Source: Marsupella aquatica (lineage: Eukaryota; Plantae; Marchantiophyta). Taken from it: a DNA stretch of 64,000 nucleotides. The number at the start of each line of letters is the position of its first letter. Within the stretch, counting starts at the first letter, position 1. The notes below the pieces were generated by a model that did no database searches, was not told where the DNA came from, and saw only the letters and a program-made list of their open reading frames with translations. This document shows positions 1-64,000 of the stretch, one piece after another. The translations under genes were made by a program, and so were the position numbers. Location of the stretch: contig OZ316894.1 in NCBI GenBank assembly GCA_973895155.1, positions 18,514,805-18,578,804 of the forward strand, in the 5' to 3' direction.

Positions 1-3000
1 GAACAAAAGTTTGTGAGGAGACCTTGGTACTTTCGGGATACTCGAATGATGTCCAAGGAAGCAGCTGACTGGGAGACACCCGTTCTTTGGGTTCAAGTGA
101 AGAAAACATAGAAGATTACACTCTCCTTTGGTCCAGTAATTTGGGTTGCCGCATGTGACTTTAAGAAGGGTCATGGGAAGGAAAAATCTGTCGCTATTGG
201 ATTGAGCTTCCTCACAATGTGTGGAAGCAAGGGTTTTGTGGCCCTTGTCGTGGACATGGATTTGTATGATCTCTCAACATTAGACAAATTTCCCAAAGAC
301 CCTATTGTGAAGGAAGTCGCGAGTACAATTGAGATGGAGATCTTCAAGCCTGAGTGGGTTGCTAATGTTGTGGATGATTCGAGTCCTTTGATGTTGCCGT
401 TTGTCCAAAAAGAGTATAAGAGACTCGTGGGTGAAGAGTTTAAACCCACACGAAGGATCAAAGTAAGGAAGCCAACCATTAGCGGGAGTGGCGCATCTTC
501 AGTTGCAAAAGGAGTTGATTGTGCTAGTGGGAGCGGGGGACATGGGAAAGGGAATTCCCAAGTAGAAGCTACCATGAGAGTGATTCTAGGTGAAGCACCT
601 CAATCTGTAGAGGCAAGCCCAAGCGCTACTGCAAGTGTTGGTCGTGGTCGAGGTCGTGGAAGGGGAGTTGTGGATGAATTGGTACCTGTCAAGGCAGAGG
701 TTCCATCGCCATCAACTTCACTTGCAAAGAAGAAGAGGACTGGTTGGATTGGAGGCACAGGAGTAGCTCTAGCTGCAGATTCAAGTGGTGCAATAAGCAC
801 TCCAGCTGTGTCAATGCATCAATCCAAAGAACGATTACCCCTTACCTCAGGTCCAACCTCAGCTGTCGTTAGCATTCCCCTGGTAAGTTTATTTGTCTAG
901 AAAAAATGAATGTTGGGAGCGATACTTGTATCACGCATTGCATTGAAATAATGAAAATGGTTTGCATTTTGAATTCTTCTTAAAATTCATTGCAAGCCAT
1001 GTTATTTTTCAGGGAGATGAGGAAGAAGAGACGTCGTTGGCTTCATTTGAGACAGATGCCATCAAGGCTGAACTTGCAAAGCTCATGCTTGAACGTAGAG
1101 TCCAGAGGACCAGTGTGCTTCTGCATGTCAATAATCTCATTTTTGAAGATGAGGGTGAGAATTCAACTTTAGTTAGACCTGTAGATCGGCTACATGTAGA
1201 GAACATCAAAATGTTGCTCATGAAAAACCCTTCCAACTTCATGGCTCCATTTGTTGTTGTAGTTGATCCAACAGATTGTCCCACAATTCATGAGTGGGAC
1301 ATTACTAAATCTAGGGTATGGAAGTATCGAGTGATTGGCGGTAATCATGGAGCTCGTGCAAAGGCTGAACTTTTCAAAATGTATGGAAAGCAAGTGTACG
1401 GTGAGATTGAGGCATGGGTTTACTCTGGTCTAACGAGACATGAGATCAGGATGTTGGCTTTCCAGCATAACTACGACCAGGAGTACCGTAAAACCATGAC
1501 ATCGATTGACAAAGTTCGTGCCTGTCACAATATTTTCATGGAAATGAATGTGGGGTCAACTAAAGAGGTGCGAGAAGCTTGTTGTAAGGAATGTATGCTT
1601 GATTACACTCCAGGTGTTCGTGACTCAATGGCCAAACATGACCCTACATTTCAGATTGCCTTTCGATCTGGGGAGATTTGGGAGCTCCAAGATAAAATTT
1701 TCTCTATGTGGCAAAAGTTTGAGATCCTTGGTCAAACAAAGCCAATCGTGGCCAAGTAGCTGTCAGCAACATCAAAAGGTAAATCAAAAGCTAAACCTAA
1801 ACCGCTGAGTGCAAGTGAAATCAAAATGAACAAGCTCTCTGGGCATTTCAATTTGAGGGTCTTCAGAGCTCTCCAGGGGCTTTCCAATCAGGAGCATGTG
1901 AAGCGACTCCTAAACAGAGTAATTGGAAAGAAAATCACTCTAGAACAAATGTTCAAAGAAGGTGAGACACTTAAGAAGTTGGCAAAGGTAAAGAAATTGT
2001 TCCTGCAGATTTCTGGTCAAAAAGATTGGGCAACATGCCGGGAAATGTTTCCCCAGGAAACTGATGTGAAAGTCCTTTCAACTTGGTGCGAAAAGCTCAC
2101 AGAAGCAGTAAGCACAATGTCCTTATGGCCTTTTGTTTTCAGTTATATATATTCAAAGCAAACATTTGAGATATTGAATGCAGGTAGTGTTACTTGTATC
2201 ACTGGTGGCATTCAAAATTTGTGTTTGGAAATCTTACAAAGAGTTTTGTTTAATGTGCAGTTCAAAATCAGTTCAAAGAGGAAGAAAAAAGTCATTTCTG
2301 GAAATGAATTTGATGAGGGCGTGGAGGTCGAGATTCCTTCATGCGACATCCCCTACGTCTTCAAGAACTATGTTCTTGAAGCAATTGAAAAACACAATCG
2401 GAGACTGAATATCTCATCAATTGCTACTGCTTCATCTCAACATCAATGGAAGAATGCAAATGGAGACGCATTCTCATATTCTCTTCATGTTGGAGATATT
2501 CGGAAACTAGAAACCTTTCTAGAGCCAAAACATTTCACTTTGGCAATTGCAGACATCCCGTACGGTTTCAATGCCCCTGGTTCTCAGTTTGACGAGGAAC
2601 CTTTCACTGAACAGGATGTAAATGAGATGGTTACTAATTTTGCTAAAATCACCACCTCTCCATTGTGGAGGTTTGTTATGATCCATTCCTTGCAGCAGAC
2701 AAATAGCGTTATGAGCGCACTTGAGAAGGTTTGCAATTGCGGAGTTGAGGCCGGTATATGGGAGAAGACAAACATCCATGAGCACCCTTCTGGGCCAAGG
2801 CTAGCTTGGGCTTTTGAGAACTGGTCAATTGGTTATTACAGTGAGGATGGAGTCCGAAAGAAGGAGATGTACAATTTTGCTCCTGATGAGTCCAGGGTGA
2901 ACATTGTGAAAGTTCCCTGTGTTACTACAAAGTGTGTGAGTCTATTAGGGTTTATTGTAAACCCTTATCAAAAACCAATTGCATTGGGTGATTGGTTTGT

Positions 3001-3376
3001 TAATCATTTCAGTGAGAAAGGGGACTGGGTGGCAGACCTTTGTTGTGGAACTGGGTCAACATTGGTGGCTGCACTTCTCAACTCTCGGAATGGGTGTGCT
3101 GTTGACAAAGGTGAGACTCAGGTAGAATTTTTGAGGAGTCGGATTATGACATTGGAATCTGTTTGGACTCTATACGATGAAGCACAAGTGTCCGGTGAAG
3201 GTGGCCAGGGACAAGAAGTTCAGCCTCCGGTTGGTGGGCAGTTGGGAGTCATTGGTACTAGCATTTATGTGGATACTGATGACCAGGAGGAGCCTGAAGA
3301 AAATGAGCCAAACATTGAAGAAAAGCTACCTAGAACACCGGACGACGGGGAACTCAATGATATGTTGTTAGATTAG
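1..3376 (+). pseudogene. ParB/Srx-like domain + beta-class N6-adenine/N4-cytosine DNA methyltransferase (multi-exon, 5' end outside window)
   Basis: One frame after removing GT-AG introns 883-1012 and 2108-2260; in-frame TAGs at 109-111 and 1757-1759. ParB-like VRPVDRLHVENIK...YRVIGGNHGARAK. MTase motif IV LHVGDIRKL...LAIADIPYG precedes NPYQKPIAL...SEKGDWVADLCCGTGSTLVAA..R...VD (motif I), the beta-class order. Confidence 0.85.
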
Positions 3377-6300
3377 ATGTGTGCAATAACACTATTGAGG
3401 ATTTATCAAGGCTTTCTATTAATGATTGAGAACCTTGATAAACATATCTCTATTTGAGGTTTGAAATGCAATTGGCGATACATGTATCGGATGTAGCATT
3501 CCCAACAACATTCCTACCTATCTGCACTTTTCCTACTCTAACTAGTCACAGTCATCTGCATCAATGATTTCCGTGTCGAGCATTGCTGCTTGGATGATTC
3601 GCTTTGTTTGTACTGGAAGCGTGTTGTTTGAGAGTAGTGCAAAATTATATGCATAAATTGCAGTTTCTGAGAGGCACAATGTGTCCTCAAGTAACTTGTT
3701 AGAGGATGCAGCTTTTTTAGGGTAATATTGACCTTCCATAGCAGACCCTTCTCGAGAATCCATTGTATACCATACAATTTTGATGTTCTCTGGAACATCT
3801 TGTACTTTGGATAGAATATCTATGACTTTTGCCATCCAAAATGGTCTGCTGTTTGGATCCCTATATGCAGCCACGCAAATCATTGCATATTTAGTGTTCA
3901 CTTCAAGATCTTTGAAGTCTCCCTCGACTGCTTTCTTCTTCCTTGTTCCAGAGTACATGACTGTTGTTGCACCTGCAATTTTATCTAGCAAGGTTGGCTC
4001 TATTTGTGGGGGAAGTGCATTTCTTGGAGTCTCTACTCCAATATTTGATTTTGGCCACGTCCAATCAAAAACCCATTGTCCTTCCTTCAAGTGGTGTTTA
4101 ATCACTTCTTTCTGGTTGTCAAAGAAACGGAGCCACCAAAGTTTATCCTCATCATCAAAATAATTGAATCCATCTTCAATTGATTTGCGATATTTCTCCA
4201 GGACTGCAACATGGTTGCAGAGAAGACGCTCGTCTCCATTGCCTCCGTCATCATGTTCATCATTCTCCATTGTTGCTCCGGTTGTAGATTTCAATGCCAT
4301 TTGTGCAGCAACCCACATGGTAGATGTGGGGATGTATCTAAGGAACTCCACTGCTTCTCCCCAACTTTGAGTGCTAGAAAGATGCTTTGCGTGAAACAAA
4401 GTCGAAGTTCCTCCATTCTCTCCTACAACCCTCTTCATCCTAAATTGCTTTTGACCACTAATACCATGTAGAGGACACAAAACATGCCCAATACCTCCCA
4501 TGTCATTGGGTTGGTCTTTATCCGACACAAACTTCTTGAAATCAGCAACCTCTTCAACAAAAATTATCTCAGCCTTTGGATTGTACGAATCCTTGAGAAT
4601 GTCTGCAAGACTATCCACCCGAAAAGCTTTTCGCTTATTTAATTTTGAGGAGAACTTGCTGAACATTTGGTCAATCTGATCATGGGTATGTCCAACCAAA
4701 AGAAAACCAACTTTGATCTTTTGGAAAACCCTCATCTCAACAAGCATATTCAAATATGCCATGAGAAATTTATTTTTATTTTCTCGAGGGGTATTATCAA
4801 GTTGTAGATACAACACTGGAGGGAGTGGACCTTCCCAACTATTTAAAATATGTTGGATCACATGCACTGTCAAGTTGGTGTCGTTGTGAATGTTTGGATA
4901 ATTCAAAAACACTTTTGATGTCAAATGTCCATTGAACACCAAACAACCCACCACATGTACCGGAATAAAGTACTTCTCGTCCATGTTTTTGGGGCACCTA
5001 GTGAAATGTGGCAACTCAGTCTTTTTTTGATCCATACCATCAATGCAGATCCCCAAATATTTTTCTGGACTCTTATAGCACTTGCTTCGGTGCTTTGCTA
5101 ATTTCTCGCTCTCAACTCCTTGTGCTTTCCGATGTTGGTTCAAAAGTGTTGAATATTTTCCTGTCAAATGAACGTCAATGTTTTTGTCAATAATAACCGC
5201 ATCACCAAACCAAACAAGTAAATAATGTAGTACTTAACATCAATCCTTTACTTATTTAAAGGTAGACACAACTTACATTTTTCTGCTTCAAATACTGCTT
5301 TGTCGCGAAGTGCTTTGAACTCTGTGCAAGGACCGCATGTGGAGAAGCGACTCTTTTTTGGAATATGCACCCTGGGGAACTCTTTGTTCCAGATGCGAAC
5401 AAACCAAGAATATGTGATCTCGGTTTCCTTCCACACCATAGTATCAGTCTTGAAAGCATCAAATACTTCAGCTTTCGTCCAATTGTCTGGTAAGTGGAAG
5501 ATGTCCTTGTTTGGAAGACTTTCAACATTTGACATGAAAAACTCATTCAACCATTGAACTAGTGAAAGATGAGTAACCGATTTTTCCTTGCAAAATGTGT
5601 CATTTTGAATACGAGAAAACGTATTCCTTGAGATTCTCTGCAGCCGATTATTTCCAACGGAAAATAATTTCTTGAAACCTTCTCGACAAAAAGATCTCCC
5701 GTCAACAATGTAACCGGTTGGACCACCGTGCCCACTTTTCAAACAGCCCCTTAGAAGTATGTTCTTCTCGGTCGATGATAAGCCATAATAGAAAGTCCGG
5801 TGTTTTGTCACTAAATCTAGACCAAAATATCTCAAACACAAATTATCACAACATGGGTACTTAAAAACTTCTTTCATTTTTTTTGTCTTTAAATTTTGAT
5901 TTGTAACATTATCTTTCCTCACAAGCTTGTCTCTCACTTTCTTGCTAAGCTCCTTTTGTTTCTCCATACTGTGAAATCCATGGAGTGAATGTTCACTCTC
6001 TTGTCTCTCTGCAACTTCCAGAATAGAGCCATTAGTATCTTTTGAGCTACTATCATCTGAAGATAGAGTGGGATTTCTCGGATCACTAAAGAGATGACTA
6101 TAGCTACTCTCGCCCTCATTTGTTTCCAAACATTCTGATACAACTTGTGCAATGGCTTGCGACTGTCTATTTTCCTCAACATCTTCCTCCTCACTTGACT
6201 CATCAGAAAACACTATTGGACTTCTTGGTTCTCTGTACATAATTCGGACTCCGCTAAAACTAGTGAGGCCTCGTCTAGCAACTTGAAGACGTCTAATTGG

Positions 6301-7769
6301 CTGTCTAGAAACACTCCTAGTTGCAGAAGTGGGTCTGGTGGTCATCAATGGTGTGTCTTGATTGTTCCCCAAACTTGTATTGTGTACACGAGCGGCTGCC
6401 ATTGGTCCATTGATTGGAGAAGCATCGAATAATCGTTGTACACATCTTCCCACTGCAATTTGAGATTGCGCAGATTCTGGACTTTGTAGTCCGTTGTCTT
6501 TGCTGTTGCTGGGAACCAGTTCTCTTTGACGCAATGCAGACGGCAATCCACGTACCGTTGTGTGTATTGTACCTTGCATTCTCACGTCTGTCCCAAGAAA
6601 TATCCTTCGCTGCACCTGTGGCAAAACTGATTCCCTCAAAGGCAATGCAAATGGCGATACACATATCGCTGTTTGCATTCGACCTTCTCATCTCTCCTTT
6701 GGCACCTGTTGGAAACTTGAAGCATCAATTGGAGATCCCAATCTCGTTGTCGATACGCGTATCGTCTTCTTGATTCCTTCACCATACCCAGGGATAGACG
6801 GTCTAAATCGACGTCTAGAACCTAAACCTTGGATAGAAAGCTTTTGCATCCGAGGGGAGGGAATGTTTAGGAGCCGACGTTTATCAGGTTTACTAGGTGA
6901 CACATAGTAAGCCCCAGGTTCTGGTTCAGAACTTCCATCAGAATCAGAGTCCGATATTTCGGGTACACTCTATTGAGAAACTGGGAGTAATTTGCGAATA
7001 TGATTTGGCAAACATCGACGACCATGAGGACCACCATTGGGGGAGGACTCAACTGAACTGGAGGGCGACCACTCTTTAGACATGGCTAACGTATAACTAA
7101 CTCTATACTGGTGGGCATTCCTGTCACAAAATGCTCTTATGCTCAAAAAACTCAAATAGACGCATAACTTTGTGAAACAAAATGGTGCAAAAAACTTAGT
7201 CGGCGTTGATGTATTTATAGTTTTTGGTGACCCTGAGCCACGTGGCTACTTCTGACTGGTCAGCCGCTACACGACAAAATAGATTGGGTGATTAAAAAAG
7301 GTTCAAATTAGTGTTTTAACGACAAAATTAATGTACATGTTAAGTGTTTCCTTCAGGGTGGATGCAATTTTTATTCTATTTGGGATATTGTATAGTGGAT
7401 TGCTTTAATCAACCATTGAGACAATTTGGTTCTAGATGCGATACAAGTATCGCTTTTTGTATTTTGGGGTGATTTTTTCAAATTGGTCCTGTAAAAGGTG
7501 CACATATTGTGCTTTGGAGTTATGTACCATAGTTTTGCTGATTCACAATCACTTTTCATGATGGTTAGGCGGAATGGTTACCATGATTTTGTCACTTAGT
7601 TTACTTTTTGGTTAAAAGTAGATCAACTGCGTTGAACTGTGTAGTAAATTTTGGGCAACTATGATGTAACTTTTCAAATTGTTGATAGTAAATTTTTTGA
7701 AAGGAGAGGTTGAGCTACTTTTGGAGTATATTCTCAAATGATGAATGTGGTTTGCGATACGAGTATCGC
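919..7769. repeat. Dispersed 16-bp palindrome GCGATAC-NN-GTATCGC (6 copies)
   Basis: Copies at 919-934, 3475-3490, 6654-6669, 6750-6765, 7438-7453 and 7754-7769, each with 0-2 mismatches to consensus. Confidence 0.8.
3542..7083 (-). pseudogene. Sola-like (DUF7869-type) DDD transposase
   Basis: Motifs ICIDGMDQKK, LYLQLDNTPRENKN, VGHTHDQIDQMFS; upstream Cys clusters (CCDNLCL, FCREGF, CGPCTE). ATG at 7083, in-frame stops at 6970 and 6688, intron ~5161-5276. Confidence 0.75.
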
Positions 7770-8092
7770 TAGTTGCTTTCCTTTATATGTTTGGGTTTGG
7801 AAGCAAAACTATTTTCCATGTGTACAAGTTGACGGAAAATAAGGATTTTCCATGTTGGAAACAAAGTTGAACGTTGTCAACAACAAACAGTACATTTCAG
7901 AAGTTTAAATATATATAATGAGGTAGTCTGTGGGCATTGCTCACCCCTTCAATGAAATCCCATCTACGATACAAAAATGTAACTATTGGGATATTGCGGA
8001 ATTTTGGATCGCTATTTGTGTCATTTCAACAAAATTGGCGAGAATGAAAAACACCCTTCTCTATGTGCGGAAATACTTCTCAATTGGTCTGA

Positions 8093-8328
8093 AATCATGT
8101 TATGTGCGCAACTGTGCACCATGTCACCTTCCCAACATTGATGGTACAGTAGATCCAAGCTTGGCACATGTTTGTGCTGGCTTGAAATGTATGTTGTGTG
8201 GATTTGCTCAGGGAGCAGCTACTATGTTGATTTGTGATAAGTGTTCTAGAGGATGGCACATGTCATGTTTGACACCACCATTGCAGGTGATTCTTAGTGG
8301 ATCATGGTTGTGTCCTCACTGTCGGTGA
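8093..8328 (+). pseudogene. PHD-finger C-terminal tail of a Ty3/Gypsy-type pol (5'-truncated)
   Basis: RNCAPCHLPNIDG...CMLC...MLICDKCSRGWHMSCLTPPL...WLCPHC (C4HC3), followed by a purine tract (ctaggggggcgat, ~8491-8503) and a TG-starting LTR-like sequence. Confidence 0.65.
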
Positions 8329-8501
8329 AGCCGACTAGTTATCATTTGTGTTCTCTTGGCAGATATGGATTGCAGGTAGGTGATCGATGGGGCTCACTTG
8401 CACCCGACCTCCTGATCTTCACACCTAAAAAGGTGTATATCAACCTTGTAGAACTCATGGCTAGCTAGAGTTAGGGGACCTTACTCCCAGCTAGGGGGGC
8501 G

Positions 8502-9105
8502 ATTGTGGGTTTTGGACATGTGTGGACATGAGTTCCACTTGTATTCCATTCTCTTGTGTTTGTGATGTGGCAGTGTGACTATGTATGGATGTATGTGACA
8601 AGCGATGTATGTTGTGTAGCGATATGTATGTGCACAACAACTGTCACACCATTCTAGGTAGTGTTAGAGTGTATCGTACTATCTAGATTCGTATGTTTGG
8701 TATGTGTGCTATATGAGCCGATAAGGTTCCGTCAGGTTTGTGTGAGAGGGTACTTCTCACTTGTGAGGCATTGAAAGGTCATCTTTCAATGTTGAGCCTT
8801 GGAGAGAGAGGAGCTTGAGTGTGGCTATGGTGGCTGTGAGCTCCGCTTGTGTAACGTGGATTCCTTGAGTAGTGCAAGGTGAGTTGGCTTGACATACGTG
8901 TGTGATCGGATCGGTATGGGATCGATGGGGTATTATTGACCGGGATCGTTGTGCCGATTGTATTGAGATTATTGTGGGTTTTGGACATGTGTGGACATGA
9001 ATTCCACTTGTATTCCATTCTCTTGTGTTTGTGATGTGGCAATGTGACTATGTCTGGATGTATGTGACAAGCGATGTATGTTGTGTAGCGATATGTATGC
9101 GCACG
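8502..9105 (+). repeat. LTR-like segment with ~130-bp direct repeat
   Basis: attgtgggttttggacatgtgtggacatga...gatatgtatgygcac at ~8502-8634 and ~8971-9104 with few mismatches; first copy follows the PPT-like tract. Confidence 0.7.
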
Positions 9106-9140
9106 ACTTAAGGAGGCTGGAACACAAGACGGGAGTTTGA

Positions 9141-10184
9141 ATGTATGTGGGAGCCTCAAGCCCCGAATTGGAGGCAGAGCAGCCTAAGGCTCCTTCCCGC
9201 GGAAAGCAGAGGGAGAGGACAGCCTGGAAACCAGAGGAGGAACAAGAGCCCGTGATCTGTGAGGCCATTTTCACGGCAGGACCAGGGGAACAGAGGGGGA
9301 AGTCGGGAGTCCAAGTAGTGGAGGAGGCGGTGGAGGACTACAACAATGATAACTCCGGCTATGGGTCGGATCATCATGTTCCAAGAGTAAGGACCTGTGG
9401 CCGGTTTATCCCCATGCTTCCAAGAGTAGTTCAAGGGGACCCCACCCAGCAGAATAGCCCCGAGTCTCCCCCACCAGAGGTTGCTCCCCCGAGCTTTGAC
9501 GGCATAAAGCAGACGACACAAGATTTTCAGGAGCGACTTAAGGAGGAAGAGAAGGTAGCCCTGGCTAGGGAGAAAGATTTACCAGGAGGAGATTGGCCGG
9601 AGGACATCAGGCGGCTTGCCAAAAAAAGAAGCAACCCTCTTGCCACCGTAGAAGAAATCCGCAAGGCGGCTTGGGAACAGAGGCCGAGGTGGTTGATGCC
9701 GATGACTTCTACTTACTCCACCTATGCTAAAGATAGAGCCATGGAGTACGGGGAGATGTGTGGGGAACTTGCACTCAGCATCTTTGGGGAGGACTTGGAG
9801 CAAGGACCCTTTTTCCAGAGGGAGATGTTGGAGAAGCACCGATTAGAAGAAGCGATGGCTTTGGAGAGAAGCAAGAAGGACGAGGTCATCCGGTGGCTTA
9901 GGGAGATGGAAGCCGAGGTGGAAGACCTGCAGGTGGCCAAGAAAGCCGAAGATGAGCTGCGGATTAAGCGGCATGAGCTAAACATCATGCAAGGACAATT
10001 GGATGCCGCTCAGTCTGGCAATCAGATTATCAAAGATAAACTAACTCGGACCCAAGGAGAGTTGGCCGGCACGATCATGGAGAGGGAAAAGTGGAAGCAG
10101 GAGCTGAGGGACGCTGTGAGCGTTTTAGATGAAACTTGTATAAAATGTATCTTAGAAACTCGAATTCGTTCCCGTCGGGAATAA
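9141..10184 (+). CDS. Uncharacterised coiled-coil ORF, probably a retrotransposon accessory fragment
   Basis: 347-aa ORF with charged heptad-like C-terminus and abrupt composition change at both ends. No recognised domain. Confidence 0.35.
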   Translation: MYVGASSPELEAEQPKAPSRGKQRERTAWKPEEEQEPVICEAIFTAGPGEQRGKSGVQVVEEAVEDYNNDNSGYGSDHHVPRVRTCGRFIPMLPRVVQGDPTQQNSPESPPPEVAPPSFDGIKQTTQDFQERLKEEEKVALAREKDLPGGDWPEDIRRLAKKRSNPLATVEEIRKAAWEQRPRWLMPMTSTYSTYAKDRAMEYGEMCGELALSIFGEDLEQGPFFQREMLEKHRLEEAMALERSKKDEVIRWLREMEAEVEDLQVAKKAEDELRIKRHELNIMQGQLDAAQSGNQIIKDKLTRTQGELAGTIMEREKWKQELRDAVSVLDETCIKCILETRIRSRRE

Positions 10185-12865
10185 AGGAAATCAACTTATG
10201 ATGGTATTAAGGACTTTGAGATCTTTAGGAGTCTCTTTCCTTACACAAATACTATGTATCATTCAAAATATTTATGATCAATCGTTTTAATATGGAAACT
10301 CTCAAACTATCGCTCCTTCTCAATAGAAGTTTGATTTTCGTTCCATTCCTAAATTCCTTATACTCAACAGAGATCGGCTTTACATTAGGGATTTCACTAC
10401 AATTCTCTAAACTCTAGATTTCAGAACTTTACTCATATTTTTCCATACAAAACCAAAAAAACGTTTTCTTAAAATGTATTCATTCATTCCAAGGTTTGCA
10501 AGAAATGCACGAGGAACTCATGAATAACAGTAGAATTTGGGTGGTGCATTTTCTCATTTTTACGATTCTTCCTCCTAAGCCCAACCTGGCATGAGGAAAA
10601 GACCCATACTGGTCACAAATCGTTTCTAGAGAAAATGACAAGGCAATTTTGCCTGGGAGTTCAATTGTATCACTCCCTCACAAATCAAAGAGATTTGAAA
10701 AGGTTACTTAACTATCTAAAAACTAACTATTGACTCGGGGGCCCCAATCCAAGGGGTGTCCCATATCACGCTCGAAGTTTTGGGAGAATAAACACCCTAA
10801 AAGTTAAGTCAATAAAGTTTTTTTTAGGAATTTTTTTACCCCTAACTTAATGGAATATTCCAATAATATTCCCATATTTGATTTTAAAAAACCCTATGAT
10901 TATTATAATTCTCAAAATTGGATTAAAATAACCCTAATGTTCTTCAACAAAAATTTAAAAGTATTTCACTAAACCCAATAAAAAAACCCTATACTTATTC
11001 GCGCGTGATGGGTAGGAAGAAAAGAAGTGAGGACCCCGGGACTATTGATGGAAGATTTGAAGAGGTGAGTAGTTTGGACTACTTTCCTAAGCTAAGATTC
11101 CTAATGATGGCTAAACTAGTTTAACTAAGCTAAATTCTATCTAATGAGCTCAATTTAGGAAAAGGGAGAGAAAATGGTTTAAGAAAAGTTGAATCAAAAT
11201 CCAACTTAAAACGCCTGAACGATTCTTCATATGAAAAATAGTTTGTTGGTTAAACTGATCTTCTTATGTCCTAAACTCCTTCATCTTCTCTAAGTGACTT
11301 CATTTTGTCACTTAAAATGCTTCAAAAGTTTTGAAAAATGTAGATTTAATACTCCTTAGAATACTTCCTCAAAAAAGGCTTTCCACATAATCCCCTCCTT
11401 AAATGTGAAGCGACCCCGTGAACAATAAGTCTTGGAAAAGTTTCTTCTTTGGAAAGGATGTACCAGGTCATGATCTCCTCCAGCACCATCATCTTCTAGG
11501 GCGACGTCGTCTGTTGTTTTGGATGAAAGAATCGCTTTTTGGTAATTTTGAATGAAGTGATTCTTTGTCTCTTAAAGGCTGAGGGAATCCCTTCTTGAGC
11601 TTCCAGAATTGGAGCAAGTGGGATGAGCGTTTAAGCTTCTTGAGAGAAACCGGTGTCGGGCTCAGGGTTTCTAGATGGGAGCGCTTCAGTGTCTTCCTCT
11701 AGGGAACCAGTGGCTCTGATAAGTTTTTAATAGCTTCCATCTGAATAACCTCTGTACTTGGCTCCTCCTCTTCTTTCGGTTACTCTTCCGAGCTGATGCC
11801 ACAATCGCTCGTTCCAATTTCTCGATGCTGAACCCAAAATTGCCTCCAATCTGCTGAATTCTCTCAAAGACTGTAGGTGCAGGCAGCTTACAAAAATTAA
11901 CAAGATTTAGCTGCAAGTCACCTAAGAGTATCTTACTCTCTGCAAGAACAATTGCTTGTCGTGCCTGTGCCCGCAAATCAAAGTTGATCGACGTGGTTGG
12001 GCTGGCTGGAACAAACTGAACTGGAATGCTGACATCAATCTCAATGTCTGCAGCCAACAGATGGGAAAGGTGTCCATCTAGGGCATTTAAATAAACTTTA
12101 GAAATACTCTTCTCCTCACTCTGCCAACCTTCCAAAGTCAAGGCGACCAACTGAAGATGATCTTCTATAGAAAGCAAAATTTGGTCCGTTTAGGAAGGGC
12201 GGACGTGGAGGTAGGAGGCGTGAGTGGGTAGGACGGGCTTAGATTCTCCAAGTTTAGGATTAGGATCAAGACCAGGAGACGGCCCTGACACTTAGATTAG
12301 TGGGATGGTGGATCCATTGGTAGGAGCAACACTTATGCTCCTGCCTCGCTGTACAGTTAGGTAGATTATAGGTAGAATAGATTAAGCTTACGCAGCAAAG
12401 TTCTGGACAGATCCGCTACCAGGATAAATGCCTGGGAAGCGGGGAGTCCAGGGCCTCTTCTTTAGCAAGTTTTTAGTTGCACCAGTAGGGCTGGGATCAA
12501 GTAGTAAGAGAAGTTCTCGGTTAGTTATACAGTGACCCTTGTGTATATTCATGTTTCCTCATGCCTAAGAACTGAATAGAGTTGGCCTCACCGCTTAGTT
12601 CGTAGAGCTTGCATATGAGATGTACTGTTTGTATGGCAAGTGCATGGTATAACTCAGTCAGAAGGAGTCATTTTGCTATTTGTGTGTCGCATTAACTTGT
12701 GTGAAGAGTGCCCACATCAATGAAGGGAAGTAGCAAGGGAGTGAGAGTTGGATGTGTCGAGCTGAGAGAGGTCTTAGCGGCTTAACCAAGCCAATTGGGG
12801 ATCATTCCGGTGGCAGAATCTAAACATACCTAATGGAAGACCAGGAGAGGAATACAAGGGAAAGC

Positions 12866-15540
12866 CTAGAATAGGCCGGCTAAGTATCTCATGACCCGAT
12901 GAAGGATCTGTCCAGTATATGTGTGTAAAATGTTAATAGTAGTAGAAGGAGAGTTAGCAACGTCCCATGCCGCTAAGCTGCGGAAATGGCCTCGTCGAGG
13001 ATGAAACCTGCGGGAATTGGCTTGAGCAAGGGGGTTTTCTTGGGTTTGGGGAGCCATGGGATGCACCACACACATCATGGTCATGGCTACCTTATCTGCC
13101 TCCATCGTCATGTGGATGAGGTGCAGAAGCGATCTCTGGTACTCCCTCACCTCCAGATGCGCCTGAACCATGGGAAGGCACTCCTTCCCCGACACAAGTG
13201 TGGAAAGAAGCCCCTCCAACACCACCACCACTACCCCCCTCAGGCCGAGTCTCACCTCCACCACTATGACGGGAACCTCCCGACTGGGTGCCTACACCAC
13301 CACTATGAATAGGAGATAGTGTTGGCACATGACCACCAAGGCCCCCCCGGACTGTCGCGAACCAGCTGGTACACTACCAGGGCCAGCCCTAAACTGACGA
13401 GGTGCAACAACTCCACCACTACCCCCCTCAGGGCGAGACTCACCTCCACCACTACGGCCGGAACCTCTTGACTGGCCAACGACATGACCAGTATGAACAC
13501 CAGCCCGTTGTCGAGACCCACCTGGTACAACACCAGGGCCAGTCCTCACTCGACCACTTGCTGTGGCTAGAACTCCGGACTCACTACGAACCCCTCGGTT
13601 GTGACCTACTGTGGCTAGAACCTGGGACTCACTCCGTCCACTCCTACTGGCTAATCTTTGACGAGAAGGAGGCATATCACCTGCTCTACGCTCCATCCGG
13701 CGAGTGGAGCCACCTACACCCCGACCAGACTGGTGACGTCCACTCTCTTGGGGTCCTGACCAGCCACGCGCACCAGTAGAACCTCGTACTGGAGCCTCGG
13801 CCACACTCCCCTCCGAAGCACTATCATCCTCCGCATCCTCCTCGTCCTCCTTGTCCTCCTCGTCCTCCTCCCCCTCACCATCCTCCTCACTCTCCAAGTC
13901 CTCCTCACCCCCTGACTCATCCTGCACATAGTAACAATCTCCAATCCATATGTCATTCCGCAACATACGTACCAGCATGAAGCCATATTTCAAATCATTC
14001 TAATATCCGCACTTACCGAGGCCAACATGTCGTCCATGTGAATCTTCAGCCCCCAAGCACCATGCTCCTTTGCCAGCTCTCTCTCTGCCGACAACAATGG
14101 TCGTCCGTGCTCTTTCTCCTACACACCCAAACCATATGCCACCCCCAATACTAAGGTCAATTATAGCAACCCTACCCTGGCCTAATTAAACACCTATATA
14201 AACCCTTCACCGTCAAAGACCCATAAGAACACTTAGCCATTCGATCATGCACAAACTATTCAAAAATTTGAATATGTCCGATACTAGTAGAATCGGTACC
14301 CTCGATAGTTCCGATTCTTTTTTATTGTCCGATGCTGCATCCAATACTTAAAGGATCGGACTAGAATCGGACCTTACATGCCGAAAGCAAAAAAAAAACT
14401 AAGGCATGATCGAGCGACCTACGGGCATACAAAGACCTGTCCCGGGTTTGGCAGGGTTAGGCATTTGTCAATTGGCCTCAGGTGATTAGGGAGGAGGAAT
14501 GCTGCTAAAGGAATGCATGGAGAGGAGGGGAATGGAGCACTTACAAAATCAACCTTGAGACGCTGTGATCCGCCTTGCCCCATTCTGTGAGTAACCTTTG
14601 GCCTCTTTGTTACTCTCAGCAGAGCTTTCATTAGCCAGGATGGTGGGTCTCCAAGCAGGGCTGATTTTGTTGACCATTCTTCAAGTTCTTGATGCATGGG
14701 TGCAGTATTCACCATCTCTCCTTGTTTAATCTTCTTCTGAGCTACTTGAATTTCAGCTTCCCAGCGTTGTGTGGCTTGCCAAGCTCAAACTTGCAACTCT
14801 TCTTCAAGCCAAGCACACCAAGCATCCTCAAGAATCTCACCAGCTGGGCTTCCACCTTTCCTGATCACCTCCTCATCTAGTTTGCATTCAGCCAAGTACT
14901 TTCGCATCTTCTCTCATACATGATTTTGCATGTCTGCAAGTGAGATTGAGATCTTTTTGTTTAAGAATCAATCGTCCACAAATGACCCATTCAAAAATCT
15001 CTCTTTGATTTGGTCTCGAATTTGAAATCTCTCATCCTGCTTCTTCTTCCCCCAGTAGTCCATCGGGCCAAAATGAGACCTCACAATCTGCCTAACTTGA
15101 CTCCCAAACAAACAATAACTCCTCGAGAGTGGAGCACCTCCCTCATTCAGAAACAATTTTGGCCTCTTGGCCCTATCCTTTTCCTTCTTTCGTTCCTCCT
15201 GAATTCTCTGTCGTTCTGCAGCCCGAGCCTCCCTCCTTAGGCTCTTCTCCTTTTGTCTTGGTGATAGGGCTTCCACTGGCCTCTCTCTCTCGTCCTCCCT
15301 AGTGTTATGTTTCCCCTTCCTCTCCAATCTCTCCTCCTCGAGTCTGGCTTGGAAAGCTTTTTCTGCATCAGTGATGGCTACCTTCTGGGAGCTGTCGATC
15401 AGTCCTTGAGTGAGCTGAGCTACCTGCAATGCAACCTCCGGCGAGAGCCCCACCTTCTCCCTAAACAATTGAGCCATGACTTCACCATAGCTGCTTGATG
15501 GCCCGGCACCATCTCCCATCCCTCCCGCATTCCCTTCCAT
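12866..15540 (-). pseudogene. CACTA TnpA/Ptta-like multi-exon gene of the outer CACTA
   Basis: YCLFGSQVRQIVRSHF..W..K, VTHRMGQGG and EKEHGRP motifs; GT-AG introns (~14119-14545, ~13923-14016); acidic/Gly-rich 3' exons; several in-frame stops. Confidence 0.55.
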
Positions 15541-15634
15541 CGCTACGAGCTCTGCAAAGGTATCGTGAAATGCTCCCGATGCTTCTCCAGACTAGAGTGC
15601 CTTTATACTATAATGTCCCCCTTTATGTTAGTTG

Positions 15635-15785
15635 TGTTATAACCCTAGTTAGACCTAGTATAACCCAGGGTTATGTCTACTCTACCAGGGGCAGGAATAA
15701 CTGCCTAACTACCAAGTCCTTAGGGACACACTATGTAACACCTCGGAAATGGAATGGAAGGATTGATTCTATGGAGAACACAACA
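15635..15785 (+). repeat. 5' LTR
   Basis: tgttataacc...gaacacaaca, identical by eye to 19997-20147. Confidence 0.95.
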
Positions 15786-15798
15786 CGTTATCAGCACG
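15786..15798 (+). promoter_or_regulatory. Primer binding site (half-tRNA-Met type)
   Basis: cgttatcagcacg immediately after the 5' LTR, the PBS typical of Bianca-type Copia. Confidence 0.75.
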
Positions 15799-15967
15799 AA
15801 GCGCTCCACATTTTTTTTCCTCCCGATCAATTCGTCAGCCAAAGGGACAGCGGACAACATTTTTCTCTCTGATCCATAATTCGGACGATCCACAATTCGG
15901 ACAATCGGAAGTAGCAATCCGACGAGGGAGAAACTGACAAAGAGGGACGACCAAGAGCGAAGTCCTT

Positions 15968-17437
15968 GTGCAGAATAGGGGATTGCAAATCACAACTTTA
16001 TTAAACTTATATTGGAGCATGTTGACATCCACAAACTCAATCGAAAAATTACTGTTCCAGGCTCTACACATCGACGGATCAAACTATCTCTCTTGGTCCC
16101 TCGATGTGGAGGCACACCTAGCCGCCAAGGACCTTCAGGATACAGTCATAACGGATGCGGGCCCAACGCTACAGCAAAAAGCCAAAGCTCTCATTCTAAT
16201 CCGGCACCACCTAGCGGATTCACTCAAGAGACAATACATGAACGAATTCAACCCCCGGGTTCTATGGGAAGAACTCCTTTCCAGATTCAACCACACACGG
16301 ACGATTTTCTTGCCAGCAGCCAGGCATGACTGGGTGAACCTCCGCGTACAGGATCATAAGTCCATTGCCGATTACAACAGCGAGCTTTTCCGGATAGTGG
16401 CGCAGTTGGCAATCTGCGGCCAACCAGTCACTGATGAGGAACAAATTGAGAAAACTCTGTCGACACTTCATTCATCTAATCTCGTCCTCTCAACACAATA
16501 TAGGAATATGCGGTTTACCAAATACTCGGAGCTAATAGCACACATGCTATTAGCCGAGAAGCACCAACTACTTCTCCTACAAAATACCCAACAACGACCC
16601 CCAGGAACTCTCCCACCTCAGCCACCATCAGAAGCGCACTACAACGCACCAAATCGAGAACAAGGAACTTACCCCCGAGGCAGAGGAAGTTTAAGAGGCA
16701 ACTCCAGAGGCCGCGGATCATTCAGAGGACGAGGACCATTCAGAGGTCGGGGAGGTGGCCCTCGACGAGGCGGAAACAACAATGGATCCCGGGGAGGAGG
16801 CTACGGACGACCCCGCACATACAACTGGAGACCTACCTGGCAACGCAACAACAGCAGCCAACGATTACAATCAGATAACGCTGAAAACCCATCAATTTGT
16901 TTCCACTGTGGCACTAAAGGGCACACACAAAGAACATGTAGAGCCCCAACACACTTAGTCGATCTATACAAGAAAAGCCTTACTGCAAACGAATCAGAAA
17001 CATATGGCACCTTTCTTGAATCAGCGGAAATATTACCAGAAATACATATGATCACTTCGGGAAACCAACCATCAATAAACGAACTAAACCACTGCATTAT
17101 AGACAGTGGTACCTCGCACTCAATATTACAAAACAAAGTATACTTCAAATATATTATACCATCACAACGAAAGATAACGACCATAATGGGCCAGCACCAG
17201 ATCGAGGAAGGCTCTGGACCCGCAACAATCATCCTGCCCAGAGGCACAGTTATATACATTCAATCGGCTATCTATGCCCCAAGGGCAACGAGAAACCTCT
17301 TGAGCTTTAAAGACATTAGAGCAACTAACTTACATATACAGACGGGCATAGAGAACAACAAGGAAGTCCTGCACATTACTTCAAATACACCCAAGCCAAC
17401 AGCGAAGTACAAAGACTACTCCACCTTACGAGCATGA
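15968..17437 (+). CDS. gag: Copia Gag + aspartic protease (truncated before integrase)
   Basis: Zinc knuckle CFHCGTKGHTQRTC; protease CIIDSGTSHSI; no HHCC or DDE integrase follows. Confidence 0.9.
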   Translation: MQNRGLQITTLLNLYWSMLTSTNSIEKLLFQALHIDGSNYLSWSLDVEAHLAAKDLQDTVITDAGPTLQQKAKALILIRHHLADSLKRQYMNEFNPRVLWEELLSRFNHTRTIFLPAARHDWVNLRVQDHKSIADYNSELFRIVAQLAICGQPVTDEEQIEKTLSTLHSSNLVLSTQYRNMRFTKYSELIAHMLLAEKHQLLLLQNTQQRPPGTLPPQPPSEAHYNAPNREQGTYPRGRGSLRGNSRGRGSFRGRGPFRGRGGGPRRGGNNNGSRGGGYGRPRTYNWRPTWQRNNSSQRLQSDNAENPSICFHCGTKGHTQRTCRAPTHLVDLYKKSLTANESETYGTFLESAEILPEIHMITSGNQPSINELNHCIIDSGTSHSILQNKVYFKYIIPSQRKITTIMGQHQIEEGSGPATIILPRGTVIYIQSAIYAPRATRNLLSFKDIRATNLHIQTGIENNKEVLHITSNTPKPTAKYKDYSTLRA

Positions 17438-19564
17438 TGGAGCAGTTACCAGATTCATTCGCAGATGCGGCAAAAGTGACAAGATCGCACATACCCGCAG
17501 CGAACACCCCATCACGTATACAGATGACAAAGCAGCCAGCCGAATACTCGGCGCCAAGGGCCAAACGGGGAAGACCACCCGGGGCTACTGACAAGCAACC
17601 ACGGCAGAGGCGCCAAGTGCCCTCAGCCCAAACTACATCCACTCCTGCAGCGACGACCACATTATACCGAACCAACCCATTACCGAAACAAACGAAGAAA
17701 TCGCCATCAATTACAATATAACCAGCAATATATGGGATAGAAAGAGTACCTTCCCAGACGAAACATTTGCATATACAATAGCACAACAAATAAAAGAAGA
17801 CACACCGGACCCACTGACAGTGAAAGAAGCACAGAGACAATCCGACTGGCCAGAGTGGGAGAAAGCCATCAATCAGGAACTCGACTCCCTGATCTCCAGA
17901 CAAGTATTCGGCCCAATCACACTAGCCCCACAAGACATCCACTTGACAGGATACAAGTGGACCTTTATTAAAAAGAGAAATGCACAGGGGGAGGTAGTAC
18001 GCTATAAAGCACGGCTAGTAGCAAAGGGATTTACTCAAATACCAGGCAGAGACTACGATCTCACCTACTCACCCGTTATGGACGTAATTACTTACCGATA
18101 CCTGATATCCTTCTCACTGCATCACAGATTATCCATGCATCAGTTAGCTATTGTAACAGCATACTTATACGGCCACTTAGATACGACAATCCATATGGAA
18201 GCTCCACCAGAATTAATTAACAGGGTGGAAGCACACTGTCATGGGGAGAAACTGCCCACGACAACACACAAACCAGAGGACACTATGTTTGACCACTCAA
18301 ATCAAGAGATACTACAACGTATCTCACAGAGTATAAAATCGAAACCCCACATAAGCAAGGGCAGACAAACTAAGGCTCTTCAAGCCAGAATACGATATGC
18401 TGTGCAAGTGCTCAGGTCCATGTACGGCCTGAAGCAGAGTGGCCGAACTTGGTACAAGCGATTCCAAGCTGAAATGCTCGCCATGGGTTTCCAAAATCAA
18501 GATATTGCCCCATGCATCTTCCTTAAGAGAGAAGGCCAAGAATTCATTATAATTGCCATCTATGTGGATGACCTAAACCTATTCGGTACCAGTCGAATAA
18601 TGCAGGAAACCATCAAATTACTCAAACGAGTTTTCGAAATGCGTGATTTGGGGCAAACTACGTTTTGCCTTGGCCTCCAGTTCGAGCATTTACCAAGAGG
18701 CATACTTCTTCATCAAACCACGTATACACAGCGAATATTAAAGCAATTTCATATGCAAAAGGCTCATGCAGTCAAATCCCCGATGGACATAAGATCACTC
18801 GATAAACATAAAGACATGTTTCGGAAAAGAGATGAAAGCGAACCACTACTTGGTCCAGACAAGCCATACCTATCTGCCATAGGCGTCCTCATGTTCCTTG
18901 CAAATCAGACCCGCCCTGACATCGCATTCGCAGTTAACCTCTTAGCATGTCACAACGCACAGCCGACCATTCGCCATTGGAATGGCATTACAAGGATCTT
19001 ACGATACCTTAAGGGCACAACTGACATGGGACTATTTTACCCTGCAAATACAGACAACACATTAACAGGTTACGCGGACGCGGGCTATCTATCAGATCCG
19101 CAGGATGCAAAGTCGCAGACGGGATACGTGTTTATGATAGGAACAACGGCGATCTCCTGGAAAAGCAGCAAACAAACATTAACAACGACATCCTCGAACC
19201 ACTCGGAGATCATAGCGCTATATGAAGCAAGCAGGGAGTGCATCTGGCTCAGGCATGTGCTCAACCACATTAGCGAACACACAGGTACAACTAAACTGAC
19301 ATCGCCCACACCGATCTACGAAGATAACAGGCCCTGTGTGGACCAAATACAGGCAGGTTTCATAAAGGGTGATAAGACGAAGCACATCGCTCCGAAATTC
19401 TTTTTCACACACGAGCAACAAGGTGACAATATTACCGTTAAATGGATAGCAAGCTAGCTGAATCACGCAGATATGTTTACAAAATCACTACCACCGGCTA
19501 TCCATAAAGACCATTCACATTCCATCAGCTTACGAAGCTTCTCTAAGTTGATGCAGGAACAATA
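17434..19564 (+). pseudogene. pol: Copia post-integrase linker, reverse transcriptase and RNase H
   Basis: LPDSFADAAKVTRSHIPAAN linker; RYKARLVAKGF, YGLKQSG, YVDD; RNase H YADAGY..YEDN..KHI, TAG at 19455, then NHADMFTKSL. Confidence 0.9.
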
Positions 19565-19996
19565 GAGACCACAGAGAACACTTACCTCGTGTTCAGGGGG
19601 AGCATTGCCGCCAGGACGCCCGACCGAGCGCCCGACCACCTGAAATGCAAGAATACAACTCGGACCACGCAGAACATACCATCCAACACCATCAACAAAC
19701 AACAAAGAACTCTACGACTACGAAGAACCAGTTCACCAGACTGGACAATCATAAAGATACACCCAGTAAAACAGAAAGAAGAACACTTACTGTTACAAAG
19801 TGACCAAGATAAGGGCAATAGGCCAAACTATCAAATGGGTGATGGTAACACTCTTTCCCCCCACAAAGGCGGAGGGGGGGTTTTAATGAGGTTACATCCC
19901 CATTTAAATAGACATAATAGCTTAGGCCTCAATATAAAACAGAGTAGACACAAGTGGGAGTATCATTTACCCAGAAATGTTACCCCCAAGGGGGAG

Positions 19997-20147
19997 TGTT
20001 ATAACCCTAGTTAGACCTAGTATAACCCAGGGTTATGTCTACTCTACCAGGGGCAGGAATAACTGCCTAACTACCAAGTCCTTAGGGACACACTATGTAA
20101 CACCTCGGAAATGGAATGGAAGGATTGATTCTATGGAGAACACAACA
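19997..20147 (+). repeat. 3' LTR
   Basis: Follows the PPT, precedes TSD AGTTG. Confidence 0.95.
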
Positions 20148-20925
20148 AGTTGGGGGTTAATTATGCTATATATTGTGGGCTTATTAGGTGTGCGGCGCAA
20201 AACAGGCATATCAACGTACAGTTGCCGTGACAAAGCTAGCACACTATTTTTTGGTGGGTATGGATGATCATTGAATGTATGTACCCAGATCTATTTTCAG
20301 TTTGATTTTAAATGATTCCCATTTTGACCATGAGGCAATGCTATATGCATGGTGCAACTTTTGGGGACTATAAGAAGTCACAAATTAAATTAACACTCTA
20401 GTGCCATTTTGTGCAGTTTTGTATTTTTTGTTTTTGGAGGGTCGGGTCGTTGCTTTTCCTTGGTTTTCTTAGTAGGGTTTATTTTTGCCAATGCATTATG
20501 CACAGCGAGAGTACGCGCATCCAAAAGGTATGACATATATGATCCTCCAAAATGTATTGGAAATATTTGACATGATATATGCGTTACTTGTGGGAGTTTA
20601 TAATTGGACATCCAACTCGTCATTGATTTTTATTAATTTCATTAATTATTGGTTTGTTACTTAGGTTTGCATGTATGTCATCTCATCTTTCAACTTCCCC
20701 ACCTAGCCTGTATGTGCAGGTTTTTTTGGATTGGCCTTAGCATATAGTCTAAGGCTTAGAGCCTAGTAGGCACTGTAGAGTGCGGATATCATTCAGGTAC
20801 TAATTAAGTCCAACACTGCAAATTATTAACATACTATATATTTCCTGTTTGGGTTTACCTCAAGTTAGGGTGATGAATCAATCTTGCATTTTGGTAAAGA
20901 CTTGTTTGTGTGTAATTGGCAGACA

Positions 20926-21156
20926 ATGTCGACTTCTGAGAGTTTGGATACAGATTCCGACTCTGACTTGCCTTCCTCTGAGGGGGACATTCCTCCTCCC
21001 CCTCAACAGCCTCAAGCACCCCCTCCATTAGGCCCTATTCCATGCTGGTGTCTTAGATGTAAAGGACTGGTGTTTCGTCAAGCGTGGCAGTCCATTGAAC
21101 ACATCAAAAACTATGGTCGACATGAGGGTGATTTACCGGGATATTCAGCTCGCCGG
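20926..21156 (+). CDS. First coding exon of CACTA-A gene: transposase-associated Zn motif
   Basis: IPCWCLRCKG...EHIKNYG resembles the CPC..C..H transposase-associated domain; phase-0 donor GT at 21157. Confidence 0.65.
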
Positions 21157-21782
21157 GTATTGCTTGACATGAACTCCGCTATATATGATACACTATCATA
21201 ATAGTTGGCTGGTTTGAGACCTTTTAGGAGACAAGTATTTTTTAATTTTTAATTTTTTTTAATTGAAGTTTATTCCGCGTGAACCCCACGGATGGGGGGA
21301 GCAGCAGGCAAAAAGGCAAAAAGGCTTTCAAGAGAAGTGACAATAGTTGGGCAGAGTCAAGCCAAGTGCCTTGCCACTAAGCAAGATCATTCAACAGGCT
21401 ACCCAATAACCCTGTGAGTGGGAAGCAAAAGTAAAGTAGCCAATACCAGCCAAGCTAACAAGTAGCATTCCGAAGCCTGTAATAAGAATTTACAAGGAGT
21501 AAACAAAACAAGACCCTGGGGTGAGGGTCCTGCCCCCCGTAAACCAGATATCAGTGACAAGCATCTGAGCCAGTAAACTAATGCAAACATGAGTAATCCT
21601 AATCAGCACGCTCAGAAAGAGGTCAAACATCTCACTTTGCTCCTAATAATCCTAATCTATTCCTGCACTAAAATTTGTTTCACCTGTGTAACTCTGTAAA
21701 ACTTATTCTTAGAACCAGTAGCAGTCGCCACTGCGGTCAGGTGGTCCAAAGTTTTGGAGATGGTAAGTATCTGGTTAAAAAC

Positions 21783-24700
21783 TCATTTTTTGGCAAGGTC
21801 AAACGTCTGATCATTGCGTGCCTTCCAAATAGCCCACAGGATCTGATACATCAAAAATAGACGAAGCGTGCTCCGAGGGCTCTTCTTAAGCGATAAGGAG
21901 ATTAATTCAACCAGGTTCTGATGTGGTTGAATGATTGTACCATTCAGCCAGCCCTGCGCTTCCCTCCAGCAGCGCTGTGCATGTCTGCATTTAGTGAAAA
22001 GATGAGGAATAGTCTCTATCATCCCAGGGCACAGAATGCAAATTCCATCTAACTTGGCAATTCTCACTGCTCTTGATCCAGAGAATAGTCCCTGTGCCAA
22101 GACCCGTCAGAGAAACGTTTTTGCTCTGGTGGAAAGGTCTGCTGTCTAGATGAGCAACCAAATCTTGCTCCATTCTTCATCGGTATAGCTCATTTTGCAT
22201 ATTTTGTTCAACCTGAGGTGATCCGTTCCTTTAGGCCTCAGCATTTTGTATACCCGCCAGTTGGGTAGGCCAAACTGCCAAATCCGTATGTCCTTGTCAG
22301 ACCACTGCCATTGACAAGCGAGGGTATCAAATCCACTACCCAGGAAAATGGATCCATGGACCACTCTGATCAGTGCAAGGCATAAGGTTCGGTCTCCATC
22401 GGTGAGGCCTCTCAATTGGTTCAGCCTAGTATCCAAGTTCCTCCAGTCATTCGTAGCAGAGGACCAAAAATCCCCAACCTTCCTGATTCCTAAGTTGCCA
22501 CAAAGTTGAGTCACTGTCCCAATGGATGCCTCAAGCAGGTCATAGAAATCCTGAGAGCATCGAACTAGATCTTCCAGTATCCAGTGTCCAGGGATCGCAT
22601 CCACCCCAGGGTGGAAAATCAGGTTTTCCCTAGCAAGTGCCCATGCGCCCCAGAGTTGCCCCGTGTAAGTCAATTTCCCGAACGATCATGGTGAACCCAG
22701 TAGCATTAGATCTGACATAGAGTAGTGGTTCTTGCGTATAGATCGATAGTTTCTCCATTTTGTCAATCCCAAGTTTACAGCAAAGAGTTTCGCCCATTCC
22801 GTCTCCGGGTGATCCAACGCCCCTGTGAACCACTTACAGAGGAGTGCATCAGAATGACTTTTGAAGTCTTTCAGGCCAAGTCCGCCAACATTCTTTGGCC
22901 TGCACAGCTTATCCCACGCCACAAGGGGTAACCTTTTACCCCCCGTCCTGTTGTTACCCCAAAGGAAATTCCTGCTTAATGCTATCAATTTCCTAGCCAG
23001 TGCAGTCGGGGAGTGTAGAAACATCATATGATATATGGGTATAGCCTGCAAGACATGTTTAACAAGCAAAAGGCGGCCCGTAAATGACAGAAAGCGTGAG
23101 GACCATGAAGATAGTCGTGCGCTAATCCTATCCAGACAGAAGCCATGTAACTGCGCTTCTGACAAGCCAGCTCCCAATGGAGCACCCAAGTATTTTTGCA
23201 CCATTCCTGATTCACTGATAACACATCCCGTCGCTCTAAGCCATCCAGGAATCTCCTCTACTCCCAAGGGGATAACAATGGACTTTTTGAGATTGAGTTT
23301 TGCTCTAGTGGCACATTCGTAAGTGTTCAATGTGCTTGTAGCCTGTTCGAATGCTAACTCCGTAACAGGGATGAATAGACCCATGTCATCCGCAAATAAT
23401 CTAAATGAGATATTCAAGTCAGGAGTAGTTTGAAATCCTTGTAATCTCCCTGCCCTGATTTCCGCATTACAAAAATCCATTAGCGGTTGGGTCAAAATTG
23501 CAACAATAGAGGGGAGAGAGGGCATCCCTGTCTCACCCCCCGACTCAACTGAATATCTTCAGTCCAGATCCCGTTAACTAGAGCCTTGGAATTTGCATTA
23601 CTTAGTAGCAACTTGACCAAGAAGATAAAATGAGACCCAATGCCCAGTAGGTGCATTGTTTCCCAGATGTAGGAGTGATCCACTCTATCAAACGCTTTCT
23701 TGAAATCCAGCTTCAGGAATAGAGCCGGTGTATTCGTAATGTTAATCCAATCATTCATGATCAGCTAGGTAATGGAGATATTCTCTAAAATATTTCTGCC
23801 AGGGATGAATCCTGTTTGTTGTGGGCAGATCAGTTTAGAAAGCAATGGTTTTAATCGTTGTGCCAGTAGTTTGGCAATAATCTTGTAAATGATTGTCAAC
23901 ATCGTGAGCGGTCGCCAATCCCCCAGCCTTCATTTGTCAGTCTTTTTAGGAATGAAACGAATGACTCCCTCCTTTATCTTGAATGCAAGATGTCCCGTAC
24001 GCCAAAAATCAGCCACCATGGAGTGTAGATCCTCCTTTAAAAAATCCCAGCATGCACAAATTCCCTCAGCTGTCATCCCATCAATCCCCGGAGCCTTGTC
24101 ACATGGTAAAAGTAACAGGGTACAATGCAACTCCTGTATTGAGGGTAGAGCCTCTAATCTTCTGATTTCATCACTCGTAAGTGCAAACCGAGTATGAGCA
24201 CAGAGTACACGTCGAGCGGTGAGCATATCTGATAGCGCCTCCTCTAAGAGGAGCGGTGGTGAATATAGCTCCTCGCAATGTCTCTGCACCTCCTTGATTA
24301 CTAGCCGTTCATCCTGAATCTCTTGTCCTCCTTCCACTACCAGGTACTCCATGTTTTCCCTTTGCCGCTTTGCCTTGACAGTAGAAAAGAAAAACTTGGA
24401 AGTTTCTTCACCCTGGCCAAGCCATCTGATCCGAGATAGACGTCGATTGTGATGTGCCTCCTCTATCTCCATTTCACGTACACAATCCTCCGTATACATG
24501 AAATTCAAAGTGCAAGAGGATGAGTGATCCTCAACAATAGCCAACTTTAGCATTCGTAGCCTATCCTTCATTAACAGCATCTCTTCCTCCCAAGGTAGGG
24601 GCGCAGCTTGTAGCTCCATATAGCATTTTCTTAGCCTTTGATATGCCAGTGCGAATCTCAGGTGTGGGTCCAAGGGAGGAATGTCAACCCCCCAAGCCCC

Positions 24701-25531
24701 AGTGAGTAGTTCTACATTGCCTTGTTTCTGTAGAACCGCAGGATTGGCCTTGAAATACGTCGCTCGCCTTTGGTTTGCTCCAGCCAGTATTGGGAGGGTA
24801 AATCTAAAAGTAAGTATCACCGGATCGTGGTCAGAAAGCGCAGATGTCCCATCGTGCAGGAGAGCCAATACTTCCCCCGTCCAACTCCCTTTTTCACTGA
24901 GATAGAATCGGTCTAGGCGTGACTGTATTAATCTGCCATTGCGAACCCTTCTCCAAGTGAATTTGGATCTAGTAACCTGACCCAAGATTCCAAACACATC
25001 TTGTAAGTCCAGTCTTGTAGTAAGGAACCTCCAGAATTCTTTCTCTCTACCGCAAATCAAGGGGGAGGAACTAGTGGAGTCACCCCTTAATTCCGTCATA
25101 TTAAAATTGCCATCGAAGATCCACCGATCCTGAGGCAGAGCATTCCGAAGATCATTCCATAGTAGAGTCCTTTCTCCAGTGGAGCAAGGAGCATACACAC
25201 AGATTGAACCAAAATTTCCTTCAGTATGTTCTACTTGGATCCAGACCGCTCGGCTCTTATCCAACGTGCCGGATGTAAGCACGTTAAACAACGGGTGCAA
25301 TAGAATGGCAATACCACCTCAGCCCGCATCCGGGAGAGAGTAAAAGTGCTGATATGTAGGTAAAATGATTTTGAGAGCAATGTCCAATCTGAAACTGTCA
25401 GCCTTAACCTCTTGGAGCATCAGTGCATCTAGGTGAGGTCGGTTGGCTGAAACCCATTTAGATACCACAATTTTCCGATTTGGATTGCATAAGCCACACA
25501 CGTTCCATGTGGCCACCTTGAAAGTTGTCAT
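21783..25531 (-). pseudogene. LINE ORF2: APE endonuclease, RT, zf-RVT
   Basis: TWNVCGL, LQEVK, SRLDRFY, SDHDPV; KAPGIDG, KLDFKKAFDRV, GVRQGCPLSP, LFADD; CILC..ETIPHLFTKC. Split over several frames. Confidence 0.92.
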
Positions 25532-25667
25532 GAAAATTCAACTTAATCAATTAACCTCCCTGCTCCAGCCTAAGGCTAAACGACACCTCGTAGGAGTTAG
25601 ACGCTTTCTTGCAGGGAGCCCACCGAGGGCCCAACAGGTAAAAGCAACAGTGCCGCCTTAGGTGACC

Positions 25668-27474
25668 TTACCATAGCATTAGGATCAAGTGAAAAATTGC
25701 TACCACCTCACAGGGGGAATCCAAGACATTCAACATTACATCAGGTGATAGGGGAGGAGCCTCAGTAGCGCCCGAAATTGTCAAGGCACCAGTCGGGTGT
25801 TGCAGATCTCTTCGCGCTCGCTGACTGGGGGTGCTCCATCCATCATCATCCTGCAAGCGGTGATCAGCAACAAACTGTAAGGCACGCTGATTCCTGGCCT
25901 TCTTTTTCCCCTTTTTCTTTTCATCCGGTGGGGACCGCTTAGCCAATTTCCTGGCCCGATCCTTTTTAACCGTTAAATTAGAGATGAATCCTTCATACTC
26001 TGACAACTCCATGTCGGAGGGCTTCTCTAAAGCAGACAGCCCATCGCCTTCTTCCATTTCCTCTGAGGTTTCCACATCCTGATGCGGTAGACCCGGATTC
26101 TCATCTGGCTCCGCAACAATGAGAGGAGTATCAACTGATCCTGTTCTAGCCAGGTCTTCTGAATTGTTCAGATTATCATTTAATACAGCCGAGGCATAGT
26201 GCATTGTTTGTAGGTTCTGCATGACCTTAGAGATAGCGGTGGCACCAGCCCGTAGGTGAAGAGCAATCACTCTCGCCCTTCCTTCATCCGTGCATTCATC
26301 TACTTCTCGCTCAATTACCACCAAAGGAGGCACCGCATTCCCCCCCATCGCACTACCAAATAAAACAAAATCCCCATTCCATCCGCCGGTGGAGGCGCCC
26401 TGCTCGCAATCAGAGTGTCACTCTTAGCAATAGGTGTTTCCTTGCCCACTTGATCCACCACGGAAGGGAGTGCATTCACTGTTGCAATAGATCCGGCGGG
26501 CACCGTGGCAGGAGCCAACGGTGGGGCAGCGTTCGGGGGTCGACGGGTGCAATACTCACCGGCTCCACAGTCTCATGTAATCTGCAATCCCAAGCGAGAT
26601 GACCTTTTTTGTTGCACTTAAAGCAGTGAAACGGGATATTTTTGAAAATGATAGGCTGCCAAATCAAAAGATCCGCTTTAATCCGGACCTCCACACTTTG
26701 TGGTAGCTCCCGCTGCGTGTCCCAAAGAATACACACACGATCATGCAGATAAGTGCTCAAATCATCCCCTTGGATGTAATGCAGTATATCTCCCAGAGAG
26801 GCAGCCAGCTTGCGTCGACATGGTTCAAGAATAAGTGCCTGGAATGGAATTTCTATCCACACCGGCAGCAACGTAAAGGATTCGTTCCGAATATCAAAAG
26901 AGGGATCCCAAGGGAAAGTAAACACATATTTCCGATCCAGAAACCAAGGGGCCCCCTCCAATGCCAGGTCACGATGCTCCAGATTTTTGAAAGCCACCAA
27001 ATAGAAGCTCTTCCCCACAAACTTTACTTGTGTCACAGGCCAGTGCATCTCCTTAACCAAGGTTTTCTCCACCCAGAATTTGAAGGTGGGTAGCATGGGA
27101 GCCCTGTCAGTAAAGTAGCACATCATGGCACAATTAAAGAGCTCCGTGACACTGACCGCTGCTTCCTCCAGGGACCATTCGATAGTCGTGTGCAGTTTAG
27201 ATGGCCAGTCTTGAACTAAGAGATCCGCAATGCGCTTGAGTAAAGGAACACAGGCCTCAGCCGCCTGCTTGTTGGTCTCCATGGGTCTCCCATGGTCCGG
27301 AGCAACAGTCCTACCCAGAGTTCGCGACACCGAGCCAGACCACTGCACAGCATTTGCATTCCTCCTCGCAGATTCCCCAGCAATTATTGGCTCGTCCTCC
27401 ATTCTTTCCCCAATGTCGTCATTGAATCTTCCAGCTTGTCCATCGCCAATCTCTCTATCTTCTCCCGATCCCAA
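25668..27474 (-). pseudogene. LINE ORF1 (DUF4283-like + CCHC knuckle)
   Basis: GAPWFLDRKYV..W, PVWIEIP, CFKCNKKGHLAWDC; frameshifted C-terminal part. Confidence 0.85.
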
Positions 27475-28435
27475 CGAGAGAAGCCATTGGAATTGTCACC
27501 AGAGGGTCAAAGCCCGAACCAGCTCTGGGCCGCAACAGCAGGCATGACTAAATAATTTTCCTTGACGCCATCAGGTTGATTCTCCTGGTTCTCCCCGGAG
27601 CGCACATCCTGTCCGGAATACCTATGTTTCAATTCTTGACGGGATGTATCGTGGGAGGTGGACGCATGAGAATCATGTGTCGGTGGTTCCGACCGAGCAA
27701 CAGGGTTAGCCTAGTATCTAGCTCCACCTTCGGCATCGCGCCGGGAGGTCTTTTCTCTCAAAAGAGCAGGTCCAACTCCACGACCATGATAGCCATAGTT
27801 GGGGCGGGTGTTCTCCATATGTTACCAAGTGTAGCCAGGTCTAGAGGATTCAACAGTATACACCAATCTCCCCGCCCACAGGTCCACCCTATGATGTTTG
27901 TTGATATAGACTTCCGTGCCGAGAATTCTTCTCCAGGGATAAAATAATCAGCTCACCAATCGACAGCAGGTGCTATCAACAGAGCGCAGCGAGTCCCCAA
28001 ATCTATAGCCAAGTTTAGCAGTTTCCCTATATCAGTCACTCTACATTGAGGTAGGATCACATCAAATCAGATTCTTCCACCACGCTCACATGCCTTATCG
28101 CGCAAACACTGCTTGGGCTCCCTTGATCAACTCCACCAACTACTTTAGGGTGGACAAAAACCGCGGCCGTGAACCTTGCACAGTGCCCTATTCATGTGAA
28201 AAAAACCTCCGGCTTCCAAAATCCCCCCAGATGGTTTGATTGATAGCAGAATCACCTCTGTCTAAGAGATAAGCAAGATTAGCACATGAAAAAACCATCC
28301 AGTCGATCAAAAACCCGAGAGAAACCCAAACCCTAGTGCACCTCAGCTCCGTCAGTTCTCTTCTTCAGCTCCGTCAGTCCGTCGGTGCCCCTTTAGGAGA
28401 CAAGTATTAATTTTTGTTTGTTTATGATTGAATAG

Positions 28436-29409
28436 GTGCCTTGTAGGGCCTGTCCTCCATTGGTCTCTAGTCAACTATGGCATGATGCATTCCTAGCTGG
28501 TGCTAGATAGTTGCTTGCATCATCAGTTGAAGACCCCGAGCAATCATGTACCCCCGCACATGTTCCGGCAGATGTTGTTCATGAACCCATAGTGGTAGAG
28601 TTGGGCATGGTAGGGATGATGCACCGCCCCCTACTAGGGTTCTACGCACAAGACCATGTTCTCATAGACGTCGACAACAACATGTAGTTCTAGACACAGA
28701 CCCATCCCATGAGCACTTTAGAAGGAGTGTTATGCCTCCACCAGGGGAGGAGTACATAGAAGTTGAAGGGAGATTGGGCTTATCATATGTGACGGGAAAG
28801 GCAATTAGTGTCTTCAAGGATTTTGACCCTGAGAGTTTTGCGATTCCTCGTGGCCTAGCCATTGATATCCCTATACATATATGGGGTCGGCAATGGATAG
28901 TGAAGGCATCGACCCTTGGCGGGGAGGTTGGATTAGGCTTATGTGCTTTGGAGGACATTGAGGTCCCTCCAAAGCCTTGGCGTCGTGGCTATGATGGGGA
29001 ACACCTTTTCCCTTACATTGGGCCTGTGTATACATCCAAGAGTTGGAACATCCTCTTGCGCCAACATCCAGCTTGGGGGGTATATGCATTGCAGATGGAC
29101 TCAGACCCAGATGAGGTCCTAAGGAGGCCTTGGCATTGTAGGATGATTGATGGGGACCCTGTGCGTTCAGATAACATAGCTGGGTACATCAATAGTACAC
29201 ATGGTAGAGGGAGTGGACTCCAGCCTAATGTAGAGTGGGCTCAGATTTTTGGCCCACCCACTCCGCCTTACTATGTCACACATATGGATGATCATGTTAT
29301 GACAGTAGCCATATGGACCCGAGTACGGACCATTAGGGCGGGTGATGAGTTGTTTTGTGACTATGAATGGAATGCACCCAAGATGGGCATTCGATCTGGC
29401 CACACTTAG
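28436..29409 (+). pseudogene. SET-domain exon inside CACTA-A
   Basis: GLGLCALEDI...PYIGPVY...YALQM...IDGDP...NIAGYINST...PNVEW...RTIRAGDELFCDYEW. Phase-0 acceptor at 28435; one TAG (28508) and one frameshift (~28600) upstream of the intact SET ORF 28732-29409. Confidence 0.8.
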
Positions 29410-29518
29410 CACATATGTGTATTCCCCATTTTTGAAGTAATATAAGAATATTGTAATTTTTTTAGGAACCCATGGGCTAACTCAAACGTATATATCTGTT
29501 TTGTGTGTTGTATGATAG

Positions 29519-30377
29519 AATGCATATGTTAAGCCGGATGTTGGGGTGTTACCACGAGCTATGCGCCAACACCTTGTGCAGGCCATGGAAGATTGGCGAC
29601 ATGCCTCTCTACCACCAGATGGCGATCCGGATGTTCCAGAGCAGGAACCAGATGCCTCCCAATCAAGAGTTGATGAAGATAGGGCAATGGATGACTTGAT
29701 GCACCAATTCTATGACATAGAGGATGGTGATCATGACATGGCTGATGGGGAGAACATTGAGGTCCCACTTCCACATCAAAAAGGTTCAAGGAGTTCAGCC
29801 TCCAAACAGTGGGAGGAAGCACGTCAACATGCGCAAACTCGGATATTTGATGGATCACGCTTGTCTCGTCTTTCAGCAATAATGTTGTTGTTGAACTTGC
29901 AGCAAAGACATGGAGCAAGCAACCTACTTCTTGATGATCTGTTTCGGACATTGCATGATTGTATCTTGCCAGAAGGAAACAACTTGCCAGACTCTTGGAA
30001 AGAGGCAAAGAAGGTGTTGAAGTCCATAGGTCTGCAGTACGAAGTCATTCATGCTTGCGTGAATGATTGCGTTCTGTTTAGAGGCACTTATAAAGTTGCA
30101 ACGTCATGTCCTACATGTGAGAAGCCTAGGTTTCGTGAGGACATGTTGACGGGAAAAGTCCCTCAGAAGGTCATGATGTACTTTCCTCTTATACCTCGTT
30201 TGCGCCACCAATATAGATGTGTTGAGTTGGCTGAGTATATGGTTTGGCATTCCCAAAATCGCTCAGATATGAGTTCACAACCACCCACCATGCGTATGAT
30301 GGTTGACTCCCCTGCAAACAAGTTTGTGGAGGAGAGATGGGGTGAGTTCCAAACTGACCCACATCATGTTCGCCTAG
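29519..30377 (+). pseudogene. CACTA-A TnpD transposase, 5' part (interrupted)
   Basis: LPEGNNLP, IHACVNDCVLFR, CPTC, YFPLIPRL, ...DPHHVRL| break at the insertion. Confidence 0.9.
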
Positions 30378-30427
30378 ATCAGCCTATTCATTAAAAGTGT
30401 ATTTTCTTTTGTTCACAAATCAGTCTT

Positions 30428-30520
30428 GAAATGTACACTTTCATGTCCCCAAATGTACACTTTAAGAAACCCAAATGTACACTTTTTGGTCTCTAAATGT
30501 ACACTTTATAGGCCAAATCA
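30428..30520 (+). repeat. Left subterminal repeats (aaatgtacactt) of element G
   Basis: Four copies next to the left TIR; same unit as at 50965-51290. Confidence 0.8.
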
Positions 30521-30782
30521 TATAAGTATTATATTAATAAATAATACATATTATATCATTTATTGATTCACAAAGAATAATAGGATAGAGATCATTATTT
30601 ATGAATTCACAAAGAATAGTAGGATAGAGATCATACTTATAAAAACATTTCAGCACAAATAAACCCTTGAATATGTGTGAACAAAATGACATAACTCCAA
30701 ATAGATTATAAAATAATATACAATTATCTCCAAATTTACAATGTATTTCTTCTATCTAAGGGGCTTAACATGAGTCATATCT

Positions 30783-31850
30783 CTAAACAAAGTGCTCCTT
30801 ACAATGTGTATTTGAGCACGTGCCCCTGTCTCCTTTACTATCTACCCTAGTGTCACGGTTGCAAGTCCCTTTATCTTCAGGGAGCTGAAACTTGGTGGTG
30901 TTGTTCCTAATGGCTATAATCTCCCGCAAAAAGTGTCTGGGATTTTCTCTATGCGGACCTGAATAGTCCCTTCCTACAAATGCTTTAGCAAGTGACGTGA
31001 CAAGTGCATCGTCAAGTTCTGCCTCAGGACGTAAACTACATATACGATGCTTCACGTTCCAAGGAATCTCATTGCTATTGAGGTCCAACACACTATGTGT
31101 AAACAGTGACTTCCAAATTTTTGTTGCACATCTCTTACTAAGTTGATCATAAGTAATTTCATTTTTTACCTTGTCTCTCTTTATGTGCAATAGAGACCAC
31201 AGTGGAGAGTTAAGAAGAAGATAACATCTAATGTCACTTGCATGGGATAGTTTCTCAAGACAAGGCCAAAGAATTGTTAGAAGAAAATTATCTCCACCAT
31301 TGGCATGCGTGTAGGGCACTGGAAATAGTCCGATCATGCTTGGGTTGGCAAATGCCTTAAGGGGGGAGTCATCCACAAGGAGGGTGTTGGTTTCATCATA
31401 TAGATTTCCAAATCCACTCCATACCACCCGAAAATCCTTCAGTAGCACATTTGCCTTTCCGTTTGTAATGTCATGCCTTTGAATGCCTGTGTCAAAGGCT
31501 TCCACTTGTGTGAATACAAACTTAAGTTTCAACCGCTCCTCAGCAGTGAACATCATGTTCAGCATTTTCACTGTTCAATGTACCCCAGCACATGTCCAAA
31601 TTGCAACGTCAAATCGGTCAAAAACCAACTTTAGAAACTCATGGAGCCCTGGCCTTTCTGTGTACATGCGACTAATTCCATTTTTTCTATCCCAATGCAC
31701 TCCACTTGGGATCACAACATTTCTGGATTTGCCCTTGCTTTGGAATTCAACTGAATCCCAAAGTATTTTGTTAAGATCCAAAATCAGCAATTTGCGCTTG
31801 ATGGAACAAGGTCTTGGTTCTGCAAGTGCAACAAATACCAATCTTAGAGA
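30783..31850 (-). pseudogene. FCP1/NIF-like HAD phosphatase-fold domain
   Basis: KLLILDLNKILWD...RPGLHEFL...FDVAIWT, in-frame TGA at 31575, ...LLKDF..VW...NTLLVDDSPLKAFANP. The DxD motif reads DLN. Confidence 0.75.
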
Positions 31851-32303
31851 TAAAACCACATTTGAAGTTTGGATGGAGATCATCTCTGTCAATCCAACAC
31901 AAGTGGCCAACCACAAAGAAAATATATCTGCATACTGATCAGATTCATTGAGAAACCGTAAAGAGGAGATGGATATTGATACTGATGCTCTAATTGTTAA
32001 ACTTGCCCAGAGAGGCATGACTTTGTGGTAGCTCACTTGAATTGAGACTCATAGGTCTTGGGTTCAACTGTTGTGGCTGACACTTCCCAACTATTGTGGC
32101 TGACTCTTCCCTTTCTGTGGGGTTTCACAGATTTCCCTTTAAAAATAAAAAAAATAAAAATAAAAAATTGTTAAACTTGAAGTATAATTATACAGACTAT
32201 ATTATATCAAATTGATAAGGTCACATCGCTCAATCTAGACCTTGGCTAACAATGCGATCCATATTCATCAATCAAGATATCATCACCGAGTTCTTGTTGG
32301 ATC

Positions 32304-34240
32304 TCATAATTGACATCGGAGGTACTCTCCTCTACCCAATAAGGTGCAGACCAAACCGGAGTTATCAATACTCCCATACTCAATGTGAATACTCAGAGTT
32401 TTTGAATGTCCTAATTTACGAAGAGCGCTTAGGACATTCAGTACAAGATAACCCGAATGGACAGTTATCATCACAACAATGGTAGGATTCCGTGGTAGCT
32501 CTACTATATATTGGAAGAGGACCAAAATCTCTACTTCAGTCCACTCTTTTTGCTGAAGTTGGTTGAAATCAACAATTGCAAGAGGGCATGTTGGAGATTG
32601 TTCTTCCAACGACTCCGGATCCACAGTCTTCATTAGGTTGTTACTAAAAAATGTGACCCACGGCTGGGTCCAAGAACTTGTCCCACCGCCAAACTTTTGA
32701 CAGTAAATATCATCTAGACGCATCACCAATGTCATTGGCAATATCTCACTCTCCTTTGTATGATTTGACTTCAACAAATTTGTCAACCATACATCGCCAG
32801 CTGCTCTTCGGCACCTGTTCAACTCCGAATCGGGACCCAATAATGGGAGGACTTCAATCACTTTAGCCCAATCAGTATCTGCTGGGAAGTGTTTTGGATC
32901 CTTCTTGAAGTAGTAATCTCCAATAAGAGACTTCAATTTGATCAATATCTTCACCTCCTTTGCAAACTCCTCCATCGCTGGAACATCTGACTTATTAGTC
33001 GGATCTTTCTTCAATAAAATCTGACCCGACTTCACCTTGTTCAAAATTCTGGTCAAATCTCTATTTGAGATTTCACCATCAAAACAACGAAACATGGCGA
33101 CGGTTATCGCCTTTTCGGACCTTTTGTTTCCCTGTGTACCAGCCCCATCAGGAAGTTTTCCATCAATCCACATCTGGCACACTAACTACCATAACTCGAA
33201 AAGATCATTCTCGGCAAAAAGTAACCAGTATACATTTTTCAAGTCTTTTCTCCCCATGGTCATCCTTGCCAATGCCAGATAATCCTACAGTCAAAAATTA
33301 GGGAGAATGTTGTAAGTTATCTACAATCAATGAGATTTGATAACACAATCGCTTGCTTGGACAGAGACCATCTCCGTCCAAGCCATAACCAAAAGTAGAA
33401 TGAAGTAAAATCTACAGAATGGAAGGTCTCACTCTTGGACAGAGACCATCTCCATCCAAGTCATAACCAAAAACATATTGAACTAAAATCAATGTAACGG
33501 ACGGTCACACTCTTGGACAGAGACCATCTCTGTCCAAACAAGAAAAATGTTTCTCACCTGAAATTTTTGACTCTCTTGGGCGTTTGATTTGTTGTCCCCG
33601 TGCTTTGGCTTTCTTGGTCTTCCAGTTTCAAGGAATTGTTTTCTTGCATGAACAATTGTATCTTTGAAGCACGATTGAAACACCATCGAAGAATTGATGG
33701 CATTTGATCGCATTGAGTGCTCAACCAGTATAGCCGATGGCGTAAGGTCTAACAATAATCTAGCCTTCCTATATTTTAACTTTTTTGCCAAAACTGTGAG
33801 CTTGGCATCAGTTTCGGCCCACTCAAGAACCCATTTGGCCGCCCTAGCAGAATGTTGCCCACTGACGGCAAGGAAAACAATCTCGCCTTTCTTCACTCCT
33901 GCAAGAAGGTCTTTGCGGTCGTTCTCCGTGCTGTCAAAATGAAGCAGCTTTCTAAGTTTTGGATTGTAAGGAAGAAGGTCCGCAACGTGAGGTTCATGTC
34001 TAGGGTTTTTCACCATGGATTCGACTATGTGCTTCACATGGGCACTGTTGAGCATCCTGTAACATAACCTTGCCGAAGCTGGATAAATTTTCTCCACTGG
34101 AATAGAAAATATTTCATTTATCCCAAAAGTATAGTACTGCTCTATTCTTTGGAGAACATCATTCCCTTCTAAGACCTTCTTCACCTCCGGGGCATCAAGT
34201 TTGTCTCCCTCATCCTCTGGGAGCATCTATACGTCCGTCG
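32304..34240 (-). pseudogene. ParB-like gene of element G, 3' exons (ParB domain + possible degenerate MTase region)
   Basis: YRMLNSAHVKHIVESMVKNP...FLAVSGQHSARAAK...HSMRSNAIN aligns by eye with E1 (HVENIKMLLMKNP...IGGNHGARAK). Downstream ILNKVKSGQI and PLAIVDF parallel E1 LLNRVIGKKI and LAIADIPY. Confidence 0.65.
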
Positions 34241-34243
34241 GAG

Positions 34244-34771
34244 TTGACCGCGCATGCTTGGGCTGAACAAGAAGTCTGGGAAGCAAAGGCACGGCTTGCT
34301 GATGTCCAATATGGACCTGTACTCAACAAAGGACAGAGCTCTAGAAGGCTGAAGAGTATGTTGGCTGAGGAGACGAAGCAACCAACCCCCATTCTGAAAG
34401 GGCTAAGCATGGTATTTGTGGAGGCGGGAATTGGAGAGGTTAAGTGCAAAGTGTACAAGTCCACGGTGCTTGACCTAGGTGGGACAGTGGAGGAGAATAT
34501 AACAGAGGACACCACTCATGTCATTACTAAGTCATATCCCAAAGCCTGCCGCAAGTTTGGGAAGGGAGACATTCGCTTTTATGTCATGTCCCATAATGTG
34601 TTTGTGGTTTCATATGCTTGGCTTGTGGAATCAGTAGCAGCTGGGAAGTGTCAAAACCCAATGGACTATGATCTTTTTGAGGCCTGGCCACGGAAGGGTC
34701 AGGATCCTTACAGAGAGGACTATGAGACAACAAGTGAGGAATGGGTCATTAGCGATTCTGAATCAGAGTGA
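34244..34771 (+). CDS. BRCT-domain ORF (5'-truncated), probable CACTA-B cargo
   Basis: ILKGLSMVF...LGGTVEENITEDTTHVIT...VVSYAWLVESVAAGK...DY matches the BRCT consensus. Confidence 0.75.
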   Translation: MTAHAWAEQEVWEAKARLADVQYGPVLNKGQSSRRLKSMLAEETKQPTPILKGLSMVFVEAGIGEVKCKVYKSTVLDLGGTVEENITEDTTHVITKSYPKACRKFGKGDIRFYVMSHNVFVVSYAWLVESVAAGKCQNPMDYDLFEAWPRKGQDPYREDYETTSEEWVISDSESE

Positions 34772-35303
34772 GGAGTAGTAGCATCAGTTTGGACACAAGT
34801 TTTTTTGTATAAATCAGATCATTGAAATAAATGTGATCTTTGAACTAATGTACCTTGTTATGGTTGGTGGCAGTTGGGCTTATTTTACTGTTGGCGGATT
34901 GTTGTTTCCTCCTGCCTGGGGGTGTCACTGTAAACGTACTGGGTGGGCTCAAATCTCGGCGGTGAGATATCTAATACCGCTCTCACACCTATGCCTATGA
35001 CTATACATGATTGGACTCTGATATGGTCATGGGTGTACATGCAGAGGCGGTACATTTGAGGACAGCTGTGGAGGTGGTGACACCCTCAAATATTGAGGAA
35101 TTTTGTGTCATTCACTTGACAATAGGTACACTACTCGCAAACCTGTTTTTTTCTTTTGGGGTGGTTTAGGGTTTGTGAGAATTTATTACACGTTATGTTA
35201 ACTCTTTTGGCACATACAGTCAGGGATATATGGAACACAAATACCACCATTAGGCATCCCTGTTCACTGCTGTCCATGACTGTAGAGCTTCCAGCCTGTT
35301 ACA

Positions 35304-38300
35304 ATGCACCCTGGTCACCACCCTCCCCAAACCCAGCCCAGGGCACAGGCACTGCCTTTGCATCATCCCACAAGGATATCACGCCATGATAATAAGCTTT
35401 GGCAGCGTGAAAGGTTACGAATCAGACTTTCAGGAGCCAGTAGGATGAGATGTCCTTGTGCAATCTGCCAAGGATCCCGTACCAGGGGTCTGAATGAGGT
35501 TTGGCGGCATATCGCGGTTCATGGAAGAGATCCACGACATCGAGTTTGGAATGATCCTGCAGAGGAAGATTCTTCCGACGAGGAGTGGAGGTTAGAATTT
35601 GATGCTGCCAATGCTGCAAGACGGGCAAGTGAGGTTCTGCCTGGTGCATTTGACAATGTTGTAACTGGTCTCTGTGGGTTGTCAGCTCTCCAACGGGATG
35701 GTGCTCAGGCAGCACCACGTGACGAAGGAATTCATGTGGAAGAGATGGTGAGAGACATCTTCCAAGACTTGGATGCATTTCACAATGGGCTGGACAACGA
35801 AGAGGATACGGCTGCAGATGCAAGTGTGCCCCCTGTCGAAGAGCCTCTTGATGAGTTTGAGATAGGGCAGGAAACCCCTGGGCATGATGAGATGTTTGGC
35901 TCTCCCCTACAAATACAGGAAGGCAGGAAGTCTTTGTACCCTGGTAGCAAATGTTCTAAACTGGGATTTGTCATCATGTTCCTGAACATTTGCGGCAACC
36001 ACAATGTCCCCAACGTTTTAGTTTCTGAGTTGTTGGCATTCTTGCGAACAACTGTGCTACCAGATGGTAATATTTTGCCCAAGAATATGTACGAGGCAAA
36101 AAGATGCATATCTAATCTTGGATTGAACTATGATTCCATCCATGCCTGTCCTGATGGGCATGTTCTTTTCAGAAAGGAGTATAAAGAATCGTTGACATGC
36201 CCTAAGTGTGGGAAGCACAGGTATCAGAACTCAGGAAAGTCTATGGTTCCCGCCAAGGTACTTCGTCATTTTCCACTCATTCCCAGACTTCAGCGGATGT
36301 TCAGAAGCCATGCCATCTCGGAGATGATGACTTGGGCAACTAACAAGAAAAGTGATGATGGGCTACAACGACATGCTGCAGATTCAAGGCAGTGGAAACT
36401 CATAGATGAGATGTATCCCGAATTTGTTGCTGAGCCGAGGAATGTCAGACTTGGGCTGTCATTGGATGGGGTAAACCCATTTGGAGACAAGAACAACAAA
36501 TTTTCGTGCTGGCCTGTAACTATTTTGAATTATAACCTTCCTCCTTGGATGACTACAAAGCGATTTTTTGTTCTGATGGTCCTACTGATACCAGGGCCAG
36601 ACAGTGCTGTATCTGCCAACATAGATGTGTTTCTGGCTCCCCTAGTGGAGGAATTGAGAAAGCTTTGGGAGGAAGGATTTCTCACATATGATGTCCTACA
36701 GAGGCTTGGGAGGTTAAACCCATTCATCCTTAGAGCCATCGTCATTCTGACTATAGCTGACTACCCAGCCCATGGGATGATATCAGGCCAAACAACAAAA
36801 GGATATTGTGCTTGTACTATCTGTGGGCGCAATGTCACCAGTGAGTACTCCAAAGCCCTGCAGAAAGTGATATACATGGGCCATCGTCGTTTTCTGAAGG
36901 CAGATCACCCTTACAGAGAAAGACAGGCACTGATTGCACACTTTGGCAATGACATTGAGCAACGTGGACCCCCGACACGAGTGACCAAAGAGGAGATCAG
37001 GCAGTGGGGAGCACTGAGGGATGACTATATCAAACGAGGGGGCAGGGAAGATAGAGTGAGTGATCCAATAAAGCGATATGGTGTAAAAAGACTGAGCATA
37101 TTGGACTTGGAGCTCAAGTATTGGAGGGTAAGCCTCTTGGAGTTGATGCTAATTGGGATACATGTTTTGGTTCAGAGCATGTGCATTCATTTCGAAGAGA
37201 GAGACTAAACTTGAGGCATTTGCTGACGCTTTTGCATTGCAACGGTGCAGGAGTTTGAGCCAAGCAAACATAACATTGATGTTATGCACATTGAAAAGAA
37301 TATTTGTGAGAGTCTACTCAGATTCTTGTGTGGAGAGAAAGACACTGGTTCAGTGAGATTGGATCTTGAACAGAGGGGAATGAAACCCCATCTTTGGTTG
37401 AGGCCACATGCCCACAGAGCTGATGTGCTCTTGAAGTACCAAGTGCCCTATGTTCTGACAGACACAGAGTGGGAACTATTTGTGCAGAGGTTGAGTTCTT
37501 TGAAGGTTCCTTCAAACTATGGCAGTGCTTTCAAGAAGCATATCATGACTAGAAAGCTTGGTAGTATGAAAAGCCATGACTACCATATGTTGATGCAATA
37601 GGTGTTGCCTTTATGCCTGAGGGGCCTGTTGCAGAAGCCTGTTCGTAATGTGATCATGCGACTCAGTGATGTGTTTCGTCGTATTTGTGTGAAGGTTTGG
37701 GATGAAACACACTTCCCACAACTGACAGAAGATGTCACTCAGGTGCTGTGTGACCTGGAGATTTATTTTCCTCCCGCATTTTTTGATGTCATGACCCACC
37801 TACTTGTCCATGTTGTGGAAGAGCTACACCAATTTGGGCCTGTGAGTGCTCGTTGGTTGTACCCTTTGGAACGGTACATGAAGGTACTCAAAGGTCACGT
37901 GAGAACATATTACAAACCTGAAGCAAGCATGGCTAAAGGTTACATCAAGGATGAGACTCTGGGATTTCTGACCGAATACATAGCACAATATGAGCATGTG
38001 AAGACCAGGGTGTGGAATTCTGATGAGGAGGAAGGGGTGATAGGTGAAGTACTGGAAGGGGCTGCAACCACAAAGAACCTGACCATATCTATGAGAGACT
38101 TGGCACATGACTTTGTATTACACAACACTGTGGTGATGGAACCCTGGATACAGTGAGTGCATACATGTGCTATAATTCAGTTCATGAGCTTAAATGTTGT
38201 GTGCGTGTGGTTTTCTCCTTCAGCCTGTTCATGTTTACCCAAGTTAATGCTGTGTGGTTGTTTGTTCAGGGAGTATGAGTCATTGAAGGCGGCCCATTCC

Positions 38301-39035
38301 ACTGCAGGAACAACTTTTCCAGGTTTCATGGAGTGGATCAGAGTGGCAATTAGAGAGCATCACGAGACCCACCCAGACATGGATGCAGACGTTTACCTAC
38401 TGTCTAATGCCCCTAGCCTGAAAGTGAAGACTTACAAACGGATGAGAGCATATGGGAATCACTTTCGAGTGAAGGATGGTGACAGTGCCTACAGGGTGAC
38501 GAATGACTGTGGGCTCATCACTGTATTTGAGCAACAGAGCCACAATCACGACAGGGCCTGGATGGAGATGGGATATGTGGGAGAATTAGTTGACATATGG
38601 GCTCTGGACTATGGGGCGGTGTCCAGTCCTGTGATTCTTATGAAAGGTTCATGGGTGCGGCAGGATTGGCTTGGTAACAGGGCTACCATGAAGAGAGACA
38701 ACGACGGTTTCTTGCTAGCCAATTTCAGAGGGAAATTGCCCGAATGGTCTGAGCCATTTGTGTTTCCCAGTCAGGTGGAGCAAGCTTTCTTCCTGGATGT
38801 GGAAGACTCCCCAGGTTGGCGTGTAGTGTGTCATAAACAGGCCAGGCAACGTCGGATGGAAGGATCAAACCTTGAGTTTCATTTACACTCTCATAGTGCC
38901 TTTGATCGTCGGCGTTCAGACCAAGTGCCTGTAGTTCATGATAGCGGGGACTTCATTCCTGTGACAAGGGTAGATGCATTTGCTGAAGGAGGCGAATTCA
39001 GAGATGCAGATGCCAACAGTGTGCCTGTGCCATGA
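35304..39035 (+). pseudogene. CACTA-B TnpD transposase
   Basis: CPCAIC..H, IHACPDGHVLF, RNVRLGLSLDGVNPF, ADYPA, DVMHIEKN, KSHDYH, FFDVMTHL, YPLERYM, EPFVFPSQ. Introns ~37128-37250 and ~38154-38269; in-frame TAG at 37599. Confidence 0.93.
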
Positions 39036-39189
39036 GTAATGTGAATTGTTTGCATGGACATTAGTGAGGGGAAGGATGTGTAATAAAGTAATTCTGAAGC
39101 AACACAGATGTATGGATGGATGCCTGGTCATTGTGGGTGCATTGTGTTATACGGGGTGACCATAGATGACATGTTTTTGTGGTCCAGTA

Positions 39190-42100
39190 GGATGGAACAG
39201 AGTGACACAGAGATGTGTGAGTATGAAAGGAAAGCTATGGAACAACGAGCAAACGTGAAAGCCAAAATCGCAAAACTGGATCTGGAAAAGGATGTGGCTG
39301 AATTGTAAGGGAACAATTCTCAACTACACCCCTCCGCTGAGTTTGTGTGACATGAATAGTTCAATGTCGCACTGAAATTGTGACTGTATTCTCATATTGG
39401 AATGTTGCAGAGCCACAGCATTTTCAAAGAAACAAAAGGAGTACGCAAGAAGGGTGACCAACACTATCTTTGGGCCTGTGCGTCGGAGTGACAGGTTGAG
39501 CAAGAAGGTGGTACCTACAATGGCAGAATGTGGAGATGACATGGATGCTGCACAGGTGGGTGCAGACACTAGACAAGAAGATGCAAATGATGAGTATTTT
39601 CCAGAGGAAATGGATGAGGATGGGGGTTATGAAGATGAATACATTGCAGAGCAGCCCCAAAAGAAACAGGTAAGTAGTTTTCCCAACAAGGTTTTGAGTT
39701 AAAAACTCTTATTTGGAGGTTTCATATGTTCAGTACTACACATATGTACCTTGCTTAGTTCCTGACATTGTAGTTGGTGATGTGATGCAGCGTCCTGCCA
39801 GTTCTGTTTTGCCTTCAAAGCCTGTGCATGCACCATACCAGCAGGGGGGGCTGACCTCTGATCAAGGTTGGCGAGGTGGTAGTAGTGGTAGATCCCAGGC
39901 TGGTGCCCAATACTATGGCAGGGGGCAAGCTCTAGGTTATGCCCGTGGTAGAGGCAGAGCAGGTCCAAACCCACAGTCTCATGGGTTTGGACGTCCACCT
40001 CAACCATGGGGATGTGAGTATATATCTATATGCCAGTTCTTTGTGAAGGCATGGCACTCCTGAATTTCAGACTGCATATCAATTTTTGACATTGTTTGGG
40101 ATGTATTGGATTCAGACAACATGAAATTCTGTCCACCTACCATTGCATGCAGATTCTGCCCAACCTGATTGGGCAAATGCTAGTAATGATCAGTTCCAAT
40201 GTCCACAAGGACAGACATGGGTTGAACCAGGTTGGGAGGATGGTGGTGGGTCGTGGAATGAATAAGGTTGGGAAGGTGGTGAAGGTAATTGGCAAGGATA
40301 TCAAAATACAGTACCTACAAACGCTGGAAGAGGGGCAGGTAATGTCTGATCTTGTTAGCAATGGAAGAACTCATTATATCTGGAGTCCATTCACGTGGGG
40401 GGGATTCTGCACATGTATAATGATAGGGAATGTATGTGTGCAGGTTGGACAGTCGAACCATCGACTCAAGTATTCACTAATGCCCCTATGCAGATGCAGC
40501 ACGGAAGGGGGACAGGTATGTTGGTGAATGTTCAGTTATTTTCCTACAGTTTGTACTTAGTTTTCAGTACATATGTTTGCACACACATACCTAGAAAGTG
40601 ACATCATTCGGCCCCTGTACTAGGCTGGACAGGTGGTCTAGGGCGCAACAATTTCAGAGTGTAGTCCTTGCACAGGCATCTACAGGCAGAGCTACAGGTA
40701 TGTATGTTTGAAGAATTTTTCTTGAAGTGAAGCATTGAATGTTGCCGTCATCCATTCTGCTGTATGTAGTTCTCAAGCATGAATGGCATTGTATTTTCCC
40801 AGGTGGCTTCAGAACCCCAGGTAGGGTGAATGAAGGGGTGGCCAATACAACGCCCAGTACTACCGAGAGCAGTGCACGAGGGGAGGTGACAAAGAAAGGG
40901 AACGTAAAGTTGAATGAGAGACAATGGGTGGATGCTGAGTGTCCTCGCAAGAACCGATGGCATGCTAATTTGAAAGCTGAAGTATTGCGTTGGTTAGATG
41001 TGAGTGTTATTAATTTTAAAAAACAGCATCCAAAAGATTGGAAGACTGTATGTGAAAATGTTGCTGCCAAATGGAATTATGTGAGCAGTGATGATGGCGT
41101 GGACATAGGTTGCCTAGAGAGTACAGCAGGTAAAATCATCAAGCAAGAGAGGTGGAGAATGCATAAGGCTTGGAAGGAAGGTGGGGAGAAGCCAGATATG
41201 CCTCCACCAGCCAGTTGTGATGATAAAGTGTGGGCAAGGTTAGTAGCTTATTTTGTAACAGATGCTTCAAAAAAGAAGAGTTCACAGATGACCGAGGCCA
41301 GGTTGAGTGTTCAGAACCCTAATCTGACAGGAAGGACCGGCACTGCACCGACAGCTAAACGTTTGGTAAGAATGAATGGCCTAGCTATGTAATTTATGCT
41401 ACACTATGTACTGTTTTTTAGTGTAAACCCATACATGTAAACTTTGTTTTGTAGTGTACGTTCCCTGAATATTGATCGATAACTTGTGTTTGCCATGCAT
41501 GTGCAGAAAGCCCAATTGGGGCAAAGCCCTTCAAAAGAAGAGTTGAGGGCTGAAATTGTGAACACCCAAGCTCAAGAGGGTGCATCTGAATCCTCCAAGC
41601 ATGTAATTTATATGAGTTCTACTTGGTAATTGAATGACCTGCGTTGAATTTCAGGTGTACACTGTATATAACATTGATTGTGCATATATTGCCCAACATT
41701 TCATATGGAGTGATTGAACCTATACCCCTGTGTCATGTAGGGAGGTGGATCTTCAGTTACAGAGATAAGTGGTCATTTGAAGGCTGTCGAAACATGTCTT
41801 CCAGAGATCAATGAACGTTTGAATTCATTGACTGACTTGTTCCATGTGAACTTCAAGACATTAATGGAAGCTGTTGTGTCGGTGAGAGATAAAATTGATT
41901 CCAATTCTGCAGGAGTTCCACCATCACCACTTGAGGTGGCAAAGTCGATGCACTCTTCTGGCATGCCAACGACATGTAGGCTTGAAGGTAAGGCCTTTAC
42001 AACTGTGTGGGATATGATTATTAAATGTATAGTTTGAATTGACATTGTTTGTTGAATGTGTTATTTTCAGTAACATATATTGTGGTTGTTGTGTCCATAG

Positions 42101-42897
42101 AGAATAAGACAGGTGCTACAGAGAAGAAGTATGTGAACCTGGCAAATACTCGCTGTAATTTAGAGGCAACAAAGTTGTAGTTTGTACAAGCAACTTGTTT
42201 GACAGAGGGCAGTCAACCATTTTTGGATGAGGATGACATTGGCAAGGGAGTGGATGATATCAATGTTGGGGCAAATGAGGATATTAGCAAGCATGAGAAT
42301 GATACCATTGAGCCACATTCATGCTATGTAGATCTTGACTCCATTGCAGAGATAAATGATTTGTAGAATGTATCATTCTCAATGACAGGTGTGCCTCTTG
42401 TTGAGATAAATCCAACCAAATAGTTAGTTGGTATGACACTCCCAGGTGATGAACCTGCTACTGTGACAGTCCTAACAAAGGAACCTACTGAGCCTAGCTT
42501 CACTACTGTGAAGAGAGGAAGCATGCGCACACGAAGCAAGTCTGCTGATGGGAGCAGAGCCACGTCAAAGGTTTCATACAAACCTCCAAGAATGGTGCTG
42601 GCAGAAAGATCTAAGGTGGAAGTGGGGAAAGCACCTAATGCTAAGGGACAAAGTGGCTTGTTAGCTGTTGATGAGAGTGGAACACGAGTAGGATTTGGCA
42701 GAGTGCAGGTTGGTTCCACAACGTTCCATGGCAAGAGGATTCCCCCAGGTTATTCAGTAGTGTTAGTCACATTACTAGTGAAACCTAAAGCTGTCCTTCC
42801 CATTCCAAACACAAATGATGATCCTCCTCAAAAGACACTTGAAGATGCTGCAGGTTCTTTGGTATTATGGCCAAGCAAGTTCATAGAGGATCCATAA
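39190..42897 (+). pseudogene. CACTA-B TnpA/Ptta-like multi-exon gene ending in a Tnp1-like domain
   Basis: Many short GT-AG exons; KDWKTVCENVAAKW, VWARLVAYF..KKSSQMTEAR; final exon VGFGRV...HGKRIPPGYSVV...LP.P...TLEDAAGSLVLWP. Confidence 0.7.
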
Positions 42898-43469
42898 CAA
42901 TGTCATGCCATTATTTGTTTGTAGTGTGAGTCATGTTATGTAGATTTTAGATGTCAAGAAGCAGTACAAGAATCATGTCCTCTTGGAGATTCATAGTATC
43001 ATGCATGTGCTTTCAGTTATCTCATCCTGCAGTCATCAATTATGAGTTCCTGTTTTGTCTGAATTACATTGATCACATTGTAAACTATTCCATTGGAATT
43101 CAAATGATCTTCATTTTTTAGCAAGATTGTGATTGTGTTTAATTCTTATGAATGTTTTATGTAGAATCTGCTCATATGATGCTTTGTTTCATGTGGATGT
43201 CATTCATGCTATGTTCATTTCTTGTATTCAATGTGTTATATTTCTAAAGTTAGAACATCAGGTTTCTATGTATTGTAATGTGGAGTGCTCTCTCTCCTTA
43301 TGAACTGTCCCTCTGTGTTCATTAGTCATGGTTATAACTTGCATGTGAACCTTATTAGTTATAAACATGAGTATATAGAGTCCCAAATGGTTCTGTTGTG
43401 TGATGCGGGCCAGGGTCTTCATTGGTCTTTCCTGTGACACTAAATGGTCACACGCTAGTCGTTGTTGAA

Positions 43470-43752
43470 TGCGGGTAAGTCATGTATGTGACTTACGATG
43501 TGACTCGCTGAAGTCATATTGTAGTCACGTAGAAACAAGGCTAGACTCCACAATAAAGTCACAGATCAGTCACAAATGGGTATCAAGCAAGTTGCAAAGC
43601 CCAGTATCAATAGTGACTTCCATTTTTTGGTCTCAACTTTTGCAACTCCAAGGGTCACAGCGTGGGTCAAGTCACGTTGAGTCACAATGAAGTCACATGA
43701 GCCAAAATGAGTCATATATTGCGGTCTCAGTTCACCTCGGATTCTTCTAGTG
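43470..43752. repeat. CACTA-B right subterminal repeats (AGTCAC/GTGACT) and TIR
   Basis: About ten gtcac/gtgac motifs in both orientations, ending in tagtg. Confidence 0.75.
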
Positions 43753-45237
43753 GCAATAGTCTTGTCAGTTTTATGTTTCTTCTTTACTGGCTTCTTCTCA
43801 GGTTCCTTCGACAGTGTCTCAGTTTTCTTGCGCTCCTTCTCTCTTTGTCTTCGCTTCCCTACCACTTGTTTGGAGGCTGTCCCGGCCGTTGTTCCTGCAG
43901 TCCCGGTTGTTGTCTCCTGAGATATTTTTCTAGGCTTCGGAACTTCTTTGTTAACAACTACTGGAGGCTTGTTCACCACTACTGGTGCAACATTTGTAGG
44001 CTTGTTCACCACTACTGGTGCAACACTTGTAGGCTTGGGTAATGATTCTACCCACTTTTTTGCATTATCCATTGCAAACTCCTCCGCAAATATAATTTTG
44101 TTGTCAAGGAAAACACCTGATTCCGATGATAGGAATCCTGCCTTGTCAAGCAAATTATTTAAAATCCATGTCATCGGAAATGTATAATTCCCTTGGTGTT
44201 TATGCATATTAAGCTTCACATATTGAAACCCATACATGATGTCAAGTGGAAGAATCCCCTTCACTCCAACAGTCACCTTTTGAGTTGAATACGACTTAGG
44301 GAAAAAGCCCATTGCCAACACGCCAAGTTCTCCAGCTGCAGACCACTCAACATTGAATTCTGAAGAATACGCCTTTGATGGTAGATGTAGTTTAACCCAT
44401 CGTATCCTTTCATGGAGCTCAAGAATGACGGAAACAAACCCTCTTCCTTCAATTCCAATGAAGACTACAGGTCCAAGTACAAGAGTCTCCTGATCTGCAG
44501 TTCTGACCTATATGCACAAAATGGGATCCCGTCTCGTTGACGTGCTAAGGAAATCAAAATCAACTCTGGAGAACTCAAGGCCCCAACAAAAATCTTCTCT
44601 GCTCTGCTCCAACAAGAATCCCTCGGAGCAATCTGCGTCTGAAATCTGTGGTTTCAATGCATTTAGATAGCTCCCTGCAATAGTCCCATCCAGGCATATT
44701 AGTTTGGAAATCTTACTTTTGTAATTGACAAAAATTGGATAGGGATCATCTCTATCCTCTATTTGGACAGCGATGATCTCTATCCAATTTGTAATAAAGA
44801 TCATCTCTGTTCGATGAGAGGATACTGACGATCGTTATTATCATCTCTATCCTCTACTTGGACAGGGATCATCTCTATCCAATTCCTAATAAAGGTCCTC
44901 AGCATCGTCTGATAGGACATCCTCTATCGTCAGTTTGGAAATAAATGATATCTATGCAATTGGACAAGGATGATCTCCATCCATTTGGATAGAGATCATC
45001 TCTGTCCAATTCCTAATAAAGATGACTATCTTCTATTTGGACTCTACTTGGATAGGGACCATCTCTGTCCACCACACAAATATTCAACTTGTTACTGGGA
45101 TACTCACTTGGATTGAGCGATTGAAAGGCTCTGGAATCCTCGAGGGCCGTCTCCACCACGTCCTCAATGGATGAGAGGTCTGTCTCCTCTGTTGGCTCAC
45201 TGATGAGACACACTGGAATAGGTCTGGATGGCTCCAT
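43753..45237 (-). pseudogene. 5' exons of the element-G ParB gene (separated from the 3' exons by CACTA-B)
   Basis: Same strand as 32304-34240; frame cut at the CACTA-B end (KKKHKTDKTIA|). Its intron carries the same palindromic repeat as the intron at 33350-33540. Confidence 0.55.
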
Positions 45238-46135
45238 CGTGTGACATGTGGCCTTATGGACATGTGGAGGATTGCAGAGCGTTAGATCTAGGGCAATTAA
45301 CGTGGCGGCTATGGGGATAAACTTTAGTGTGGAGGCAGAGCGAAGGAGTGCAGAGGCGTCGGAGTGAAGGAGATTGGAAGCGAATGAGGCGGAGGAGCGA
45401 GCAAAGGAGCGCAAGAGCAGGAGTGGAGAAGAGGAGGAGCGGACAGAGGAGGGAGGAGAGCGAGCGAGGAGCGAGGAGGGAATGAAGAATGAGGCCCAAG
45501 TGGGACCTCCTGCCTCCTTTACCCCCCCGAGGCAAGGCAAGGCACACTGAACATGTGGGAGGCCGAGGCGAGTGGAAAACCCTAAATGCACGGCTGCCCT
45601 AAAGTGCGCCGCCCGACCTAATCCACTCACCGTTGCTTAAGGCTAATCACGCATCGCCTTATCCATAAGGGCGATCTTCAACAACTGGTATAAGATACTT
45701 GGGGTTGTCCGGTTGGTCCTCATTTGGTATTTTCATTTCTAGATTTTTGTTCTGTTCCTCAACCAGGTCGGTTCATTACGGAGCCCCATTGAGATACTCT
45801 TGTTTTCCAGACAGAACATCTAGTTTTAATTTCTTCCACACCCCTGAAGCATTTAGTTTACCAGGTTACTGATAACTACCCCTTCAACACAGTATTTTAA
45901 TCCTTGGTTTGACAACATAAACTAAATTGAGTTTTGGGTTCAAGAATCATTTCCATTACAGGTAACTTTAAACCTAATTATAGAATTGTAGCATATTCCA
46001 TTGATATCCGCAAATTTAGGAATTACTATATCTAAGTTAAGGTTGAAGTGAAAAAATCCCAGCCCAACTCACGATTGGGATAATCTCAATCCAACCGTTC
46101 TTTGCTCAAACATTAAATTAGTGTGTAGAGTCAAT

Positions 46136-46790
46136 TGTCCGTACAGGGGTCATCCCTGTTTGCTATCTGGATAGGGATCATCTCTATCTGCTGTTTGGAT
46201 AGGGATGATCCCTGTCCAATATTTGGATAGGGATGATCCTTGTCCACCGTAGAGTATTGTAGAGGACCATATGAACTATAGCACTTTATTGGATCCTCTG
46301 GTTGGATAATGATCCCTATTCGCCGTTTGGATCCTCTGGTTGGATAATGATCTGTATTTGCTGTTTGGATGGGGATGATCCCTGTCCGCCATTTGGATAG
46401 GGATGATCCCTGTCCACCGTTTGGATAGGGATGGTCCTTGTCCGCCATTTTGATAGGGATGATCCCTGTCTACCCTTTCAATAGGGATCCGTGTCCGTGG
46501 TCGTTCTCCAGATGATCCCTGTCCGCCGTTTGAGGTATTTGCTTGATTGGACCCCAATATGAAAAGTTTCCTTGAATCATCCCTGTCAGTTGTTTGGACA
46601 GGGAATAGACCCGATCCACCATTTGGACAGGGATCAGGCGTGTCCGCCTTTTGGACAGTGACAGACACTATCCGCCGTTTAGGCAGAGATGATCCTTGTT
46701 CGCCGTTTGGACACTGACAGACCCTATCCGTCGTTTGGACAGGGATCATCCCTGTCCACCGTTTGGACAAGGATCATCCCTATCCGACGT
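46136..46790. repeat. Array of ~25-bp imperfect palindromes TTGGAYAGGGAT-N-ATCCCTRTCCAA (~28-bp period, ~20 copies)
   Basis: For example ttggatagggatgatccctgtccaa at 46195-46219. Further copies at ~33356-33540, ~44735-45070 and ~47990. Confidence 0.85.
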
Positions 46791-46977
46791 CTAAATTGGG
46801 ATCAGGGATCTTAGGGCTAGATAGGGACTTTTTGGGGACCTATTATTTTGCTTGATGGGGATAATCCCGATATGCGCACTGTCCTTGGAGAGGGTTGACA
46901 CCTATGTGCTTCCTAGTTGGGACCATTCTTAACTAATACTTTACATTTAAAATTGTGCAGGTGAATACGTTATAGGA

Positions 46978-49900
46978 ATGACCGGAATATTTTTGAGAGG
47001 AGACAATGTGATATTGACAAATGATGGTTACGATGTTGCGAGTGGGACAGTTCAAAAAGTCAACCCGCAAGATAGTGTTCAAAAGATATTGTTGAGAGAG
47101 AATCGAATGGGAGTTCTCATTGAGAAAGTTTTTGACCGAACCACAAAACTACCATTTCCGATGCCTCGGGCAGAAAACCTTTTTGATGCCATTGATTCTT
47201 GCGTTATTTGGGATTTGTCTTGCGCATATCTATCAACAACAACAAATTCTCAAAAACGCATTAGTGTAGGTAGTTGTTCAAATAGACCCGAGAGTAATTT
47301 GGAGAAAAATCCAATTGTAGAGGAGGACTCATCGACCACTCCGAGGCAAGGGGATGAGGTTGAAATGTTCATCTTTGGGTGTTGTGTAGCCCTTGGAGTT
47401 GTTTTCAATACAAATCCAATGGAAAGATGTCACAACATTTTACTTGGTGAATCACAGATCAGTGTGAGGGTCACTGATGTCATTCATGGGAGTAGGGTTT
47501 TACCTTACAAACATAGTGGGGCTGAAACAATTGACCAGGCAAAAGACTCATGGGTTCTCTGGGACGTGGCAGATGTCCGAAGTAGAAAGAGTTTCTCAAA
47601 GAAGGATGCGGGTGATGATATCAACATAGAGCGGAGTTTTGTTGTGGAGTCTCCCTCAGCTGAAATTTCTAAAACTAATTGTGACTATTTCCAACGGTCA
47701 AATTGGATGTCAGAGTTGGTCGAACTATACATCGGTTCAGATCGAACCAATAGGGTTGCCACGGGGACCATCACTGTGCCTCAAGAAACGGCGGCGGTTG
47801 ACGATGAAATGCTTGGTGAGGACCATGTAGGGATTGCTGTGAAAGATGTGGTGGAATCACAATACTTTCCCAACTTCCATAGGGGAGTAATTACTTTGGT
47901 TCGGTGGAGAATTGATTCAACAAAACTACTTGCAAATGGGAAATTTTTGTCGGACATTTTGGTTGAAGGTTCAGAGAGGATGGAGTCGGTGGATAGGGAT
48001 GATCTCTATCCAAATGTAAATGATAGGGGAATGTTGCGCACAAGGCCATACAATTTCAACAAGAGGACTCATGTAGATCCGATTGAAAAGAAGAGAAGGC
48101 TATTGGAAACCAAGGCAGTTTCAAAAACAACGGAAGCTTCGATTGATGAAATTAAAAGAGAGAATTGTTGCAAGCAGAAATGTTGTCTGACTATGCCAAG
48201 AGAAGACATAGAAGATATTCGGATAGAATTTCACGGGATGTCTAGTGAGTCAAAAACATCACACATTTTCAACCTCTTCCACTACAGAGAAGATGATGTT
48301 CGTGATAAGGGGCACCATGTTCTCAAGGGTATGGTCGTATGTAGACATGCATTTGCAATCATCCATGGCTTTAGCCACACAAAATATTATGACTACAAAA
48401 GGAGATGTGGAGGGCTGCAAAATTGGGTTCCATGGAAACACGGGCTCCATGAAAACAAGGTCAAATACCTTGCATGCACGAGCTCTGTTGGAGGATTTTT
48501 TGACTCGAAATGCAGAGCCCATGCCTCATATACCTTATGCTGGGGCTCATTGGACAGACTCCACTGAATATCGTCTTCCAGCATGTTACAAGAAGCTGGA
48601 GATTTTGGAAGATGTGAGAACAAAGATGAAGGAAGAGGGGCTTCCTCCAATTACAAAGAATACTCTGTACAAGATTTGGAGCAAATCATTCGCAAACTTC
48701 AGTTTCCATAAAGATGTTGCATTTGCCAAGTGTACTCTTTGTTGTGAATACAAAGATAGTTTGATGCGAGAAAGAAGGAAAAAAGAACGTGCTGAAATTG
48801 AAGAAAAACGAGCGCAACATCTTTGTGAGAAAATGTCACGTAGATATGTTTACTATGCTCATCGAGTGATGGCTAAGCAACATCCAGGGGAATATCTTTG
48901 CATCATTCACGACAAGATGGATCAAGCAAAGACGTGGATTCCAAAAATGGTCAGTACTCCTAAATCGCTTTCGGGTCATGGGATGCCGCTACCTATTGCT
49001 CTCACAGGGATGTTGACCCACGGAAGGGATCCAGGAGTCTATGCACACTTTAGTGTCACTGGCCTTTGGCCAGGAGATGCCAATTTCACGGTGACATCCT
49101 TGGCTAAGTGTCTTCGAGACCTTGAAGAGTACAATGGAGACAAGACAGGTGACATGTTGGATGACCTTTATTTGGAACCTCATAGACCTTTCTTTCAAGC
49201 CCTTCTTGACTTTGATGCATTTTTTAAGGGATATTTGGAACCAAAGAGTATTCCAATGAATAGGTATATTGGTTCTGAAGATGCAACCGAGAGTCAGACG
49301 GAGACGGTCTTCACCCAACTTGGTGAGGATCAAGGAGGGGACATGCATGGGGAACAAGGCAGTCCATCTTTCAAGCCCTTGCCAAGGCACCTAACATTGC
49401 AAATGGATAACTCAGCAAAGGATAACAAAAACCAGGCTGTCATGGCATTTTGTAGTGAGCTTGTGAGTAGAGGAGTATTTGAAACTGTTCAAATGTCTTT
49501 TCTTATGGTTGGTCGTACGCACGAAGATGTTGATGCACTCTTTTCGAAGGTATCATATCAAGTTCAGCACAAGGAAGTTGCAACTCTCCTTGCTCTTATG
49601 GCAGAGATTTGGGAATGTGAGAGCATTCATCCAGTTCCCAGATTGATACAAGAAGTTGCATCTTACAAAGAATATCTTCAAACTTTCAACGTTAAAGATA
49701 TTCAAGGTCACTCAAAACCTGTATCATTTCTTTTCTCTATGAGAGATAATGTACCAATATTTCAGTATAAGTCCCATGTAAAGCAACCTTGGGCTCCAGT
49801 TGGTGGAAGGTGCATTTGGGCAACAGATCTGACAACAAATTCCCTTCTTTTACCTAGTGGAGAGCCCTTAGCTAAATCCATTGGAGAGATACACAAAAAA

Positions 49901-50719
49901 TCTGAAGAGATTATCCCATTTCTTACCAAGTACCTTGATTTTTTGAGAAGGAGTTGCACTGATGAGACATCTATAGCATATAAGGAAAGATTTCCTCTTG
50001 TGAAATATTGGGAGAGAATTGTGGAGTTGTTGACAAATGGGCTTGCACTAGAAGGGGAGGGAAGTACTCAATTTCCCTTGAAAAATGGATTTTGGCCTAA
50101 GACTAACCATGGCACTGGTTACAAGGTCAACCAACCGGATCAAAGTGGTCCTCCAAGTGAAGATGAGGAGAATGCGGAGATGACGGCTCTTCAAAATGAG
50201 GTCTTGGAAGAGATGGAAGATCAAGCACCACCATTTATTGGATCTCGAGCTGAGAGAGAACAAGGACGGTGGATTCCCCTACAGGATATTTGTCAAGGGA
50301 ACTTTGTATTTCTTCGACCCGAGGATGACTGGGAGAATAAAAATGGTGGAGGTCATTTCTGGTTGGTGAGAGCTTTGGGTTCGGTTGACCCTAAGCATGA
50401 AGTCCCAACTACATCTCCAACAAACCCTCCTCTGCCTCAACAATATGCTCCAATGTTTCCAGTCAAATGGTGGAGGCCTAAACACTCTAAACTTGATGTG
50501 ACTGAGAGTGCACGGTATCTAAACTGCTTCATGTCCACTAAGACATGGGAGCGAGATCCAGGGTTTGGTGAGAACGCTCAACATTGGCAGTATGCAAATT
50601 CTGCAATGTATGGTTTTAAATCTGGCATGAAAGAAGAAAACATGGCGGGTAGAGGTTTGAAGATTCCTCGAAATGTTCTACAAACTATCCAAAGTTATCT
50701 CCAAAGGATGGACAAGTAG
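46978..50719 (+). pseudogene. Sola-like (DUF7869-type) transposase of element G with three N-terminal Tnp1-like repeats; one frameshift ~48400
   Basis: CCKQKCC, VCRHAF, CTLCCE, IIHDKMDQAK, LQMDNSAKDNKN, VGRTHEDVDALFS, homologous by eye to 3542-7083. ORFs 46978-48567 and 48245-50719 overlap. Confidence 0.8.
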
Positions 50720-50964
50720 ACTTAGTTGTTACTTGTGAAGCTATAATAATTATTAAATAGATAGTTATTTAGATAGTAACAAGTACCTACTAGTTATTTA
50801 CTATTTTAATAGTTTTAATGTGAGACCATGCCATTGAGTGTTAGTTATACTATCTCCTCATTTTCTAAACTTTTGATTGTTATGAATATGAATGTTTGCT
50901 GTTTTTTGCATAATTAAAAATAATTTTCTATTCATTTCTTTCTTTTAAATGATTATAATAAGAG

Positions 50965-51290
50965 TTGGTACACTTTTTAGGCCAAATGTACACTTTGTTG
51001 CACTCAAAGCTACACTTTCTAGACCAAATGCACTTAAATGTACACTTTTTAAGCCAAATGTATGTTTTTTTCACTCAAATGTACACTTTCTAGGCCAAAT
51101 GTACTCAAATGTACACTTTTAAAGCCAAATGTACCTATTTTGATGTTCAAATATACACTTTTCATTGCCCAAATGTACACTCTTTAGGCCAATTGTACAC
51201 TTTTCTATCCCCAAATGTACACTTTTCATTGGCCAAATGTACACTTTTTCAAGCCCAAAAGTACACTTTTCATTGCCCAAATGTACATAA
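50965..51290 (+). repeat. Right subterminal repeat array (ccaaatgtacactttt) of element G
   Basis: About 14 copies, now separated from the right TIR by the P-like insertion. Confidence 0.85.
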
Positions 51291-51837
51291 ATCCTCGGGG
51301 GTCTCACTCCGCGAAAATCTCATATCACGTGCGACGAAGTATAGGGTCCGTTAATTGGGTTTCTCGGAAGACTTAAGAAGATTTGTGTAAGAACAATAGG
51401 GCCAACTTTATATGTTGGACAACTTGTAAGAATAATAGGGATATTAATATTTTTGACTTTGTAGATGGAAGGCATACAAAGAAGTTAGGGGGTCTTTGTG
51501 TCGGACTATGTAAAGTACACGTGTCACTATGTCATTGGTACACGTGGCACACATAACATTCTCAATATATTTTCCTAATTTTTCTAATATGTTAACATGG
51601 CAAGAATTTGAGAATGATCTGGTTTTATGGGGACTCACGTTTAGGGTTTGACCGGGATTAAGTTTGAAATTTTTCTGTTTAACGTGTCTCGTTTACCTCA
51701 ATTGGCCCTTGTCAGTCCCTCCCGTGTCGTTTCCCTCCACTATCCCTTTGGCCCCACCCGCTCTTTGCCTCAACAGAGTCTCTTTTGTTTGTACCTTGCA
51801 GCAAATGGCCTAAACGGGGTCTAAACCAGTTGTGCTC

Positions 51838-52660
51838 CTGCTTGGAGTGAAGGTCGGATCGAGCGAGAGTGTGCTCTCGACTGCACTTGGAGTGAAGGTC
51901 GGATCGAGCGAGAGTGTGCTCTCGACTACACTGTTGCTGGAGTGAAGGATCGACTCCTGTTGTGCTCTCGACTGCACTGCTGCTGCGGCTGGAGTGAAGG
52001 ATCGAGCTGCGTTGCTGCTGCGGCTGGAGTGAAGGATCGAGCTGCGGCTGGAGTGAAGGATCGAGCTGCGTTGCTGCTGCGGCTGGAGTGAAGGATCAAG
52101 CAAGATTTCTCGGAGAAGGATCGAGCTGCGTTGCTGCTGCGGCTGGAGTGAAAGATCAAGCAAGAGTTCTCGGCGAAGGATCGAGCGAAGGAGTGAAGGG
52201 GAGAGCGAGAGTGAAGGGGAGAGCGAGAGTTCTCGGCGAAGGATCGAGCGAAGGATCGAGTGAAGCGCTGCTACTTGGAGTGAAGGGGAGAGCGAGAGTG
52301 TTGCGCTCTCGGCTGTGCTGTTGCCGTTGCTGCTTGAAGTGAAGGATCGACCAAGAGTTCCTGGCTGCGCTGCTGTTTAGAGTGAAGGGGAGAGCGAGAC
52401 ATCTCAGCTGCGCTGCTGCTTAGAGTGAAGGGGAGAGCGAGACTTCTCAGTTGCGTGCGCTGATTAGAGTGAAGGAGAGAGCGAGACTTCTCAGTTGCGT
52501 GTGCTGATTAGAGTGAAGGGGAGAGCGACACTTTGCAGCTGCGCTGCTGCTTGAAGTGAACCCGGGAGTGAAGGGGAGAGCGAGACTTTGTAGCTGCGCT
52601 GCTGCTTGAAGTGAACCCGGGAGTGAAGGATCGAGCAAGAGTGTTGCGCTCCGGGAGGTG
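51838..52660 (+). repeat. GC-rich minisatellite built on gagtgaagg units
   Basis: More than 20 variants of ggagtgaaggatcgagctgcg... / agagtgaagggggagagcgaga. Confidence 0.85.
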
Positions 52661-54591
52661 GGTGTCGAGAGTGTTGCATTGCTGCTTTCTAAAACGGGAG
52701 CTGCTAGCTTGCTGAAACGGGAGGTGGCTACTGCAGGGAGTGTTGCGATATCTCAAACCGGAGTGCCAGGATTGGAGCTGCATTGCTGCGTTGCTCAATC
52801 GGGAGGTAGGCGCTGCCTACTTTGACGATCGTACTTGCTTGCTTGCTACTATTTGACGCCCAAATCTATCACGCATGGCACACCTAGAGTCGATCTGGTA
52901 GCGGTCATAGACGAGGAAGCACCTGATCTGCCCGTTTAGCTTTTCAACTATAAAATTCCTGTTCTGAGCTCCGTGAATGGCGATAAGCTCTTTGAGTATT
53001 TTGTCCTCCAGAGCTCGCCATGCCCTCGCAGATAAGGTTTGGAGCCACTGCTGAGATCCAGCTCCAACTTCCCAGCCGAATACTAGCTCAGTATTGTCGT
53101 CATTTGTCTCGACGTTGTCCATACTCATCTCTCCTTCTGTGTCCGCATCGACGACTTGACGCACATGTTTTTTGGATGCATCGTTAGAGTAACCGCGAGT
53201 ACAGGTCTCCAATGATTGCACTTGCCATGATTGACCACCTTACATGATCTCCATCCATGGGCTGGACCCCAGGAAAAAAATCATGTAACTTGACTTCTGT
53301 CGTCCCCCACACACCCGCACAAATCTGGTTCTCTATTACATGCCTTGGTGTCCCGTTGGCTGGTTCCTGCAATTTTCTTTAAGTCATCTAGAAGAGAAGA
53401 CTTCTTTAAGTGTTTACTCAGCCAGGGGGGACCACAGCCTCCAGCCATACTGGGTGGCGGGCCTGGTCAAGACGTGGATGACGCTCGTGCTTGATTTTAA
53501 ATTCTCTTTTGTTTCTCAAGCTTCTGGGCAAGGGCATTACCATTCTGGATTCTGAACTTGATCCTATTCAGGTTAGCTATTCAGGTCTGTTGAGCGATTG
53601 GGTTATTATTTTATTGCTGTAGTAACATGCATGGCCAATTGGTTGTCTTCATGTAATGGGAAGTTTTTGAAACTTAGAAATTGAATGGTGGTTTCAATTT
53701 TGTTCACAGGTTGCAAAAGGAATTGTAGAGGTTGTCATCAGCGCTTGCAGCAGTGAGCACCAACACTTGCGGTGAAGCAGTTTGCTAGAACACATAGTGT
53801 ACCTAGTGAATTGTAAGTTGCCTGTCATTGCACGTCTAATCGTCTGGCCATTCACCGAGTATAAAAAAATAGTGCCATGGCTATATTGGGCATTACATTA
53901 GAAGCGAATTATGAGAAGCTCCTTCTGCAGCATCCAGATGAATGTTGCTGGTGTGAACCTTGTGTCAAGTGCAGGGTTGGTGATGGGAATTTTGAATGGT
54001 TCCATTGCTTCTGCTTGAAAATGCGTGGAAGGCTTGTTACTAGGACATACATGGGAAAGCATGGCAAAGTTGTCACACGTCGTTGGAAGTGCTCTTGTAT
54101 AAGGCCAACCATTTGGCCTCAAAATGAGTGTCTTTTACGCAAGATTGTCATCCCGGACACGCTTGACATTGTAGTCCCTGATAGTATTCCACATTCAACT
54201 GAGCTTGATATTGTAGCCCCAGATAGTATATCAGATCAAGCTAAGGTTACAACCCATGGATGCTTGACATTGTAGTCCTTGATAGTACATGGATGCGTTG
54301 TTCATATATGACTAGGCCTTTGTTTGCAAGGCTGCAATTGTACCATCCATGATATATGAGAATATTTTTCATTCCCATTATGTGGCAAAGTTTTGCAAGC
54401 TGGCATTGTATTTATGTATGTCTTGGTTGGTGGGTGTTCAGGTTGCACTGTGTAGTTGACTTCATCTGGGAGGGAGGTTTGCAGATCATTGGAGCAGGTG
54501 CTATGATTAACCTTATCTTTGTCTATGGATTGCTCACTATCATCATGTCCCCCTCATATGTGATGTGCTTTGTGATGATTGCAGTTGAACC

Positions 54592-55266
54592 ATGCCGACA
54601 AGGACTTCAAACATAAAGAAAGCAACACAGTCCTCTGACAGAGGAGCCTCTTTGGAAGAGGTATTGCGTATTCCGTTGTTCTCTGAGCAAGAGATTCTAC
54701 AAACTAGCCCTCATGTTTGTGCAATTTGTGAGCATGGTGGGAAGTTGGTAATTTGTGATGGGCCATGTCACAGGCAATTTCATTATGTGGTTGGAGATGA
54801 AGCCCCTAATGACTCTTGCCCCTGTGTAGTCCTTCCCCTCCATCATGGAGGGAAGCCATGGTTTTGCCCAAATTGTAACCAGGACCAGGCCATGTGTTAT
54901 GGGTGCCGCACTGTGGGACCGTCACCTACAATTGTGCGAAAATGCTCTGATCGTTTTTGTGTACGATTTTATTGCTTTGGGTGTTTGGTAGCTGATGCAA
55001 AGTCCTGCCCACTGCATACATGTGTGACATGTTATCAGAGTCTTGAGGGTCAGATGGTCAAGAACATGGTACAATGTCTACGATGTCCAAATGCCTGGCA
55101 TACAGATTGTCTCCAGATGATCAAAAGCAAAGGGTTCGCTCATGATAGGGACATCTGGGACCATGAAGCACATGGACAACAGCGACAGATGTTTTATTGC
55201 CCCCGTCATCCTATTGATCCACACCTCAAGACTCCAATCAGGGACCACATTTCATGGCTCCAATGA
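54592..55266 (+). CDS. EDM2/NSD-like tandem PHD-finger protein (cargo)
   Basis: CAICEHGGKLVICDGPCHRQFH...CPNC...CYGC...C...C..FY...CPLHTCVTC...CLRCPNAWHTDC...FYCPRHPIDPHLKTPIRDHI. The last motif matches the EDM2-type HxIDxxLxTPxRDHI. Confidence 0.8.
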   Translation: MPTRTSNIKKATQSSDRGASLEEVLRIPLFSEQEILQTSPHVCAICEHGGKLVICDGPCHRQFHYVVGDEAPNDSCPCVVLPLHHGGKPWFCPNCNQDQAMCYGCRTVGPSPTIVRKCSDRFCVRFYCFGCLVADAKSCPLHTCVTCYQSLEGQMVKNMVQCLRCPNAWHTDCLQMIKSKGFAHDRDIWDHEAHGQQRQMFYCPRHPIDPHLKTPIRDHISWLQ

Positions 55267-55761
55267 TCTGAATAATGAACAAACCTATTACTTAGGTTTC
55301 AACGTCTTAGTGGGGTATGAGCAAGGCACATACTTAAGGTGCATCATGGGTGGTAGTACCCAATTTTATTAGTGTTGACATTTTGTCATAATTAAGGTCA
55401 CTAATAGTGCTGCATTTTGATGAGCAGAAGCACTAAACTTCGGGAATTGTTAGAAAAGCAGGCGAAAAGGATATTTTGTCCAAAGATATTTTATCCAACT
55501 TTAGCGGTATATCATGATTTTCACTGAATACATTTGCATGTATGATGGATTGCATTATAAAGTGTTTTGGCCTATTAGCACTTCTATTGTTAAATGTATG
55601 CTGACATTATGTACATTACATGAGAATGTGTATGTTGTCATTGCATCTCTTGAAGATCCTAATGTGTTTCCCTTGTGTGTATTTCAAATGTATTTGTGCA
55701 GGTCTTTCTGTTATCAACTCCAAAAGCAATGGTGCTATGCATGTTCTAGATTTGTATTGCA

Positions 55762-58700
55762 ATGGCAGCCCCTAAACCCAACTCTGTTAAATTAATACGC
55801 AAAGTTGGGGATGACAAGGCTGATTTACCAATTTGTGTTTTGTCATTCAAAGAAGGACACACCCTACATGATTTTAGGGCTCGTATTGCCTCTACTCTAG
55901 ACTTTGACTTTGATTTTTGGGATGAGAGACTTCCTGGTCGAGTGAAACTTGTACATGAGAAATTAATTGATCTGTCTGAGCTGGATGGAAGAGTTATTGT
56001 TGTACAACAAGAACTTGGAGATGGTGGGAGGATCCCACCAGTACCCTGTCATCCTTGCACTCCTGCATCATTGGGTCCAAATACTGGGACACCACAACTG
56101 GGGCCAACGGCACTAGCACCCTCCCCTGTAAGGGCTTCTTTTGAGTCACAATTGATGGGAGATGTCCCATCAAAGCTATGGAAAGATGAGTGGATGAGGT
56201 TAGAGAAATGGGTACATAAGAAGGGTTATGGTGATCACAATTGGAGAATTCGTACCTGGGATGAGGGGACAGATGTTCGAGGGCATCTGGAGTGTCTTGA
56301 ATGTAGGGAAACTTATGGCAATGCAGACAACTCTCAGAACCCTAAATCCATCTCCAATTGCTTTAGTAATTTTAAGACCAAACACTTGGTCTTCAATAAG
56401 CACAAGGATAACTATTGTCGGAGAAGGGGCATTCCTTCTACTTTGGTTCAGGTAGCAGACATCTCTGAGAAGCCAGAATATGATCATGCAGACGCCATCA
56501 AAGTAGGTGTTGAGATAGTTCAACGATTGAATGCTGAGCTTGGGGATGATGGCAAACTATTCTCTATTGTTCCTGATCCCAGTACTCCTGAGTATGTAAA
56601 CAGGTCTTTCCTGTTTAAGGTTCGATGTACTGTCTGTGGAATGCTTCACACTGACTTGTGCCCCAAGAAGCTTACCTTGGAGCCCAATTTGAGGACACAC
56701 TTAGTGAGTCGAGATCACTTGGATGCATTGGAGACTAGGCATGACACAAAAATGCTTGCCTTGAGGTCTGGGAAGAGGGGCAGGCCAAAGAGGACTGATT
56801 CTAGGGACCTACATCCTGGTCAGAGCGGGATTTTGAAGTTCTTTAAAGATGATGGGTCCCGGACAGGCAGCAGTTCAGGTTCAGGTTCAGGTGTGTGTGA
56901 ATCTGTTGATCTTGGTCTGAGTTTGCTTTGCTGGGGATTATGGGTAGAGAGAGGTGTGCCTCGACTGTTATGGAAGGGTATATCTTATGATATTTCTGGC
57001 ATTTTAGATGATCAGTCTGGGGGAATTACATGGCATTGTGAGCCAAGTTGTTGCTTGGATGTTTTCCATCCAAGTAGAGAGAGTGTTGTGAGTATAGCAG
57101 GCTGTTTTAGACACAAGGATTGCTTGAGGTTATCACAGAATGGAGGAGGATTTGAAAATCTAACTTGTAGTGAATGTGATTCTATAACACTAGAAGATGA
57201 TTTTCGTGGACGGGTGCACAGGGAAGCGGAAGCAGTAGTCCACAGAGGGAGCCGAACCACTGCTGGTGGTATACGTTTGGATTATTTGACCAACACAGAG
57301 TTAAGAGATCAAGTGCACAACCTGAACTCTGTGCGACGAAAAGAGCGTTGGTTGTTAGCTTTGCAGGCTCAGAAAGTATGTGCCTTGAGCACCAGGAAAC
57401 GAAAACTAGAGGAGTTGTTAGGAGTTGCAGCAGACAGGAAGGATTTGAGATTGTTTCTTAGGAGTATTTTGAATGGACACAGGAATGGTGCATTTGGTGG
57501 TAAGGAGGGTTTGTGGGATTTCTTGAAGGATGTAGCTCGCAATTTAGGCAGGAAGCCAAAAGGTAATCGTTACAGTAATAGGACTCGAGCTATTGCTCAG
57601 GCTATGTTCCAATTTGGGGGCCGTCAAGTTGCTCATTGTTTTGCACGAAACTTGACAGCCCCTAGCCTTGTGACCCTAAAACGTGATAGAGCAAAACTCA
57701 CACCTTTTCGAACCGGGTTACGGAAGGAAACCTTTCAGGAGATTGCTAGAGTGTTGTCTGCTGCAAAGCACTCATTGGGCATTGAGGGGGATGTGCCTGT
57801 TATCTTTGCTGAGGATGAAACAAGGATCAAAGAACGCCCTAGGTAATTGGAACTGGACATTTTTCCAATTGTTTTTTTAATGACTTTACAAGTAGCACTT
57901 GGCTGGAATTGCTGTGATATTGAAAAATTGCATGTCTGTGTTTCAGGTGGGAGGCAAAGTATGATACTCTCATTGGTTTCTGTGGACCTTCAGAGCAGCA
58001 TGTATGCTCCTATGGTTTGGAAATTCTAGTTGGTGAAGGTGATGAGGGGTATGATAAAATTGTAAGTACATTTGAACAATGCCCCAAGTGCATGTATGCC
58101 CGAGTTGTGATTGTGAATCCTCTGCATGAGTCCTTACCTAAATTGGCTGTGTGTGCACTTCCAACTTGTAATAAGTTCACAGCTTCTTGGGTACGAGAGC
58201 ATTGGGTCCAGTTAAAGGCTTTTTGGGATGAATATTGTAGAGCTATGGTAGGCCCTTTGCTTGGACATGCTAGTGATGGTGATGCACGTCGCCGAAAGCT
58301 GATGCTGGAAGATTACAGAGGGCAGAATGGATCATACCCAAGGTACGGAGTTGGGTGGGAAGGGTGGACATACTCTGTTTCAATTCTACCAAATGGAGAT
58401 TTGTATGGCTTTGGTGACCAAGACCAACCTCATAATGGGAAAAAGATGATAAACCCCTTAGACAGAGTGTCTTCTTTACTGGTGCTAGGAGATCAACATG
58501 CATCTTTATCTTATGTAGCTAATGTCTACAATCATTATCCAATTCATGAACATGGCATGGCTTGGGATGATGTGAATAGGACTGACCGGCAGAATTGGGC
58601 AGGTCCACAACGAATAGCAGCAAGAAGAGTGCAGCAATGTCTGAAAGATATGTATGAGAGGAGAGATGTACAACATGAACGAAGTTTAGGAACTCAGTTG

Positions 58701-60338
58701 TACTTGGAGATTTGTGCAGATTACTTAGATATTTTCTTTTCTCCAGTTCATGATTTGAGGTCCCGTATTGTGTTAGCATCCAAGGTTTCATTCTTTCTAC
58801 GTTTGTGGAGATTGTGGTTGAGGTTTGGTGACCATTCAGTGGGTGGGAACTTTGCAGCACACACTGAGAAAGACATGATGTCTATTCAGGCTTTTCATGA
58901 TGTTAACATGTCATGTCATTTCATTGTGCTGTTAATTTGTGCCTTTCGAGATAAGTTCCCACATCTAGGTGTTCCCTTCCACTTGCTAGGTTCAGATTGT
59001 TGTGAGATTTTCTTCAGCAAGGTAGGAGGCATGAGTGGCCATGAGCGGAATTATGATTTTGGCTCTCTATTGGATAGTGCTGTTGGACTGAACCGGCTTG
59101 CTGCCCTAGAATATGGACCAGAAGGCTTGAAGATAGGTCGTTCACATAAGAAACAAGATCATGTATGGGGGAAGATTCATCCTATAGGGGAAGGGGAGGA
59201 AGCACCAAATCTACTTGACTATTCTCTCATTGAGACTAATGAATTAGTGGTTGCAGCCCTTAAAGAAGGTTTTGTTGCTGCTAAGGATCTTATGCATCAA
59301 TTGCAGATGTCTCCACGAAGTTCCTTACCAGCAGCTAGAAAGAGATGGTGGACATGTCCTTGGGTTGTGGAAAGTGAGACCTGGCCACTAGAGGTGGTTC
59401 TGAAGGAAGCAATTGTTTGCAATGATTCTGAGGAGCAAGTAGAGCACCAACCACCAGACATAGGTCCTCGCCCAACTGGAGATTTTCATGAATTGGAAGA
59501 TCCTGAGGATGATCTGAATAGAATAGATGCATGGTTAACAGAACCAGATCCCATTGTTGTTCCTGAGATGCATTCAGATGATGTACACAGAGATGATATA
59601 CAGTTTGATGTAGACCCCTCAGATGAGCTTGAGACATTAGGTCATGAAGTTCGGCATGTGTTTGGATCAGTTGTCCATGCTGTAACTAATGTACAGAATC
59701 GTACCAAGGTAGTGCCTACTGTTACTTATGAAGGCAAGGTGATTTACAAATCCACTCTGGTAAGCCAGTTGGTAGGAAATCCGCATTTGTCAAAAGATAG
59801 GCTGACAAGGGTGAAACAAGTGCTATACTATAGTACTGGCAAGAGAAAAGTGCAAGAAGTCAATCCTAACTCATGTTTTGTTGATGTTGGCACTGATTGT
59901 GCAATTGCATTTGAGTCTGATGATAGTCCTGCTCCAAGTACTAGATCTGGAAAAAGAAAGGGAGGAAAGAATAAGGTTGTGGTGGAGGCAATCTCAGCAG
60001 GTAAGAAATATTTTTGGTTGGGTCGGATTGTCCAAATGAGACAGAAGTATGGCAGTAGGTGGGGCAATTGTCGGTCACCAATTGATTTGATGGATAGGCC
60101 AACTCCACTTGCAGGGCAATCAGGTAACATTTGTGAACTGTTGTTAAATTGGTATAGTCCTATTGGTAAGAGCAAAAGTGAATTCAGATATGATACCACT
60201 GATTTGAAATGGATGGATATTGAAATGGTCATTGCTAGTGTTAGTTTAACCATGAAAGAAGGGGTTATGGATCGTATCTATGTGTTGGATCCAATAGATA
60301 GACGTGCTTTGGATCAGTATCTTCAAACAATGGTATGA
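55762..60338 (+). CDS. P-element-like transposase, two exons (55762-57842, 57947-60338), ~1490 aa, apparently intact
   Basis: IFAEDETRIK (D), GHASDGDARRR (D), DQPHNGKKMIN (DxxH), GSDCCEIFFS (E); N-terminal C2H2-like fingers and AT-hook KRGRPK. Spliced frame has no stops. Confidence 0.78.
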
Positions 60339-60350
60339 ATATCATGTTAC

Positions 60351-60430
60351 TGTTTAGTTTTTGAGAGTCTGTATATATGTTTTATTTTGTTGTTTAGTTT
60401 TTGAGAGTCTGTATATATGTTTTATTTTGT
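60351..60430 (+). repeat. Perfect 40-bp tandem duplication in the transposase 3' UTR
   Basis: tgtttagtttttgagagtctgtatatatgttttattttgt x2. Confidence 0.9.
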
Positions 60431-61026
60431 TAATATTAGTGGGTGTAGTGGGATAGGATAGGGGGTGACGGATTGGCAACTTGAGATCCTTTCTCAATTA
60501 GGGGTTCAATTCCCCTCCGTCACATGTTACATCTCTCAACATAAGTTTTAAATGGAGTATGGATGGAGCATGGGATTGGTGATCAATGGGTGGAATGGAT
60601 TATTTATGTTGTGACCTTAAAGGCCATCCCACTTATGCACGTAAGGTTTATATTGGGATGACCTTTTAGGTACACAATATAAATGATGCATTGAAATGAT
60701 CAAAGTTTAAGGTCGACAAAGGTGCAAGAACTGTTGCAGGGCGTGCCATGTCTGACATACGACTTCACAAGGTACTGACATAGACTTATCTTTTCTTTCT
60801 AGGCATTTTATATTGATATGTGACACTTTACTTCACAAATTATAGGGGCAATACAATTTGGATTTTAGACTCTTAGAAGAAAGAAAGAGGGAGGAAAAAA
60901 AATTTTCAACTTAATAAGTATGGGGGTCTAGGCATGAAAACGTCGCAGGTGATGGGGGGGTCCTCCATATAGTGAGACCCCCGAGCATAAATCAAATAAT
61001 AATACACTTTTAATGAATAGGCTGAT

Positions 61027-63427
61027 CTAGGATTGACAGCGGATGGCATCAGCCCATTTGCACTAGCAGGTAAGGCCCAACCATATTCACTATGGCCAGT
61101 GGTCCTTACTAATTACAACATCCCTCCATGGATGTCCATGACGAAGGGTCATTTGCTCTTTTCCATGATTATCCCTGGTCCTAAGCAAGTGAAAAAAATT
61201 GATGTGTACTTGCAACCATTGATTGAGGAGCTACAAAAGCTTTGGAGGGGTGTGGATTGCTATGATGGTCGAGTGCAAACGGGGGGCTTACGTCAAGAAT
61301 TTAAGTTGAAGGCCATTCTTATGTGGACCATACATGATCTTCCAGGTATGAATCTTTGTTAAATTATCCCTTCCCATAGCTAGGCAACCGTACCTAGCAT
61401 ACTTTGTTATGTATTGAGTTAGCTAGGAGCACATATATCTTTTAATAAACTTATTTACTTATGCATGGGATATATATTTATATGCAGGGTTTGGATATAT
61501 TTATGGCCTGACCACATCAGGATATCGAGCTTGCCCAACTTGTGGACCTGATTTGGAAGGAATAGCGCGGCCAAAGTCAAAGACCTTGAGGAAGATAGTG
61601 TATATTGGTCACACCAAGTACCTCCCTCCAGACCATGATTGGAGGAGAGACCCCTTTTTATATGACACTGAGGATGGCAACCAGACAGACGACCACAACC
61701 TATTCCAAAAGATCCTGCATATTGGAAAGAGGTATGGGAGAGAGTATCTAATCCAGATGACCCATTGCAGTATGCCCGGTGTGGCATGACTTGTTTGTCT
61801 GCATTGTCACAACTGCCTTATTGGGCTGAGATGCCATTTAACCATTTATTTGACCCTATGCACATTGAGGGAAATGTTGGGAGGTCCTTGATTCGCCACC
61901 TATACGGAGAGAAAGACAACAACTGGAGAGAGAGTTGTGAAGAGATGGGGATGCATGGCCCTCATGGTTTTTGGCCATCTATGGATCCCGATAATGCCCC
62001 CCTCACTATTCATCCTCCTTGGGTTTTGACACGAGGTGAGCGGACTGAGTTTCGCAAATGCATAGGGTCTATGCGATTTCCTACAGGGTATGGTGCCAAT
62101 CTTCACAAGGCATTTGGTGGACTTGACTCTCCAAAATGGCCAGCTTTCTTGAAGACCCATGATTATCATCGCTTATTGCAACATGTTATTCCAGTTGCTA
62201 TTATTGGATTGGGTAGTGAGGATCTTCATGATGCCCTTTGGTCGTTGGGTAAGTTGTTGAGATGGGTGTGTCAAAAAGAGGTGAACGAGGATGAGGTTGC
62301 AGCAATGGAGGTGTTTGGAGTGGAGGTTGTGTGCAAACTTGAAAGGGCCCTTCCTCCTTCATTTTTTGATGGTCAGGTTCATTTTCTACTACATCTAGTG
62401 CATGAGGTTGGTATTGCAGGCCCTGTACATTGTCGTTGGATGTCCTACTGGGTAGAGCGGTACATGGGAGTGATGAAGTCCTATGTTTCAAATCACGCAA
62501 GGGTGGAAGGTAGCATTGTTGAGCGTCATCTTGCATGTTTTATTGTACAAATATTATTGCTACACTTGATTCAAATGCTCCAAGGGGGTGGATAGATGAG
62601 GCATCAAGAGAAGCAGACTATGAGGATGACCGTTTGACAGGTGCAAAGGGAGAACGGCTTCTTGACCCTAGTGAGCGCACTAAACTCACTGCATTCATGT
62701 TGTATAACTCTCCAAAGATTGTTGGGGAGTGGACCCATTTTATGAGGAGGATAAGCACAATAGTCGACGACCACACTTATTTCCCAAATTCCACATGTAC
62801 ATGAAGGGGAAGTTGTTAGAAGTGGATGCCTTGGTGGCTGCTGGGGAGAGTGTATCACACTTCCCAATGGTGACTGATAAGTTGCGCACCTTGGTTCATG
62901 GACCTCTACTTACAAATACAACCAGGACTGCCATGTGGTCCAAGGGGAGACACTTTCGTGTGGAACGACTTGATGACAAGAGGGCAGCTACACAAGATTG
63001 TGGGGTGATGGGTTGGTTCACCCAGGATTCTGTAAGTAGCAGATCTGACACAAATCCCATTCGTTCTACTATAGCTCACTATGGAAAGATAGAGGAGATC
63101 CTTGTTGTAAAATACCATGCGCATACAACATTGGAAGAGGTGGTGCTGAAGTGCAAATGGTTTTGGATGAATCTTGTTGGCCACAATCGGACATGTGAAG
63201 AGGATGCTTGCGGCTTCACATGACTGAAGACGGCTGTCATCAGCTCAAATTGGAGGGCCTCAGATCCTTTTGCATTTCCTCATAATCTTGAGCAGGCATT
63301 CTATCTCCCTTATCCAGATGATCCTGAGTGTTCCATTGTAATGCCTTACATTCCTCGATCCCGATCCATAGTCCAAGAACAGCCAAATGTAGTTGTTGTG
63401 GAAGATTTGGAAAATGAGAACAACTAG
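61027..63427 (+). pseudogene. CACTA-A TnpD transposase, 3' part
   Basis: LGLTADGISPF, YSLWPVVLTNYNIPPW, IDVYLQPLIEEL, TIHDLPG, DPMHIEGN, LKTHDYH, FFDGQVH, YGKIEEI, DPFAFP. Intron ~61346-61487; frameshifts and stops. Confidence 0.92.
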
Positions 63428-64000
63428 CTACTTAGGAATTTCATGGTAAAAGCTAGGTAGCTAGCACTAGCTAGCCCTAATTAATGACCACTTCCCTCCA
63501 TGTATTGATTTTTTTGGTATATATATGTTATCTACATTGTCATTACCATTTTTTTGTTGCATGTTACTTTACTTATATATATACCACTTAAATCTCTAGG
63601 CTCTAGCTGTGGCTATATATTTGTGCTTTAAATATATATGAAATGAAAGCTTCCAATTCATTTCAAGTTGACCCTAGTTGAGTTCCCACATACTTCAAAT
63701 GGAAATGGAGTCAAAAACCTATCAGAAATACAACATGCCTTAATTAGAAGCTAGGAAGATGATAAAACCCTCAAAAAACCCCGGCTCTACTGAAAACCAA
63801 TATTTCCAATATTCAAAGAAACGGAACTCATGTGCCATACTACAAGTATCGGGAAACTTTGCCATTTTTACCACATCGAAACCAACGTCCGTTTGTAATG
63901 GTTTCGAACAAAAGTTGGAACACATTTCCGATTCCACAAATATCGGAAACTTTTCATCCCTCAGTTCATCGGAACCAACATGCGATATTTTCTTTATCGG

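Follow-up and report, generated by a model that had tools for sequence, protein, structure and literature searches.

Two elements in the 64,000-nt window, the whole stretch of Marsupella aquatica DNA analyzed (GCA_973895155.1, OZ316894.1:18,514,805-18,578,804, forward strand), carry a ParB-like region and an amino-methyltransferase in one gene opposite a Sola1-type transposase, an arrangement shared with four metagenome contigs (L002, L003, L004, and L006). We give about an even chance to the reading, taken as a whole, that these elements, E1 and G, are decayed copies of Sola1-type cut-and-paste transposons, that they stem from two old lineages in non-flowering plants, and that the accessory protein acts on its own element. 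The ParB-fold part would recognize palindromes scattered through that element, the methyltransferase of the E1 lineage would mark the element DNA, more likely with 6mA than 4mC, and the mark would keep the element expressible despite host 5mC silencing.

E1 consists of a minus-strand DUF7869/Sola1-type transposase lying tail-to-tail with a plus-strand, spliced gene for a ParB fold and a beta-class amino-methyltransferase (Table 1). This convergent pair, described in the earlier note, is borne out by PF01555 and DUF7869 matches, by the protein folds, and by GT/AG splice sites at the accessory gene exon borders, whose coordinates are approximate. E1 had been taken as a whole element at 1 to about 8092; a likely right end is present, and the left end lies beyond the window, which leaves neither a TIR pair nor a target site duplication (TSD) visible for E1. 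The methyltransferase had been called complete, and its DIPY, QKP, and DLCCGTG motifs are indeed present; the ParB exon of the same gene contains an in-frame stop.

Table 1. Features of E1, G, and the elements nested in G (window positions)
Feature	Position	Strand	Evidence and remarks
E1 accessory gene, upstream exon	112..881	+	36% / 31% identity to matching L001 / L004 exon; GT donor at 882
E1 16-bp palindromes GCGATACNNGTATCGC	919, 3475, 6654, 6750, 7438, 7754 (range 919..7769)	.	Five of six window matches of 14-bp core in E1 (0.78 expected)
E1 accessory gene exon, ParB/Srx-fold and helical domains	1013..2107	+	Structure; in-frame TAG 1757-1759
E1 accessory gene exon, beta-class amino-methyltransferase	2261..3376	+	DIPY 2552-2563, QKP 2969-2977, DLCCGTG 3035-3055
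E1 transposase, DUF7869/Sola1-type	3542..6687	-	PF25273 E = 2e-50; intron about 5161-5276, splice sites seen
E1 probable right end	8060..8092	.	Inferred from resemblance to G terminus and switch to host retroelement PHD-finger reading frame
G left end	30374..30411	+	CTAG duplication 30374-30377, TIR from 30378
G left subterminal 22-bp repeats AAATGTACACTTT	30429..30507	+	
G third gene, NIF/FCP1-type HAD phosphatase-like	30786..32138	-	Broken over two frames; PF03031 E 1e-5, 3e-7, above cut-off
G ParB and degenerate methyltransferase-like gene	32216..34226	-	Intron 33285-33558, TAG 33186-33188
G-specific 21-bp palindromes, GGAYAGGGATNATCCCTRTCC type	33359..48011	.	ParB-gene intron 33359-33535, intergenic 44737-46785, at 47991
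Nested CACTA-like element with BRCT ORF	34231..43715	+	BRCT E 1e-7, Transposase_24 E 1.5e-4, tnp2-like ORFs
G transposase, DUF7869/Sola1-type	46951..50719	+	Split over two frames; PF25273 E = 8e-43; 38% to E1 core
G right subterminal 22-bp repeats	50984..51269	+	
Nested TIR element	51294..60985	+	8-bp duplication CATAAATC, PHD-finger ORF, transposase-like gene
G right end	60994..61030	-	TIR to 61026, CTAG duplication 61027-61030

The upstream exon of the E1 accessory gene matches no known domain family. The methyltransferase exon matches PF01555 with E = 3.5e-7 (30.8 bits against the Pfam cut-off of 26.7) and has both the motif order IV ... QKP ... I and the beta-class fold, with a Foldseek E value of 9e-14 to CcrM. 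Its profile matches M1.HpyAVI, M.RsrI, and CcrM with E values of 1e-15 to 4e-14, the solved 6mA enzymes as a group scoring 1e-15 to 1e-13, and bdelloid N4CMT (2e-7) and PvuII (2e-4) rank behind them. This ranking suggests that 6mA is a more likely mark than 4mC. Motif IV reads DIPY as opposed to the textbook (D/N/S)PP(Y/F/W), and is putatively catalytic.

The structure and HMM searches proposed in the earlier note place PF01555 and DUF7869 above cut-off; the ParB domain has no Pfam match in either the E1 or the G accessory gene, and in E1 it is the structure that reveals the fold. The ParB/Srx N-terminal fold of E1 is confirmed by modeling: the AlphaFold model of the exon has a pLDDT of 93.7, a Foldseek match to Noc/ParB (E = 2.5e-5), and VIA Z scores of 10.4 to PadC (rmsd 2.9, 99 aligned) and 9.5 to KorB, the next unrelated row scoring 4.4. 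The GxxRxxA arginine patch is the CTP contact of ParB/Noc clamps. The box in this family reads GGxH[S/G/T]xxA with an arginine after the histidine in none of 49 rows, which makes a CTP-driven sliding clamp doubtful.

DUF7869 scores above the Pfam cut-off in both transposases. The E1 enzyme carries DGMDQ/QLDN/GHTH and is 65-73% identical to the L006 transposase; its spliced junction is likely a stop codon. The G transposase reads DKMDQ/QMDN/GRTH, with GRTH in place of GHTH. Compared by eye, LYLQLDNTPRENKNKF agrees with the Sola1 HMM consensus l.lysDncagqNknsf (PMC5751038), and the first Asp motif agrees loosely.

G spans 30378-61026 (30.6 kb) and is bounded by TIRs and a 4-bp CTAG duplication; two nested elements account for about 19 kb, leaving a net length of about 11.5 kb. 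The inverted arms (30373-30411/60993-61031) are 39 nt long and 92% complementary, with a TIR of about 30 bp and ATCAG termini. G sits in a CACTA tnp2 reading frame, and excising it in silico restores the host frame. The duplication fits the 4-bp TSD of Sola1, and since CTAG is palindromic a 2-bp TA or a 0-bp reading fits as well. No clear TIR pair was found at the ends of the CACTA-like insert, the transposase-like gene of the nested TIR element has no Pfam match, and the ORF at 43716-44507 has no similarity to the E1 upstream exon.

G was reported earlier to pair a transposase with an intron-containing ParB-type gene, and both genes do lie inside the TIR/CTAG-bounded unit. The second gene proves to be more than the ParB-domain gene then described: it is a distant homolog of the whole E1 architecture with a degenerate, half-deleted methylase. 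Its 5' end is interrupted by a nested insert, and an internal deletion at about 32365 removes the SAM-binding half (residues 347-768 of the Calypogeia homolog). Motif IV reads VDFN (VDF(N/S) in the G lineage) and departs from the canonical (D/N/S)PP(Y/F/W); with the catalytic motif lost, the G-lineage protein would act through binding only. The E1 and G accessory genes have no significant BLASTP similarity, and HMMs built from E1 relatives reach just E = 0.09-0.3 on the G gene. Their homology is supported by hhalign against the E1-family alignment, where the G ParB exon scores a probability of 57.7 (E = 1e-4), the next exon 80.6 (E = 1e-5), and the bridging Calypogeia homolog P0172 97.5 (E = 7.5e-12). 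With their stops or deletions, the window copies of E1 and G are probably dead.

Both lineages carry their own palindromes. A conserved 16-bp parS-like palindrome in E1-type elements is a new finding: it occurs at 54 sites in 7/7 E1-type sequences, counted in the same sequences from which the pattern was derived. None of the 54 falls in the conserved coding stretches, though these make up 67% of bases; the sites lie in introns of both genes, in spacers, and near the end, without clustering at the tips. Shuffled sequences yield at most 1-2 per locus, the remaining 55.9 kb of the window yields 0, and 148 kb from 15 bacterial control loci yields 12. Five of the six window matches to the 14-bp core are inside E1 (0.78 expected). 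L004, whose protein diverges most within the set, carries a spacer variant not shared with the others. The G-specific palindromes give 24 strand matches against 0.00 expected, and none lies outside G in the window. By analogy with ParB/parS and VANC, the ParB-methyltransferase protein likely binds the palindromes of its element; they could instead be transposase sites.

The pairing of the two genes recurs outside the window. A transposase follows the methylase gene in 4/9 metagenome contigs, tail-to-tail in L002, L003, L004, and L006, which are all of the close relatives with enough flank (4/4) and come, like all of L001-L006, from one assembly. The distant contigs L007-L009 (1.5-2.3 kb) contain no transposase and 1, 0, and 0 palindrome sites. 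Purifying selection on the methylase is strong and matches that on the transposase: dN/dS is about 0.06 (0.057-0.066) in the three of 15 pairs with measurable dS, the other 12 being synonymously saturated with dN of 0.12-0.27, and the transposase gives 0.08-0.10 in 2/3 pairs. The gene is multi-copy and not a syntenic host gene. The co-occurrence proposed earlier thus recurs, and linkage and selection support a TIR-transposon lineage of non-flowering plants with a regular second gene that combines ParB and a bacterial-type beta-class amino-methyltransferase. They also bear on whether the gene is passive host or viral cargo (Pack-type), incidentally paired with the transposase in this window, as the broken state of both window copies and the different gene orientations in E1 and G might suggest. 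Retention of the layout in 4/4 informative close contigs at saturated dS, together with purifying selection, largely refutes this for the E1 lineage; element-specific palindromes common to both genes and the position of the G gene inside a TIR/TSD-bounded unit also speak against it, and we consider it very improbable.

Whether the enzyme is catalytic is addressed by the family alignment of 106 domain rows. Motif IV retains D in 67/71, P in 67/71, and Y in 57/71 rows, QKP is present in 58/63, and motif I retains D, G, and G in 58/61, 58/61, and 56/61. Proline occupies position 2 of motif IV (DPPY) in 6/71 rows, and the family motif is D-x-P-Y. A different account takes the protein to be a non-catalytic DNA-binding helper that bridges palindromes for transposition folding or promoter autoregulation, with the methylase fold as a scaffold. 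The rarity of proline at position 2 and the placement of palindromes near the end and in intronic and spacer DNA are compatible with it, as is the G lineage, where motif IV is degenerate in a Calypogeia sister-subfamily homolog with an intact reading frame, indicating that the protein can persist without catalysis. Against a helper role, the six E1-lineage copies compared show no variation in D, P, Y, QKP, or motif I, the domain has the low dN/dS given above, and catalytic-motif positions are 80-95% conserved family-wide; we regard it as unlikely, if a serious contender.

An active enzyme need not counter host silencing. CpG observed/expected is 0.47-0.52 in the window copies and 0.48 in their surroundings; the copies are as CpG-depleted as their neighborhood and were not spared 5mC. 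This lack of a sign of protection fits a mark that restrains or times transposition (self-limiting or replication-coupling), the role Dam plays for IS10/Tn10. The anatomy expected is identical, and the solved enzymes closest to this family, CcrM and M.BceJIV for example, are solitary 6mA methylases with regulatory roles. The spread of sites across the introns of the two genes, with no crowding at the tips, instead fits whole-element chromatin control of the VANC kind, and we judge a self-limiting mark improbable.

Self-binding with an anti-silencing mark remains our preferred reading. Named homologs occur in Chara, Riccia, Calypogeia, Adiantum, and Ginkgo. A HMMER profile search returned 601 proteins and word-based protein searches one each, so the latter are uninformative on rarity. 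In a quick tree, E1 clusters with the metagenome copies (100) and Ginkgo with Adiantum (97); the land-plant rows fall together (94), and Chara stands outside them. The G-type row forms a long branch without placement, and no order of events is drawn. No relatives of the methylase or transposase were found in viral contigs. Prokaryotes gave 15 weak loci (best GTDB E = 2e-8) that match in the motif-I region only and have no ParB domain of the E1-family type, so no donor is named. More tentatively, and less likely than not, streptophyte Sola1 elements may since before the split of land plants and Chara have combined a ParB-derived reader of lineage-specific 16-bp palindromes in their own introns with a fused 6mA/4mC writer, forming an anti-5mC layer in non-flowering plants with reader-site co-evolution like that of VANC.

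Marchantia DN4MT1a/b and bdelloid N4CMT are likewise bacterial-type beta-class amino-methyltransferases in eukaryotes. They differ in being host genes with SPPY (TSPPY in DN4MT1), demonstrated 4mC activity, and no ParB; Ser occupies motif IV position 1 in 0/71 family rows. The suggestion that the transposons were a source of host 4mC/6mA writers found no link, DN4MT1 having TSPPY without extra domains against D-x-P-Y fused to ParB. Phage fusions of ParB with N6/N4 methylases share the domain order and the folds over their full length (A0A6J5MMM5 in BFVD, Foldseek E = 1e-12; phrog_67, E = 1e-13), but identity is 10-20%, the plant genes contain introns and additional domains (helical ones and one at the N terminus), and their ParB box is non-canonical. 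Arabidopsis VANDAL elements are Mutator-like, and we know of no ParB or methylase domain in VANC. The likeness to VANC lies in how it works: it is an element-encoded anti-silencing accessory protein with family-specific motifs in its own element, a function shown experimentally (PMC5735166), whereas that of E1 and G is predicted from sequence and models. As summarized for Bostrychia, Plavaka PAG2/PAG3 also combine a transposon-borne PF01555 methylase, a ParB-like domain, and inverted-repeat arrays proposed as ParB sites, but the transposase is EnSpm/Plavaka, the methylase-SET and ParB-2OG oxygenase fusions are separate genes, and the arrays are tandem and adjacent to PAG3 where E1-type sites are in introns (bioRxiv 10.1101/2025.02.11.637652).

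The closest system is Sola1-1_Ec32 of Ectocarpus, likened here by description, not by sequence. It has a Sola1-type DDE transposase, a 4-bp TSD, and an opposite-strand gene for a ParB-like domain and a 4mC/6mA methyltransferase, and its report already carries the self-marking hypothesis and cites similar proteins for green and red algal transposons (PMC12477816). The design is therefore already catalogued, and at that level the earlier claim of a new transposon family does not stand. The literature searched contains no report of ParB-methyltransferase cargo in land-plant Sola elements. Sola1-1_Ec32 differs in coming from a brown alga and in its 21.5-kb length, 282-bp TIR, and AACCG termini (about 11.5 kb net, about 30 bp, and ATCAG in G), and its description, as excerpted, contains neither a binding site nor a selection test (PMC12477816). 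The two-gene design is known from algae; the land-plant-type extension, the selection, and the candidate site are new. The idea of self-binding, self-methylating eukaryotic DNA transposons is a proposal of 2025 built on single algal consensus sequences. The design is extended here to land-plant-type DNA with selection on the methylase as strong as on the transposase, and the candidate recognition site allows both binding and methylation to be assayed directly. An active enzyme of this kind would be an overlooked origin of 6mA/4mC signal in the genomes of bryophytes, ferns, and gymnosperms, and might serve as an epigenetic writer targeted by sequence.

The E1 accessory gene, in the left-hand Sola1-type element, is followed by a DUF7869 transposase on the opposite strand that ends ~165 bases downstream of it; the window includes the right end of E1 only. 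The last exon exceeds the Pfam cut-off for PF01555, and the methylase motifs follow the beta order (DIPY, QKP, DLCCGTG). An AlphaFold model of the protein (pLDDT 86.3) matches CcrM, M.BceJIV, N4CMT, M1.HpyAVI, and M.RsrI in Foldseek (E 1e-13 to 1e-9), and phage ParB-methylase fusions match it along the full length. The N-terminal domain modeled separately (pLDDT 93.7) matches Noc/ParB, with a VIA Z of 10.4 against PadC compared to ≤4.4 for unrelated rows. Another conserved N-terminal domain of E1-type genes, upstream of the ParB-like one, has no Pfam match (window 112-470; metagenome loci L001:832-1188 and L004:579-959). These results bear out the earlier reading of E1 as a transposase paired with a spliced ParB gene fused to a beta-class methyltransferase.

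Features of the E1 and G elements and their surroundings
Feature	Position	Strand	Details
E1 accessory gene	exons ~112-881, 1013-2107, 2261-3376	+	GT/AG splice sites; single in-frame TAG, 1757-1759
PHD-finger frame, then purine tract and LTR-like repeats	8098-8325 and 8502-9107		
Copia element	15634-20151		LTRs of 156 nt, 99% identical
SET-like ORF	28585-29406		PF00856 E 0.003; just upstream of G-interrupted CACTA tnp2 gene
G	30378-61026		bounded by TIRs and CTAG duplication
NIF/FCP1-type HAD phosphatase-like gene	30786-32138		in G
CACTA-like insert nested in G	~34231-43715		
BRCT-domain ORF	34232-34768		at edge of CACTA-like insert
Open frames	43716-45636	-	between CACTA-like insert and G promoter region; contain G palindromes
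TIR element nested in G	51294-60985		ends CTCGGGGGTCTCACT; 8-bp duplication CATAAATC
Tandem repeats	51840-52700		in TIR element
Multi-PHD-finger ORF	54589-55263		in TIR element
Long transposase-like gene	55750-60335		in TIR element; neither Pfam nor PHROG match

Taking out G, the second Sola1-type element, restores the CACTA tnp2 reading frame. G minus its two nested inserts measures ~11.5 kb and contains a NIF-like ORF, a ParB gene (minus strand), a transposase (plus strand), and 22-bp subterminal repeats. The E1 and G transposase cores are 38% identical. The G ParB gene has one stop, shares 43% identity with a protein from Calypogeia fissa, and lacks residues 347-768 of that homologue, which aligns with the entire helical and methylase part of the E1 family (hhalign, probability 97.5) and has VDFS as motif IV. 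This bridge indicates that both elements carry one accessory gene type, with motifs that look intact in E1 and degenerate in G, and the pairing claimed for both elements is real. The NIF/FCP1-type gene is a possible third accessory gene of G; it would be notable for a transposon to carry the fold of a Pol II CTD phosphatase. The 43716-45636 frames are possibly 5' exons of the G ParB gene and have no similarity to the E1 upstream exon.

A HMMER search returned 601 representatives (E up to 0.001), and both domains are present in 25 of the best 150 of these. Among 30 clusters looked up, the 10 named all come from non-flowering streptophytes (Chara 3, Riccia 3, Adiantum 3, Ginkgo 1). By these names the window would come from a non-flowering land plant, perhaps a bryophyte. 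Two homologues, P0068 and P0126, carry extra domains, SAM (sterile alpha motif) or Tudor-like, that hint at fusion to chromatin readers or at chimeric gene models. A metagenome scan gave nine loci with E1-type methylase relatives, six of them close and from a single assembly. The transposase lies tail-to-tail with the methylase in four of the six (50-73% identity), and in the other two the contig stops ≤360 bases past the methylase stop codon; the three distant, short contigs have no transposase. Of 15 methylase pairs, 12 have saturated synonymous sites; the three measurable ones give dN/dS 0.057-0.066, and the transposase gives 0.08-0.10. The linkage proposed in the earlier note recurs, with the genes under selection, and for the E1 lineage these figures exclude that the methylase is a passively carried passenger or a single host gene. 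For the G lineage, linkage is seen in one copy, G itself.

A 16-bp palindrome recurs in every E1-type sequence: GCGATAC-NN-GTATCGC in E1, GCGA(G/T)AC-NN-GT(C/A)TCGC in five close loci (L001-L003, L005, L006), and CCGATCCAAACATCGG in L004. The joint pattern, derived from the same sequences in which it was counted, has 54 matches in 7/7 E1-type sequences (shuffle maxima 1-2), none of which falls in the 67% of bases that are conserved between copies. E1 sites 6654 and 6750 lie within or adjoin a 5' part of the transposase frame that is not conserved. The remaining 55.9 kb of the window has no matches, and bacterial control loci have 12 in 148 kb. A G-specific 21-bp palindrome flanks the CACTA insert on both sides and is found nowhere else. 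The E1-type palindromes resemble parS in length and form and constitute a new candidate recognition site, which the transposase could alternatively bind in place of the ParB-methylase protein.

The accessory protein most likely reads the palindromes of its own element, as putative binding sites, and would methylate that element's DNA. Motif IV Asp, Pro, and Tyr, QKP, and motif I are retained in 80-95% of family rows, with Pro at motif IV position 2 in 6/71; the ParB box lacks an arginine after His in 49/49. A rival is that the protein acts by binding only, as it would in the G lineage. Motif IV does not determine which base is methylated and the solved sequences nearest to the E1 methylase are 6mA enzymes, so 6mA is modestly favored if the enzyme is active. 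By analogy to the Arabidopsis VANDAL anti-silencing proteins (VANC), methylation would counter host silencing; alternatively, the mark may limit the element itself. CpG o/e is 0.48 across the window, and the decayed E1 and G copies are CpG-depleted like neighboring DNA.

The window consists of nested plant transposons (copia, LINE, CACTA, gypsy-type PHD). The copia element is a recent insertion because its LTRs are nearly identical. The PHD-finger frame and following repeats are probably the end of a gypsy-type element interrupted by E1, and the SET-like ORF is possibly CACTA cargo.

Assignment to Sola1 draws support from the length of the TSD, from the TIRs, and from agreement by eye with the published HMM consensus. 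The claim of a new family is not supported as stated, since PMC12477816 already describes the design: Ectocarpus Sola1-1_Ec32 (4-bp TSD) encodes, opposite its transposase, a 1104-aa ParB-like plus 4mC/6mA methyltransferase protein, for which binding and modification of the element that encodes it are proposed, and similar proteins are cited for green and red algae. Bostrychia Plavaka elements are described in bioRxiv 10.1101/2025.02.11.637652 as having accessory genes of PF01555 and ParB type, together with arrays of inverted repeats. Iyer 2016, in the portion available, names chlorophytes, chytrids, and haptophytes among eukaryotes with methylases linked to ParB, and the present type is absent from that list. 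DN4MT1 and N4CMT differ from the E1-type family in both motif and architecture. The literature covered contains no report of ParB-methylase cargo in land-plant Sola elements. The E1/G type is a streptophyte member of this recently described kind, to which it adds a candidate recognition site and two subfamilies (E1 and G).

Follow-up and report, generated by a model that had tools for sequence, protein, structure and literature searches.

A ParB-like–methyltransferase cargo gene in a decayed transposon copy of Marsupella aquatica and a candidate two-part site for its siblings

The window analysed here is a stretch of 64,000 nucleotides from the liverwort Marsupella aquatica (contig OZ316894.1, positions 18,514,805 to 18,578,804). 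Its left part carries two convergent genes, one predicted to join a ParB/Srx-like domain to a beta-class amino-methyltransferase (MTase) domain and the other encoding a DUF7869 transposase, together with seven copies of a 38-bp dyad (Table 1). These lie in a DUF7869 (likely Sola1-type) cut-and-paste transposon ending near 8101. An earlier note on this DNA had described the MTase exon; it missed the fused ParB/Srx-like domain, the facing transposase with its repeat system, and the published precedent for such cargo.

Table 1. Features of the element, in window positions; exons and introns are predicted.
Feature	Positions	Strand	Remarks
Exon 1	1..882	+	open at the window's left edge; TAG 109-111; N-terminal domain, then linker
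Intron 1	883..1012	+	GT-AG, phase 0; contains one dyad
Exon 2	1013..2107	+	ParB/Srx-like domain, helical likely-HTH region, further helical segment; TAG 1757-1759
Intron 2	2108..2260	+	GT-AG, phase 0; contains one degenerate dyad
Exon 3	2261..3376	+	linker, beta-class amino-MTase domain (about 2462-3160), acidic tail
Transposase exon 2	3542..5160	-	DUF7869; IDGMDQ, LQLDN, GHTHD motifs; convergent with MTase gene
Transposase exon 1	5277..7083	-	predicted ATG 7083; 1141-codon model
Dyad 1	908..945	.	intron 1; predicted target AAT 909-911 (+), 942-944 (-)
Dyad 2	2176..2213	.	intron 2; 3 core mismatches, AAT present on both sides
Dyad 3	3464..3501	.	between the two genes' 3' ends
Dyad 4	6643..6680	.	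within low-complexity N-terminal coding part of transposase model
Dyad 5	6739..6776	.	within the same coding part as dyad 4
Dyad 6	7427..7464	.	AAT on one side only; upstream of transposase
Dyad 7	7743..7780	.	AAT on one side only; subterminal
Probable right end of element	8080..8105 (about 8099-8102)	.	contig ends/divergence; then ATGT

Exon 1 encodes a conserved N-terminal domain followed by a low-complexity Gly/Arg/Ser linker. Residues 1–127 of the reading frame at 112–882 match two related loci, L001 (36%) and L005 (31%), in tblastn; the domain has no Pfam match and no atlas match of 0.9 or above. The AG acceptor lies directly ahead of exon 2 in L001, L002, and L005. In exon 2, the ParB/Srx-like domain has its VIGGNH motif at 1331. 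The exon 2 model (pLDDT 77) gives Foldseek matches to Noc/ParB (E 3.3e-5 to 4e-4), and VIA-align pairs it with PadC (Z 10.8, rmsd 3.0, 100 aligned), KorB (9.4), and sulfiredoxin (8.5); the helical HTH-like part matches weakly, at Z 3–4. There are 21 exon 2 homologues, at 46–89%, and the GGNH of the ParB part is nearly invariant in alignment A2. In ParB CTPases, an arginine patch (GxxR) for CTP stands in place of this GGNH. The first round of an exon 2 profile search recovered Chara, Ginkgo, Riccia, Adiantum, and environmental MTase proteins, with E down to 1e-43. The positions that the earlier note gave for the two introns hold up. Intron 2, of 153 bp and open in frame in the window copy, has a GT-AG counterpart at the same codon in all five relatives tested, where the gaps between exon matches measure 221–488 bp, and the homologue P0064 continues directly from exon 2 into exon 3. 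The relatives keep both the gene layout and the intron. From these sequence comparisons, the MTase exon is the predicted last exon of a ParB-like + methyltransferase gene. Pfam found no chromodomain in the three exons.

The stop-free frame of the MTase domain, as translated from the window, runs from 2462 (GDAFSY...) to 3376. The earlier note had placed a beta-class amino-MTase domain with DIPY at 2461..3160, and motifs, Pfam, and a CcrM-like fold all agree with that placement. The motif order is permuted (beta), with the catalytic motif IV, DIPY (2552–2563), ahead of motif I, DLCCGTG (3035–3055); GDIR (2492–2503), NPYQKP (its YQKP part at 2966–2977), and VDK (3101–3109) are also present. A second DIPY, at 2345 in the linker, is a chance occurrence. 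The Pfam N6_N4_Mtase match has E 2.2e-7 and 31.5 bits (cut-off 26.7), the atlas gives a 0.95 match to PF01555, and PDB sequence searches returned weak matches alone (best E 0.034 and 0.015). Structure prediction, proposed in the earlier note as a check, yields a Rossmann MTase fold: the AlphaFold model (pLDDT 74) is closest to CcrM, by Foldseek (E 1.7e-12, TM 0.71) and by VIA-align (Z 20.4, rmsd 4.4, 221 aligned). Among the 48,161 chains compared in VIA-align, beta-class DNA amino-MTases and Type III Mod subunits fill the best 11 rows (Z 20.4–15.6), the MT-A70 family comes next (Z 12.2–10.2), and unrelated rows reach at most 6.4. Permuted order, modelled fold, and Pfam score together point to membership in the PF01555 beta-class amino-MTases. 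CcrM, M.BceJIV, M.MboIIA, and M.RsrI, which make 6mA, and M.PvuII, which makes 4mC, share fold and permuted order with the domain at Z 17–20 and 15–19% identity. The gene differs from these bacterial enzymes in having DIPY and LCCGTG for DPPY and FxGxG, a ParB fusion, introns, and no restriction partner.

The strict motif IV pattern of amino-MTases is [DNSH]PP[YFW] (PMC4738411), which the domain fails, Ile replacing the first Pro; motif I has Cys instead of Phe. This failure lowers the standing of the domain as a canonical member of the class and would not by itself lower the case that it works like one. All 22 rows in alignment A1 have D[IVL]PY. Among the 137 family rows covering motif IV, near-duplicates included, 108 have DxPY, 130 have Asp first, and none has SPPY. 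The non-canonical motifs I and IV, and the loss of motif IV in some family members (DLPR, DFPC, DVWY), would suit a protein that binds without catalysis, that is, a sequence-specific regulator or clamp of the KorB or VANC kind whose MTase fold merely contacts or flips the outer AAT of the dyad. We consider such a protein unlikely, as the deep family retains the Asp, the Pro-Tyr, GxG, and the acidic residue of strand 2, the deeper members have DPPY (12 of the 137 rows), and the N6-adenine enzymes Erm and KsgA use NIPY or NLPY. In addition, the first Pro of motif IV works via its backbone carbonyl (PMC4738411). The MTase domain of intact copies is, in our judgement, probably catalytically active.

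The two TAG codons are the only stops in the spliced MTase gene model, as the earlier note had observed, and its expectation of intact, or less decayed, siblings fits the run contigs. Sense codons stand at both positions in four of four run contig sets. The transposase model has stops at codons 38, 132, and 603, and its stop positions likewise read as sense, 5277 in four of four runs and 6690 and 6972 in two of two. The window copy is therefore dead, with five private stops, two in the MTase gene and three in the transposase. Its damage is mostly C-to-T at CG and CHG: among 57 listed differences, the window copy has 43 C-to-T changes against 4 of the reverse kind, and the rates per 1000 available C are 50 at CG, 34 at CHG, and 4 at CHH. 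The window copy was evidently 5mC-methylated and decayed, and it follows that any protection of the element was not lasting. Intact siblings likely exist; the comparison with the run contigs covers 40 of 179 difference rows, and the run contigs, none of which spans the element, are possibly mosaics of copies. Purifying selection among copies, another check named in the earlier note, is indicated by dN/dS of about 0.06, namely 0.057, 0.057, and 0.066 in the three of 15 pairs with unsaturated dS; the remaining 12 pairs have pS of at least 0.75 and pN of 0.11–0.22. Such selection would be equally expected for a binding-only domain.

The named family members, from Chara, Riccia, Adiantum, and Ginkgo, are all streptophytes, and a search for longer homologues returned the Chara protein alone. 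In a quick tree of 53 rows covering the domain, with near-duplicate cluster members left out, the window falls within a 21-row clade of support 100, a placement that points to no particular host or origin. Scans of prokaryotic genomes and viral contigs yielded 43 and 25 pattern-matched candidates, none of them a relative, the exact patterns reaching close relatives only. A bacterial or phage contaminant could be suspected from the prokaryote-type fold, from nearest atlas clusters that are mostly phage methylases (by features only), and from close homologues in metagenome assemblies. The earlier note argued against bacterial contamination, and the conserved GT-AG introns, the CG/CHG decay, the streptophyte membership, and the empty prokaryotic and viral scans uphold this. 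Linkage to the transposase in four loci, and different flanks past 8101, count in the same way against a domesticated single host gene lying merely beside a transposon. Both possibilities are already largely refuted, and we hold them to be highly improbable.

The transposase gene has a Pfam DUF7869 match of E 2e-50 and a predicted intron at 5276–5161. A convergent DUF7869 gene accompanies the MTase gene in four of six close loci (L002, L003, L005, L006), the other two ending before it. DUF7869 is, we presume, linked to Sola transposases. The probable right end is marked by an X1 contig that stops at 8101 and by X1 and X2 contigs that diverge, after 8102 and 8105, into two separate sequences; past this end, depth rises more than 10-fold. 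The flank in the window is a very high-copy repeat with a PHD-finger fragment (PHD E 3e-10). Right flanks start with ATGT in two of three cases and with ACAA in one, and the left end lies beyond the window; the target-site duplication of Sola1 is a 4-bp AWWT/AWDT (PMC3845634).

The dyad has the architecture GAATG-N6-16-bp core-N6-CATTG, the core of dyad 1 spanning 919–934. All seven cores lie within 919–7769 and none in the window's other 56 kb; 0.57 were expected, and none of 100 shuffles reaches seven. Over seven loci, 65 of 67 sites are outside coding sequence, though coding sequence makes up 70% of bases; in the window, two of seven are in the transposase coding model. In the window, 12 of 14 half-sites, no two of them sharing a spacer, have the trimer AAT at positions -18 to -16 from the dyad centre. 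This pattern was noticed after the fact; with 16 offsets x 64 trimers allowed for, P is about 2e-13. It recurs in L001–L004 and L006 (58 of 78 half-sites), more weakly in L003 (5/12) and L006 (2/8). The relatives' sites are partly tandem copies, and counts of distinct spacers with AAT are 20/23, 9/11, 4/10, 5/7, 2/8, and 19/39. AAA replaces AAT in 10 of 92 half-sites. In L005, the core is different and asymmetric, and AAT stands beside 18 of 20 CCGATC halves versus 2 of 21 CCGATG halves (Fisher P 1.7e-7). Core types thus differ by subfamily, GCGAKAC versus CCGATC, and AAT stays 16–18 bp from the centre; CG is found at -7/-6 in every core type. By eye, the presumed recognition helix of L005 shows no obvious difference to go with its changed core. 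At the distant locus L009, a small set of three 19-bp palindromes shows, by eye, no AAT at -18.

We propose that the intact protein binds the dyads through its ParB/HTH part, probably as a dimer, and we regard this binding as likely. Points against our main reading are the two dyads in the transposase coding model, the unaltered look of the presumed helix in L005, the weak match of the HTH-like part, and GGNH in place of the arginine patch. The dyads could instead be binding sites of the transposase, in which case the ParB–MTase protein would have some other target or a broad one. Subterminal arrays, placed where the transposase could bind, occur as well (7438 and 7754 in the window; 207–587 in L001) and count against our main reading; moreover, another DUF7869 element in the window bears 20 copies of a 23-bp palindrome of its own without a recognisable MTase. 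However, many dyads are found in the introns of the MTase gene or in the gap between the two 3' ends, kilobases away from the termini, and the palindrome of the second element lacks an AAT at a constant distance, the highest count for a single offset being 5 of 40. Binding by the transposase is accordingly an explanation to which we give little weight.

The earlier note held that 6mA and 4mC cannot be told apart from sequence, and the choice is indeed unproven. Yet the Asp-first motif IV in 130 of 137 rows, the absence of SPPY, and the conserved AAT lean to 6mA, which we favour with good confidence over 4mC. A dyad-bound protein writing 4mC, for example on the core CG so as to block host 5mC, would accord with the CG of every core type, and PvuII (Z 17.2) and the bdelloid N4CMT (Z 17.4) match the model nearly as well as N6A enzymes do; 4mC is also the product of some enzymes with an Asp motif. 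Marchantia has an active beta-class 4mC writer (bioRxiv 2021.02.12.428880). On the other side, Ser in motif IV, the usual 4mC sign (PMC8885841, PMC4738411), is lacking in that no family row has SPPY, and the outer conserved trimer is without C. A 4mC writer is in our view quite improbable. For a 6mA writer, the target may be the outer AAT, 16–18 bp from the dyad centre, a proposal that we make tentatively. Action at a fixed remove from the recognised site is also seen in some restriction-modification enzymes.

A transposon accessory gene of the ParB + MTase kind has already been described. In Sola1-1_Ec32 of Ectocarpus, one protein of ~1,000–1,100 aa likewise has a ParB-like and an N4C/N6A MTase domain and is encoded opposite to the transposase; its authors suggest binding and modification of the element that encodes it (PMC12477816). 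In Marsupella, too, the ParB-like domain is N-terminal to the MTase, in a DNA transposon, on the strand opposite to the transposase. The likeness is by description, not alignment, and the host there is a brown alga rather than a land plant; the accessible account names neither a binding nor a catalytic motif, assigns no class, and reports no test of selection (PMC12477816). The Plavaka elements of Bostrychia also have such cargo, PAG2 (PF01555) and PAG3 (ParB-like, by inverted-repeat arrays), for which the same self-marking is proposed; there, the methylase is fused to SET and the ParB to a 2OG oxygenase, the element is EnSpm/Plavaka, and no two-part site appears in the accessible account (bioRxiv 10.1101/2025.02.11.637652). 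What is added here is the 38-bp dyad with its fixed-distance AAT, a prediction testable at the level of single bases.

The placement of the dyads recalls VANC of the VANDAL/Mutator elements, an anti-silencing protein that binds family-specific motifs in introns and spacers of its own transposon. Those motifs, by the accessible account, are short, lie in introns, spacers, and ends, are often tandem-spread, and differ between families (PMC5735166); here also a family-specific motif, with two core types, is enriched in the non-coding DNA of the element. In contrast, the VANC motifs are non-palindromic and of 8–9 bases, whereas the dyad is palindromic and of 38 bp, the available account of VANC has no enzyme domain, and binding and hypomethylation were demonstrated for VANC but are inferred here (PMC5735166). 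N4CMT of bdelloids (PMC8885841) and MpDN4MT1 of Marchantia (bioRxiv 2021.02.12.428880) are, by their accessible accounts, also beta-class, prokaryote-type amino-MTases in a eukaryotic nucleus. They are host genes, whereas the present gene is carried by a transposon and combines DxPY with a ParB-like domain; N4CMT is marked by SPPY and a chromodomain, neither found here, and MpDN4MT1 is set apart by description, not sequence. Chlorophyte-type Dam with ParB-HTH (Group 2, PMC4738411) was rejected as a relative, its catalytic domain being of the non-permuted M.EcoKI/M.TaqI type and that of the present gene permuted.

We propose that the window holds a dead copy of a transposon cargo gene whose intact siblings bind the dyads and would write 6mA on the AAT, perhaps as an anti-silencing device, a reading that we hold to be evenly balanced as a whole. 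The purpose, that the element licenses itself and stays expressed despite host 5mC silencing, is possible and a little less than even in our estimate. It is tempting to extend the proposal to streptophyte transposons in general, which would carry an active, self-addressed adenine methylation, with a ParB-like reader of a subfamily's own palindrome, a fused beta-class enzyme placing 6mA on an AAT at a fixed distance on each strand, and thereby a private activating mark countering 5mC; this extension is doubtful. The proposal that transposons use ParB-fused accessory proteins to bind their own DNA and modify it was made in two papers of 2025 (PMC12477816; bioRxiv 10.1101/2025.02.11.637652), and neither account, as far as accessible, gives a site or a test. 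Because the catalytic residues are conserved, the siblings young, and the two-part site defined, the self-marking idea becomes a base-level prediction, which could be checked with existing PacBio-kinetics or nanopore data. If true, there would be an enzymatic anti-silencing route beside VANC and the fungal transposon TET genes, a named writer for locus-specific 6mA in plant DNA, dedicated and sequence-programmed, and a pair of reader and writer with a target core that varies by subfamily. Should the enzyme be dead, the gene would be another decayed cargo gene of the described type.

Elsewhere in the window, the segment 32304–34226 was considered as a dead paralogue but found no support, with hhalign probabilities of 0.3% and 1.6%; against deep profiles, its ParB part gave E 0.07–0.13 and there was no MTase match. 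The X1 contigs have a depth of 72–130 along the element versus 15–18 on some flank contigs, a hint rather than a copy number.

The element, a DUF7869 (likely Sola1-type) cut-and-paste transposon, carries a 38-bp dyad built of a 16-bp palindromic core and an outer AAT on either side. The core, GCGATAC-NN-GTATCGC, occurs seven times in 919–7769 and nowhere else in the 64-kb window (0.57 expected), and in contigs from public sequencing runs two of them, at 933 and 6663, are restored to perfect palindromes. Five relative loci from a metagenome scan hold 39 copies of GCGAKAC-NN-GTMTCGC. A further locus, L005, is a sister subfamily whose exons 2 and 3 have no stop within the stretches translated; it has another, asymmetric core, CCGATC-NAAA-CATCGG, in 21 copies, all non-coding. 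Flank alignment places the AAT at −18 to −16 from the dyad centre, with variable bases between it and the core. AAT occupies this offset in 12 of 14 half-sites in the window, 58 of 78 in L001–L004 plus L006, and, for L005, 21 of 42; at every other offset the count is at most 5. The pattern was recognized post hoc, is less marked in L003 and L006, and comes in the relatives partly from tandem copies. The spacers of the 14 window half-sites are all distinct, and the chance probability of the AAT is about 2e-13 after correction. In L005 the AAT adjoins the CCGATC half in 18 of 20 cases and the CCGATG half in 2 of 21.

The core varies by subfamily while the AAT distance holds, which fits one two-contact protein with a specificity module and a fixed-reach module. 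As modelled, the sole cargo protein matches this anatomy: it is the ParB-MTase, a ParB-like part joined to an amino-methyltransferase (MTase). The exon 2 model is a ParB/Srx domain (Foldseek matches Noc and ParB, E 3e-5 to 4e-4; in VIA, a structure comparison of predicted models with known chains, PadC Z 10.8, KorB 9.4, and sulfiredoxin 8.5), and the helices after it give weak HTH/WH matches. The two-contact pattern and this anatomy lead us to propose, with roughly even confidence, that the ParB-MTase from intact copies would bind the element's own dyads and its MTase part would methylate the AAT at N6, the likely effect being an element kept open against 5mC silencing. A similar effect by different means offers an analogy: VANC is described, in the accessible text, as keeping its element open against silencing (PMC5735166). 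It is rather unlikely that the dyads are instead transposase sites, with the MTase target elsewhere. Of the 67 dyads, 65 are non-coding, and both exceptions lie within the N-terminus of the window transposase. No fixed-offset AAT stands beside the unrelated 23-bp palindrome of the window's other DUF7869 element. That streptophyte transposons carry an active, self-addressed adenine-methylation system is doubtful.

The proposed methylation at N6 would be the work of the MTase domain. The stretch singled out in the earlier note is the 3′ portion of a long open frame, 1760–3376. Its assignment there as a beta-class MTase with core motifs kept and DIPY as motif IV is borne out by the motif order from 2462 (GD at 2492, DIPY at 2552–2563, NPYQKP near 2966, DLCCGTG at 3035, completed by an acidic strand-2 end at 3101) and by an above-cut-off match to Pfam N6_N4_Mtase (E 2.2e-7). 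The structure model (22 input sequences; pLDDT 74, pTM 0.78) recovers the anticipated Rossmann MTase fold, with CcrM as top match (Foldseek E 1.7e-12; VIA Z 20.4, rmsd 4.4, 221 aligned), followed in VIA by M.BceJIV, M.MboIIA, M.RsrI, N4CMT, and M.PvuII at Z 19.5–17.2. Since 6mA and 4mC enzymes are alike in this range, the fold settles the class and leaves the methylated base undecided, just as the note had said of the sequence; that the enzyme writes 4mC on the core CG is quite improbable in our judgement. Motif IV reads DxPY in 108 of 137 family rows and SPPY in none of the 137, near-duplicates counted. DIPY need not be dead: Erm/KsgA enzymes have NIPY/NLPY as catalytic motif, and DPPY is found in deeper members of the family. 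Moreover, the contribution of the first proline is its backbone carbonyl, according to the accessible part of PMC4738411. We think it unlikely that the ParB-MTase binds the dyad without catalysis.

Both proposed introns of the gene are phase 0 with GT-AG borders; five of five relatives have intron 2 at the identical codon, and in the database protein P0064 exon 2 continues directly into exon 3, in agreement with the intron-containing gene first described. The spliced model, 1030 codons from the window edge (the start codon may lie to the left), holds two stops, the TAG lesions already reported. The feature is real and the note supported, and the window copy is a pseudogene. Contigs from four public runs together cover 1–8101 at about 99% identity and have sense codons at stops 109, 1757, and 5277 (4/4 runs) and 6690 and 6972 (2/2 runs), which points to less-damaged siblings; the note had thought intact ones probable. 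Because run contigs can be mosaics, an intact single copy is likely, not certain. Past 8101–8105 the contigs of runs X1 and X2 enter two other sequences, which puts the element's right end there and suggests that it has inserted at more than one place; the window sequence flanking it is a high-copy repeat. The 57 differences listed for X1 (one source comparison supplied 40 of 179 rows; 3346, 5108, 8204, and three rows missing in X1 are omitted) comprise 43 C-to-T in the window copy, 4 in the opposite direction, and 10 transversions. Among them, its C-to-T rate per 1000 C is 50 at CG, 34 at CHG, and 4 at CHH, which suggests plant-type 5mC decay relative to the less-decayed siblings. This CHG decay, the Copia and CACTA elements nearby, and the streptophyte relatives together suggest a plant host. 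CpG observed/expected is 0.81–0.86 in L001–L006 versus 0.52 in the window element and 0.48 in the remaining window, an uncontrolled contrast that could come from differing hosts or from shielding against methylation.

A DUF7869 transposase faces the ParB-MTase gene. The scan gave nine loci, six close to the window element; four of these six also have the convergent transposase, and the other two stop short of that region. The MTase domain has 35 close homologues (53–77% identity) and exon 2 has 21, and a profile search gives 171 representatives at E ≤ 1e-10. An organism is named for 11 of the 20 long representatives looked up (Chara braunii 7, Adiantum nelumboides 2, Riccia sorocarpa 1, Ginkgo biloba 1); the remainder are partly metagenomic. 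The exon-2 profile matches the same proteins as the MTase profile, so the fusion is family-wide. Purifying selection, a check named in the note, is seen: of 15 pairs (window and five loci), the 3 that can be measured give a dN/dS of about 0.06, synonymous sites being saturated in the others. Contamination or domestication is a very improbable explanation of the gene. The Chara braunii protein P0076 (GBG86584.1) is a 1825-aa gene model with two ParB-MTase units in tandem, and the distant relatives L007 and L008 (32–37%) seem to have one more intron within the MTase domain, marked by a frame shift or an insert rich in stops.

This kind of accessory gene is already described. In the accessible parts of the papers, Ectocarpus Sola1-1_Ec32 has, like the window element, a ParB-like and N4C/N6A MTase protein (1104 aa) opposite its transposase, and its authors, with reference to Iyer et al. 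2011 and the Bostrychia paper, suggest that this protein would bind and modify the element encoding it (PMC12477816); Bostrychia Plavaka elements encode PF01555 fused to SET in one gene and ParB fused to 2OG in another, the latter next to inverted repeats (bioRxiv 10.1101/2025.02.11.637652); and fungal transposons carry TET genes (PMC12730594). The ParB-HTH MTases of Iyer et al. 2016 belong, in the part seen, to another group than the window MTase, the M.TaqI type (PMC4738411). The window family adds a member and the two-part site, which turns published speculation on self-modifying transposons into a one-base prediction. Our literature search, of mostly open papers, found no land-plant member, fixed-distance-AAT binding site, or activity test; plant members may be listed in sources beyond its range, namely Iyer 2011, Repbase, supplements, and the Marchantia paper as published in its journal.

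Coordinates of the facing transposase and of other features in the window
Feature	Position	Strand	Remarks
Transposase model facing the ParB-MTase gene	7083–5277 + 5160–3542	−	1141 codons, three stops
Two-exon gene; second DUF7869 transposase	32304–34226; 46951–50719	−; +	transposase Pfam E 8e-43
Different 23-bp palindrome	31870–47990		20 copies, in and around the preceding two
SET-like; BRCT; PHD; NIF-phosphatase ORFs	28585–29409; 34106–34771; 54589–55266; 30783–32048	+; +; +; −	SET-like E 0.003; BRCT E 1e-7
Copia-type LTR retrotransposon	15634–20151		RVT_2; 156-nt direct repeats, 99% alike
LINE remnant	22146–27495	−	by eye
CACTA-type ORFs	29519–30394; 35286–39035; 61672–63223	+	Transposase_21 E 7e-69 at 35286; others by eye
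Two long ORFs	55750–60338	+	698 and 804 aa; no Pfam match at E 0.01
Inverted pair	30373–30411; 60993–61031		39 nt, 92%, 30.6 kb apart
Arrays of 22-nt unit	30387–30525; 50963–51287

The two-exon gene has a motif, SGQHSARA, that is ParB-like by eye, and gives no significant match to the ParB-MTase family profiles; together with the second transposase it may form another ParB-plus-palindrome element, broken up by nested insertions. The likeness of the Copia direct repeats implies recent insertion. The two long ORFs are perhaps a large unclassified transposase, and the inverted pair and 22-nt arrays possible ends of larger elements. The SET-like, BRCT, PHD, and NIF-phosphatase ORFs sit among transposons as further chromatin-type cargo.

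Follow-up and report, generated by a model that had tools for sequence, protein, structure and literature searches.

What do the short palindromes dispersed over a transposable element, designated E1, represent, and which protein reads them? The question was raised by a sequence-only reading of a 64-kb stretch of plant DNA (the window), in which six 16-bp palindromes of the form GCGATAC-NN-GTATCGC were tentatively taken for parS-like loading sites of a ParB-methyltransferase (ParB-MTase) that would confine methylation to E1, or for transposase binding sites.

A 38-bp bipartite palindrome confined to E1 within the window

All six palindromes proved real. A search for the core at up to two mismatches returned positions 919, 3475, 6654, 6750, 7438 and 7754 and nothing elsewhere in the 64 kb, against a mean of 0.03 and a maximum of 1 in 100 dinucleotide shuffles at the same threshold. 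By pattern search the exact form was found at 7438 and 7754 only, so that the sequence as first written was perfect in two of the six sites, the remaining four carrying one or two mismatches. Their locations had been given correctly: one site in the first intron of the ParB-MTase gene, one between the genes, two within the transposase reading frame and two upstream of it. The reported confinement to E1 was borne out in the window, with six core matches in E1 (8.1 kb), none in a second such element, E2 (20.9 kb), and none in the remaining 35 kb.

The 16-bp core turned out to be part of a larger unit. When 12 half-sites were picked on their inner 14 bases alone, AAT was present in 10 of them in an outer box 5 bp beyond the arm (background 0.025, P about 7e-15), and the unit is therefore the 38-bp bipartite palindrome GAATGC-N5-GCGATAC-NN-GTATCGC-N5-GCATTC. 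Eight copies were present in the window, all within E1, including two (sites 2 and 4) beyond the original six (Table 1). A 36-bp pattern at up to seven mismatches gave nine matches (shuffle mean 0.07), all in 909-7779; one of the nine overlaps the site at 6532. Five of the eight dispersed sites fell in the non-coding 19% of E1 (P 0.009), including both introns of the ParB-MTase gene and the DNA just downstream of it, and the other three in low-complexity sequence encoding the transposase N-terminus. The 5-bp spacing between boxes was constant in all eight sites, and the spacers were complementary at only 1-3 of 5 positions in each, which fits recognition of duplex DNA and not a hairpin; a hairpin or RNA-structure reading was accordingly rejected. 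The label 'subterminal repeat' was also discarded for E1, because the sites are spread over the entire element and its final 320 bp contain none.

Table 1. Coordinates of palindrome sites, genes and the right end of E1 (window positions)
Feature	Coordinates	Core	Strand	Location or remarks
Site 1	908..945	919-934		Intron 1 of ParB-MTase gene
Site 2	2176..2213	2187-2202		Intron 2 of ParB-MTase gene; absent from the sequence-only reading
Site 3	3464..3501	3475-3490		Gap separating the two convergent genes
Site 4	6532..6569	6543-6558		Transposase N-terminal coding region; absent from the sequence-only reading
Site 5	6643..6680	6654-6669		Transposase N-terminal coding region
Site 6	6739..6776	6750-6765		Transposase N-terminal coding region; weakest outer boxes
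Site 7	7427..7464	7438-7453, perfect		About 350 bp upstream of transposase start codon
Site 8	7743..7780	7754-7769, perfect		About 320 bp inside E1 right end
Accessory ParB-MTase gene	1..3376		+	Inferred exons <1-882, 1013-2107, 2261-3376
DUF7869 DDE-type transposase	3542..7083		-	Inferred exons 7083-5277, 5160-3542; Pfam PF25273, E 2.2e-50
E1 right end	8052..8101			End at about 8101, from loose ends and contig ends

Genes and family copies of E1

E1 belongs to the DUF7869 DNA transposons, is present in multiple copies and carries a ParB-like/beta-class amino-methyltransferase gene; the window copy sits inside a high-copy PHD-encoding repeat. This accessory gene and the transposase lie on opposite strands. 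The former encodes an N-terminal part, a ParB-like domain with a helical domain, and a beta-class N6/N4 DNA methyltransferase (motifs DIPY and DLCCGTG; Pfam PF01555, E 3.5e-07); introns of E1 were placed from GT-AG and reading frame only. Its in-frame stops at 109-111 and 1757-1759 were private to the window copy and absent from family contigs, and the two stops in transposase exon 1 were likewise private. Pfam DUF7869 was the only family matched by the transposase. The Sola1 superfamily is characterized by a 4-bp target duplication; the left end of E1 lies beyond the window start, and its target duplication is unreadable from the window. Scans of viral contigs gave no match.

Family contigs matched the 38-bp motif better than did the decaying window copy. 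Between 6400 and 8101, 21 differences were common to family contigs of three runs, and the five that fell on motif positions comprised four toward the consensus, none away from it and one neutral. The consensus letter was found in family contigs at position 933 of site 1 (4/4 runs), at 6663 of site 5, and at 6545 and 6555 of site 4, the core of which is degenerate in the present copy. Runs X5-X7 contained small shares of the family, X5 with short pieces only.

The palindrome in close relatives

A HMMER library search yielded 140 relatives; a word-seeded search that used the read-through protein as query scored none of 5416 candidates. Two of the four close relatives (L001 and L003, with transposases 63-65% identical to that of E1) carried a clear variant of the palindrome at shifted positions, with four and seven sites, respectively, in an intron and the intergenic gap. 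The convergent-gene gap that holds E1 site 3 also contained sites in L001, L003 and, weakly, L004. A matrix trained on L001 and L003 alone ranked six E1 sites at the top across the window, and site 2, which has three core mismatches and two perfect outer boxes, came fifth. L002 and L004 gave no core matches, and the single weak candidate in each scored 3.1 and 1.1, respectively.

Different palindromes in other families

E2 and four distant loci (L005, L006, L007 and L009) each carried a different palindrome, and cross-matches between the family palindromes were almost nil. Family specificity was thus seen over six motif families, two of which (E1 and E2) occupy one genome. All four elements with long flanks (E1, E2, L006 and L007) paired a transposase with a ParB-like gene and had their own palindrome; no long-flanked DUF7869 element clearly without a ParB gene was found. 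No dyad occurred more than twice in four window stretches with other transposons, and no repeated palindrome was present in the 1.8 kb available for L008. In L005, L006, L007 and L009 the palindromes were simple, and many of their copies formed tandem arrays. In genome G001, 11 of 40 exact L007-type sites were grouped in two arrays for which neither a ParB nor a DUF7869 gene was detected within 10 kb; two other ParB-like loci of this genome (L026, L027) had no clear associated palindrome.

The accessory exons of E1 and E2 were weakly or non-significantly similar by BLASTP (best E 0.007). The ParB-like exon of E2 was placed by profile A2, the score of which is circular because the profile includes that exon, and it went undetected by profile A1, built without it. 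The E2 methylase motif looks degenerate, so methylation may not be the function common to the families. The target duplication of E2 was ambiguous (CTAG or TA).

A predicted ParB-type fold joined to a methylase

Pfam did not detect the ParB-like domain of E1, and PDB sequence searches gave weak methylase matches only (E 0.12 or more) or none; ESM Atlas leads for the domain were unnamed eukaryotic clusters, DUF3723 (0.96) and ParB_N (0.92). The modelled ParB exon (pLDDT 90.6) had its best fold matches to ParB, Noc and KorB over 200-250 columns (Foldseek E 6e-5 to 1e-3), with sulfiredoxin at about 110. TM-scores of the top 10 matches were only 0.27-0.34 and rmsd 9-19 A, so that a canonical HTH was not demonstrated. 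The arginine of GxxRxxA, the CTP-binding motif of ParB CTPases (PMC10419367, PMC10164549), was missing: the motif reads GG[N/G]H[S/G/T]xxA, and the arginine position was S, G, T, C or N in 47 of 50 alignment rows. Clamp-type loading is therefore doubtful, and CTP-dependent sliding probably lies outside the mechanism of E1. For the methylase domain of homolog P0021 the best structural matches were CcrM, M.BceJIV, M1.HpyAVI, M.RsrI and bdelloid N4CMT, and the DIPY motif suggests N6-adenine rather than N4-cytosine as the target.

The parS-like interpretation thus stood in part: the sites are element-specific, relatives retain them, and a ParB-type fold is predicted for the neighbouring protein, while the 16-bp parS description gives way to a 38-bp bipartite unit and ParB loading of the clamp type is doubtful. 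As to the analogy with partition, neither a ParA partner nor a segregation role was evident; Pfam found no ParA-type family among the six E1-region ORFs scanned, the left part of E1 being outside the window.

Which protein may read the palindromes

Confinement of the sites, family-specific motifs and the predicted ParB-type fold favour the ParB-methylase, and on this evidence the E1 palindromes are rather probably family-specific sites to which the element's own ParB-methylase binds as a dimer, for self-marking or self-regulation. The inner 16 bp would be read by the helical domain that follows the ParB domain, and the AATGC box by a second contact one helical turn out; the tethered methylase would mark DNA near the sites. 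E1 could in this way tag or regulate its own family only, as VANC does for VANDAL elements and KorB on plasmid RK2, and promoter control would be a fitting role for the two perfect cores, which lie upstream of the transposase.

Somewhat unlikely, in our judgement, is that the palindromes are internal transposase sites, their bipartite half-site being read by a two-part DNA-binding domain at the transposase N-terminus for autoregulation, titration or synapsis. Bipartite recognition is known from transposases, and a transposase was present at every palindrome locus; because every long-flanked DUF7869 element also had a ParB gene, co-occurrence cannot separate the two proteins. The L006 arrays lie between the genes and the element ends, and in E2 and L007 the terminal repeat showed a weak resemblance to the element's own palindrome, greater than to those of the others (p 0.03-0.07, post hoc, 25 tests). 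However, no half-site was found in the last 50 bp at the E1 right end (p 0.5-0.9), nor a full E2 half-site at the E2 ends (p 0.8-0.97). E2 carries a separate subterminal repeat, AAATGTACACTTT, which is related to its terminal inverted repeat, and its end motif thus differs from its internal palindrome. Transposases can act as sequence-specific regulators, but in the AtMu1 example described in the same source the transposase binds at termini (10.64898/2026.08.24.746577), and in red algae similar arrays adjoin ParB-like genes of elements whose transposase, of the EnSpm/Plavaka type, is unrelated (10.1101/2025.02.11.637652).

Variation in the two boxes is semi-independent: perfect outer boxes surround a weak core at site 2, the reverse holds at site 7, and the L004 candidate keeps its outer boxes around a changed core. 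A site shared by both proteins or with a third partner, one on the inner 16 bp and the other on the AATGC box in the manner of KorB and KorA, would account for this, but is improbable: the constant spacing equally fits one two-domain protein, and the palindromes are simple in L005, L006, L007 and L009. Palindromes without a cognate protein (tiny-repeat remnants, minisatellite seeds or host-factor sites) would suit the tandem arrays of those four loci and the solo arrays in G001, but are less probable still, given that the E1 copies stand singly and differ in their spacers and flanks, which are unrelated, that positions differ among relatives, that three sites are in coding sequence, and that the motif differs per family, even between two families in one genome.

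Extending the ParB-methylase reading, we tentatively suggest a private operator code in DUF7869 transposons from plants to sponges, in which each family's ParB-derived protein would bind its own palindrome at sites dispersed over the element and write there an amino-methyl mark of bacterial type (6mA or 4mC), so that the family could escape host 5mC silencing or control its transposase. As part of the same reading, such a code might, equally tentatively, be a second VANC-like system, of independent evolutionary origin and equipped with its own writer enzyme.

Comparison with known systems

The gene pair and, as a proposal, the idea of self-targeting are already in print for algal transposons. 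In Ectocarpus, Sola1-1_Ec32 resembles E1 in having, opposite its transposase, a gene that joins a ParB-like part to an N4C/N6A methyltransferase and whose product was proposed to bind and modify its own element (PMC12477816); in the red alga Bostrychia, tandem inverted repeats of a Plavaka element adjoin the ParB-like PAG3 and were proposed as its targets (10.1101/2025.02.11.637652). PAG3 is described there as carrying a 2OG-oxygenase, whereas the E1 protein carries a methylase, and E1 differs from the algal elements in its plant host and in its single, dispersed, 38-bp bipartite sites, partly in coding sequence. The string 'palindrom' has no occurrence in the main texts of the two reports. 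New here are the defined bipartite site, its dispersed single copies and, in plant and animal-like hosts, a code of motifs particular to each family. The locus supplies an exact 38-bp probe for the proposed self-targeting by ParB-like accessory proteins, a young multi-copy family with contigs free of the window copy's stops, and a specificity control, as the same genome harbours another family whose palindrome differs. If the reading is true, E1 would exemplify non-host DNA methylation that a eukaryotic transposon writes on its own behalf, and possibly a long-site targeting module.

With bacterial ParB-parS, Noc-NBS and KorB-OB, E1 shares a modelled ParB-family fold and palindromic sites with a 16-bp core, and KorB, a ParB belonging to a mobile element, acts from OB sites to regulate the element that encodes it (PMC11790492). 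E1 differs in lacking GxxRxxA, in an unrelated site sequence with extra outer boxes, and in a eukaryotic, intron-containing, methylase-fused gene, with no ParA seen in the six ORFs. The methylase domain of P0021 resembles beta-class amino-methyltransferases, from which it is set apart by fusion to a ParB-like module.

A parallel in plants is offered by VANC of Arabidopsis VANDAL elements, an element-encoded accessory protein in anti-silencing whose binding motif is specific to the family and enriched in introns and in intergenic and terminal non-coding DNA, with different motifs in related families (PMC5735166); the E1 motif is likewise family-specific and enriched in non-coding parts of the element. 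By Pfam and fold, the E1 accessory protein was assigned to a ParB-type fold plus methylase, and not to a VANC-like protein. VANC motifs, as described in that source, are 8-9 bp, non-palindromic and in tandem, whereas those of E1 are 38-bp, palindromic and dispersed, and VANC causes loss of 5mC, whereas the E1 protein is a predicted ParB-fold methylase.

A 38-bp palindrome confined to element E1 within the window

Exact 14-base matches of GCGATAC-NN-GTATCGC, which the sequence-only reading had described as six dispersed 16-bp copies in element E1, were found at 7438 and 7754 by a scan of the window. With up to two mismatches allowed, the six reported positions alone were recovered in 64 kb (shuffle mean 0.03), upholding both the positions and their confinement to E1. 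Alignment of the flanks revealed a second box 5 bases beyond each arm, and AAT was present at this offset in 10 of 12 half-sites chosen by core alone (P ~7e-15). Because the outer box lies at a fixed offset, the unit is GAATGC-N5-GCGATAC-NN-GTATCGC-N5-GCATTC (38 bp), and its size and number were revised accordingly, E1 containing eight sites (1-8 from left to right; the two additional sites are listed in the table). The N5 spacers were not complementary between sides, which argues for recognition of duplex DNA, and the inner and outer boxes would lie approximately one helical turn apart. The palindrome is a real, non-random, element-specific cis-element.

E1, which is seen from position 1 on and whose left end lies beyond the window, consists of two convergent genes (Pfam): a plus-strand gene (ParB-MTase) with N6_N4_Mtase at the C-terminus of its spliced product, and a DUF7869 transposase on the minus strand. 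Introns were placed by GT-AG and reading frame.

Coordinates of features in and around E1 and E2 (window positions unless a contig is named)
Feature	Position	Strand	Remarks
Site 2 of 38-bp palindrome	2176-2213		E1; additional site
Site 4 of 38-bp palindrome	6532-6569		E1; additional site
E1 right end	~8101		Contig divergence; empty site in PHD-encoding repeat
SET-like ORF	28585-29409		Weak Pfam PF00856 match (E 0.003); directly upstream of E2-hosting CACTA-type gene
E2, second DUF7869 element	30373-61031		Interrupted by other insertions; 39-nt terminal inverted repeats
NIF/FCP1-like phosphatase domain	30783-31800	minus	Pfam PF03031, E 1e-05; downstream of E2 ParB-like exons
E2 ParB-like gene exons	near 44507-43570, 34226-33560, 33290-32300	minus	
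BRCT-domain ORF, then CACTA-like transposase cluster	34106-43450		Inside E2 ParB-like gene; ORF at 34106-34771
E2 transposase	46951-50719		
Element nested in E2 right end	51296-60985		Termini CTCGGGGGTCTCAC; 8-bp duplication CATAAATC
Cys/His-rich ORF of nested element	near 54589-55266		
Long ORFs of nested element	55750-57846, 57924-60338		Without Pfam match
Solo arrays of L007-type palindrome	G001:C9:124400-125000, G001:C15:247590-248000		

Conservation among copies and relatives of E1

E1 was covered at ~1% difference by contigs of four sequencing runs from two organisms, and the stop codons of the window's copy were absent from these contigs. Out of 21 differences common to the contigs of runs X1, X2 and X4 within 6400-8101, five fell at motif positions (four toward consensus, none away, one neutral); a change away from consensus, at 7451, was seen in X4 only, and position 933 carried the consensus letter in all four runs. 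The window's copy has decayed mostly by C-to-T type changes, which explains the enrichment toward consensus, so that the comparison, which covered site 1 and sites 4-8, shows ancestry of the motif and not, by itself, selection. In run X5 (organism C), one contig fused 6546-6591 to 8007-8101, a short rearranged derivative of an internal site region and the E1 end; this run also held a GAATGC-type motif near 6753 with flanks of another context.

Four metagenome loci (L001-L004) encoded transposases 63-66% identical to that of E1. Variant core matches numbered four in L001, where the convergent methylase end was also visible, and seven in L003, with outer box AATAC and core GCGAGAC or GCGATAC. 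These sites lay in the transposase intron and downstream gap and, in L003, additionally in the N-terminal coding region. A matrix built from L001 and L003 only placed E1 sites at the top six ranks in the window, and sites 4 and 6 at ranks 8 and 11. L002 and L004, both short and with stops, had no core match and one weak candidate apiece (in intron and gap, respectively). Across these loci, site positions turn over and the motif persists.

Family-specific palindromes in E2 and distant loci

E2, hosted by a CACTA-type transposase gene, carried a 25-bp palindrome of different sequence, TTGGAYAGRGAT-N-ATCYCTRTCCAA, in 26 copies spread over 30620-48013 (average in shuffles, 0.35), separate from its end-associated repeat, subterminal AAATGTACACTTT arrays. 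A transposase-alignment scan yielded five further intron-containing loci (L005-L009) in prokaryote-labelled assemblies, in which the surrounding DNA was intron-rich and eukaryotic (animal-like in assembly G001) on contigs of up to 0.6-2.6 Mb. In both long-flank loci, L006 (G002:C41) and L007 (G001:C12), a ParB-like gene adjoined the transposase (E 4e-35 and 1e-35, respectively). Four of the five loci had a palindrome of their own (30 copies in L007, 18 in L006, 8 in L009, 6 in L005), located by eye mostly in introns or 3' non-coding DNA. All 12 exact matches in assembly G002 were inside the element, as were 29 of 40 in G001. The other 11 in G001 formed two arrays, and neither a ParB nor a DUF7869 gene was detected within 10 kb of either. 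Cross-matches among the families' palindromes were zero, bar four loose matches of the two shortest patterns, and no dyad occurred more than twice in four window stretches with other transposons. In the DUF7869 families compared, the palindromes form a family-specific code.

Candidate binding protein

The E1 palindrome is probably an operator-like element for a ParB-family protein, and on balance we favor the ParB-methylase as its putative ligand. The AlphaFold model of the ParB exon (pLDDT 90.6) best matched ParB, Noc and KorB over 200-250 columns covering the nucleotide-binding and helical regions, at TM ~0.3 and high rmsd, and the methylase of a full-length homolog was beta-class by structure comparison. 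The pocket motif of the family, GG[N/G]H[S/G/T]xxA, lacks the GxxRxxA arginine (role in ParB treated in the available parts of PMC10419367 and PMC10164549), and a CTP clamp is thus not to be assumed. Judged by the tests applied, the palindrome is not a parS; the sequence-only reading had asked whether the sites were parS-like. Binding by the transposase appears less likely: the ends of E2 and L007 weakly resemble their own motifs (p 0.03-0.07 in 25 post hoc tests), but the E1 right end has no half-site and the E2 ends do not match a full E2 half-site. Among the loci compared, none was a cleanly scorable element with one gene and not the other.

A database search returned 140 relatives of the ParB-like exon; ten checked for source included three from Chara, one from Riccia and one from Branchiostoma. 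Six of 38 scanned relatives passed the N6_N4_Mtase cut-off, seven in total with P0007. The host is inferred to be a non-seed plant. ESM Atlas features tied the ParB-like domain (1013-1756) to DUF3723 (score 0.96), a coupling for which a literature search found no report. No Pfam family matched the domain encoded by the N-terminal exon of the ParB-MTase gene (1-480). This domain is a candidate for reading the outer box; the first exon of E2 resembles it by eye (BLASTP not significant).

For the ParB-methylase, a dimer would occupy each palindrome through its helical domain and a second contact, and the methylase would deposit 6mA or 4mC nearby. Its DIPY motif resembles DPPY, which would point to 6mA. 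The element could thereby mark its own DNA or regulate the transposase promoter, beside which the two perfect cores lie in E1. As the E2 catalytic motif appears degenerate, the conserved output may be site occupancy instead of methylation, and the NIF/FCP1-like domain is possibly fused to the E2 ParB-like protein, replacing a working methylase.

Comparison with known systems

The E1 palindromes would be a variant of the self-binding kind proposed elsewhere, and they render that proposal directly testable. In the accessible sections of the sources, Ectocarpus Sola1-1_Ec32 has a ParB-like and N4/N6 methylase gene of the same type with proposed self-binding (PMC12477816), and in Bostrychia tandem inverted repeats adjoin a ParB-like gene, with a parS comparison drawn (10.1101/2025.02.11.637652, main text); related literature, available likewise in part, includes PMC4738411, 10.1101/2021.02.12.428880, 10.1101/2021.09.26.461848 and 10.64898/2026.08.24.746577. 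Searches of the open-access literature turned up neither land-plant members nor the E1 motif. In the portions available, VANC provides an experimentally tested precedent (PMC5735166) and KorB a bacterial one (PMC11790492).

Follow-up and report, generated by a model that had tools for sequence, protein, structure and literature searches.

A SET-domain exon in the transposase gene of a broken liverwort CACTA element and its possible alternative splicing

In the 64,000-nt stretch of Marsupella aquatica DNA analyzed here (the window), an exon with a small Zn-type domain, a LINE, a SET-domain exon and a CACTA TnpD exon follow one another in this order, which raises the question of whether a single transposon gene could encode both a transposase and a SET protein. 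This layout had been proposed by a sequence-only reading and was borne out by the coordinates: exon 1 occupies 20926-21156, the SET exon 28436-29409, and TnpD starts at 29519. Both of the phase-0 acceptors that the same reading had paired with a phase-0 donor at 21157 are present, ending at 28435 (SET exon) and 29518 (TnpD exon). We favor, at a probability of roughly 60%, the explanation that the locus represents a defective member of a CACTA family whose intact copies splice a shared exon 1 either to the SET exon or past it.

Exon 1 (20926..21156, + strand) opens with the ATG at 20926 and runs for 77 codons up to a GT at 21157 in phase 0. Its translation has a Ser/Asp-rich and Pro-rich start followed by a CxCxxC...H small Zn-type domain, which, by profile similarity, probably represents the transposase-associated domain (TAD) found on TnpD. 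Exon 1 alone matched no Pfam family, and its TAD identity is indicated by sub-threshold scores only, a point against the main reading. With a profile of six exon-1-type segments, the best non-member was the TAD of CACTA-B (35286 ORF; domain E = 0.0064), an element of the same window that carries TAD and TnpD within one ORF; the next non-member among the 1369 sequences searched had E = 0.78. The relative P0076 matches Pfam Transpos_assoc at a sub-threshold E of 0.031.

Intron 1 (21157..28435, + strand, phase 0) contains a LINE on the - strand (21223..28408) with DUF4283 and zf-CCHC matches and a 17-nt target duplication (21223-21239 and 28392-28408). Removal of its 7,169 nt leaves an intron of 110 nt, the size given by the earlier reading. 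Contigs from three of four public runs (X1, X2, X5) skip the LINE, which is private to some copies of the element. Only three T-rich YAG sites occur within 28392-29600; two are the acceptors and the third (29465) opens four codons. The phase match between donor and acceptors is weak evidence by itself, because each has a one-in-three chance of occurring; support is supplied by the relatives. The A/T-rich spacer of 109 nt between the SET stop and the second acceptor (29410..29518, + strand), bridged by sister contigs, is predicted to be both the 3' end of a SET transcript and the 3' end of a long skip intron.

The first part of exon 3 (29519..30377, + strand), corresponding to the TnpD N-terminal region after the TAD, matches Riccia Transposase_21 proteins (E = 3e-65 to 7e-49), CACTA-B (38%) and P0077. 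TnpD is then split by a nested 30.6-kb insertion (30378..61030) with 39-nt inverted ends and a TSD of CTAG or TA; a contig of X2 passes from 30377 straight into the sequence at 61031. The rest of TnpD (61031..63250, + strand) is punctuated by introns, stops and frameshifts, and its Transposase_21 (E = 1.3e-32) and DUF4218 (E = 7.7e-24) matches identify a CACTA (En/Spm) element. By eye, the TnpD translations contain TADG, HDLPG, CPTC, HRLLQH and VERY, in agreement with a DDE + C(2)C + H(3-4)H pattern in which the choice of acidic residues for the triad is our assumption. The accessible part of PMC12730594 defines the CACTA motif in these terms.

The window copy is dead and unable to make either the Zn-SET or the TnpD protein. 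In the SET exon (exon 2; 28436..29409, + strand), which ends in a stop and is broken here, translation from 28436 meets a premature stop at 28508..28510, and the SET domain is reached only through a frameshift near 28602-28604. The stop is private, with another base at 28508 in all listed depth of four out of four runs, and so is the one-base frameshift (28602..28604), where all depth in X1, X2 and X4 has one base more and X5 has no cover. Within the SET domain, 12 extra bases (four codons, 29312..29323) are missing in contigs of X1, X2, X3 and X5 (contig evidence is not listed for X4) and face a gap in all homologs covering that position. The stop at 28508, the frameshift near 28603, the 12 bases at 29312 and the 30.6-kb TnpD insertion are additions to the sequence-only reading. 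Sister contigs from the public runs have neither LINE, stop, frameshift nor 12-nt gain. Those of X1 form one path through exon 1, its intron, the SET exon, the spacer and TnpD at a similar depth of 256-280, not read as copy number, with overlaps of ~20-30 nt and the whole path in no single contig. The SET exon is present in uninterrupted relatives, and no TSD of its own was seen; the two findings that the sequence-only reading had named as refuting, absence of SET from sister elements or a TSD bounding it, were thus not made.

More distant relatives retain the same arrangement. A metagenome scan yielded two loci from 161 matches. The first, L001, is 50% identical to the window over 199 codons (0.58/0.68/0.37 by codon position) and has a SET exon that is open up to its stop, preceded by a phase-0 intron of 111 nt at the place of window intron 1; TnpD was not seen in the 228 nt remaining on its contig. 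The second, L002, is a decayed SET without context. In a Calypogeia gene model (P0001), the junction between exon 1 and the SET exon falls on the same residue as in the window, and in Riccia gene models SET stands directly ahead of TnpD. Among 177 stored proteins, the exon-1 profile found 14 at E<0.01, four of which had been used to build it, and TnpD exon 3 found six at E<0.001, three of them extending to Transposase_21. P0140 was rejected as a false match to the family; CAM6082608.1 is an example of a natural relative that is intact. In a tree of 75 retained out of 175 matches (P0077, P0099 and P0112 were left out for their short SET cover), a Zn head or TnpD tail is present in several well-supported clades of the SET family, with weak clustering of these labels (22 and 27 of 500 shuffles were equally low).

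Seven of the ten listed differences between the SET core and its sisters are silent; for transitions the figure is 7/9 against 0.32 expected (p=0.006), counted in a table filtered at a share of 45% or more, with three rows outside it. By these counts, the SET exon is under purifying selection. The comparisons support its being an integral, conserved part of the CACTA lineage, linked to exon 1 through a conserved intron in phase 0. That CACTA elements capture gene pieces, and that the window copy is decayed, would fit a fragment captured from the host, or a separate insertion, without function for the element, but the lack of a separate TSD, the shared exon layout at 50% identity, the selection on SET and the Zn heads or TnpD tails in several clades have largely refuted this explanation. 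Of the earlier claim that one locus encoded both the transposase and a SET protein, the conserved intron between exon 1 and SET upholds, at the level of the family, the joining of the Zn exon to SET, while the window copy makes neither product.

Exon 2 consists of a helix, a disordered linker, a family-specific N-terminal extension and the SET domain, whose translation, as anticipated, stops at 29409 and reads YINST. The window SET stays under the 22.4-bit Pfam SET cut-off (18.4 bits, E = 0.0031), which P0001 exceeds with 34.1 bits. The predicted model of P0001 has a SET fold (pLDDT 78) with the family-specific extension and inserts, and Foldseek matched it to LegAS4, SETD8, MLL1 and G9a at E values of 2e-7 to 1e-5; every PDB match listed is a SET domain (best E = 2e-7). 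The Atlas feature score to SET clusters is 0.96. A PDB search found SET with a profile and none with a single sequence. Structures of viral SET domains gave matches no closer than those of cellular ones. Of 104 pattern matches in the viral collections and 66 in the prokaryote collections none was a relative, so a SET donor was not found.

In our alignment A2, the positions of the GxG, YxG and ELxxxY motifs, which we take to have their usual SET-family roles, are conserved in 59/63 and 63/64 (the GxG residues), 63/64 (G223), 63/64 (Y226), 50/52 and 47/51 (the catalytic Tyr of the last motif). The canonical His of the NH motif (RFINHSC) occurs in none of 126 motif matches from the 177 stored proteins, near-duplicates included; in the same region of A2, Asn is found in 52/60 and Ser in 58/60. 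LegAS4, the nearest solved relative, likewise has no His, with INF where INH is expected. We regard it as rather likely that the SET protein binds SAM and methylates a lysine; the missing His and the lack of a post-SET Cys region count against the main reading.

Its target is a more tentative matter. The splicing could be as we propose and the SET protein still not be an anti-silencing histone enzyme, methylating instead TnpD or a non-histone host protein, repressing the element, or binding lysine-bearing partners. The family-wide absence of the NH-motif His, the extension and inserts, and an identity of 16-24% to all listed structures, with no one histone methyltransferase class close, are compatible with such roles, while the conserved SAM-site glycines and both tyrosines, and the repeated recruitment of SET and other chromatin enzymes by other transposons in the sources available, speak against them; we regard this alternative as possible though doubtful. 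Conversely, that Zn-SET works on the chromatin of the element's own copies to counter silencing is a conjecture we hold at less than even odds, as the data indicate neither a substrate nor activation over repression.

Under the preferred splicing explanation, use of the near acceptor with 3' end formation in the spacer would very probably give a Zn-SET protein of about 400 aa. Splicing to the far acceptor would remove an intron of 1,182 nt and probably give a TAD-TnpD transposase; this skip from exon 1 to exon 3, giving Zn-TnpD, we infer. In Riccia models, one and the same motif marks the entry into exon 3, reached from differing points of the SET exon and with no Met near that start, so exon 3 would need an upstream coding exon. 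None of 15 listed contig joints, out of 54, connects 21156 to 28436 or 29519. Two weak searches recovered exon 1 within longer proteins in 0/34 candidates and, at E<=1e-30, one match to exon 3 in 1142, with no protein carrying exon 1 straight onto exon 3.

Two other gene structures compete with this skip. The locus could hold two head-to-tail genes, exon 1 plus SET and a TnpD whose translation begins independently at or after 29519 and which has no Zn domain. An in-frame ATG 14 codons into exon 3 (Met at codon 15) and usable GT sites after the SET stop would allow this, and Arabidopsis EN/SPM families employ splicing and split genes alike, according to the available part of PMC13547354. However, a terminator and a promoter would have to share just 109 nt, a clear acceptor stands at 29518, CACTA-B has its TAD on TnpD, and Riccia exon 3 starts have no nearby Met and keep a weak motif that lies upstream of the first Met of the window's exon 3. 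The low score of that motif (3.7 bits, equaled in 18/1000 shuffles) weighs against the main reading. We consider two genes unlikely. Several Riccia models (P0077, P0099, P0112, P0060, P0084, P0159, P0170) instead join SET to TnpD sequence, which counts against the skip and would suit a single Zn-SET-TnpD fusion of SETMAR-like design, made via a donor within the end of the SET exon. Such a fusion is very improbable, since the Riccia joins fall at varied SET positions, most ahead of the catalytic Tyr, as predictor output might, and since a stop follows right after the last SET motif in the window, L001 and most homologs, or five codons earlier in one sister variant. Past that motif, no GT or GC matchable to a fusion is common to the window and L001.

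Close precedents are maize En/Spm and Arabidopsis EN/SPM3, in which TnpA and TnpD arise by alternative splicing and TnpA-Spm3 induces hypomethylation (PMC13547354; bioRxiv 10.64898/2026.08.24.746577; accessible parts). There, within the same CACTA superfamily, splicing of one gene into a transposase and an accessory protein linked to anti-silencing is known; here the splicing is deduced and the anti-silencing role only proposed. Their accessory protein is the DNA-binding TnpA, ours a SET-fold protein whose exon precedes the TnpD body and which would have the N-terminal Zn exon in common with it; the term 'SET domain' occurs 0 times in the available text of bioRxiv 10.64898/2026.08.24.746577. 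PAG2 of Plavaka (EnSpm superfamily) in red algae is a SET-bearing accessory gene with a proposed role in chromatin alteration (bioRxiv 10.1101/2025.02.11.637652, accessible part). As described there, it stands as a gene of its own in which a DNA methylase domain is fused to SET, unlike the SET exon inside a TnpD-type plant transposase gene; none of 50 family proteins scanned matched the N6_N4_Mtase domain. The transposon-borne SET genes of HarbingerS, oomycete MuDR and Helitrons (via the accessible part of PMC12730594) belong to other superfamilies and hosts and figure there as accessory genes rather than as an alternative exon. Arabidopsis VANDAL/VANC shares the notion of an element-encoded factor acting on its own silencing, which for the SET element is a proposal; in the material available, it is a separate, non-SET gene of the Mutator superfamily. 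With LegAS4/RomA, SETD8 and MLL1 the predicted model shares the SET fold and core motifs at 20-23% identity; ankyrin, pre-SET and post-SET parts are absent, including any post-SET Cys region. LegAS4 is described, in the part of the source available, as methylating H3K14.

Transposon-borne SET genes and the alternative splicing of En/Spm have thus each been published. A literature search spanning few subscription journals, and neither supplements nor Repbase Reports, returned no report of a SET exon within a CACTA transposase gene; such families may already be in Repbase. The accessible sources describe the known plant anti-silencing factors (VANC, TnpA) as DNA-binding regulators and report SET genes on transposons of oomycetes and red algae without functional tests. 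A compact predicted SET enzyme that shares a transposase exon and is conserved across liverwort lineages would allow tests of a transposon writing its own histone marks, and the splicing choice could balance jumping against self-protection. The full scheme, a splicing switch in a widespread bryophyte CACTA lineage by which the shared Zn domain brings a sequence-targeted histone methyltransferase of a new, YINS-type SET subfamily to the element's own chromatin and the resulting mark blocks host silencing, is speculative and on balance unlikely; if true, a catalytic histone writer would for the first time serve a plant transposon as its anti-silencing factor.

No pair of CACTA/G terminal inverted repeats with a 3-nt TSD was found for the SET-bearing element in the 64-kb window. 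As a guess, its left end may be the TACTA... sequence at 15606..15634 (+ strand), one change from CACTA. No matching right end was found within the window, which stops about 750 nt past TnpD, on the side where a CACTA element carries its TnpA gene, and that end is probably beyond 64000. Directly after the candidate left end, a Copia element (15635..20147, + strand) with the 5-nt TSD AGTTG lies ~780 nt upstream of the ATG at 20926.

The sequence-only reading had placed exon 1, its donor, two competing acceptors and the SET stop within one locus, and all of these were located where it had put them. Translation of the window showed that the ATG at 20926 starts a 77-codon frame running to 21156, with GT directly after it. 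Intron 1 holds a LINE on the minus strand, flanked by a 17-nt target duplication; subtracting its 7,169 nt leaves an intron of 110 nt. Two of the three T-rich YAG sites in 28392-29600 are the acceptors: that at 28435 opens a SET-like frame with its stop at 29409 (E 0.0031 against Pfam SET, under the cut-off), and that at 29518, only 109 nt past this stop, leads into the TnpD frame. A 30.6-kb insertion interrupts the TnpD frame at 30377; the frame picks up again at 61031, from where it carries Transposase_21 and DUF4218 (Pfam). Judged by this transposase, the element is a CACTA; a search for inverted ends gave no pair for it in the window. The translation also revealed a premature stop and a frameshift in the SET exon, both absent from the earlier description; the window copy is dead.

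The stretch is present in five public sequencing runs from three studies (X1-X5, none recorded as RNA), of which the one containing it best may be the source sample, and contigs of all five were compared. The contigs of X1, X2 and X5 omit exactly the LINE, and an X2 contig passes directly from 30377 to sequence at 61031. Position 28508 falls in a sense codon in all listed depth in four of four runs, one additional base is found at 28602-28604 in all depth in the three runs covering it, and 12 extra bases at 29312 are missing from the X1, X2 and X5 contigs (X4 is not listed for this site); the sister SET exon is thus 321 codons long. At a depth of 122-280, X1 contigs tile exon 1, intron, SET exon, spacer and TnpD, with no single contig covering all. 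Because the sister contigs lack the stop, frameshift and 12-nt gain, these lesions are private to the window copy (the LINE is private to some copies), and because they tile the SET exon with exon 1 and TnpD, this exon belongs to the element family. Two variant contigs at one place, in X2 and X4, indicate at least two subfamilies. At 29598, the X1, X2 and X5 contigs diverge from the window with identical loose letters in the three runs, a common insertion or deletion derivative among sister copies.

Protein searches with the SET frame gave 12 close homologs and, with an E limit of 0.001, 130 representatives; the named ones belong to two liverworts, Calypogeia fissa and Riccia sorocarpa, which makes a bryophyte the likely host of the window. 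The Calypogeia gene model P0001 (63% identical) opens with exon 1-like residues and crosses into the SET exon at a junction placed as in the window. The metagenome locus L001 has an exon 1 of the same make-up, a phase-0 intron of 111 nt and an open SET exon (50% identical) that, against the window exon, is much more diverged at third codon positions than at first and second. Splicing of exon 1 to the SET exon, as predicted from these sequences, has good support from conservation. The L001 contig closes (1990-2008), 228 nt past the SET stop, with a T-rich stretch followed by TAG and AAT; this resembles the window TnpD acceptor, with only 6 nt beyond, too short to confirm it. The Zn head is found in 14 of the 177 proteins compared and TnpD exon 3 in 6 (plus 3 by eye), most others being open-frame calls that start within the SET exon, so that neither would be visible. 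In the tree, members with a Zn head and those linked to TnpD form separate clades with good support. The most distant members, P0098 and P0107 among them, showed no link to a transposon.

The predicted model of P0001 has a pLDDT of 78 (>90 across most of the core), and its listed Foldseek PDB matches are all SET domains, at 16-24% identity. The glycine motif, YxG, Asn and last Tyr are kept across the family, and the canonical His is substituted throughout, nearly always by Ser. The top profile match (E 4e-5), the solved SET-domain protein LegAS4, likewise lacks this His and is an H3K14 methyltransferase according to its published abstract. With the His replaced family-wide and absent from an active enzyme, the YINST of the window reads as a family signature, not decay, and would be compatible with activity. 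The domain is not close enough to any single histone class to be assigned to it.

In intact copies, a second product would arise by skipping the SET exon, with exon 1 joined directly to TnpD exon 3. We infer this skip because exon 1 resembles the domain opening TnpD in CACTA-B, a second CACTA element in the window (domain scores for this TAD likeness are sub-threshold); because the SET exon terminates in a stop in the window, L001 and most homologs; because Riccia models leave the SET at varied points and share one entry motif into exon 3, without a Met near that motif; and because a good acceptor follows the SET stop so closely. Against it, exon 3 has a usable ATG of its own after 14 codons, and none of the proteins searched joins exon 1 directly to exon 3. 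Of the proposed two-acceptor splicing, then, the exon 1-SET join stands as conserved and the exon 1-TnpD join as a prediction. The SET-bearing element is real and conserved, is probably functional in intact copies, and likely acts as a two-product gene. The suggested anti-silencing role of the SET product is an analogy.

En/Spm elements are described as using alternative splicing to produce both TnpA and TnpD, and an Arabidopsis TnpA as causing hypomethylation of its elements (PMC13547354; bioRxiv 10.64898/2026.08.24.746577); the two products predicted here would likewise come from alternative splicing, but the accessory one in En/Spm is TnpA. SET genes are reported in HarbingerS, oomycete MuDR, Helitrons and red-algal Plavaka (PMC12730594; bioRxiv 10.1101/2025.02.11.637652). 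Each of these phenomena is published. Our literature search found no report of a SET exon nested within a TnpD gene, and the accessible portions of PMC12973397 and PMC11982613 hold nothing on it.

The insertion in TnpD is a nested element (30378-61030) with 39-nt inverted ends and a TSD of CTAG or TA. It carries NIF/FCP1-like phosphatase frames (30786-32048, minus strand), 28-nt repeat arrays (44700-46800), DUF7869 (48227-50716), NSD-like PHD fingers (54589-55263) and long unnamed ORFs (55750-60338). Elsewhere, a plus-strand stretch (947-3376) adjoins a minus-strand one (3545-5233); an ORF of ParB-like look (IGGNHG motif, by eye) is followed there by an N6_N4_Mtase ORF (Pfam, E 3.5e-7), and a DUF7869 ORF (E 2e-50) lies beside them. 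They recall the cargo of red-algal Plavaka, for which DNA methylase and ParB genes are described (bioRxiv 10.1101/2025.02.11.637652), and may mark a second transposon that carries chromatin-modifying genes. A Cys-rich stretch at 8100-8330, outside the ORFs scanned, looks PHD-finger-like by eye. CACTA-B (34106-41392) has TAD and Transposase_21 in a single ORF (35286-37205), with a BRCT frame (34106-34768) just upstream, further DUF4218 and DUF4216 domains, a Transposase_24-like frame (40739-41389) and no SET exon. A CACTAC at 35129 pairs with 38828, within the coding region, at 2 mismatches in 16, which may be chance.

Follow-up and report, generated by a model that had tools for sequence, protein, structure and literature searches.

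We conclude with good confidence that the insertion in the window, the 64-kb stretch of DNA analysed here, is a multi-copy transposon, likely of the Sola1 group and of probable liverwort origin, with 26-bp ends of the form ATCAG…CTGAT, a 4-bp target-site duplication (TSD), a predicted transposase of the DUF7869 family, likely ParB-like cargo and two nested elements (Table 1).

The element extends from 30378 to 61026. Its terminal inverted repeats (TIRs) are identical over exactly 26 bp with CTAG flanking both ends, where the chance expectation for such a pair in 64 kb is about 6e-7, and no further TIR copies were found in the window. A 13-bp motif occurs four times at the left end and ten times just internal to the P-like insertion at the right, and nowhere else in the 64 kb. 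When 30378-61026 and one CTAG are deleted in silico, a single open CACTA Tnp2 frame is obtained, which reads across the sequence motif given in the preliminary description. This reproduces what had been claimed in the preliminary description, that a 30.6-kb insertion with perfect 26-bp TIRs splits a CACTA transposase, and that excision with one CTAG restores the frame. A search for empty-site copies of the host element, CACTA-A, had also been proposed, and these are present. The empty allele is found in public runs X4, X1 and X6, and one X4 contig of 1,336 nt bridges the site, passing from 61881-61027 to 30377-30320 with an overlap of the four TSD letters only. The loose end of the empty allele seen in X4 recurs in X1 and X6. 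Insertion at CTAG disabled the CACTA transposase gene.

Table 1. Positions of the features of the transposon and its host gene within the window.
Feature	Position	Strand	Evidence
Host CACTA-A Tnp2 transposase, 5' part, interrupted	29519..30377	+	Frame resumes at 61031 after in-silico removal
Left TSD copy CTAG	30374..30377	.	Single copy in bridging contig of empty allele
Left TIR, 26 bp, begins ATCAG	30378..30403	+	Flanks of other insertions join at 30378
Left subterminal repeats (13-bp motif, four copies, period 22 bp)	30429..30507	+	
NIF/FCP1-like phosphatase gene, in-frame stop near 31575	30783..32048	-	Pfam NIF match on each of two ORFs (E 3e-7, 1e-5)
Cargo gene 3' part: helical region and first half of degenerate N4/N6 methylase-like domain	32216..33311	-	P0249 alignment
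Three 23-bp palindromes between two cargo coding segments, likely intron	33358..33536	.	
Middle part of cargo gene, with a likely ParB/DUF3723-like domain	33555..34251	-	56-57% to P0092, P0093
Nested CACTA-B, 9,498 bp: BRCT fragment, Tnp2, DUF4218, DUF4216, Transposase_24	34255..43752	+	Pfam; frame restoration
Cargo gene 5' part	43756..44699	-	Aligns to N-termini of P0092, P0093, P0101, E 1e-20 to 4e-18
Six 23-bp palindromes, array at cargo gene 5' end	44736..45071	.	
Twelve 23-bp palindromes, array upstream of transposase gene	46140..46786	.	
Predicted DUF7869 (likely Sola1-type) D-D-D transposase	46951..50719	+	Pfam DUF7869, homologue alignment, AlphaFold model
Right subterminal repeats, 10 copies of left-end 13-bp motif, strand as at left	50968..51287	+	
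Nested P-like element, 9,692 bp: PHD-finger ORF and large transposase-like gene	51294..60985	+	15-bp TIR, 8-bp TSD
Right TIR, 26 bp	61001..61026	-	
Right TSD copy CTAG	61027..61030	.	
Host CACTA-A Tnp2 transposase, 3' part	61031..62595	+	Transposase_21 and DUF4218 (Pfam)

Removal of the two nested elements leaves a core of 11,448 bp, upholding the proposed nesting of CACTA-B and a P-like element around a core of some 11 kb. The sole transposase-type Pfam match in this core is to DUF7869 (ORF 48227-50719, E 8e-43), in a scan of nine of its 11 ORFs of at least 120 amino acids, the two omitted being antisense overlaps. An allele lacking the P-like element is present in runs X1 and X4, and since such P-free right ends exist the transposase-bearing core is tied to both TIRs. 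The Pfam scan and these ends together bear out the earlier suggestion that the DUF7869 gene is the only transposase of the core and is linked to these termini.

Alignment of homologues reveals a conserved triad, with D120 present in all 29 covering rows, D285 in 32/32 and D327 in 32/33, within the motifs H-D-K-M-D, D-N and G-H-T-H-E-D. An AlphaFold model of the protein (mean pLDDT 81.7) was used for structural searches. The top 22 rows of the VIA search are all DDE transposases or integrases, and the best match, Mos1 (Z 7.7, rmsd 3.4, 163 residues aligned), is level with retroviral integrases; no match reached Z 8 in VIA or E 0.001 in Foldseek. The model is consistent with a cut-and-paste transposase with an RNase H fold, and we predict this function for the protein. 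Its C-terminal region is weakly BAH-like. The nearest relatives are liverwort proteins, and in Riccia sorocarpa dozens of DUF7869 proteins are listed as hypothetical genes. A scan of viral contigs with alignment A1 gave 104 pattern matches, from which no relative was confirmed. The gene carries a frameshift near 48404, where an X4 contig has two additional letters that open the frame, and near 49514 a conserved His beside the third Asp is replaced by Arg. Because of these lesions, together with the stop and deletion in the cargo gene described below, this copy is immobile by itself.

The element is likely a member of the Sola1 group, an assignment made on the TSD, the triad and the layout rather than by sequence comparison with Repbase Sola1 entries. 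A DDD triad is a trait of Sola1 transposases. Sola3 is defined by a TTAA target and GAG termini, and membership of that group was rejected on the CTAG site, the varied flanks and the ATCAG termini. The likeness to Sola1 lies in the TIRs, the 4-bp TSD, the likely AT-rich targets and a D-D-D transposase predicted to have the RNase H fold, and Sola elements have already been reported from plants (PMC3845634, PMC6839031). Sola2 elements are similar in having a 4-bp AT-rich TSD and can capture cargo (Fanzor1), but their motifs D-F-x-E-N, S-D-G and A-T-S-H-G-K differ from those found here when compared by eye (PMC3627910). We rejected Sola2 membership on the absence, in this by-eye comparison, of the catalytic motifs of the Sola2 alignment.

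Two related DUF7869 elements, L014 (13,750 bp, TSD TTAG) and L017 (10,907 bp, TSD ATAA), have 4-bp TSDs that are non-palindromic and hence unambiguous, TIRs starting with A, and a ParB-like ORF on the opposite strand upstream of the transposase. For a third related TIR pair (L007, 3,744 bp) no matching TSD was found. AWWT or AWDT is quoted as the hallmark of Sola1 targets (PMC3845634). The site here, CTAG, is not AWWT; the flanks of other insertions that join at 30378 have consensuses ending in ATAT and AATT (10 and 7 flanks), at an agreement of 0.48-0.49, in two runs of one study and with G-ending flanks excluded by construction.

It might alternatively be that those DUF7869 elements in which TIRs starting with A and ParB-methylase cargo accompany the motifs H-D-K-M-D and G-H-T-H-E-D constitute a fourth Sola group, placed in Sola1 for want of a better reference. 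The element here, L014, L017 and Sola1-1_Ec32 of the brown alga Ectocarpus all combine termini of ATC or AAC with ParB-like cargo, none of the TSDs CTAG, TTAG and ATAA is AWWT, and the DUF7869 profile reaches 13,662 representatives at E 0.001. Insect Sola1 elements are 1.5-2.8 kb in length and have GGACC or GACC termini, in contrast to ATCAG here (PMC3845634). Against a separate group, the flank consensuses do fit AWWT. In the tree the DUF7869 protein clusters with Physcomitrium DUF7869 proteins with a support of 0.999, and the Repbase entry Sola1-1_PPa is presumably from this moss. That entry is the best match of the Ectocarpus element (PMC12477816). We consider a fourth group unlikely, and retain Sola1 as the preferred assignment.

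Three features beyond those in the preliminary description are a ParB-methylase-like cargo gene, a NIF-like gene and arrays of a 23-bp palindrome, which is present in 23 copies, all within the core. The cargo gene lies inside the TIRs, head-to-head with the transposase gene on the opposite strand, and is split by CACTA-B, with matches to its homologues P0092 and P0093 on either side of that insertion. ESM Atlas gives a DUF3723 score of 0.96 for the middle part, and we take DUF3723 to be a ParB-like family. A profile-profile comparison of the cargo with the ParB-like ORFs of the related elements gives a weak match (E 0.0047; reversed control 0.51). A four-sequence cargo profile did not find these ORFs at E 1, pairwise BLAST gave no significant match between the cargo gene and the ParB-methylase ORFs at 947-3376, and the ParB-like part has no Pfam, PHROG or NCBIfam match of note. 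The model of the cargo protein has a pLDDT of 40. There is an in-frame stop at 34227-34229, and compared with its Calypogeia homologue the gene lacks about 420 codons near 32366. P0249 aligns at 33311-32364 (43%) and 32368-32216, and its residues 347-768, bearing an N6_N4_Mtase match (E 6.5e-5), are unmatched in the window. The methylase domain of the Calypogeia homologue falls under the Pfam cut-off (23.4 vs 26.7 bits; phrog_3008, E 2e-4). Half of the methylase is deleted here, and the position of the catalytic motif appears degenerate. The cargo gene likely encodes a ParB-like domain and a degenerate N4/N6 methylase domain. The accession numbers of the Calypogeia transposase and cargo homologues are non-adjacent, so a linkage of the two there would be putative.

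In another reading, the TIRs would be those of a non-autonomous carrier mobilised by a different enzyme, and the DUF7869 gene would have been picked up as a passenger or have arrived as one more nested insertion. In favour of this, the DUF7869 gene is no longer functional in this copy, and there is a subfamily that has only the first ~39 bp in common and then diverges, with loose ends behind 30416 in 10 X4 and 8 X3 contigs. Yet the DUF7869 gene is not enclosed by any internal TIR or TSD pair, the palindromes extend out of the cargo gene and into that of the transposase, and the relatives have the same gene pair within their TIRs. A carrier of this kind is very unlikely.

The ends themselves are defined by other copies of the element. 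Left ends were compared in runs X1, X3, X4 and X6, leaving out X5 and X2 (small share). Among the loose ends listed, a breakpoint just before 30378 is found in 10 X4 and 7 X3 contigs, from totals of 72 and 107 contigs compared, and the match also ends at 30378 in six listed pieces from X1, X4 and X6. With 30378 fixed as the point at which other copies depart from the element, the termini read ATCAG…CTGAT and the TSD measures 4 bp. Six matches to the 20-nt TIR in metagenome contigs have no homology past 20-22 nt and were taken as chance. The TSD had been left as either CTAG or TA with GATC termini; the read junctions select the former. Duplication of TA in the manner of Tc1/mariner elements would suit this single symmetric site as well as CTAG, with five more complementary bases lying just outside the TIRs, and Mos1 is the best structural match. 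However, shared ends of TA plus G would require the copies to diverge at 30375, whereas they do so at 30378. The related elements have their unambiguous 4-bp TSDs, and there is no mariner-type Pfam match, with Mos1 tied with retroviral integrases. We regard the TA reading as highly improbable.

The nested elements account for the length of the insertion. CACTA-B is flanked by a 3-bp direct repeat GCA (34252-34254 and 43753-43755) and has a CACTA terminus at its right end only; a search for a left terminus resembling the right one found none. Its left boundary is placed by the repeat and by frame restoration, and would be at 34255, which restores the frame; a boundary near 34229 does not, and was abandoned. 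The P-like element has a perfect 15-bp TIR and an 8-bp TSD (51286-51293 and 60986-60993). The remaining 19 kb consist of a CACTA element lodged in the cargo gene and a P-like element, the younger of the two, lodged in the right subterminal repeats, and the size of 30.6 kb is in itself ordinary nesting. All four elements are multi-copy and none of the listed contigs or reads among the public-run pieces compared crosses the entire 30.6 kb, as might be expected of an assembly artefact among repeats, but three nested junction pairs with exact direct repeats of differing length (4, 3 and 8 bp), two of which restore reading frames, are not what misjoins produce, and the probability of an artefact is negligible.

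Published Sola1 elements include giant, nested ones whose TSDs are 4 bp long, and nested insertions and pseudogenised transposases are common among the giant elements of Ectocarpus (PMC12477816). The preliminary description therefore implies more novelty than there is. Set beside ours by description only, Sola1-1_Ec32 is likewise giant, with a 4-bp TSD and A-starting termini, and it has an accessory gene for a ParB-like and N4C/N6A methylase protein opposite to the transposase strand, which the likely ParB-like cargo gene here would match (PMC12477816). It differs in its termini (AACCG, compared with ATCAG), its TIR (282 bp and imperfect, compared with 26 bp and perfect) and its size (21.5 kb, compared with a core of 11.4 kb); our element has the degenerate, half-deleted methylase, an additional NIF-like gene and a likely land-plant host (PMC12477816). 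In the Plavaka (EnSpm) elements of the red alga Bostrychia the ParB-like accessory gene PAG3 adjoins tandem inverted-repeat arrays, and its product is proposed to bind its own element, although these belong to another superfamily and PAG3 has a 2OG-oxygenase domain instead of a methylase-like one (10.1101/2025.02.11.637652). ParB-HTH-fused methylases occur in chlorophytes and chytrids, in an account that does not mention this element type (PMC4738411). Our literature search found no paper using the name DUF7869, and among the matches listed there was neither a description of this family nor a report of a ParB-cargo Sola element in land plants.

We infer a mechanism in which the DUF7869 enzyme likely binds the TIRs and the 13-bp subterminal repeats and excises the element, which would reinsert where the target is cut with a stagger of 4 nt, in most cases probably in AT-rich sequence. 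By analogy, the cargo product would bind the 23-bp palindrome arrays, regulating or protecting the element. A more speculative and rather doubtful reading is that of a distinct bryophyte lineage of giant, ATC/AAC-ended Sola elements having its own DNA-recognition and chromatin kit, comprising a ParB-like protein that has a disarmed methylase domain and loads onto an internal parS-like array of palindromes, a phosphatase of NIF/FCP1-like type and, on the transposase, a BAH-like reader. If true, this would be a prokaryote-derived system of self-protection or targeting in land plants, in which broken composites of 20-30 kb keep moving in trans.

For the bryophyte branch of DUF7869 the termini, TSD length and anatomy are now fixed, and the proteins of this branch, which databases carry as hypothetical genes, can now be given an annotation as transposases. 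With this element, ParB-methylase cargo, a design known from publications on algae, would extend to a likely land plant. The 23-bp palindrome confined to the core is a candidate binding site, and the proposal that such an element encodes a protein that binds the element itself becomes directly testable.

The outer element is bounded by TIRs at 30378-30403 and 61001-61026 that are fully complementary over 26 bp, as the preliminary description had claimed, with CTAG beside each; some 6e-7 such pairs would be expected by chance. The claim that it splits a CACTA transposase gene also holds, in that deletion in silico of the insert and one CTAG leaves the Tnp2 frame of CACTA-A open across the junction. 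Contigs from five of six listed public sequencing runs were matched to the window, and the empty CACTA-A site that was to be looked for is present among them. A 1,336-nt contig of run X4 is an empty allele with a single CTAG, its positions 1-856 corresponding to window 61881-61027 and 853-910 to 30377-30320. The loose end of this contig behind 30377, where it leaves the window sequence, is present also in runs X1 and X6.

The insertion site is symmetric, so a CTAG duplication and a TA duplication with GATC termini, left as alternatives in the earlier description, are not separable from this single site. The junctions of other copies settle the matter. GATC ends with a TA target would need every copy to match as far as 30375. 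Loose ends occur before 30378 in 10 of 72 X4 contigs and 7 of 107 contigs of run X3, and six listed pieces from X1, X4 and X6 end their match at 30378, some probably representing one locus in two runs. Only one listed piece begins at 30377, and it is a variant with an internal duplication. Other copies diverge at 30378 and not at 30375, which fixes the termini as ATCAG…CTGAT and the TSD length at 4 bp. The last four letters of the flank consensuses are ATAT and AATT (agreement 0.48-0.49, for the listed rows only, with G-ending flanks excluded by construction). This is weakly consistent with AWWT, the target preference quoted for Sola1 in the available text of PMC3845634; the insertion site here is CTAG.

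In X4, single-flank contigs have a depth of 15-18 and two interior contigs one of 363-431, a difference that would roughly fit tens of copies of the outer element. A 13-bp motif is confined to two places, with four copies at the left end and ten immediately ahead of the P-like insertion; the remainder of the window has none. At window 30416, after about 39 bp of shared left end, ten contigs of X4 and eight of X3 turn directly into subterminal repeats; these are a sister or non-autonomous subfamily.

Features of the window and of two related loci (window positions unless a locus is named)
Feature	Position	Strand	Remarks
Second DUF7869 element	112-6687		separate lineage in FastTree
ParB-like and N6_N4 methylase gene of second element	947-3376	+	Pfam 30.8 against cut-off of 26.7 bits
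Transposase of second element	3542-6687	-	tail-to-tail with methylase gene
Copia element	15634-20151		156-bp LTRs, 99.4% alike
L1-like element	22146-27495		DUF4283, zinc knuckle
SET-domain ORF	28585-29409		E 0.003; just upstream of CACTA-A transposase
Cargo gene segments	44699-43756, 34251-33555, 33311-32216	-	head-to-head with transposase
CACTA-B	34255-43752		CACTA terminus at 43752; GCA at 34252-34254 and 43753-43755
DUF7869 transposase gene	46951-50719		Pfam DUF7869
P-like element	51294-60985		15-bp TIR, 8-bp TSD
Complete element, L014	1831-15580		13,750 bp, TSD TTAG
Complete element, L017	2868-13774		10,907 bp, TSD ATAA

Subtracting the two nested elements leaves a core of 11,448 bp, in agreement with the approximately 11 kb first proposed. 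Excision of the CACTA-B interval restores the frame of the minus-strand gene, and both homologues found for that gene align on either side of CACTA-B. A search for a left CACTA-B terminus matching the right one found none. The 3-bp repeat is exact at both ends of CACTA-B, even though the CACTA sequence at the left and the beginning of a BRCT gene are gone. The P-like element, whose TIR begins CTCGGGG, carries a PHD-finger ORF and a transposase-like gene of about 1,500 aa that had no match in Pfam and PDB searches. We assign it to P presumptively, on sequence motifs; 8-bp TSDs are also made by hAT. A literature search for land-plant P elements listed no paper. Right ends without it occur in X1 and X4. 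Among the X4 pieces listed, differences number 4 in 3,872 letters for the P-like element, 13 in 1,276 for CACTA-A and 11 in about 383 for one core piece. Having the fewest differences, the P-like element is likely the latest insertion and, judged on this count, is very young.

The transposase can be aligned over its full length to a homologue of 1,250 aa, with one frameshift near 48404, where an X4 contig has two extra letters and an open frame. Ninety-one of 6,412 candidate proteins pass E 1e-10. Those with a named source are from Calypogeia fissa (66% along two thirds of the query), Riccia sorocarpa, Physcomitrium and Ceratodon, which points to a liverwort as the likely host. Three aspartates are near-invariant in an alignment of 33 rows (32 from the homologue set and one from the second DUF7869 ORF in the window), and the window copy alone has Arg in place of His beside the third. 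Both motifs were present in 109 of 249 proteins and in two window ORFs; with redundant sequences dropped, a midpoint-rooted FastTree of 79 core sequences pairs the transposase with Calypogeia (0.84) inside a clade with Riccia, Physcomitrium and Ceratodon (0.999). Its predicted model (pLDDT 81.7) gave nothing at E 0.001 in Foldseek; in a VIA structure comparison the top 22 rows are all DDE transposases or integrases, the best with Z 7.7 and none reaching 8. Modelled residues 570-709 (window ~50260-50680) have a weak similarity to domains of the BAH, chromo or KOW type (Z 4.5-5.3; BAH 5.3); the C-terminus may be a chromatin reader.

The cargo gene, followed by a NIF-like gene, resembles DUF3723 clusters in its middle part (ESM Atlas score 0.96). 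No support for a ParB identity came from library scans, a shallow profile or a fold model; a profile alignment with the ParB-like ORFs of three related elements is weak (E 0.0047; reversed control 0.51). The Calypogeia homologue of its 3' part has a sub-threshold N6_N4_Mtase match, within a 420-residue stretch missing from the window copy. A 23-bp palindrome occurs in 23 copies (at least 16 of 22 matches), all of them in the core, the nested elements and the remainder of the window having none; five shuffles gave 2, 0, 0, 0 and 0, the consensus being drawn from the same repeats. Eighteen copies lie between the cargo and transposase genes.

The ends of the second DUF7869 element were not found. 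It has a separate palindrome family (3476, 6751, 7438 and 7754), and its methylase gene retains a DPPY-like motif, with one in-frame stop at 1757-1759. An active methylase would sooner be expected from this gene than from the cargo of the outer element. The SET-domain ORF is probably CACTA cargo, in the same position as BRCT in CACTA-B; the Copia and L1-like elements are ordinary neighbors in a transposon-dense region. A scan of the genome collection gave 13 loci, of which nine were screened for TIRs. L014 and L017, both on long contigs, are complete Sola-type elements with TIRs starting AAC. In each, an ORF on the opposite strand lies upstream of the transposase and gives a match (E 2e-11 to 3e-11) to the other ParB-like ORF of the window; their contigs, filed in bacterial MAGs, look eukaryotic. 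L007 has a TIR pair and no matching TSD, and the other screened loci showed no convincing TIR pair.

From these structures we infer that a D-D-D enzyme would most likely act on the TIRs and subterminal repeats, in cut-and-paste with a 4-nt staggered cut. The cargo protein would likely bind the internal palindromes and regulate or shield the element, by analogy with the Bostrychia transposon accessory protein PAG3 (10.1101/2025.02.11.637652) and the giant Ectocarpus transposon Sola1-1_Ec32 (PMC12477816), for both of which the available text proposes binding of an accessory protein to its own element. The window copy is dead, and mobilization is possible only in trans. Literature searches found no account of this DUF7869 family, nor any land-plant case of a ParB-methylase cargo design. 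In its TIRs, TSD length and triad the outer element corresponds to Sola1, and the transposase motifs are unlike those of the Sola2 alignment. As far as Sola1-1_Ec32 is described in the available text, the outer element shares its giant size, 4-bp TSD and A-starting ends and has a likely counterpart of its opposite-strand ParB-methylase gene, and would be a further example of that known design.

Follow-up and report, generated by a model that had tools for sequence, protein, structure and literature searches.

Element-specific palindromes in a liverwort DNA transposon, putative binding sites of its own predicted ParB-fold protein

Element G, its two genes and the elements nested in it

The window analyzed here, a stretch of 64,000 nucleotides from a contig of the liverwort Marsupella aquatica, contains a DNA transposon, designated element G, that is bounded by 26-bp TIRs flanked by CTAG and whose insertion splits an EnSpm tnp2-like reading frame (HHVRL / GLTADG). 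G proper comprises about 11.4 kb and has two genes, of which the accessory gene lies on the minus strand and the DUF7869-type transposase gene on the plus strand (Table 1). Both genes are broken in this copy, which is therefore dead. The comparison element E1 lies at the start of the same window.

Table 1. Features of elements G and E1 and of the elements nested in G
Feature	Position	Strand	Remarks
Comparison element E1	1 to about 8400		ParB-methyltransferase gene
Left TIR of G, 26 bp	30378..30403	+	CTAG before it at 30374-30377
Left subterminal AAATGTACACTT repeats	30429..30506	+	4 copies, period 22
Two half-sites or decayed sites	30581..30644 (starts 30581, 30620)		Downstream of the ParB-like gene
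NIF/HAD phosphatase-like 3' part of accessory gene	30786..31819	-	Motif DLNKIL; split over two frames
Solo palindrome	31869..31893		In a putative intron of the accessory gene
Exon with conserved helical region after ParB-N	32307..33284	-	Premature stop near 33187; aligns with homologues and E1
Three palindromes, period 78	33357..33537 (starts 33357/33435/33513)		Inside intron 33557-33285
ParB/Srx-fold exon (predicted), signature SGQHS	33558..34226	-	Fold model and structure searches
Nested EnSpm/CACTA element	34230..43752 (approx.)	+	Splits the accessory gene; right end TAGTG; no G site
N-terminal exon of accessory gene	43753..44700	-	Premature stop near 44510; blastp to 13 homologues
Seven palindromes	44735..45072		Upstream of the homologous coding start, in the putative first intron of the accessory gene
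Single palindrome	46070		Additional to the sites of the original prediction
Main array	46167..46787		14 recognizable palindromes, period 28, 7 at ≤3 mismatches; between the divergent genes
DUF7869 transposase gene	46978..50719	+	Frameshifted near 48400; Pfam DUF7869 E 8e-43
Only coding-DNA palindrome	47989..48013		In a variable linker of the transposase
Right subterminal AAATGTACACTT array	50968..51287	+	
Nested element H	51294..60985	+	8-bp target duplication CATAAATC; 33 bp inside G's right end; no G site
Right TIR of G	61001..61026	-	Then CTAG

The transposase, which is presumably Sola-like, has 106 homologues at E ≤1e-40, the closest named ones in the liverworts Calypogeia fissa and Riccia sorocarpa and others, more remote, in mosses and a clubmoss; the term 'DUF7869' is not mentioned in the literature searched. 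Its N-terminus (46978-48300) contains about three copies of a domain that is also present in the accessory gene of the nested EnSpm element, and homologues carry a precomputed PF26133 annotation. Close to both ends of G, the AAATGTACACTT repeats, which are likely to act as transposase sites, form a near-palindromic family that is distinct from the 25-bp palindrome described below, a separation already made in the original prediction. These 12-mers have the same orientation on the plus strand at both ends, and a variant is found within the TIR.

A profile of the exon at 34226-33561 gathered 112 relatives. The model of the ParB domain, computed from 73 sequences, has a pLDDT of 92.9, and the top eight rows of the VIA comparison all belong to the ParB/Srx superfamily (Z 7.6-4.8, with an rmsd of 4.5 over 124 residues for the best row), the top matches being Pnob8, PadC, KorB, SerK, SbnI, sulfiredoxin and Atu1540. 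Foldseek ranked Noc and ParB first (E 0.003-0.008; Noc 2.6e-3). On these scores, which are moderate (Z below 8, Foldseek E above 0.001), the protein is predicted to adopt the ParB/Srx fold; profile searches of the PDB with the family retrieved no ParB, and Pfam gave weak DndB matches alone, for 3 of the 73 members. Within the signature SGQHS, H125 is invariant and G123, Q124 and S126 are nearly invariant among the 73 sequences. The arginine of the GxxR motif of ParB serves CTP, and the SGQHS signature is without it.

The conserved helical region that follows ParB-N occupies the place of the DNA-binding domain of ParB and, to judge from the alignment, is a candidate for such a domain, although no Pfam or PHROG profile of an HTH matches there. 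The rest of the same exon, examined by eye, is probably a methyltransferase remnant; no methyltransferase profile matches the exon. Pfam NIF matches to the 3' part of the gene have E-values of 3e-7 and 1e-5, and the homologue P0091 combines the ParB-like and NIF parts in a single protein. Among the 42 open reading frames of the window that were scanned, none matched ParA.

Two nested elements interrupt G. The EnSpm element has no left CACTA end (34226-34240), and the reading frame is not continuous across the two pieces of the ParB-like exon; a neighboring deletion is likely. Element H, which has short TIRs, contains PHD-finger genes together with a large gene (55762-60338) that is frameshifted and has no Pfam match at E ≤1. 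We take its motifs and the length of its target duplication to be reminiscent of P-element transposases, a type that is, to our knowledge, unusual for a land plant. Contigs of run X2 end loosely at 51293 and 60986 and carry G's own terminal sequence; therefore, copies of G without H exist. Chromatin-type cargo recurs in or beside several elements of the window (7930-8328, 28732-29409, 34244-34771 and 54592-55266), as PHD fingers in E1 and H and, preceding EnSpm-like genes, as one SET and one BRCT domain.

The palindromes of G and E1

The array of 25-bp palindromes that the original prediction placed between the divergent ParB-like and transposase genes is real and has a period of 28 bp. Its size had been put at about 20 copies, but only 14 full sites are recognizable in 46136-46790, and a count of around 20 requires the inclusion of half-sites and decayed slots. 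The refined consensus is TTGGAYAGRGAT-S-ATCYCTRTCCAA, with R/Y at positions 9/17, and 25 of 26 sites have C or G at the center, hence the GATC that had been noticed in many of them. Scanning the 64-kb window for the palindrome consensus yielded 14 matches at ≤3 mismatches, as opposed to 0 in 100 shuffles, and 28 sites at ≤7 mismatches, as opposed to 0.83 expected. All 28 lie within G's own 11.4 kb, with none in the nested elements and none in the remaining window, and 27 of them are in non-coding DNA: besides the 14 of the main array, 11 fall within introns of the ParB-like gene and a single site is present at each of 30620 and 46070, the 28th being in the transposase linker. The outliers that had been reported in both halves of the ParB gene and within the transposase coding sequence are indeed present (Table 1), those of the ParB gene falling in introns. 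Intron 33557-33285 is backed by homologous proteins and by GT..AG ends; the other site-bearing introns are putative, being based on splice signals, and on the same basis the main array is probably located in a 5' intron (45962-46960) of the transposase gene.

When the five clusters, which are built on different units (78 bp, irregular, 28 bp, solo and coding), are compared, the core is 72–86% alike and the 12-bp flanks 14–38%. The coding-region site is retained in a subfamily from run X4 that has diverged by 12%, and three of its four listed changes fit the consensus (P 0.005-0.013), but, with 4 changes in 25 positions, it does not vary less than the average of the contig (61 in 503); in the X2 record 3 subfamily, this site is broken, its right half being lost. 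In run X6, an unrelated sequence seems to have inserted at the GATC (48001-48004) of the coding palindrome, with duplication of these four letters (loose ends).

E1 parallels G in the distribution of its palindromes, with a different sequence, much as had been claimed. Its palindrome, GCGATAC-NN-GTATCGC, has a 16-bp core that is often extended to 36 bp by outer AATGC/GCATT; all seven sites are within E1 (919..7769), two of them in putative introns of the ParB-methyltransferase gene. The fused domains differ, being NIF phosphatase-like in G as against an N6/N4 methyltransferase in E1 (Pfam N6_N4_Mtase E 3e-7). The E1 methyltransferase (1826-3376) retains the DIPY and DLCCGTG motifs and, therefore, could still catalyze m6A or m4C methylation. 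The profile of the G ParB domain hits E1 at E 0.034, and a comparison of the G and E1 profiles was not significant; modeled from its sequence alone, the E1 ParB region yielded no confident structure (pLDDT 34.9). The E1 protein aligns with the conserved region that follows ParB-N in G. With a blind palindrome finder, self-pairing sites numbered 24 for G (null maximum 3 in 20 shuffles) and 6 for E1 (null maximum 2), whereas H had 2 and the nested EnSpm element 1 (null maxima 2-3). H had at first appeared to carry palindromes, with a finder score of 9, which reflects an ordinary tandem repeat and is gone once self-pairing is required.

Relatives of the transposase in metagenomes

Metagenomes were scanned with the transposase, and the best 80 of 361 loci were taken, of which 60 were left after de-duplication; the 51 of at least 3 kb were examined for palindromes. 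A palindrome with the core GTGGCCAC, with at least 6 sites, is the top family in 17 of these 51 loci and is mostly arrayed upstream of the transposase, the arms and periods differing from locus to locus. Locus L001 has another site type, in 13 copies, and a strict pairing test of the L008 family showed no excess over the null (3 vs 3). L012 (1076-12356), a complete element, is 11.3 kb long and has 44 palindromes, some of them subterminal, together with three decayed NIF-like repeats, apparently phosphatase remnants, and no detectable ParB domain. Remnants of ParB were recognized in 3 of the 80 loci (L030, L036 and L048), each divergent from the transposase and with a 32-bp palindrome array in between; these are weak matches (iE 0.001-0.04), and in L030 the array was picked out visually, using a pattern derived from that array itself. 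Fifteen of the 17 loci with GTGGCCAC-core arrays have no ParB remnant in the DNA examined. With copies so decayed and a profile so distant, loss of ParB, action in trans and binding of the arrays by the transposase are all compatible with such loci. The motif of G itself, searched for at ≤4 mismatches, has no match in the 751 kb of related loci, the metagenome scan with the ParB query returned no loci, and viral contigs yielded neither loci for the ParB or transposase queries nor an exact palindrome.

A transposase tree was built from 32 of 39 chosen rows (L008, L035, L036, L037, L054, L059 and L067 were dropped); its deep branches are unsettled, and the GTGGCCAC core falls in one clade of 19 rows with support of 99/98. 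The comparison of palindromes with ParB and transposase phylogenies that had been suggested earlier succeeds in one respect, in that palindrome families follow transposase clades, and fails in the other, the related ParB genes being too decayed for a tree. Because of this decay and of the linkage between the two genes, co-evolution of the sites with ParB and with the transposase are inseparable.

The probable binder of the palindromes and its known analogues

On balance, we consider it probable that the palindromes of G are binding sites of its own ParB-fold protein, which would regulate the element rather than partition it. A role of this protein in segregation is unlikely because no ParA was found and is, for an integrated element, not plausible. 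The proposal that each subfamily possesses its own operator or parS-like site is accordingly retained for the element-specific internal sites and the predicted ParB fold, with 'parS-like' reduced to an analogy, given sites of 25-36 bp and the lack of a ParA among the genes scanned. Under the favored scheme, the protein encoded by the second gene of G would bind the 25-bp double-stranded sites as a dimer and regulate the genes of its own element, the helical region after ParB-N probably reading each 12-bp half-site. Where sites are clustered, at the divergent promoters and within introns, they might, though we would not put this at even chances, load many dimers and so bring the fused effector to the element; with similar reserve, we envisage that this effector, phosphatase-like in G and a DNA methyltransferase in E1, keeps the element active or tunes its transcription in the manner of VANC. 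It is doubtful that the protein slides in a nucleotide-gated fashion like ParB, Noc or KorB. The sites would multiply through tandem duplication and turn over together with the protein, so that each family would address its own copies only, also in trans. As G has a second, subterminal repeat family, two binders are plausible. In favor of binding by the ParB-fold protein are the confinement of the sites to G, the sharing of the core but not of the flanks between clusters, arms that do not covary, the excess of self-pairing sites in G and E1, the fold matches, the arrays beside all three ParB remnants, the retention of the coding-region site in the X4 subfamily and the published red-algal arrangement. 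Speaking against it are the lack of an HTH profile match, the missing GxxR arginine, the moderate fold scores, the 15 arrays that show no ParB remnant, the complete element L012, the weakness of the three ParB remnants, the broken coding-region site of the X2 subfamily, the average rate of change of this site in X4 and the L008 family.

The main competing view is that the palindromes are sites of the transposase, contacted by its long N-terminal region and serving as internal enhancers of synapsis or self-activation, with the ParB-like gene a passenger. The concordance of palindrome families with transposase clades, exemplified by the GTGGCCAC core, fits such an arrangement, as do the many arrays without a detectable ParB gene, the subterminal copies of the motif in L012 and L046, and a weak match of the transposase N-terminus to Pfam Transposase_23 (E 0.24). 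According to the accessible part of a recent report, Spm TnpA and the AtMu1 transposase bind dense clusters of family-specific motifs and activate their own elements, but these clusters are terminal (10.64898/2026.08.24.746577), whereas the 25-mers of G are internal, avoid the termini and coexist with a separate subterminal motif. The sites of G and E1 are, moreover, concentrated in introns of the ParB-like genes, and the red-algal arrays, as far as that paper is accessible, accompany the accessory gene PAG3 on another type of transposase (10.1101/2025.02.11.637652). We regard transposase binding as unlikely.

Other readings dispense with a binding protein. Slippage and gene conversion could have spread a neutral minisatellite within the element, which would agree with the obvious local tandem units of periods 28 and 78 and with Y/R variation at CAG/CTG, as would be expected from methylcytosine decay; yet the clusters have the palindromic core alone in common, and 13 related loci, with periods of 24 to 114 bp, conserve the central 10 bp (identity 0.64) over the outer arms (0.48) and flanks (0.31). 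The core is also enriched near the transposase, with 128 occurrences in 192 kb (25 loci) vs 40 in 218 kb farther away and 5-10 in shuffles, and neutrality thus appears improbable. A function of the array as RNA or single-stranded DNA hairpins, either as a source of small RNAs or as an extrusion signal, is argued against by the absence of covariation between the arms (10 of 25 Watson-Crick, 10 T-G and 5 C-A mismatches; Fisher p 0.44); there is no Rfam match, and the strong folding of the array (z -15.8 and -15.3 for the two strands) is a property of any palindrome array, so that, even with the array probably in a transcribed intron, we deem this very improbable. The idea of the 25-mer as a satellite or tiny mobile element in its own right, which the solo copies at 31869 and 47989 could suggest, is scarcely credible: the satellite or MITE scattered outside G that had been named as a counter-possibility is not seen in the 64-kb window, with 0 of the 28 sites outside G and no target duplications at the two solo sites; the linker around the coding site has the same length, 24 residues, as that of the closest homologue; and the summed contig depth of the array is close to that of the ParB-gene flanks in four of four runs, a weak measure that does not represent copy number. 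Even when the neutral, hairpin and mobile-repeat readings are pooled, we find an explanation of this kind doubtful, and binding by the ParB-fold protein is the interpretation that we compare with known systems below.

As far as the reports are accessible, the association of a ParB-like accessory gene with inverted-repeat arrays is already in print for red algae, and a ParB-methyltransferase gene for a brown alga; no land-plant report of the design was found in the literature searched, most subscription journals lying outside the coverage of the search. In Plavaka elements of the red alga Bostrychia, PAG3 encodes a ParB-like N-terminal domain and a 2OG oxygenase, adjoins tandem inverted-repeat arrays and has been proposed, without a test, to bind and modify its own element (10.1101/2025.02.11.637652). 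G is similar in that its ParB-like gene is part of a DNA transposon and has tandem inverted repeats next to it. In contrast to what is described of PAG3, G and E1 reside in a land plant, the transposase of G is of the DUF7869 type, the Pfam partner is NIF in G and N6_N4_Mtase in E1 rather than a 2OG oxygenase, the sites of G are also found in introns and, in one case, in coding sequence, and two families with exclusive sites occur side by side. The giant TIR element Sola1-1_Ec32 of Ectocarpus carries, on the other strand from its transposase, a gene that combines ParB-like and N4/N6 methyltransferase domains; self-binding was again proposed without a test, and the accessible text does not mention palindromes for this element (PMC12477816). 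E1 has the same ParB-like and methyltransferase pair, whereas the G protein is phosphatase-like and without a methyltransferase profile match.

VANDAL elements have a Mutator-type transposase, unlike G with its DUF7869 transposase and predicted ParB-fold protein, which are not of the Mutator and VANC types. In Arabidopsis, to the extent that the source is accessible, the VANC motifs of VANDAL elements, such as the 9-mer YAGTATTAY of VANC21, are located in introns, intergenic and terminal non-coding DNA, have been multiplied in tandem and co-evolve with the accessory protein (PMC5735166). The sites of G resemble them in occupying introns and the divergent promoter region (27 of 28 non-coding), in their tandem repetition and in family turnover; they differ in being palindromes of 25-36 bp accompanied by a ParB-fold protein, and sequence-specific loss of DNA methylation is known for the anti-silencing VANC system, whereas our case is made from sequence. 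With ParB-parS, Noc-NBS and KorB, G shares the predicted ParB-N fold, palindromic multi-copy sites and paralogues of switched specificity, which in ParB, according to the accessible text, can be brought about by four residues (PMC7383237); G differs in that no ParA was found, the sites are longer, the GxxR arginine is missing and no HTH was detected. The fusions of a ParB-type HTH to chlorophyte Dam methylases described by Iyer 2016 (PMC4738411), in the portion accessible, represent a different system.

In this window, a land plant supplies a natural pair for the study of specificity: the two elements are related, and their sites, which are exactly defined, differ from one another, as do their fused effectors. 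A cross-binding test would therefore be simple. If binding by the ParB-fold protein holds true, it would constitute a second plant transposon self-recognition system beside VANC, made from a bacterial fold, and would bear on the persistence of 10-kb DNA transposons under methylation. In an extended version that we consider a long shot, a nucleotide-gated ParB clamp would load on the family palindromes, slide along the element with interchangeable effectors, among them the DNA methyltransferase of E1 and a CTD-phosphatase-like domain in G, and shield or activate its own family in early land plants; this would amount to an addressable anti-silencing system, testable in Marchantia and reusable for targeted chromatin editing. 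As for insertion sites, Sola1 transposons have TIRs and a 4-bp target duplication. Their preferred target is AWWT (PMC3845634). L012, flanked by ATAT, fits this preference and G, flanked by CTAG, does not, in a comparison of two sites only, while a 2-bp TA duplication fits both elements equally.

Follow-up and report, generated by a model that had tools for sequence, protein, structure and literature searches.

The window, i.e. the whole 64-kb stretch of DNA that was analysed, contains a nest of transposable elements. A CACTA transposase gene is interrupted by a large TIR element (the host TIR element), and the P-type element described here lies ~33 bp inside the right end of this host, adjoining a 22-bp repeat array. 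In order of age the nest runs from CACTA over the host TIR element to the P-type element, which forms the youngest layer. The features are as follows.

10734-11040: MITE of 307 bp, AT-rich, with ends CTCGGGGG and CCCGGGG; target-site duplication (TSD) at 10726-10733 and 11041-11048
30378-61026: host TIR element, 30.6 kb, perfect 26-bp TIR, 4-bp TSD CTAG
48227-50719: DUF7869 ORF inside the host TIR element
51294-60985: P-type element, 9692 bp
51286-51293: left 8-bp TSD, CATAAATC
51294-51308, plus strand: left 15-bp TIR, perfect, CTCGGGGGTCTCACT
51323-51336, plus strand: subterminal ATCACG-type motif, ~30-43 bp from the element end
51841-52723, plus strand: GC-rich internal tandem-repeat region, units of 12-60 bp
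53877-54275, plus strand: Cys-rich ORF, 132 aa
54592-55266, plus strand: accessory PHD gene, 224 aa, stand-alone NSD-type tandem PHD fingers
55762-57842, plus strand: transposase exon 1, holding the first catalytic Asp, D685 (57814)
57843-57946, plus strand: intron, 104 nt, GT..AG, directly after the first catalytic Asp
57947-60338, plus strand: transposase exon 2, with the rest of the RNase H fold
60971-60985, minus strand: right 15-bp TIR, perfect partner of the left TIR
60986-60993: right 8-bp TSD, exact repeat of CATAAATC

Ends of the element and related termini

An earlier note on this DNA had described perfect 15-bp TIRs and an exact 8-bp TSD, and both were borne out with the boundaries listed above. 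These TIRs are the sole perfect inverted pair of at least 10 bp in the 64-kb window that is flanked by an 8-bp duplication. In the chance control 1 of 30 local shuffles yielded one such TIR/TSD pair at the looser 10-bp setting; by arithmetic, a 15-bp pair is ~1000-fold rarer by chance than a 10-bp pair. Members of the P superfamily usually have CA..TG termini. The termini had been read as CTCGG rather than CA, and this reading held: ends of the form C[CT]CGGGG occur in the window element, in the MITE and in 5 of the 44 related loci, spanning plant to coral-like sequences.

The motif scan took in all 44 loci and the inverted-repeat search the 23 longer ones. The window has four left-motif and eight right-motif sites, with a matching TSD only for the MITE pair and the main element. 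The TSD of the MITE is an exact 8 bp, and the MITE was likely mobilised by the transposase family of the window. In an independent full-length relative (L003) the TIR is 26 bp long and starts with CTCGGGGG, the 8-bp TSD is exact, and the ORF of ~1490 aa has no intron. The TIR/8-bp TSD pattern thus recurs, in the same window and at a separate locus. Among the three relatives with both ends the TSD was exact in one; L022 has two extra C at its left end and L001 has no TSD. The TSDs of the family are 8 bp long and variable, unlike the TTAA given for Kolobok in the available text of PMC13565253.

The ATCACG-type motif has a similar position at both element ends, in the MITE and in L001 and L002 when the ends are compared by eye, and is a candidate transposase-binding site. 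The observed/expected ratio of CpG was 0.78 in the 5' region of the element compared to 0.28 in the transposase gene, and the GC-rich stretch 51841-52723 is a putative promoter/5' region.

Transposase gene and accessory reading frames

Joining the two exons results in a protein of 1490 aa with zero internal stops. The predicted two-exon ORF of ~1490 aa with a D..D..DxxH..E arrangement was therefore recovered, with D685, D804, D853-x-x-H856 and E1047 all found in it. We infer the junction 57842/57947 because the splice restores colinearity with intronless relatives and because locus L004 has an intron that matches in position and phase; retention of the 104-nt intron would lead to an immediate stop. 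Exon 1 encodes, in this order, a ubiquitin-like domain (aa ~5-86, N-terminal in the structure model), two C2H2-like fingers (C178/C181/H208/H214 and C289/C292/H313/H319), the AT-hook-like motif RGRP (residues 339-342), a conserved four-Cys domain (C390/C454/C469/C472), a coiled coil, a P-type HTH and D685. Exon 2 contributes D804 (58275), DxxH (58422-58433) and E1047 (59004) together with a P-type helical insertion domain, an acidic linker and a C-terminal BAH-like domain (~59900-60335). Across 131 homologous cores D685 was retained in 127, D804 in 124, H856 in 122 and E1047 in 128, and the D685/D804/E1047 and D853xxH856 positions were kept in 120-128. Of the coding variants listed, 11 of 15 are synonymous.

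Insect and vertebrate members of the P superfamily typically have an N-terminal THAP domain. The THAP model (PF05485) matched neither exon 1 at E values up to 1 nor the 39 relatives, and the matches listed for the N-terminal model contained no THAP structure, a weak test as all of them were taken up by the ubiquitin-like domain. Pfam and NCBIfam gave zero matches to either transposase exon. The earlier note had suggested that C2H2-like fingers and an AT-hook replace THAP. Fingers and RGRP are indeed present, but the replacement set is broader and also includes the ubiquitin-like domain, the four-Cys domain and the C-terminal BAH-like domain. The BAH-like tail was found in plant and animal members of the family.

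The 224-aa gene product is predicted to be a small chromatin-reading protein. It matches Pfam PF23004 (E 5.8e-8, above cut-off) and the PHD cassette of NSD2 (E 6e-6), and its first Atlas match (0.93) is a Streptophyta PHD_NSD cluster. The tandem PHD arrangement is common to NSD2 and the window protein, which differs in being stand-alone and 224 aa long; the PHD fingers of plant EDM2 presumably show a similar tandem arrangement. Seven of its eight matches are relatives of 213-239 aa with 43-82% identity. No long parent was found among proteins of 390-2000 aa, which is weak evidence. The PHD profile matched 0 of the 44 related loci and the gene is therefore not a family-wide part. We rejected a one-off nested insertion of the PHD gene, as its depth in X1 is like that of the rest of the element. 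The 132-aa Cys-rich ORF is possibly a degenerate PHD-like finger; it had no Pfam match and a non-significant match to YNG1 (E 8.2), and five of its seven listed variants are synonymous. These two reading frames and the host TIR element are additions to the earlier note.

Fold and superfamily assignment

For the fold comparison we used a model (pLDDT 83) of the relative P0006, which shares 41% identity with exon 2, as a stand-in for the core of the window transposase. Foldseek matched this model to Drosophila P transposase (6p5a) with E 7e-11 and a TM(target) of 0.72, followed by RAG1 (E 8e-4), Transib (2e-3) and Hermes (2.5e-2). In VIA the same target reached Z 21.7 at an rmsd of 4.0 Å over 408 of 442 residues, with HTH, RNase H and insertion domain superposed at 14% identity; the runner-up had Z 8.2 and Hermes (hAT) Z 7.5. 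The assignment as a P-type transposase, for which the fold comparison had been set as the test, is thus supported for this stand-in, with P far above hAT, Transib and RAG. Sequence profiles gave fainter signals. A 50-sequence profile reached 6p5a with E 0.012 over the HTH and the first Asp and aligned weakly over one further stretch, in the insertion domain; two acidic low-complexity matches ranked at or above 6p5a. This profile alignment pairs P D230 with D685. PDB searches with the single sequence and with the less diverse A1 profile returned nothing meaningful. The Pfam P-element HTH model (PF12017) matched 3 of 39 relatives, one of them above cut-off, and the P catalytic models 0 of 39. 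The Atlas neighbours of the Riccia protein P0003 are TNP-like/THAP9 clusters (first match 0.93).

In plants an 8-bp TSD usually points to the hAT superfamily. Membership in hAT would account for the TSD, the short TIRs and the DxxH motif, and the C2H2-like fingers are reminiscent of the BED fingers of hAT. However, Hermes scored far below P in both comparisons and hAT Pfam domains were absent from the window exons and the 39 relatives. We rejected hAT identity on the fold of the stand-in; it is largely refuted and we regard it as extremely improbable.

Transposition in the P superfamily is GTP-dependent, with donor cleavage at a 17-nt stagger. A GTP cofactor is reported to be unique to P among transposases. 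The available text of PMC7776569 lists D528, K385, K400, V401, S409, F443, D444 and N447 as the GTP-binding residues of P. In a weak stretch of the alignment K400, V401, S409, F443 and N447 pair with N910, W911, A919, L954 and F958, while D955 is the Asp counterpart of D444 and D1044, judged from its distance to the last Glu, that of D528; in the same weak stretch the other listed residues, K385 included, differ. The D444 counterpart is kept in just 29 of 131 cores. The use of GTP by the window transposase is doubtful because the GTP contacts of P are only partly retained.

These observations bear on whether the family stands beside P as a sister superfamily that has the catalytic fold in common with it but its own ends and DNA-binding modules, and that perhaps needs no GTP cofactor. 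Such a view would fit the C[CT]CGGGG ends common to plant and coral-like loci, the missing THAP and CA..TG termini, the BAH-like tail in plants and animals, the partial loss of GTP contacts and the failure of the P catalytic models on all 39 relatives. We consider it unlikely, as the unit of HTH, RNase H and insertion domain superposes on P as a whole, and as 8-bp TSD, DxxH motif and the P-element HTH model on three relatives are further P marks.

Placed within the P superfamily, the element can be compared with Drosophila P (PDB 6P5A/6PE2), THAP9, Galileo and 1360. All have the order coiled coil, HTH and split RNase H with helical insertion in common, and DDE plus DxxH, 8-bp TSD, deleted derivatives, MITEs and short TIRs with an internal binding site, for which the window offers a candidate, are likewise shared (PMC7776569 and PMC3698922, available sections). 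Compared with Drosophila P, the window transposase has a ubiquitin-like domain, two C2H2-like fingers and a four-Cys domain in place of THAP, a BAH-like C-terminus, about twice the length and partly retained GTP contacts; the element has C[CT]CGGGG ends, a TIR of 15 bp (P: 31 bp), a separate PHD gene and a likely land-plant host.

Mobility, distribution and meaning

One sequencing-run contig represents the empty site: the 8-mer CATAAATC occurs once as a single copy and is followed by the right flank. An internally deleted form joining 51550 to 60750 was also found in sequencing-run contigs. Among the matches listed (16 of 255 pieces) the right end runs into dissimilar flanks in six contigs of X1 and eight of X3 (agreement 0.53-0.65), part of which may be MITEs and not full copies. 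Interior contigs of X1 (0.4-1.1 kb) show 0-2 differences at a depth of ~450-530, compared to ~9-30 for the terminal contigs listed; contig depth does not equal copy number and X1 is possibly the window's own sample. Amplification of the P-type element is recent, as seen from the empty site, the variety of flanks, the internally deleted form and the deep, near-identical interior contigs; on this basis the element may be active today. An assembly artefact was rejected, since five runs in three studies contain at least half of the sequence words. Alternatively, the element could be no longer mobile, its copies having multiplied passively with the host TIR element. Its flanks are themselves high-depth repeats, as this would predict; however, sequencing-run contigs contain host copies without the insertion, a terminal contig of X1 with depth 446 stops at 60969, and the listed flanks are dissimilar. 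Passive copying is very unlikely.

The transposase family comprises 6473 clusters at 50% identity (E up to 1e-3). Among the 104 matches of a search that scored 7998 candidates, 27 are from Riccia, one from Adiantum and one from Desmophyllum, the remainder being without organism name; no seed-plant name was among them. Viral contigs gave 49 pattern matches and prokaryote genomes 62, with 0 confirmed relatives in either. In a tree of family members only (131 of 247 proteins, those spanning the core) the named relatives closest to the window transposase are Riccia and Adiantum proteins, which together form one clade with the coral relatives outside. As Riccia proteins are the nearest named relatives, the host organism is likely a liverwort-like plant. 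The two closest proteins, P0001 and P0002, are without exon 1 and were left out of the tree; alignment A3 is without rows L020, L021 and L006.

The claim that P elements are unrecognised in land plants stood in part. In its support, surveys list no P for land plants (PMC9033089) or report none among active clusters (PMC12973397, available text), but the green alga Chlamydomonas has P-2_cRei, mobile in mutation-accumulation lines (PMC9977147, available text), which we liken to the land-plant element by superfamily and not by sequence. Therefore the element is new within the P superfamily as a variant, its novelty being limited to land plants and to the THAP-less lineage. It is quite conceivable, if short of an even prospect, that the family is an ordinary member of the P superfamily which catalogues already contain, e.g. 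Repbase under corals, algae or bryophytes, and which simply escapes Pfam. Besides Chlamydomonas, some fungi have P elements (PMC5751038), curators may have met so large a family, and one Riccia member has the UniRef name 'Transposase'. On the other hand, lists for land plants count six or seven TIR superfamilies, and P is absent from the table in PMC9033089; a survey that screened 1007 plant genomes with Pfam models covered P and, in its available text, reported no active P clusters (PMC12973397); and a search of full-text papers found no description.

Two unrelated systems offer parallels. GingerRoot has a similar host pattern of seed-free plants (Selaginella, bryophytes), corals and fish with shared termini, but differs in its integrase-related transposase, 6-bp TSD and superfamily (PMC6839031, accessible part). 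VANDAL elements (MULE) are TIR elements with an accessory anti-silencing protein (PMC12973397, available text), and the PHD gene may likewise act on chromatin, though superfamily and accessory protein are different.

Taken together, the element is very probably an intact cut-and-paste transposon, likely autonomous and recently amplified, with a predicted P catalytic fold, and likely belongs to a deep THAP-less P branch of liverworts and ferns. If it works as P does, the 1490-aa protein made from the spliced message would bind the element ends at the ATCACG-type motif, likely via zinc fingers, four-Cys domain and HTH; it would pair both ends and cut them with its D685/D804/E1047 site, and insertion with an 8-bp stagger followed by fill-in would create the TSD. 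MITEs and deleted copies would be moved in trans. More speculatively, both the PHD protein and the BAH-like tail of the transposase might read histone marks and so steer insertion or blunt silencing, and intron retention might yield a truncated, end-binding repressor. The fullest version is tentative and less likely than not: an undescribed deep P-type branch in land plants that predates the liverwort/fern split and is still jumping, with ubiquitin-like, zinc-finger and BAH modules for THAP, maybe GTP-free, and with its own PHD reader for targeting or anti-silencing.

If true, land plants would gain one more cut-and-paste TIR superfamily, a P-type lineage missed by Pfam-based surveys because its protein matches no P catalytic profile, and MITEs with 8-bp TSDs and C[CT]CGGGG ends would gain a likely parent other than hAT. 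The finding allows two points to be tested, namely whether a GTP cofactor is required throughout the P fold family, and whether targeting or anti-silencing involves a PHD reader borne by a transposon. For seed-free plants the element, being intact and recently amplified, is a candidate tagging tool.

Boundaries, recurring ends and nesting

The window holds the following features around the P-type element:

10734-11040, MITE of 307 bp with the same end type and an exact 8-bp TSD
30378-61026, 30.6-kb host element, including a DUF7869 ORF
30783-31574, NIF-phosphatase-like ORF of the host element
34106-34771, BRCT ORF of the host element
35286-39035, CACTA gene set in the host element
51294-60985, P-type element
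54592-55266, 224-aa ORF with NSD-type PHD fingers, missed by the earlier note

The element measures 9692 bp and, as had been claimed, is bounded by a perfect 15-bp inverted repeat with an exact flanking 8-bp duplication. It is the sole inverted pair with such a duplication in the window; at a looser 10-bp setting a pair appeared in 1 of 30 local shuffles. Splicing 55762-57842 to 57947-60338 over a 104-nt GT..AG intron yields a stop-free transposase of 1490 aa. We infer the junction 57842/57947 from sequence, because joining restores what is continuous in intronless relatives and because the related locus L004 is interrupted by an intron at this very position and in the same phase. On this junction the proposed uninterrupted two-exon ORF of ~1490 aa holds.

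Three related loci have both ends. L003 has a TIR of 26 bp, an exact 8-bp TSD and an ORF of ~1490 aa that contains no intron. In L022 the 8-bp duplication is accompanied by two additional C on the left side, and L001 has no TSD. The expected recurrence of the TIR/8-bp TSD pattern was thus seen in the MITE and L003 and imperfectly in L022; it was not seen in L001.

The element lies ~33 bp inside the end of the host element, which in turn splits a CACTA transposase gene, and is the youngest layer of the nest. The host element is bounded by perfect TIRs of 26 bp, with a TSD of 4 bp, and may be Sola-like. Elsewhere in the window, an ORF at 1760-3376 matches N6/N4 DNA methyltransferases (Pfam PF01555, E 3.5e-7, above cut-off) and has as neighbours an ORF at 947-1759 and, in convergent orientation, a DUF7869 transposase-like ORF at 3542-5233. 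The stretch 947-5233 is possibly a transposon with a DNA methylase of bacterial type as cargo; enzymes that make N4-methylcytosine are known from liverworts. Inside the host element, two ORFs at 32304-34226 (minus strand) resemble by eye those of 947-3376 and are possibly a diverged copy of that module. The stretches 15938-19457 and 22146-27495 hold a Copia-type retrotransposon (gag, RVT_2 matches) and decayed LINE-like ORFs (by eye).

Identity and architecture of the transposase

Neither transposase exon had a match in Pfam or NCBIfam. With an E limit of 1e-3, exon 2 gave 104 relatives, the named ones coming from Riccia (27), Adiantum (1) and the coral Desmophyllum (1), and a 75-sequence profile found 6473 clusters at 50% identity. 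A 50-sequence profile reached the Drosophila P transposase (6p5a) by sequence with E 0.012, aligning D685 to P D230. The P-element HTH model matched 3 of 39 relatives, in one case above cut-off, and in the ESM Atlas a Riccia member has TNP-like/THAP9 clusters as neighbours. The D..D..DxxH..E arrangement that had been read from the sequence was confirmed: among 131 aligned catalytic cores D685 is kept in 127, D804 in 124, H856 in 122 and E1047 in 128.

As the first catalytic Asp sits in exon 1, we instead folded P0006, a relative with 41% identity to exon 2, using the alignment of the 75-sequence profile (pLDDT 83, pTM 0.77). Foldseek ranked the Drosophila P strand-transfer complex first for this model (E 7e-11), in agreement with the suggested P-like identity; RAG1 had E 8e-4, Transib 2e-3 and Hermes 2.5e-2. 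With VIA-align against 48161 chains, P reached Z 21.7 (rmsd 4.0 Å, 408 of 442 residues) and the runner-up Z 8.2. The element is predicted, with high confidence, to work like a P element.

In contrast to Drosophila P, no THAP match was found by Pfam in the transposase or in 39 relatives. We modelled the first 498 residues of the window's own transposase (pLDDT 78). Residues 5-86 are ubiquitin-like in the model (Z up to 7.7 with rmsd 2.7 over 77 residues; Foldseek E higher than 0.01). Next come two C2H2-like fingers, the RGRP motif and a domain whose four cysteines do not vary among 9 aligned sequences. Also unlike P, the modelled C-terminal domain resembles BAH and chromo-barrel domains (DIM2, MTA1, DNMT1 BAH1, EBS, ORC1b); at middling Z of 5.5-7.0 the model shows a BAH-like fold, not a function. 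The earlier view that fingers and an AT-hook replace THAP is therefore right about the missing THAP, the fingers and the RGRP motif, but omits the ubiquitin-like, four-cysteine and BAH-like domains. For the GTP contacts of P enumerated in the accessible text of PMC7776569, a weak alignment gave Asp counterparts only for D444 and probably D528. The C[CT]CGGGG termini, a further difference from P, are shared by the element, the MITE and 5 of 44 related loci, two of which (L022, L025) seem animal-like by similarity. We place the element on the margin of the P superfamily rather than within the P/THAP9 family, because its catalytic residues, fold and TSD agree with P and its THAP region and termini depart from convention.

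Copies, mobility and the PHD gene

Contigs of four sequencing runs were compared with the element region. They contain an empty site with the 8-mer in single copy, and an internally deleted form missing 51550 to 60750. In run X1, interior contigs of 0.4-1.1 kb showed 0-2 differences at a depth of ~450-530, and the terminal contigs among those listed had a depth of ~9-30. The right end joins dissimilar flanks in at least six contigs of X1 and at least eight of X3 (among the 12 of 61 loose-end rows and 16 of 255 pieces listed), some of which may belong to MITEs. We infer tens of near-identical copies, bearing in mind that depth is not copy number and that X1 is maybe the window's own sample. Among the 40 listed of 693 variant sites, a small and selected sample, 15 fall in three ORFs and 11 of these are synonymous. 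Present-day activity, as a prediction, is evenly balanced between yes and no.

The PHD ORF is, judging by sequence comparison, a small, conserved gene and not a decayed remnant, because 7 of its 8 matches are likewise stand-alone proteins of that size with 43-82% identity, mostly sharing start and end. Its depth in X1 is in line with that of the rest of the element, and it was found in none of the 44 related loci. By analogy with its fold family the protein would read histone marks; it presumably resembles plant EDM2. At 54587, just upstream of the start codon, runs X2, X3 and X6 carry a one-base insertion. It alters an in-frame stop upstream of the ORF, and some copies might therefore join an additional 5' exon to the ORF by splicing. 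L001 carries a different extra ORF of 174 aa (7003-7524) between transposase and right end; hence cargo varies within the family. Distant relatives (P0086, P0091, P0117, P0122, P0243) have added Tudor, SAP, C1 or Ulp1-protease domains, a hint that chromatin or SUMO modules were acquired more than once.

Occurrence in land plants

P elements had been said not to be recognised in land plants. The accessible text of PMC9033089 tabulates six land-plant TIR superfamilies, P not among them, and that of PMC6839031 counts seven and describes GingerRoot, whose plant-plus-coral range is similar to that of the present family. According to the available part of PMC12973397, profiles for 17 superfamilies including P gave active clusters for seven, not P, in 1007 plant genomes; that screen would miss our transposase, because the protein lacks a Pfam match. 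The claim stands for these land-plant lists but not for green plants at large, as an active P element is described for the green alga Chlamydomonas (excerpt of PMC9977147); fungal P is rare (excerpt of PMC5751038). The order of the P domains, the GTP contacts and the lengths of the TSDs follow portions of PMC7776569 and PMC3698922. No land-plant P record appears in the accessible portions of PMC4455052, PMC13565253 and bioRxiv 2021.09.26.461848, though the preprint's supplementary trees and the tables of Huang et al. may bear on the point. No description of such an element was found in the literature searched, Repbase and Dfam being outside its scope.

In a FastTree phylogeny of the 131 cores (463 columns, family members without outgroup), a clade with support 1.0 unites the window's transposase with all 16 rows from Riccia and the two from Adiantum. 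The sister of the window's transposase comprises 15 Riccia and 2 further rows (support 0.998), and the row whose cluster contains Desmophyllum proteins lies outside the clade. The tree is midpoint-rooted and gives neither direction nor timing; its grouping would fit a liverwort-like host and a long residence of the family in seed-free land plants.
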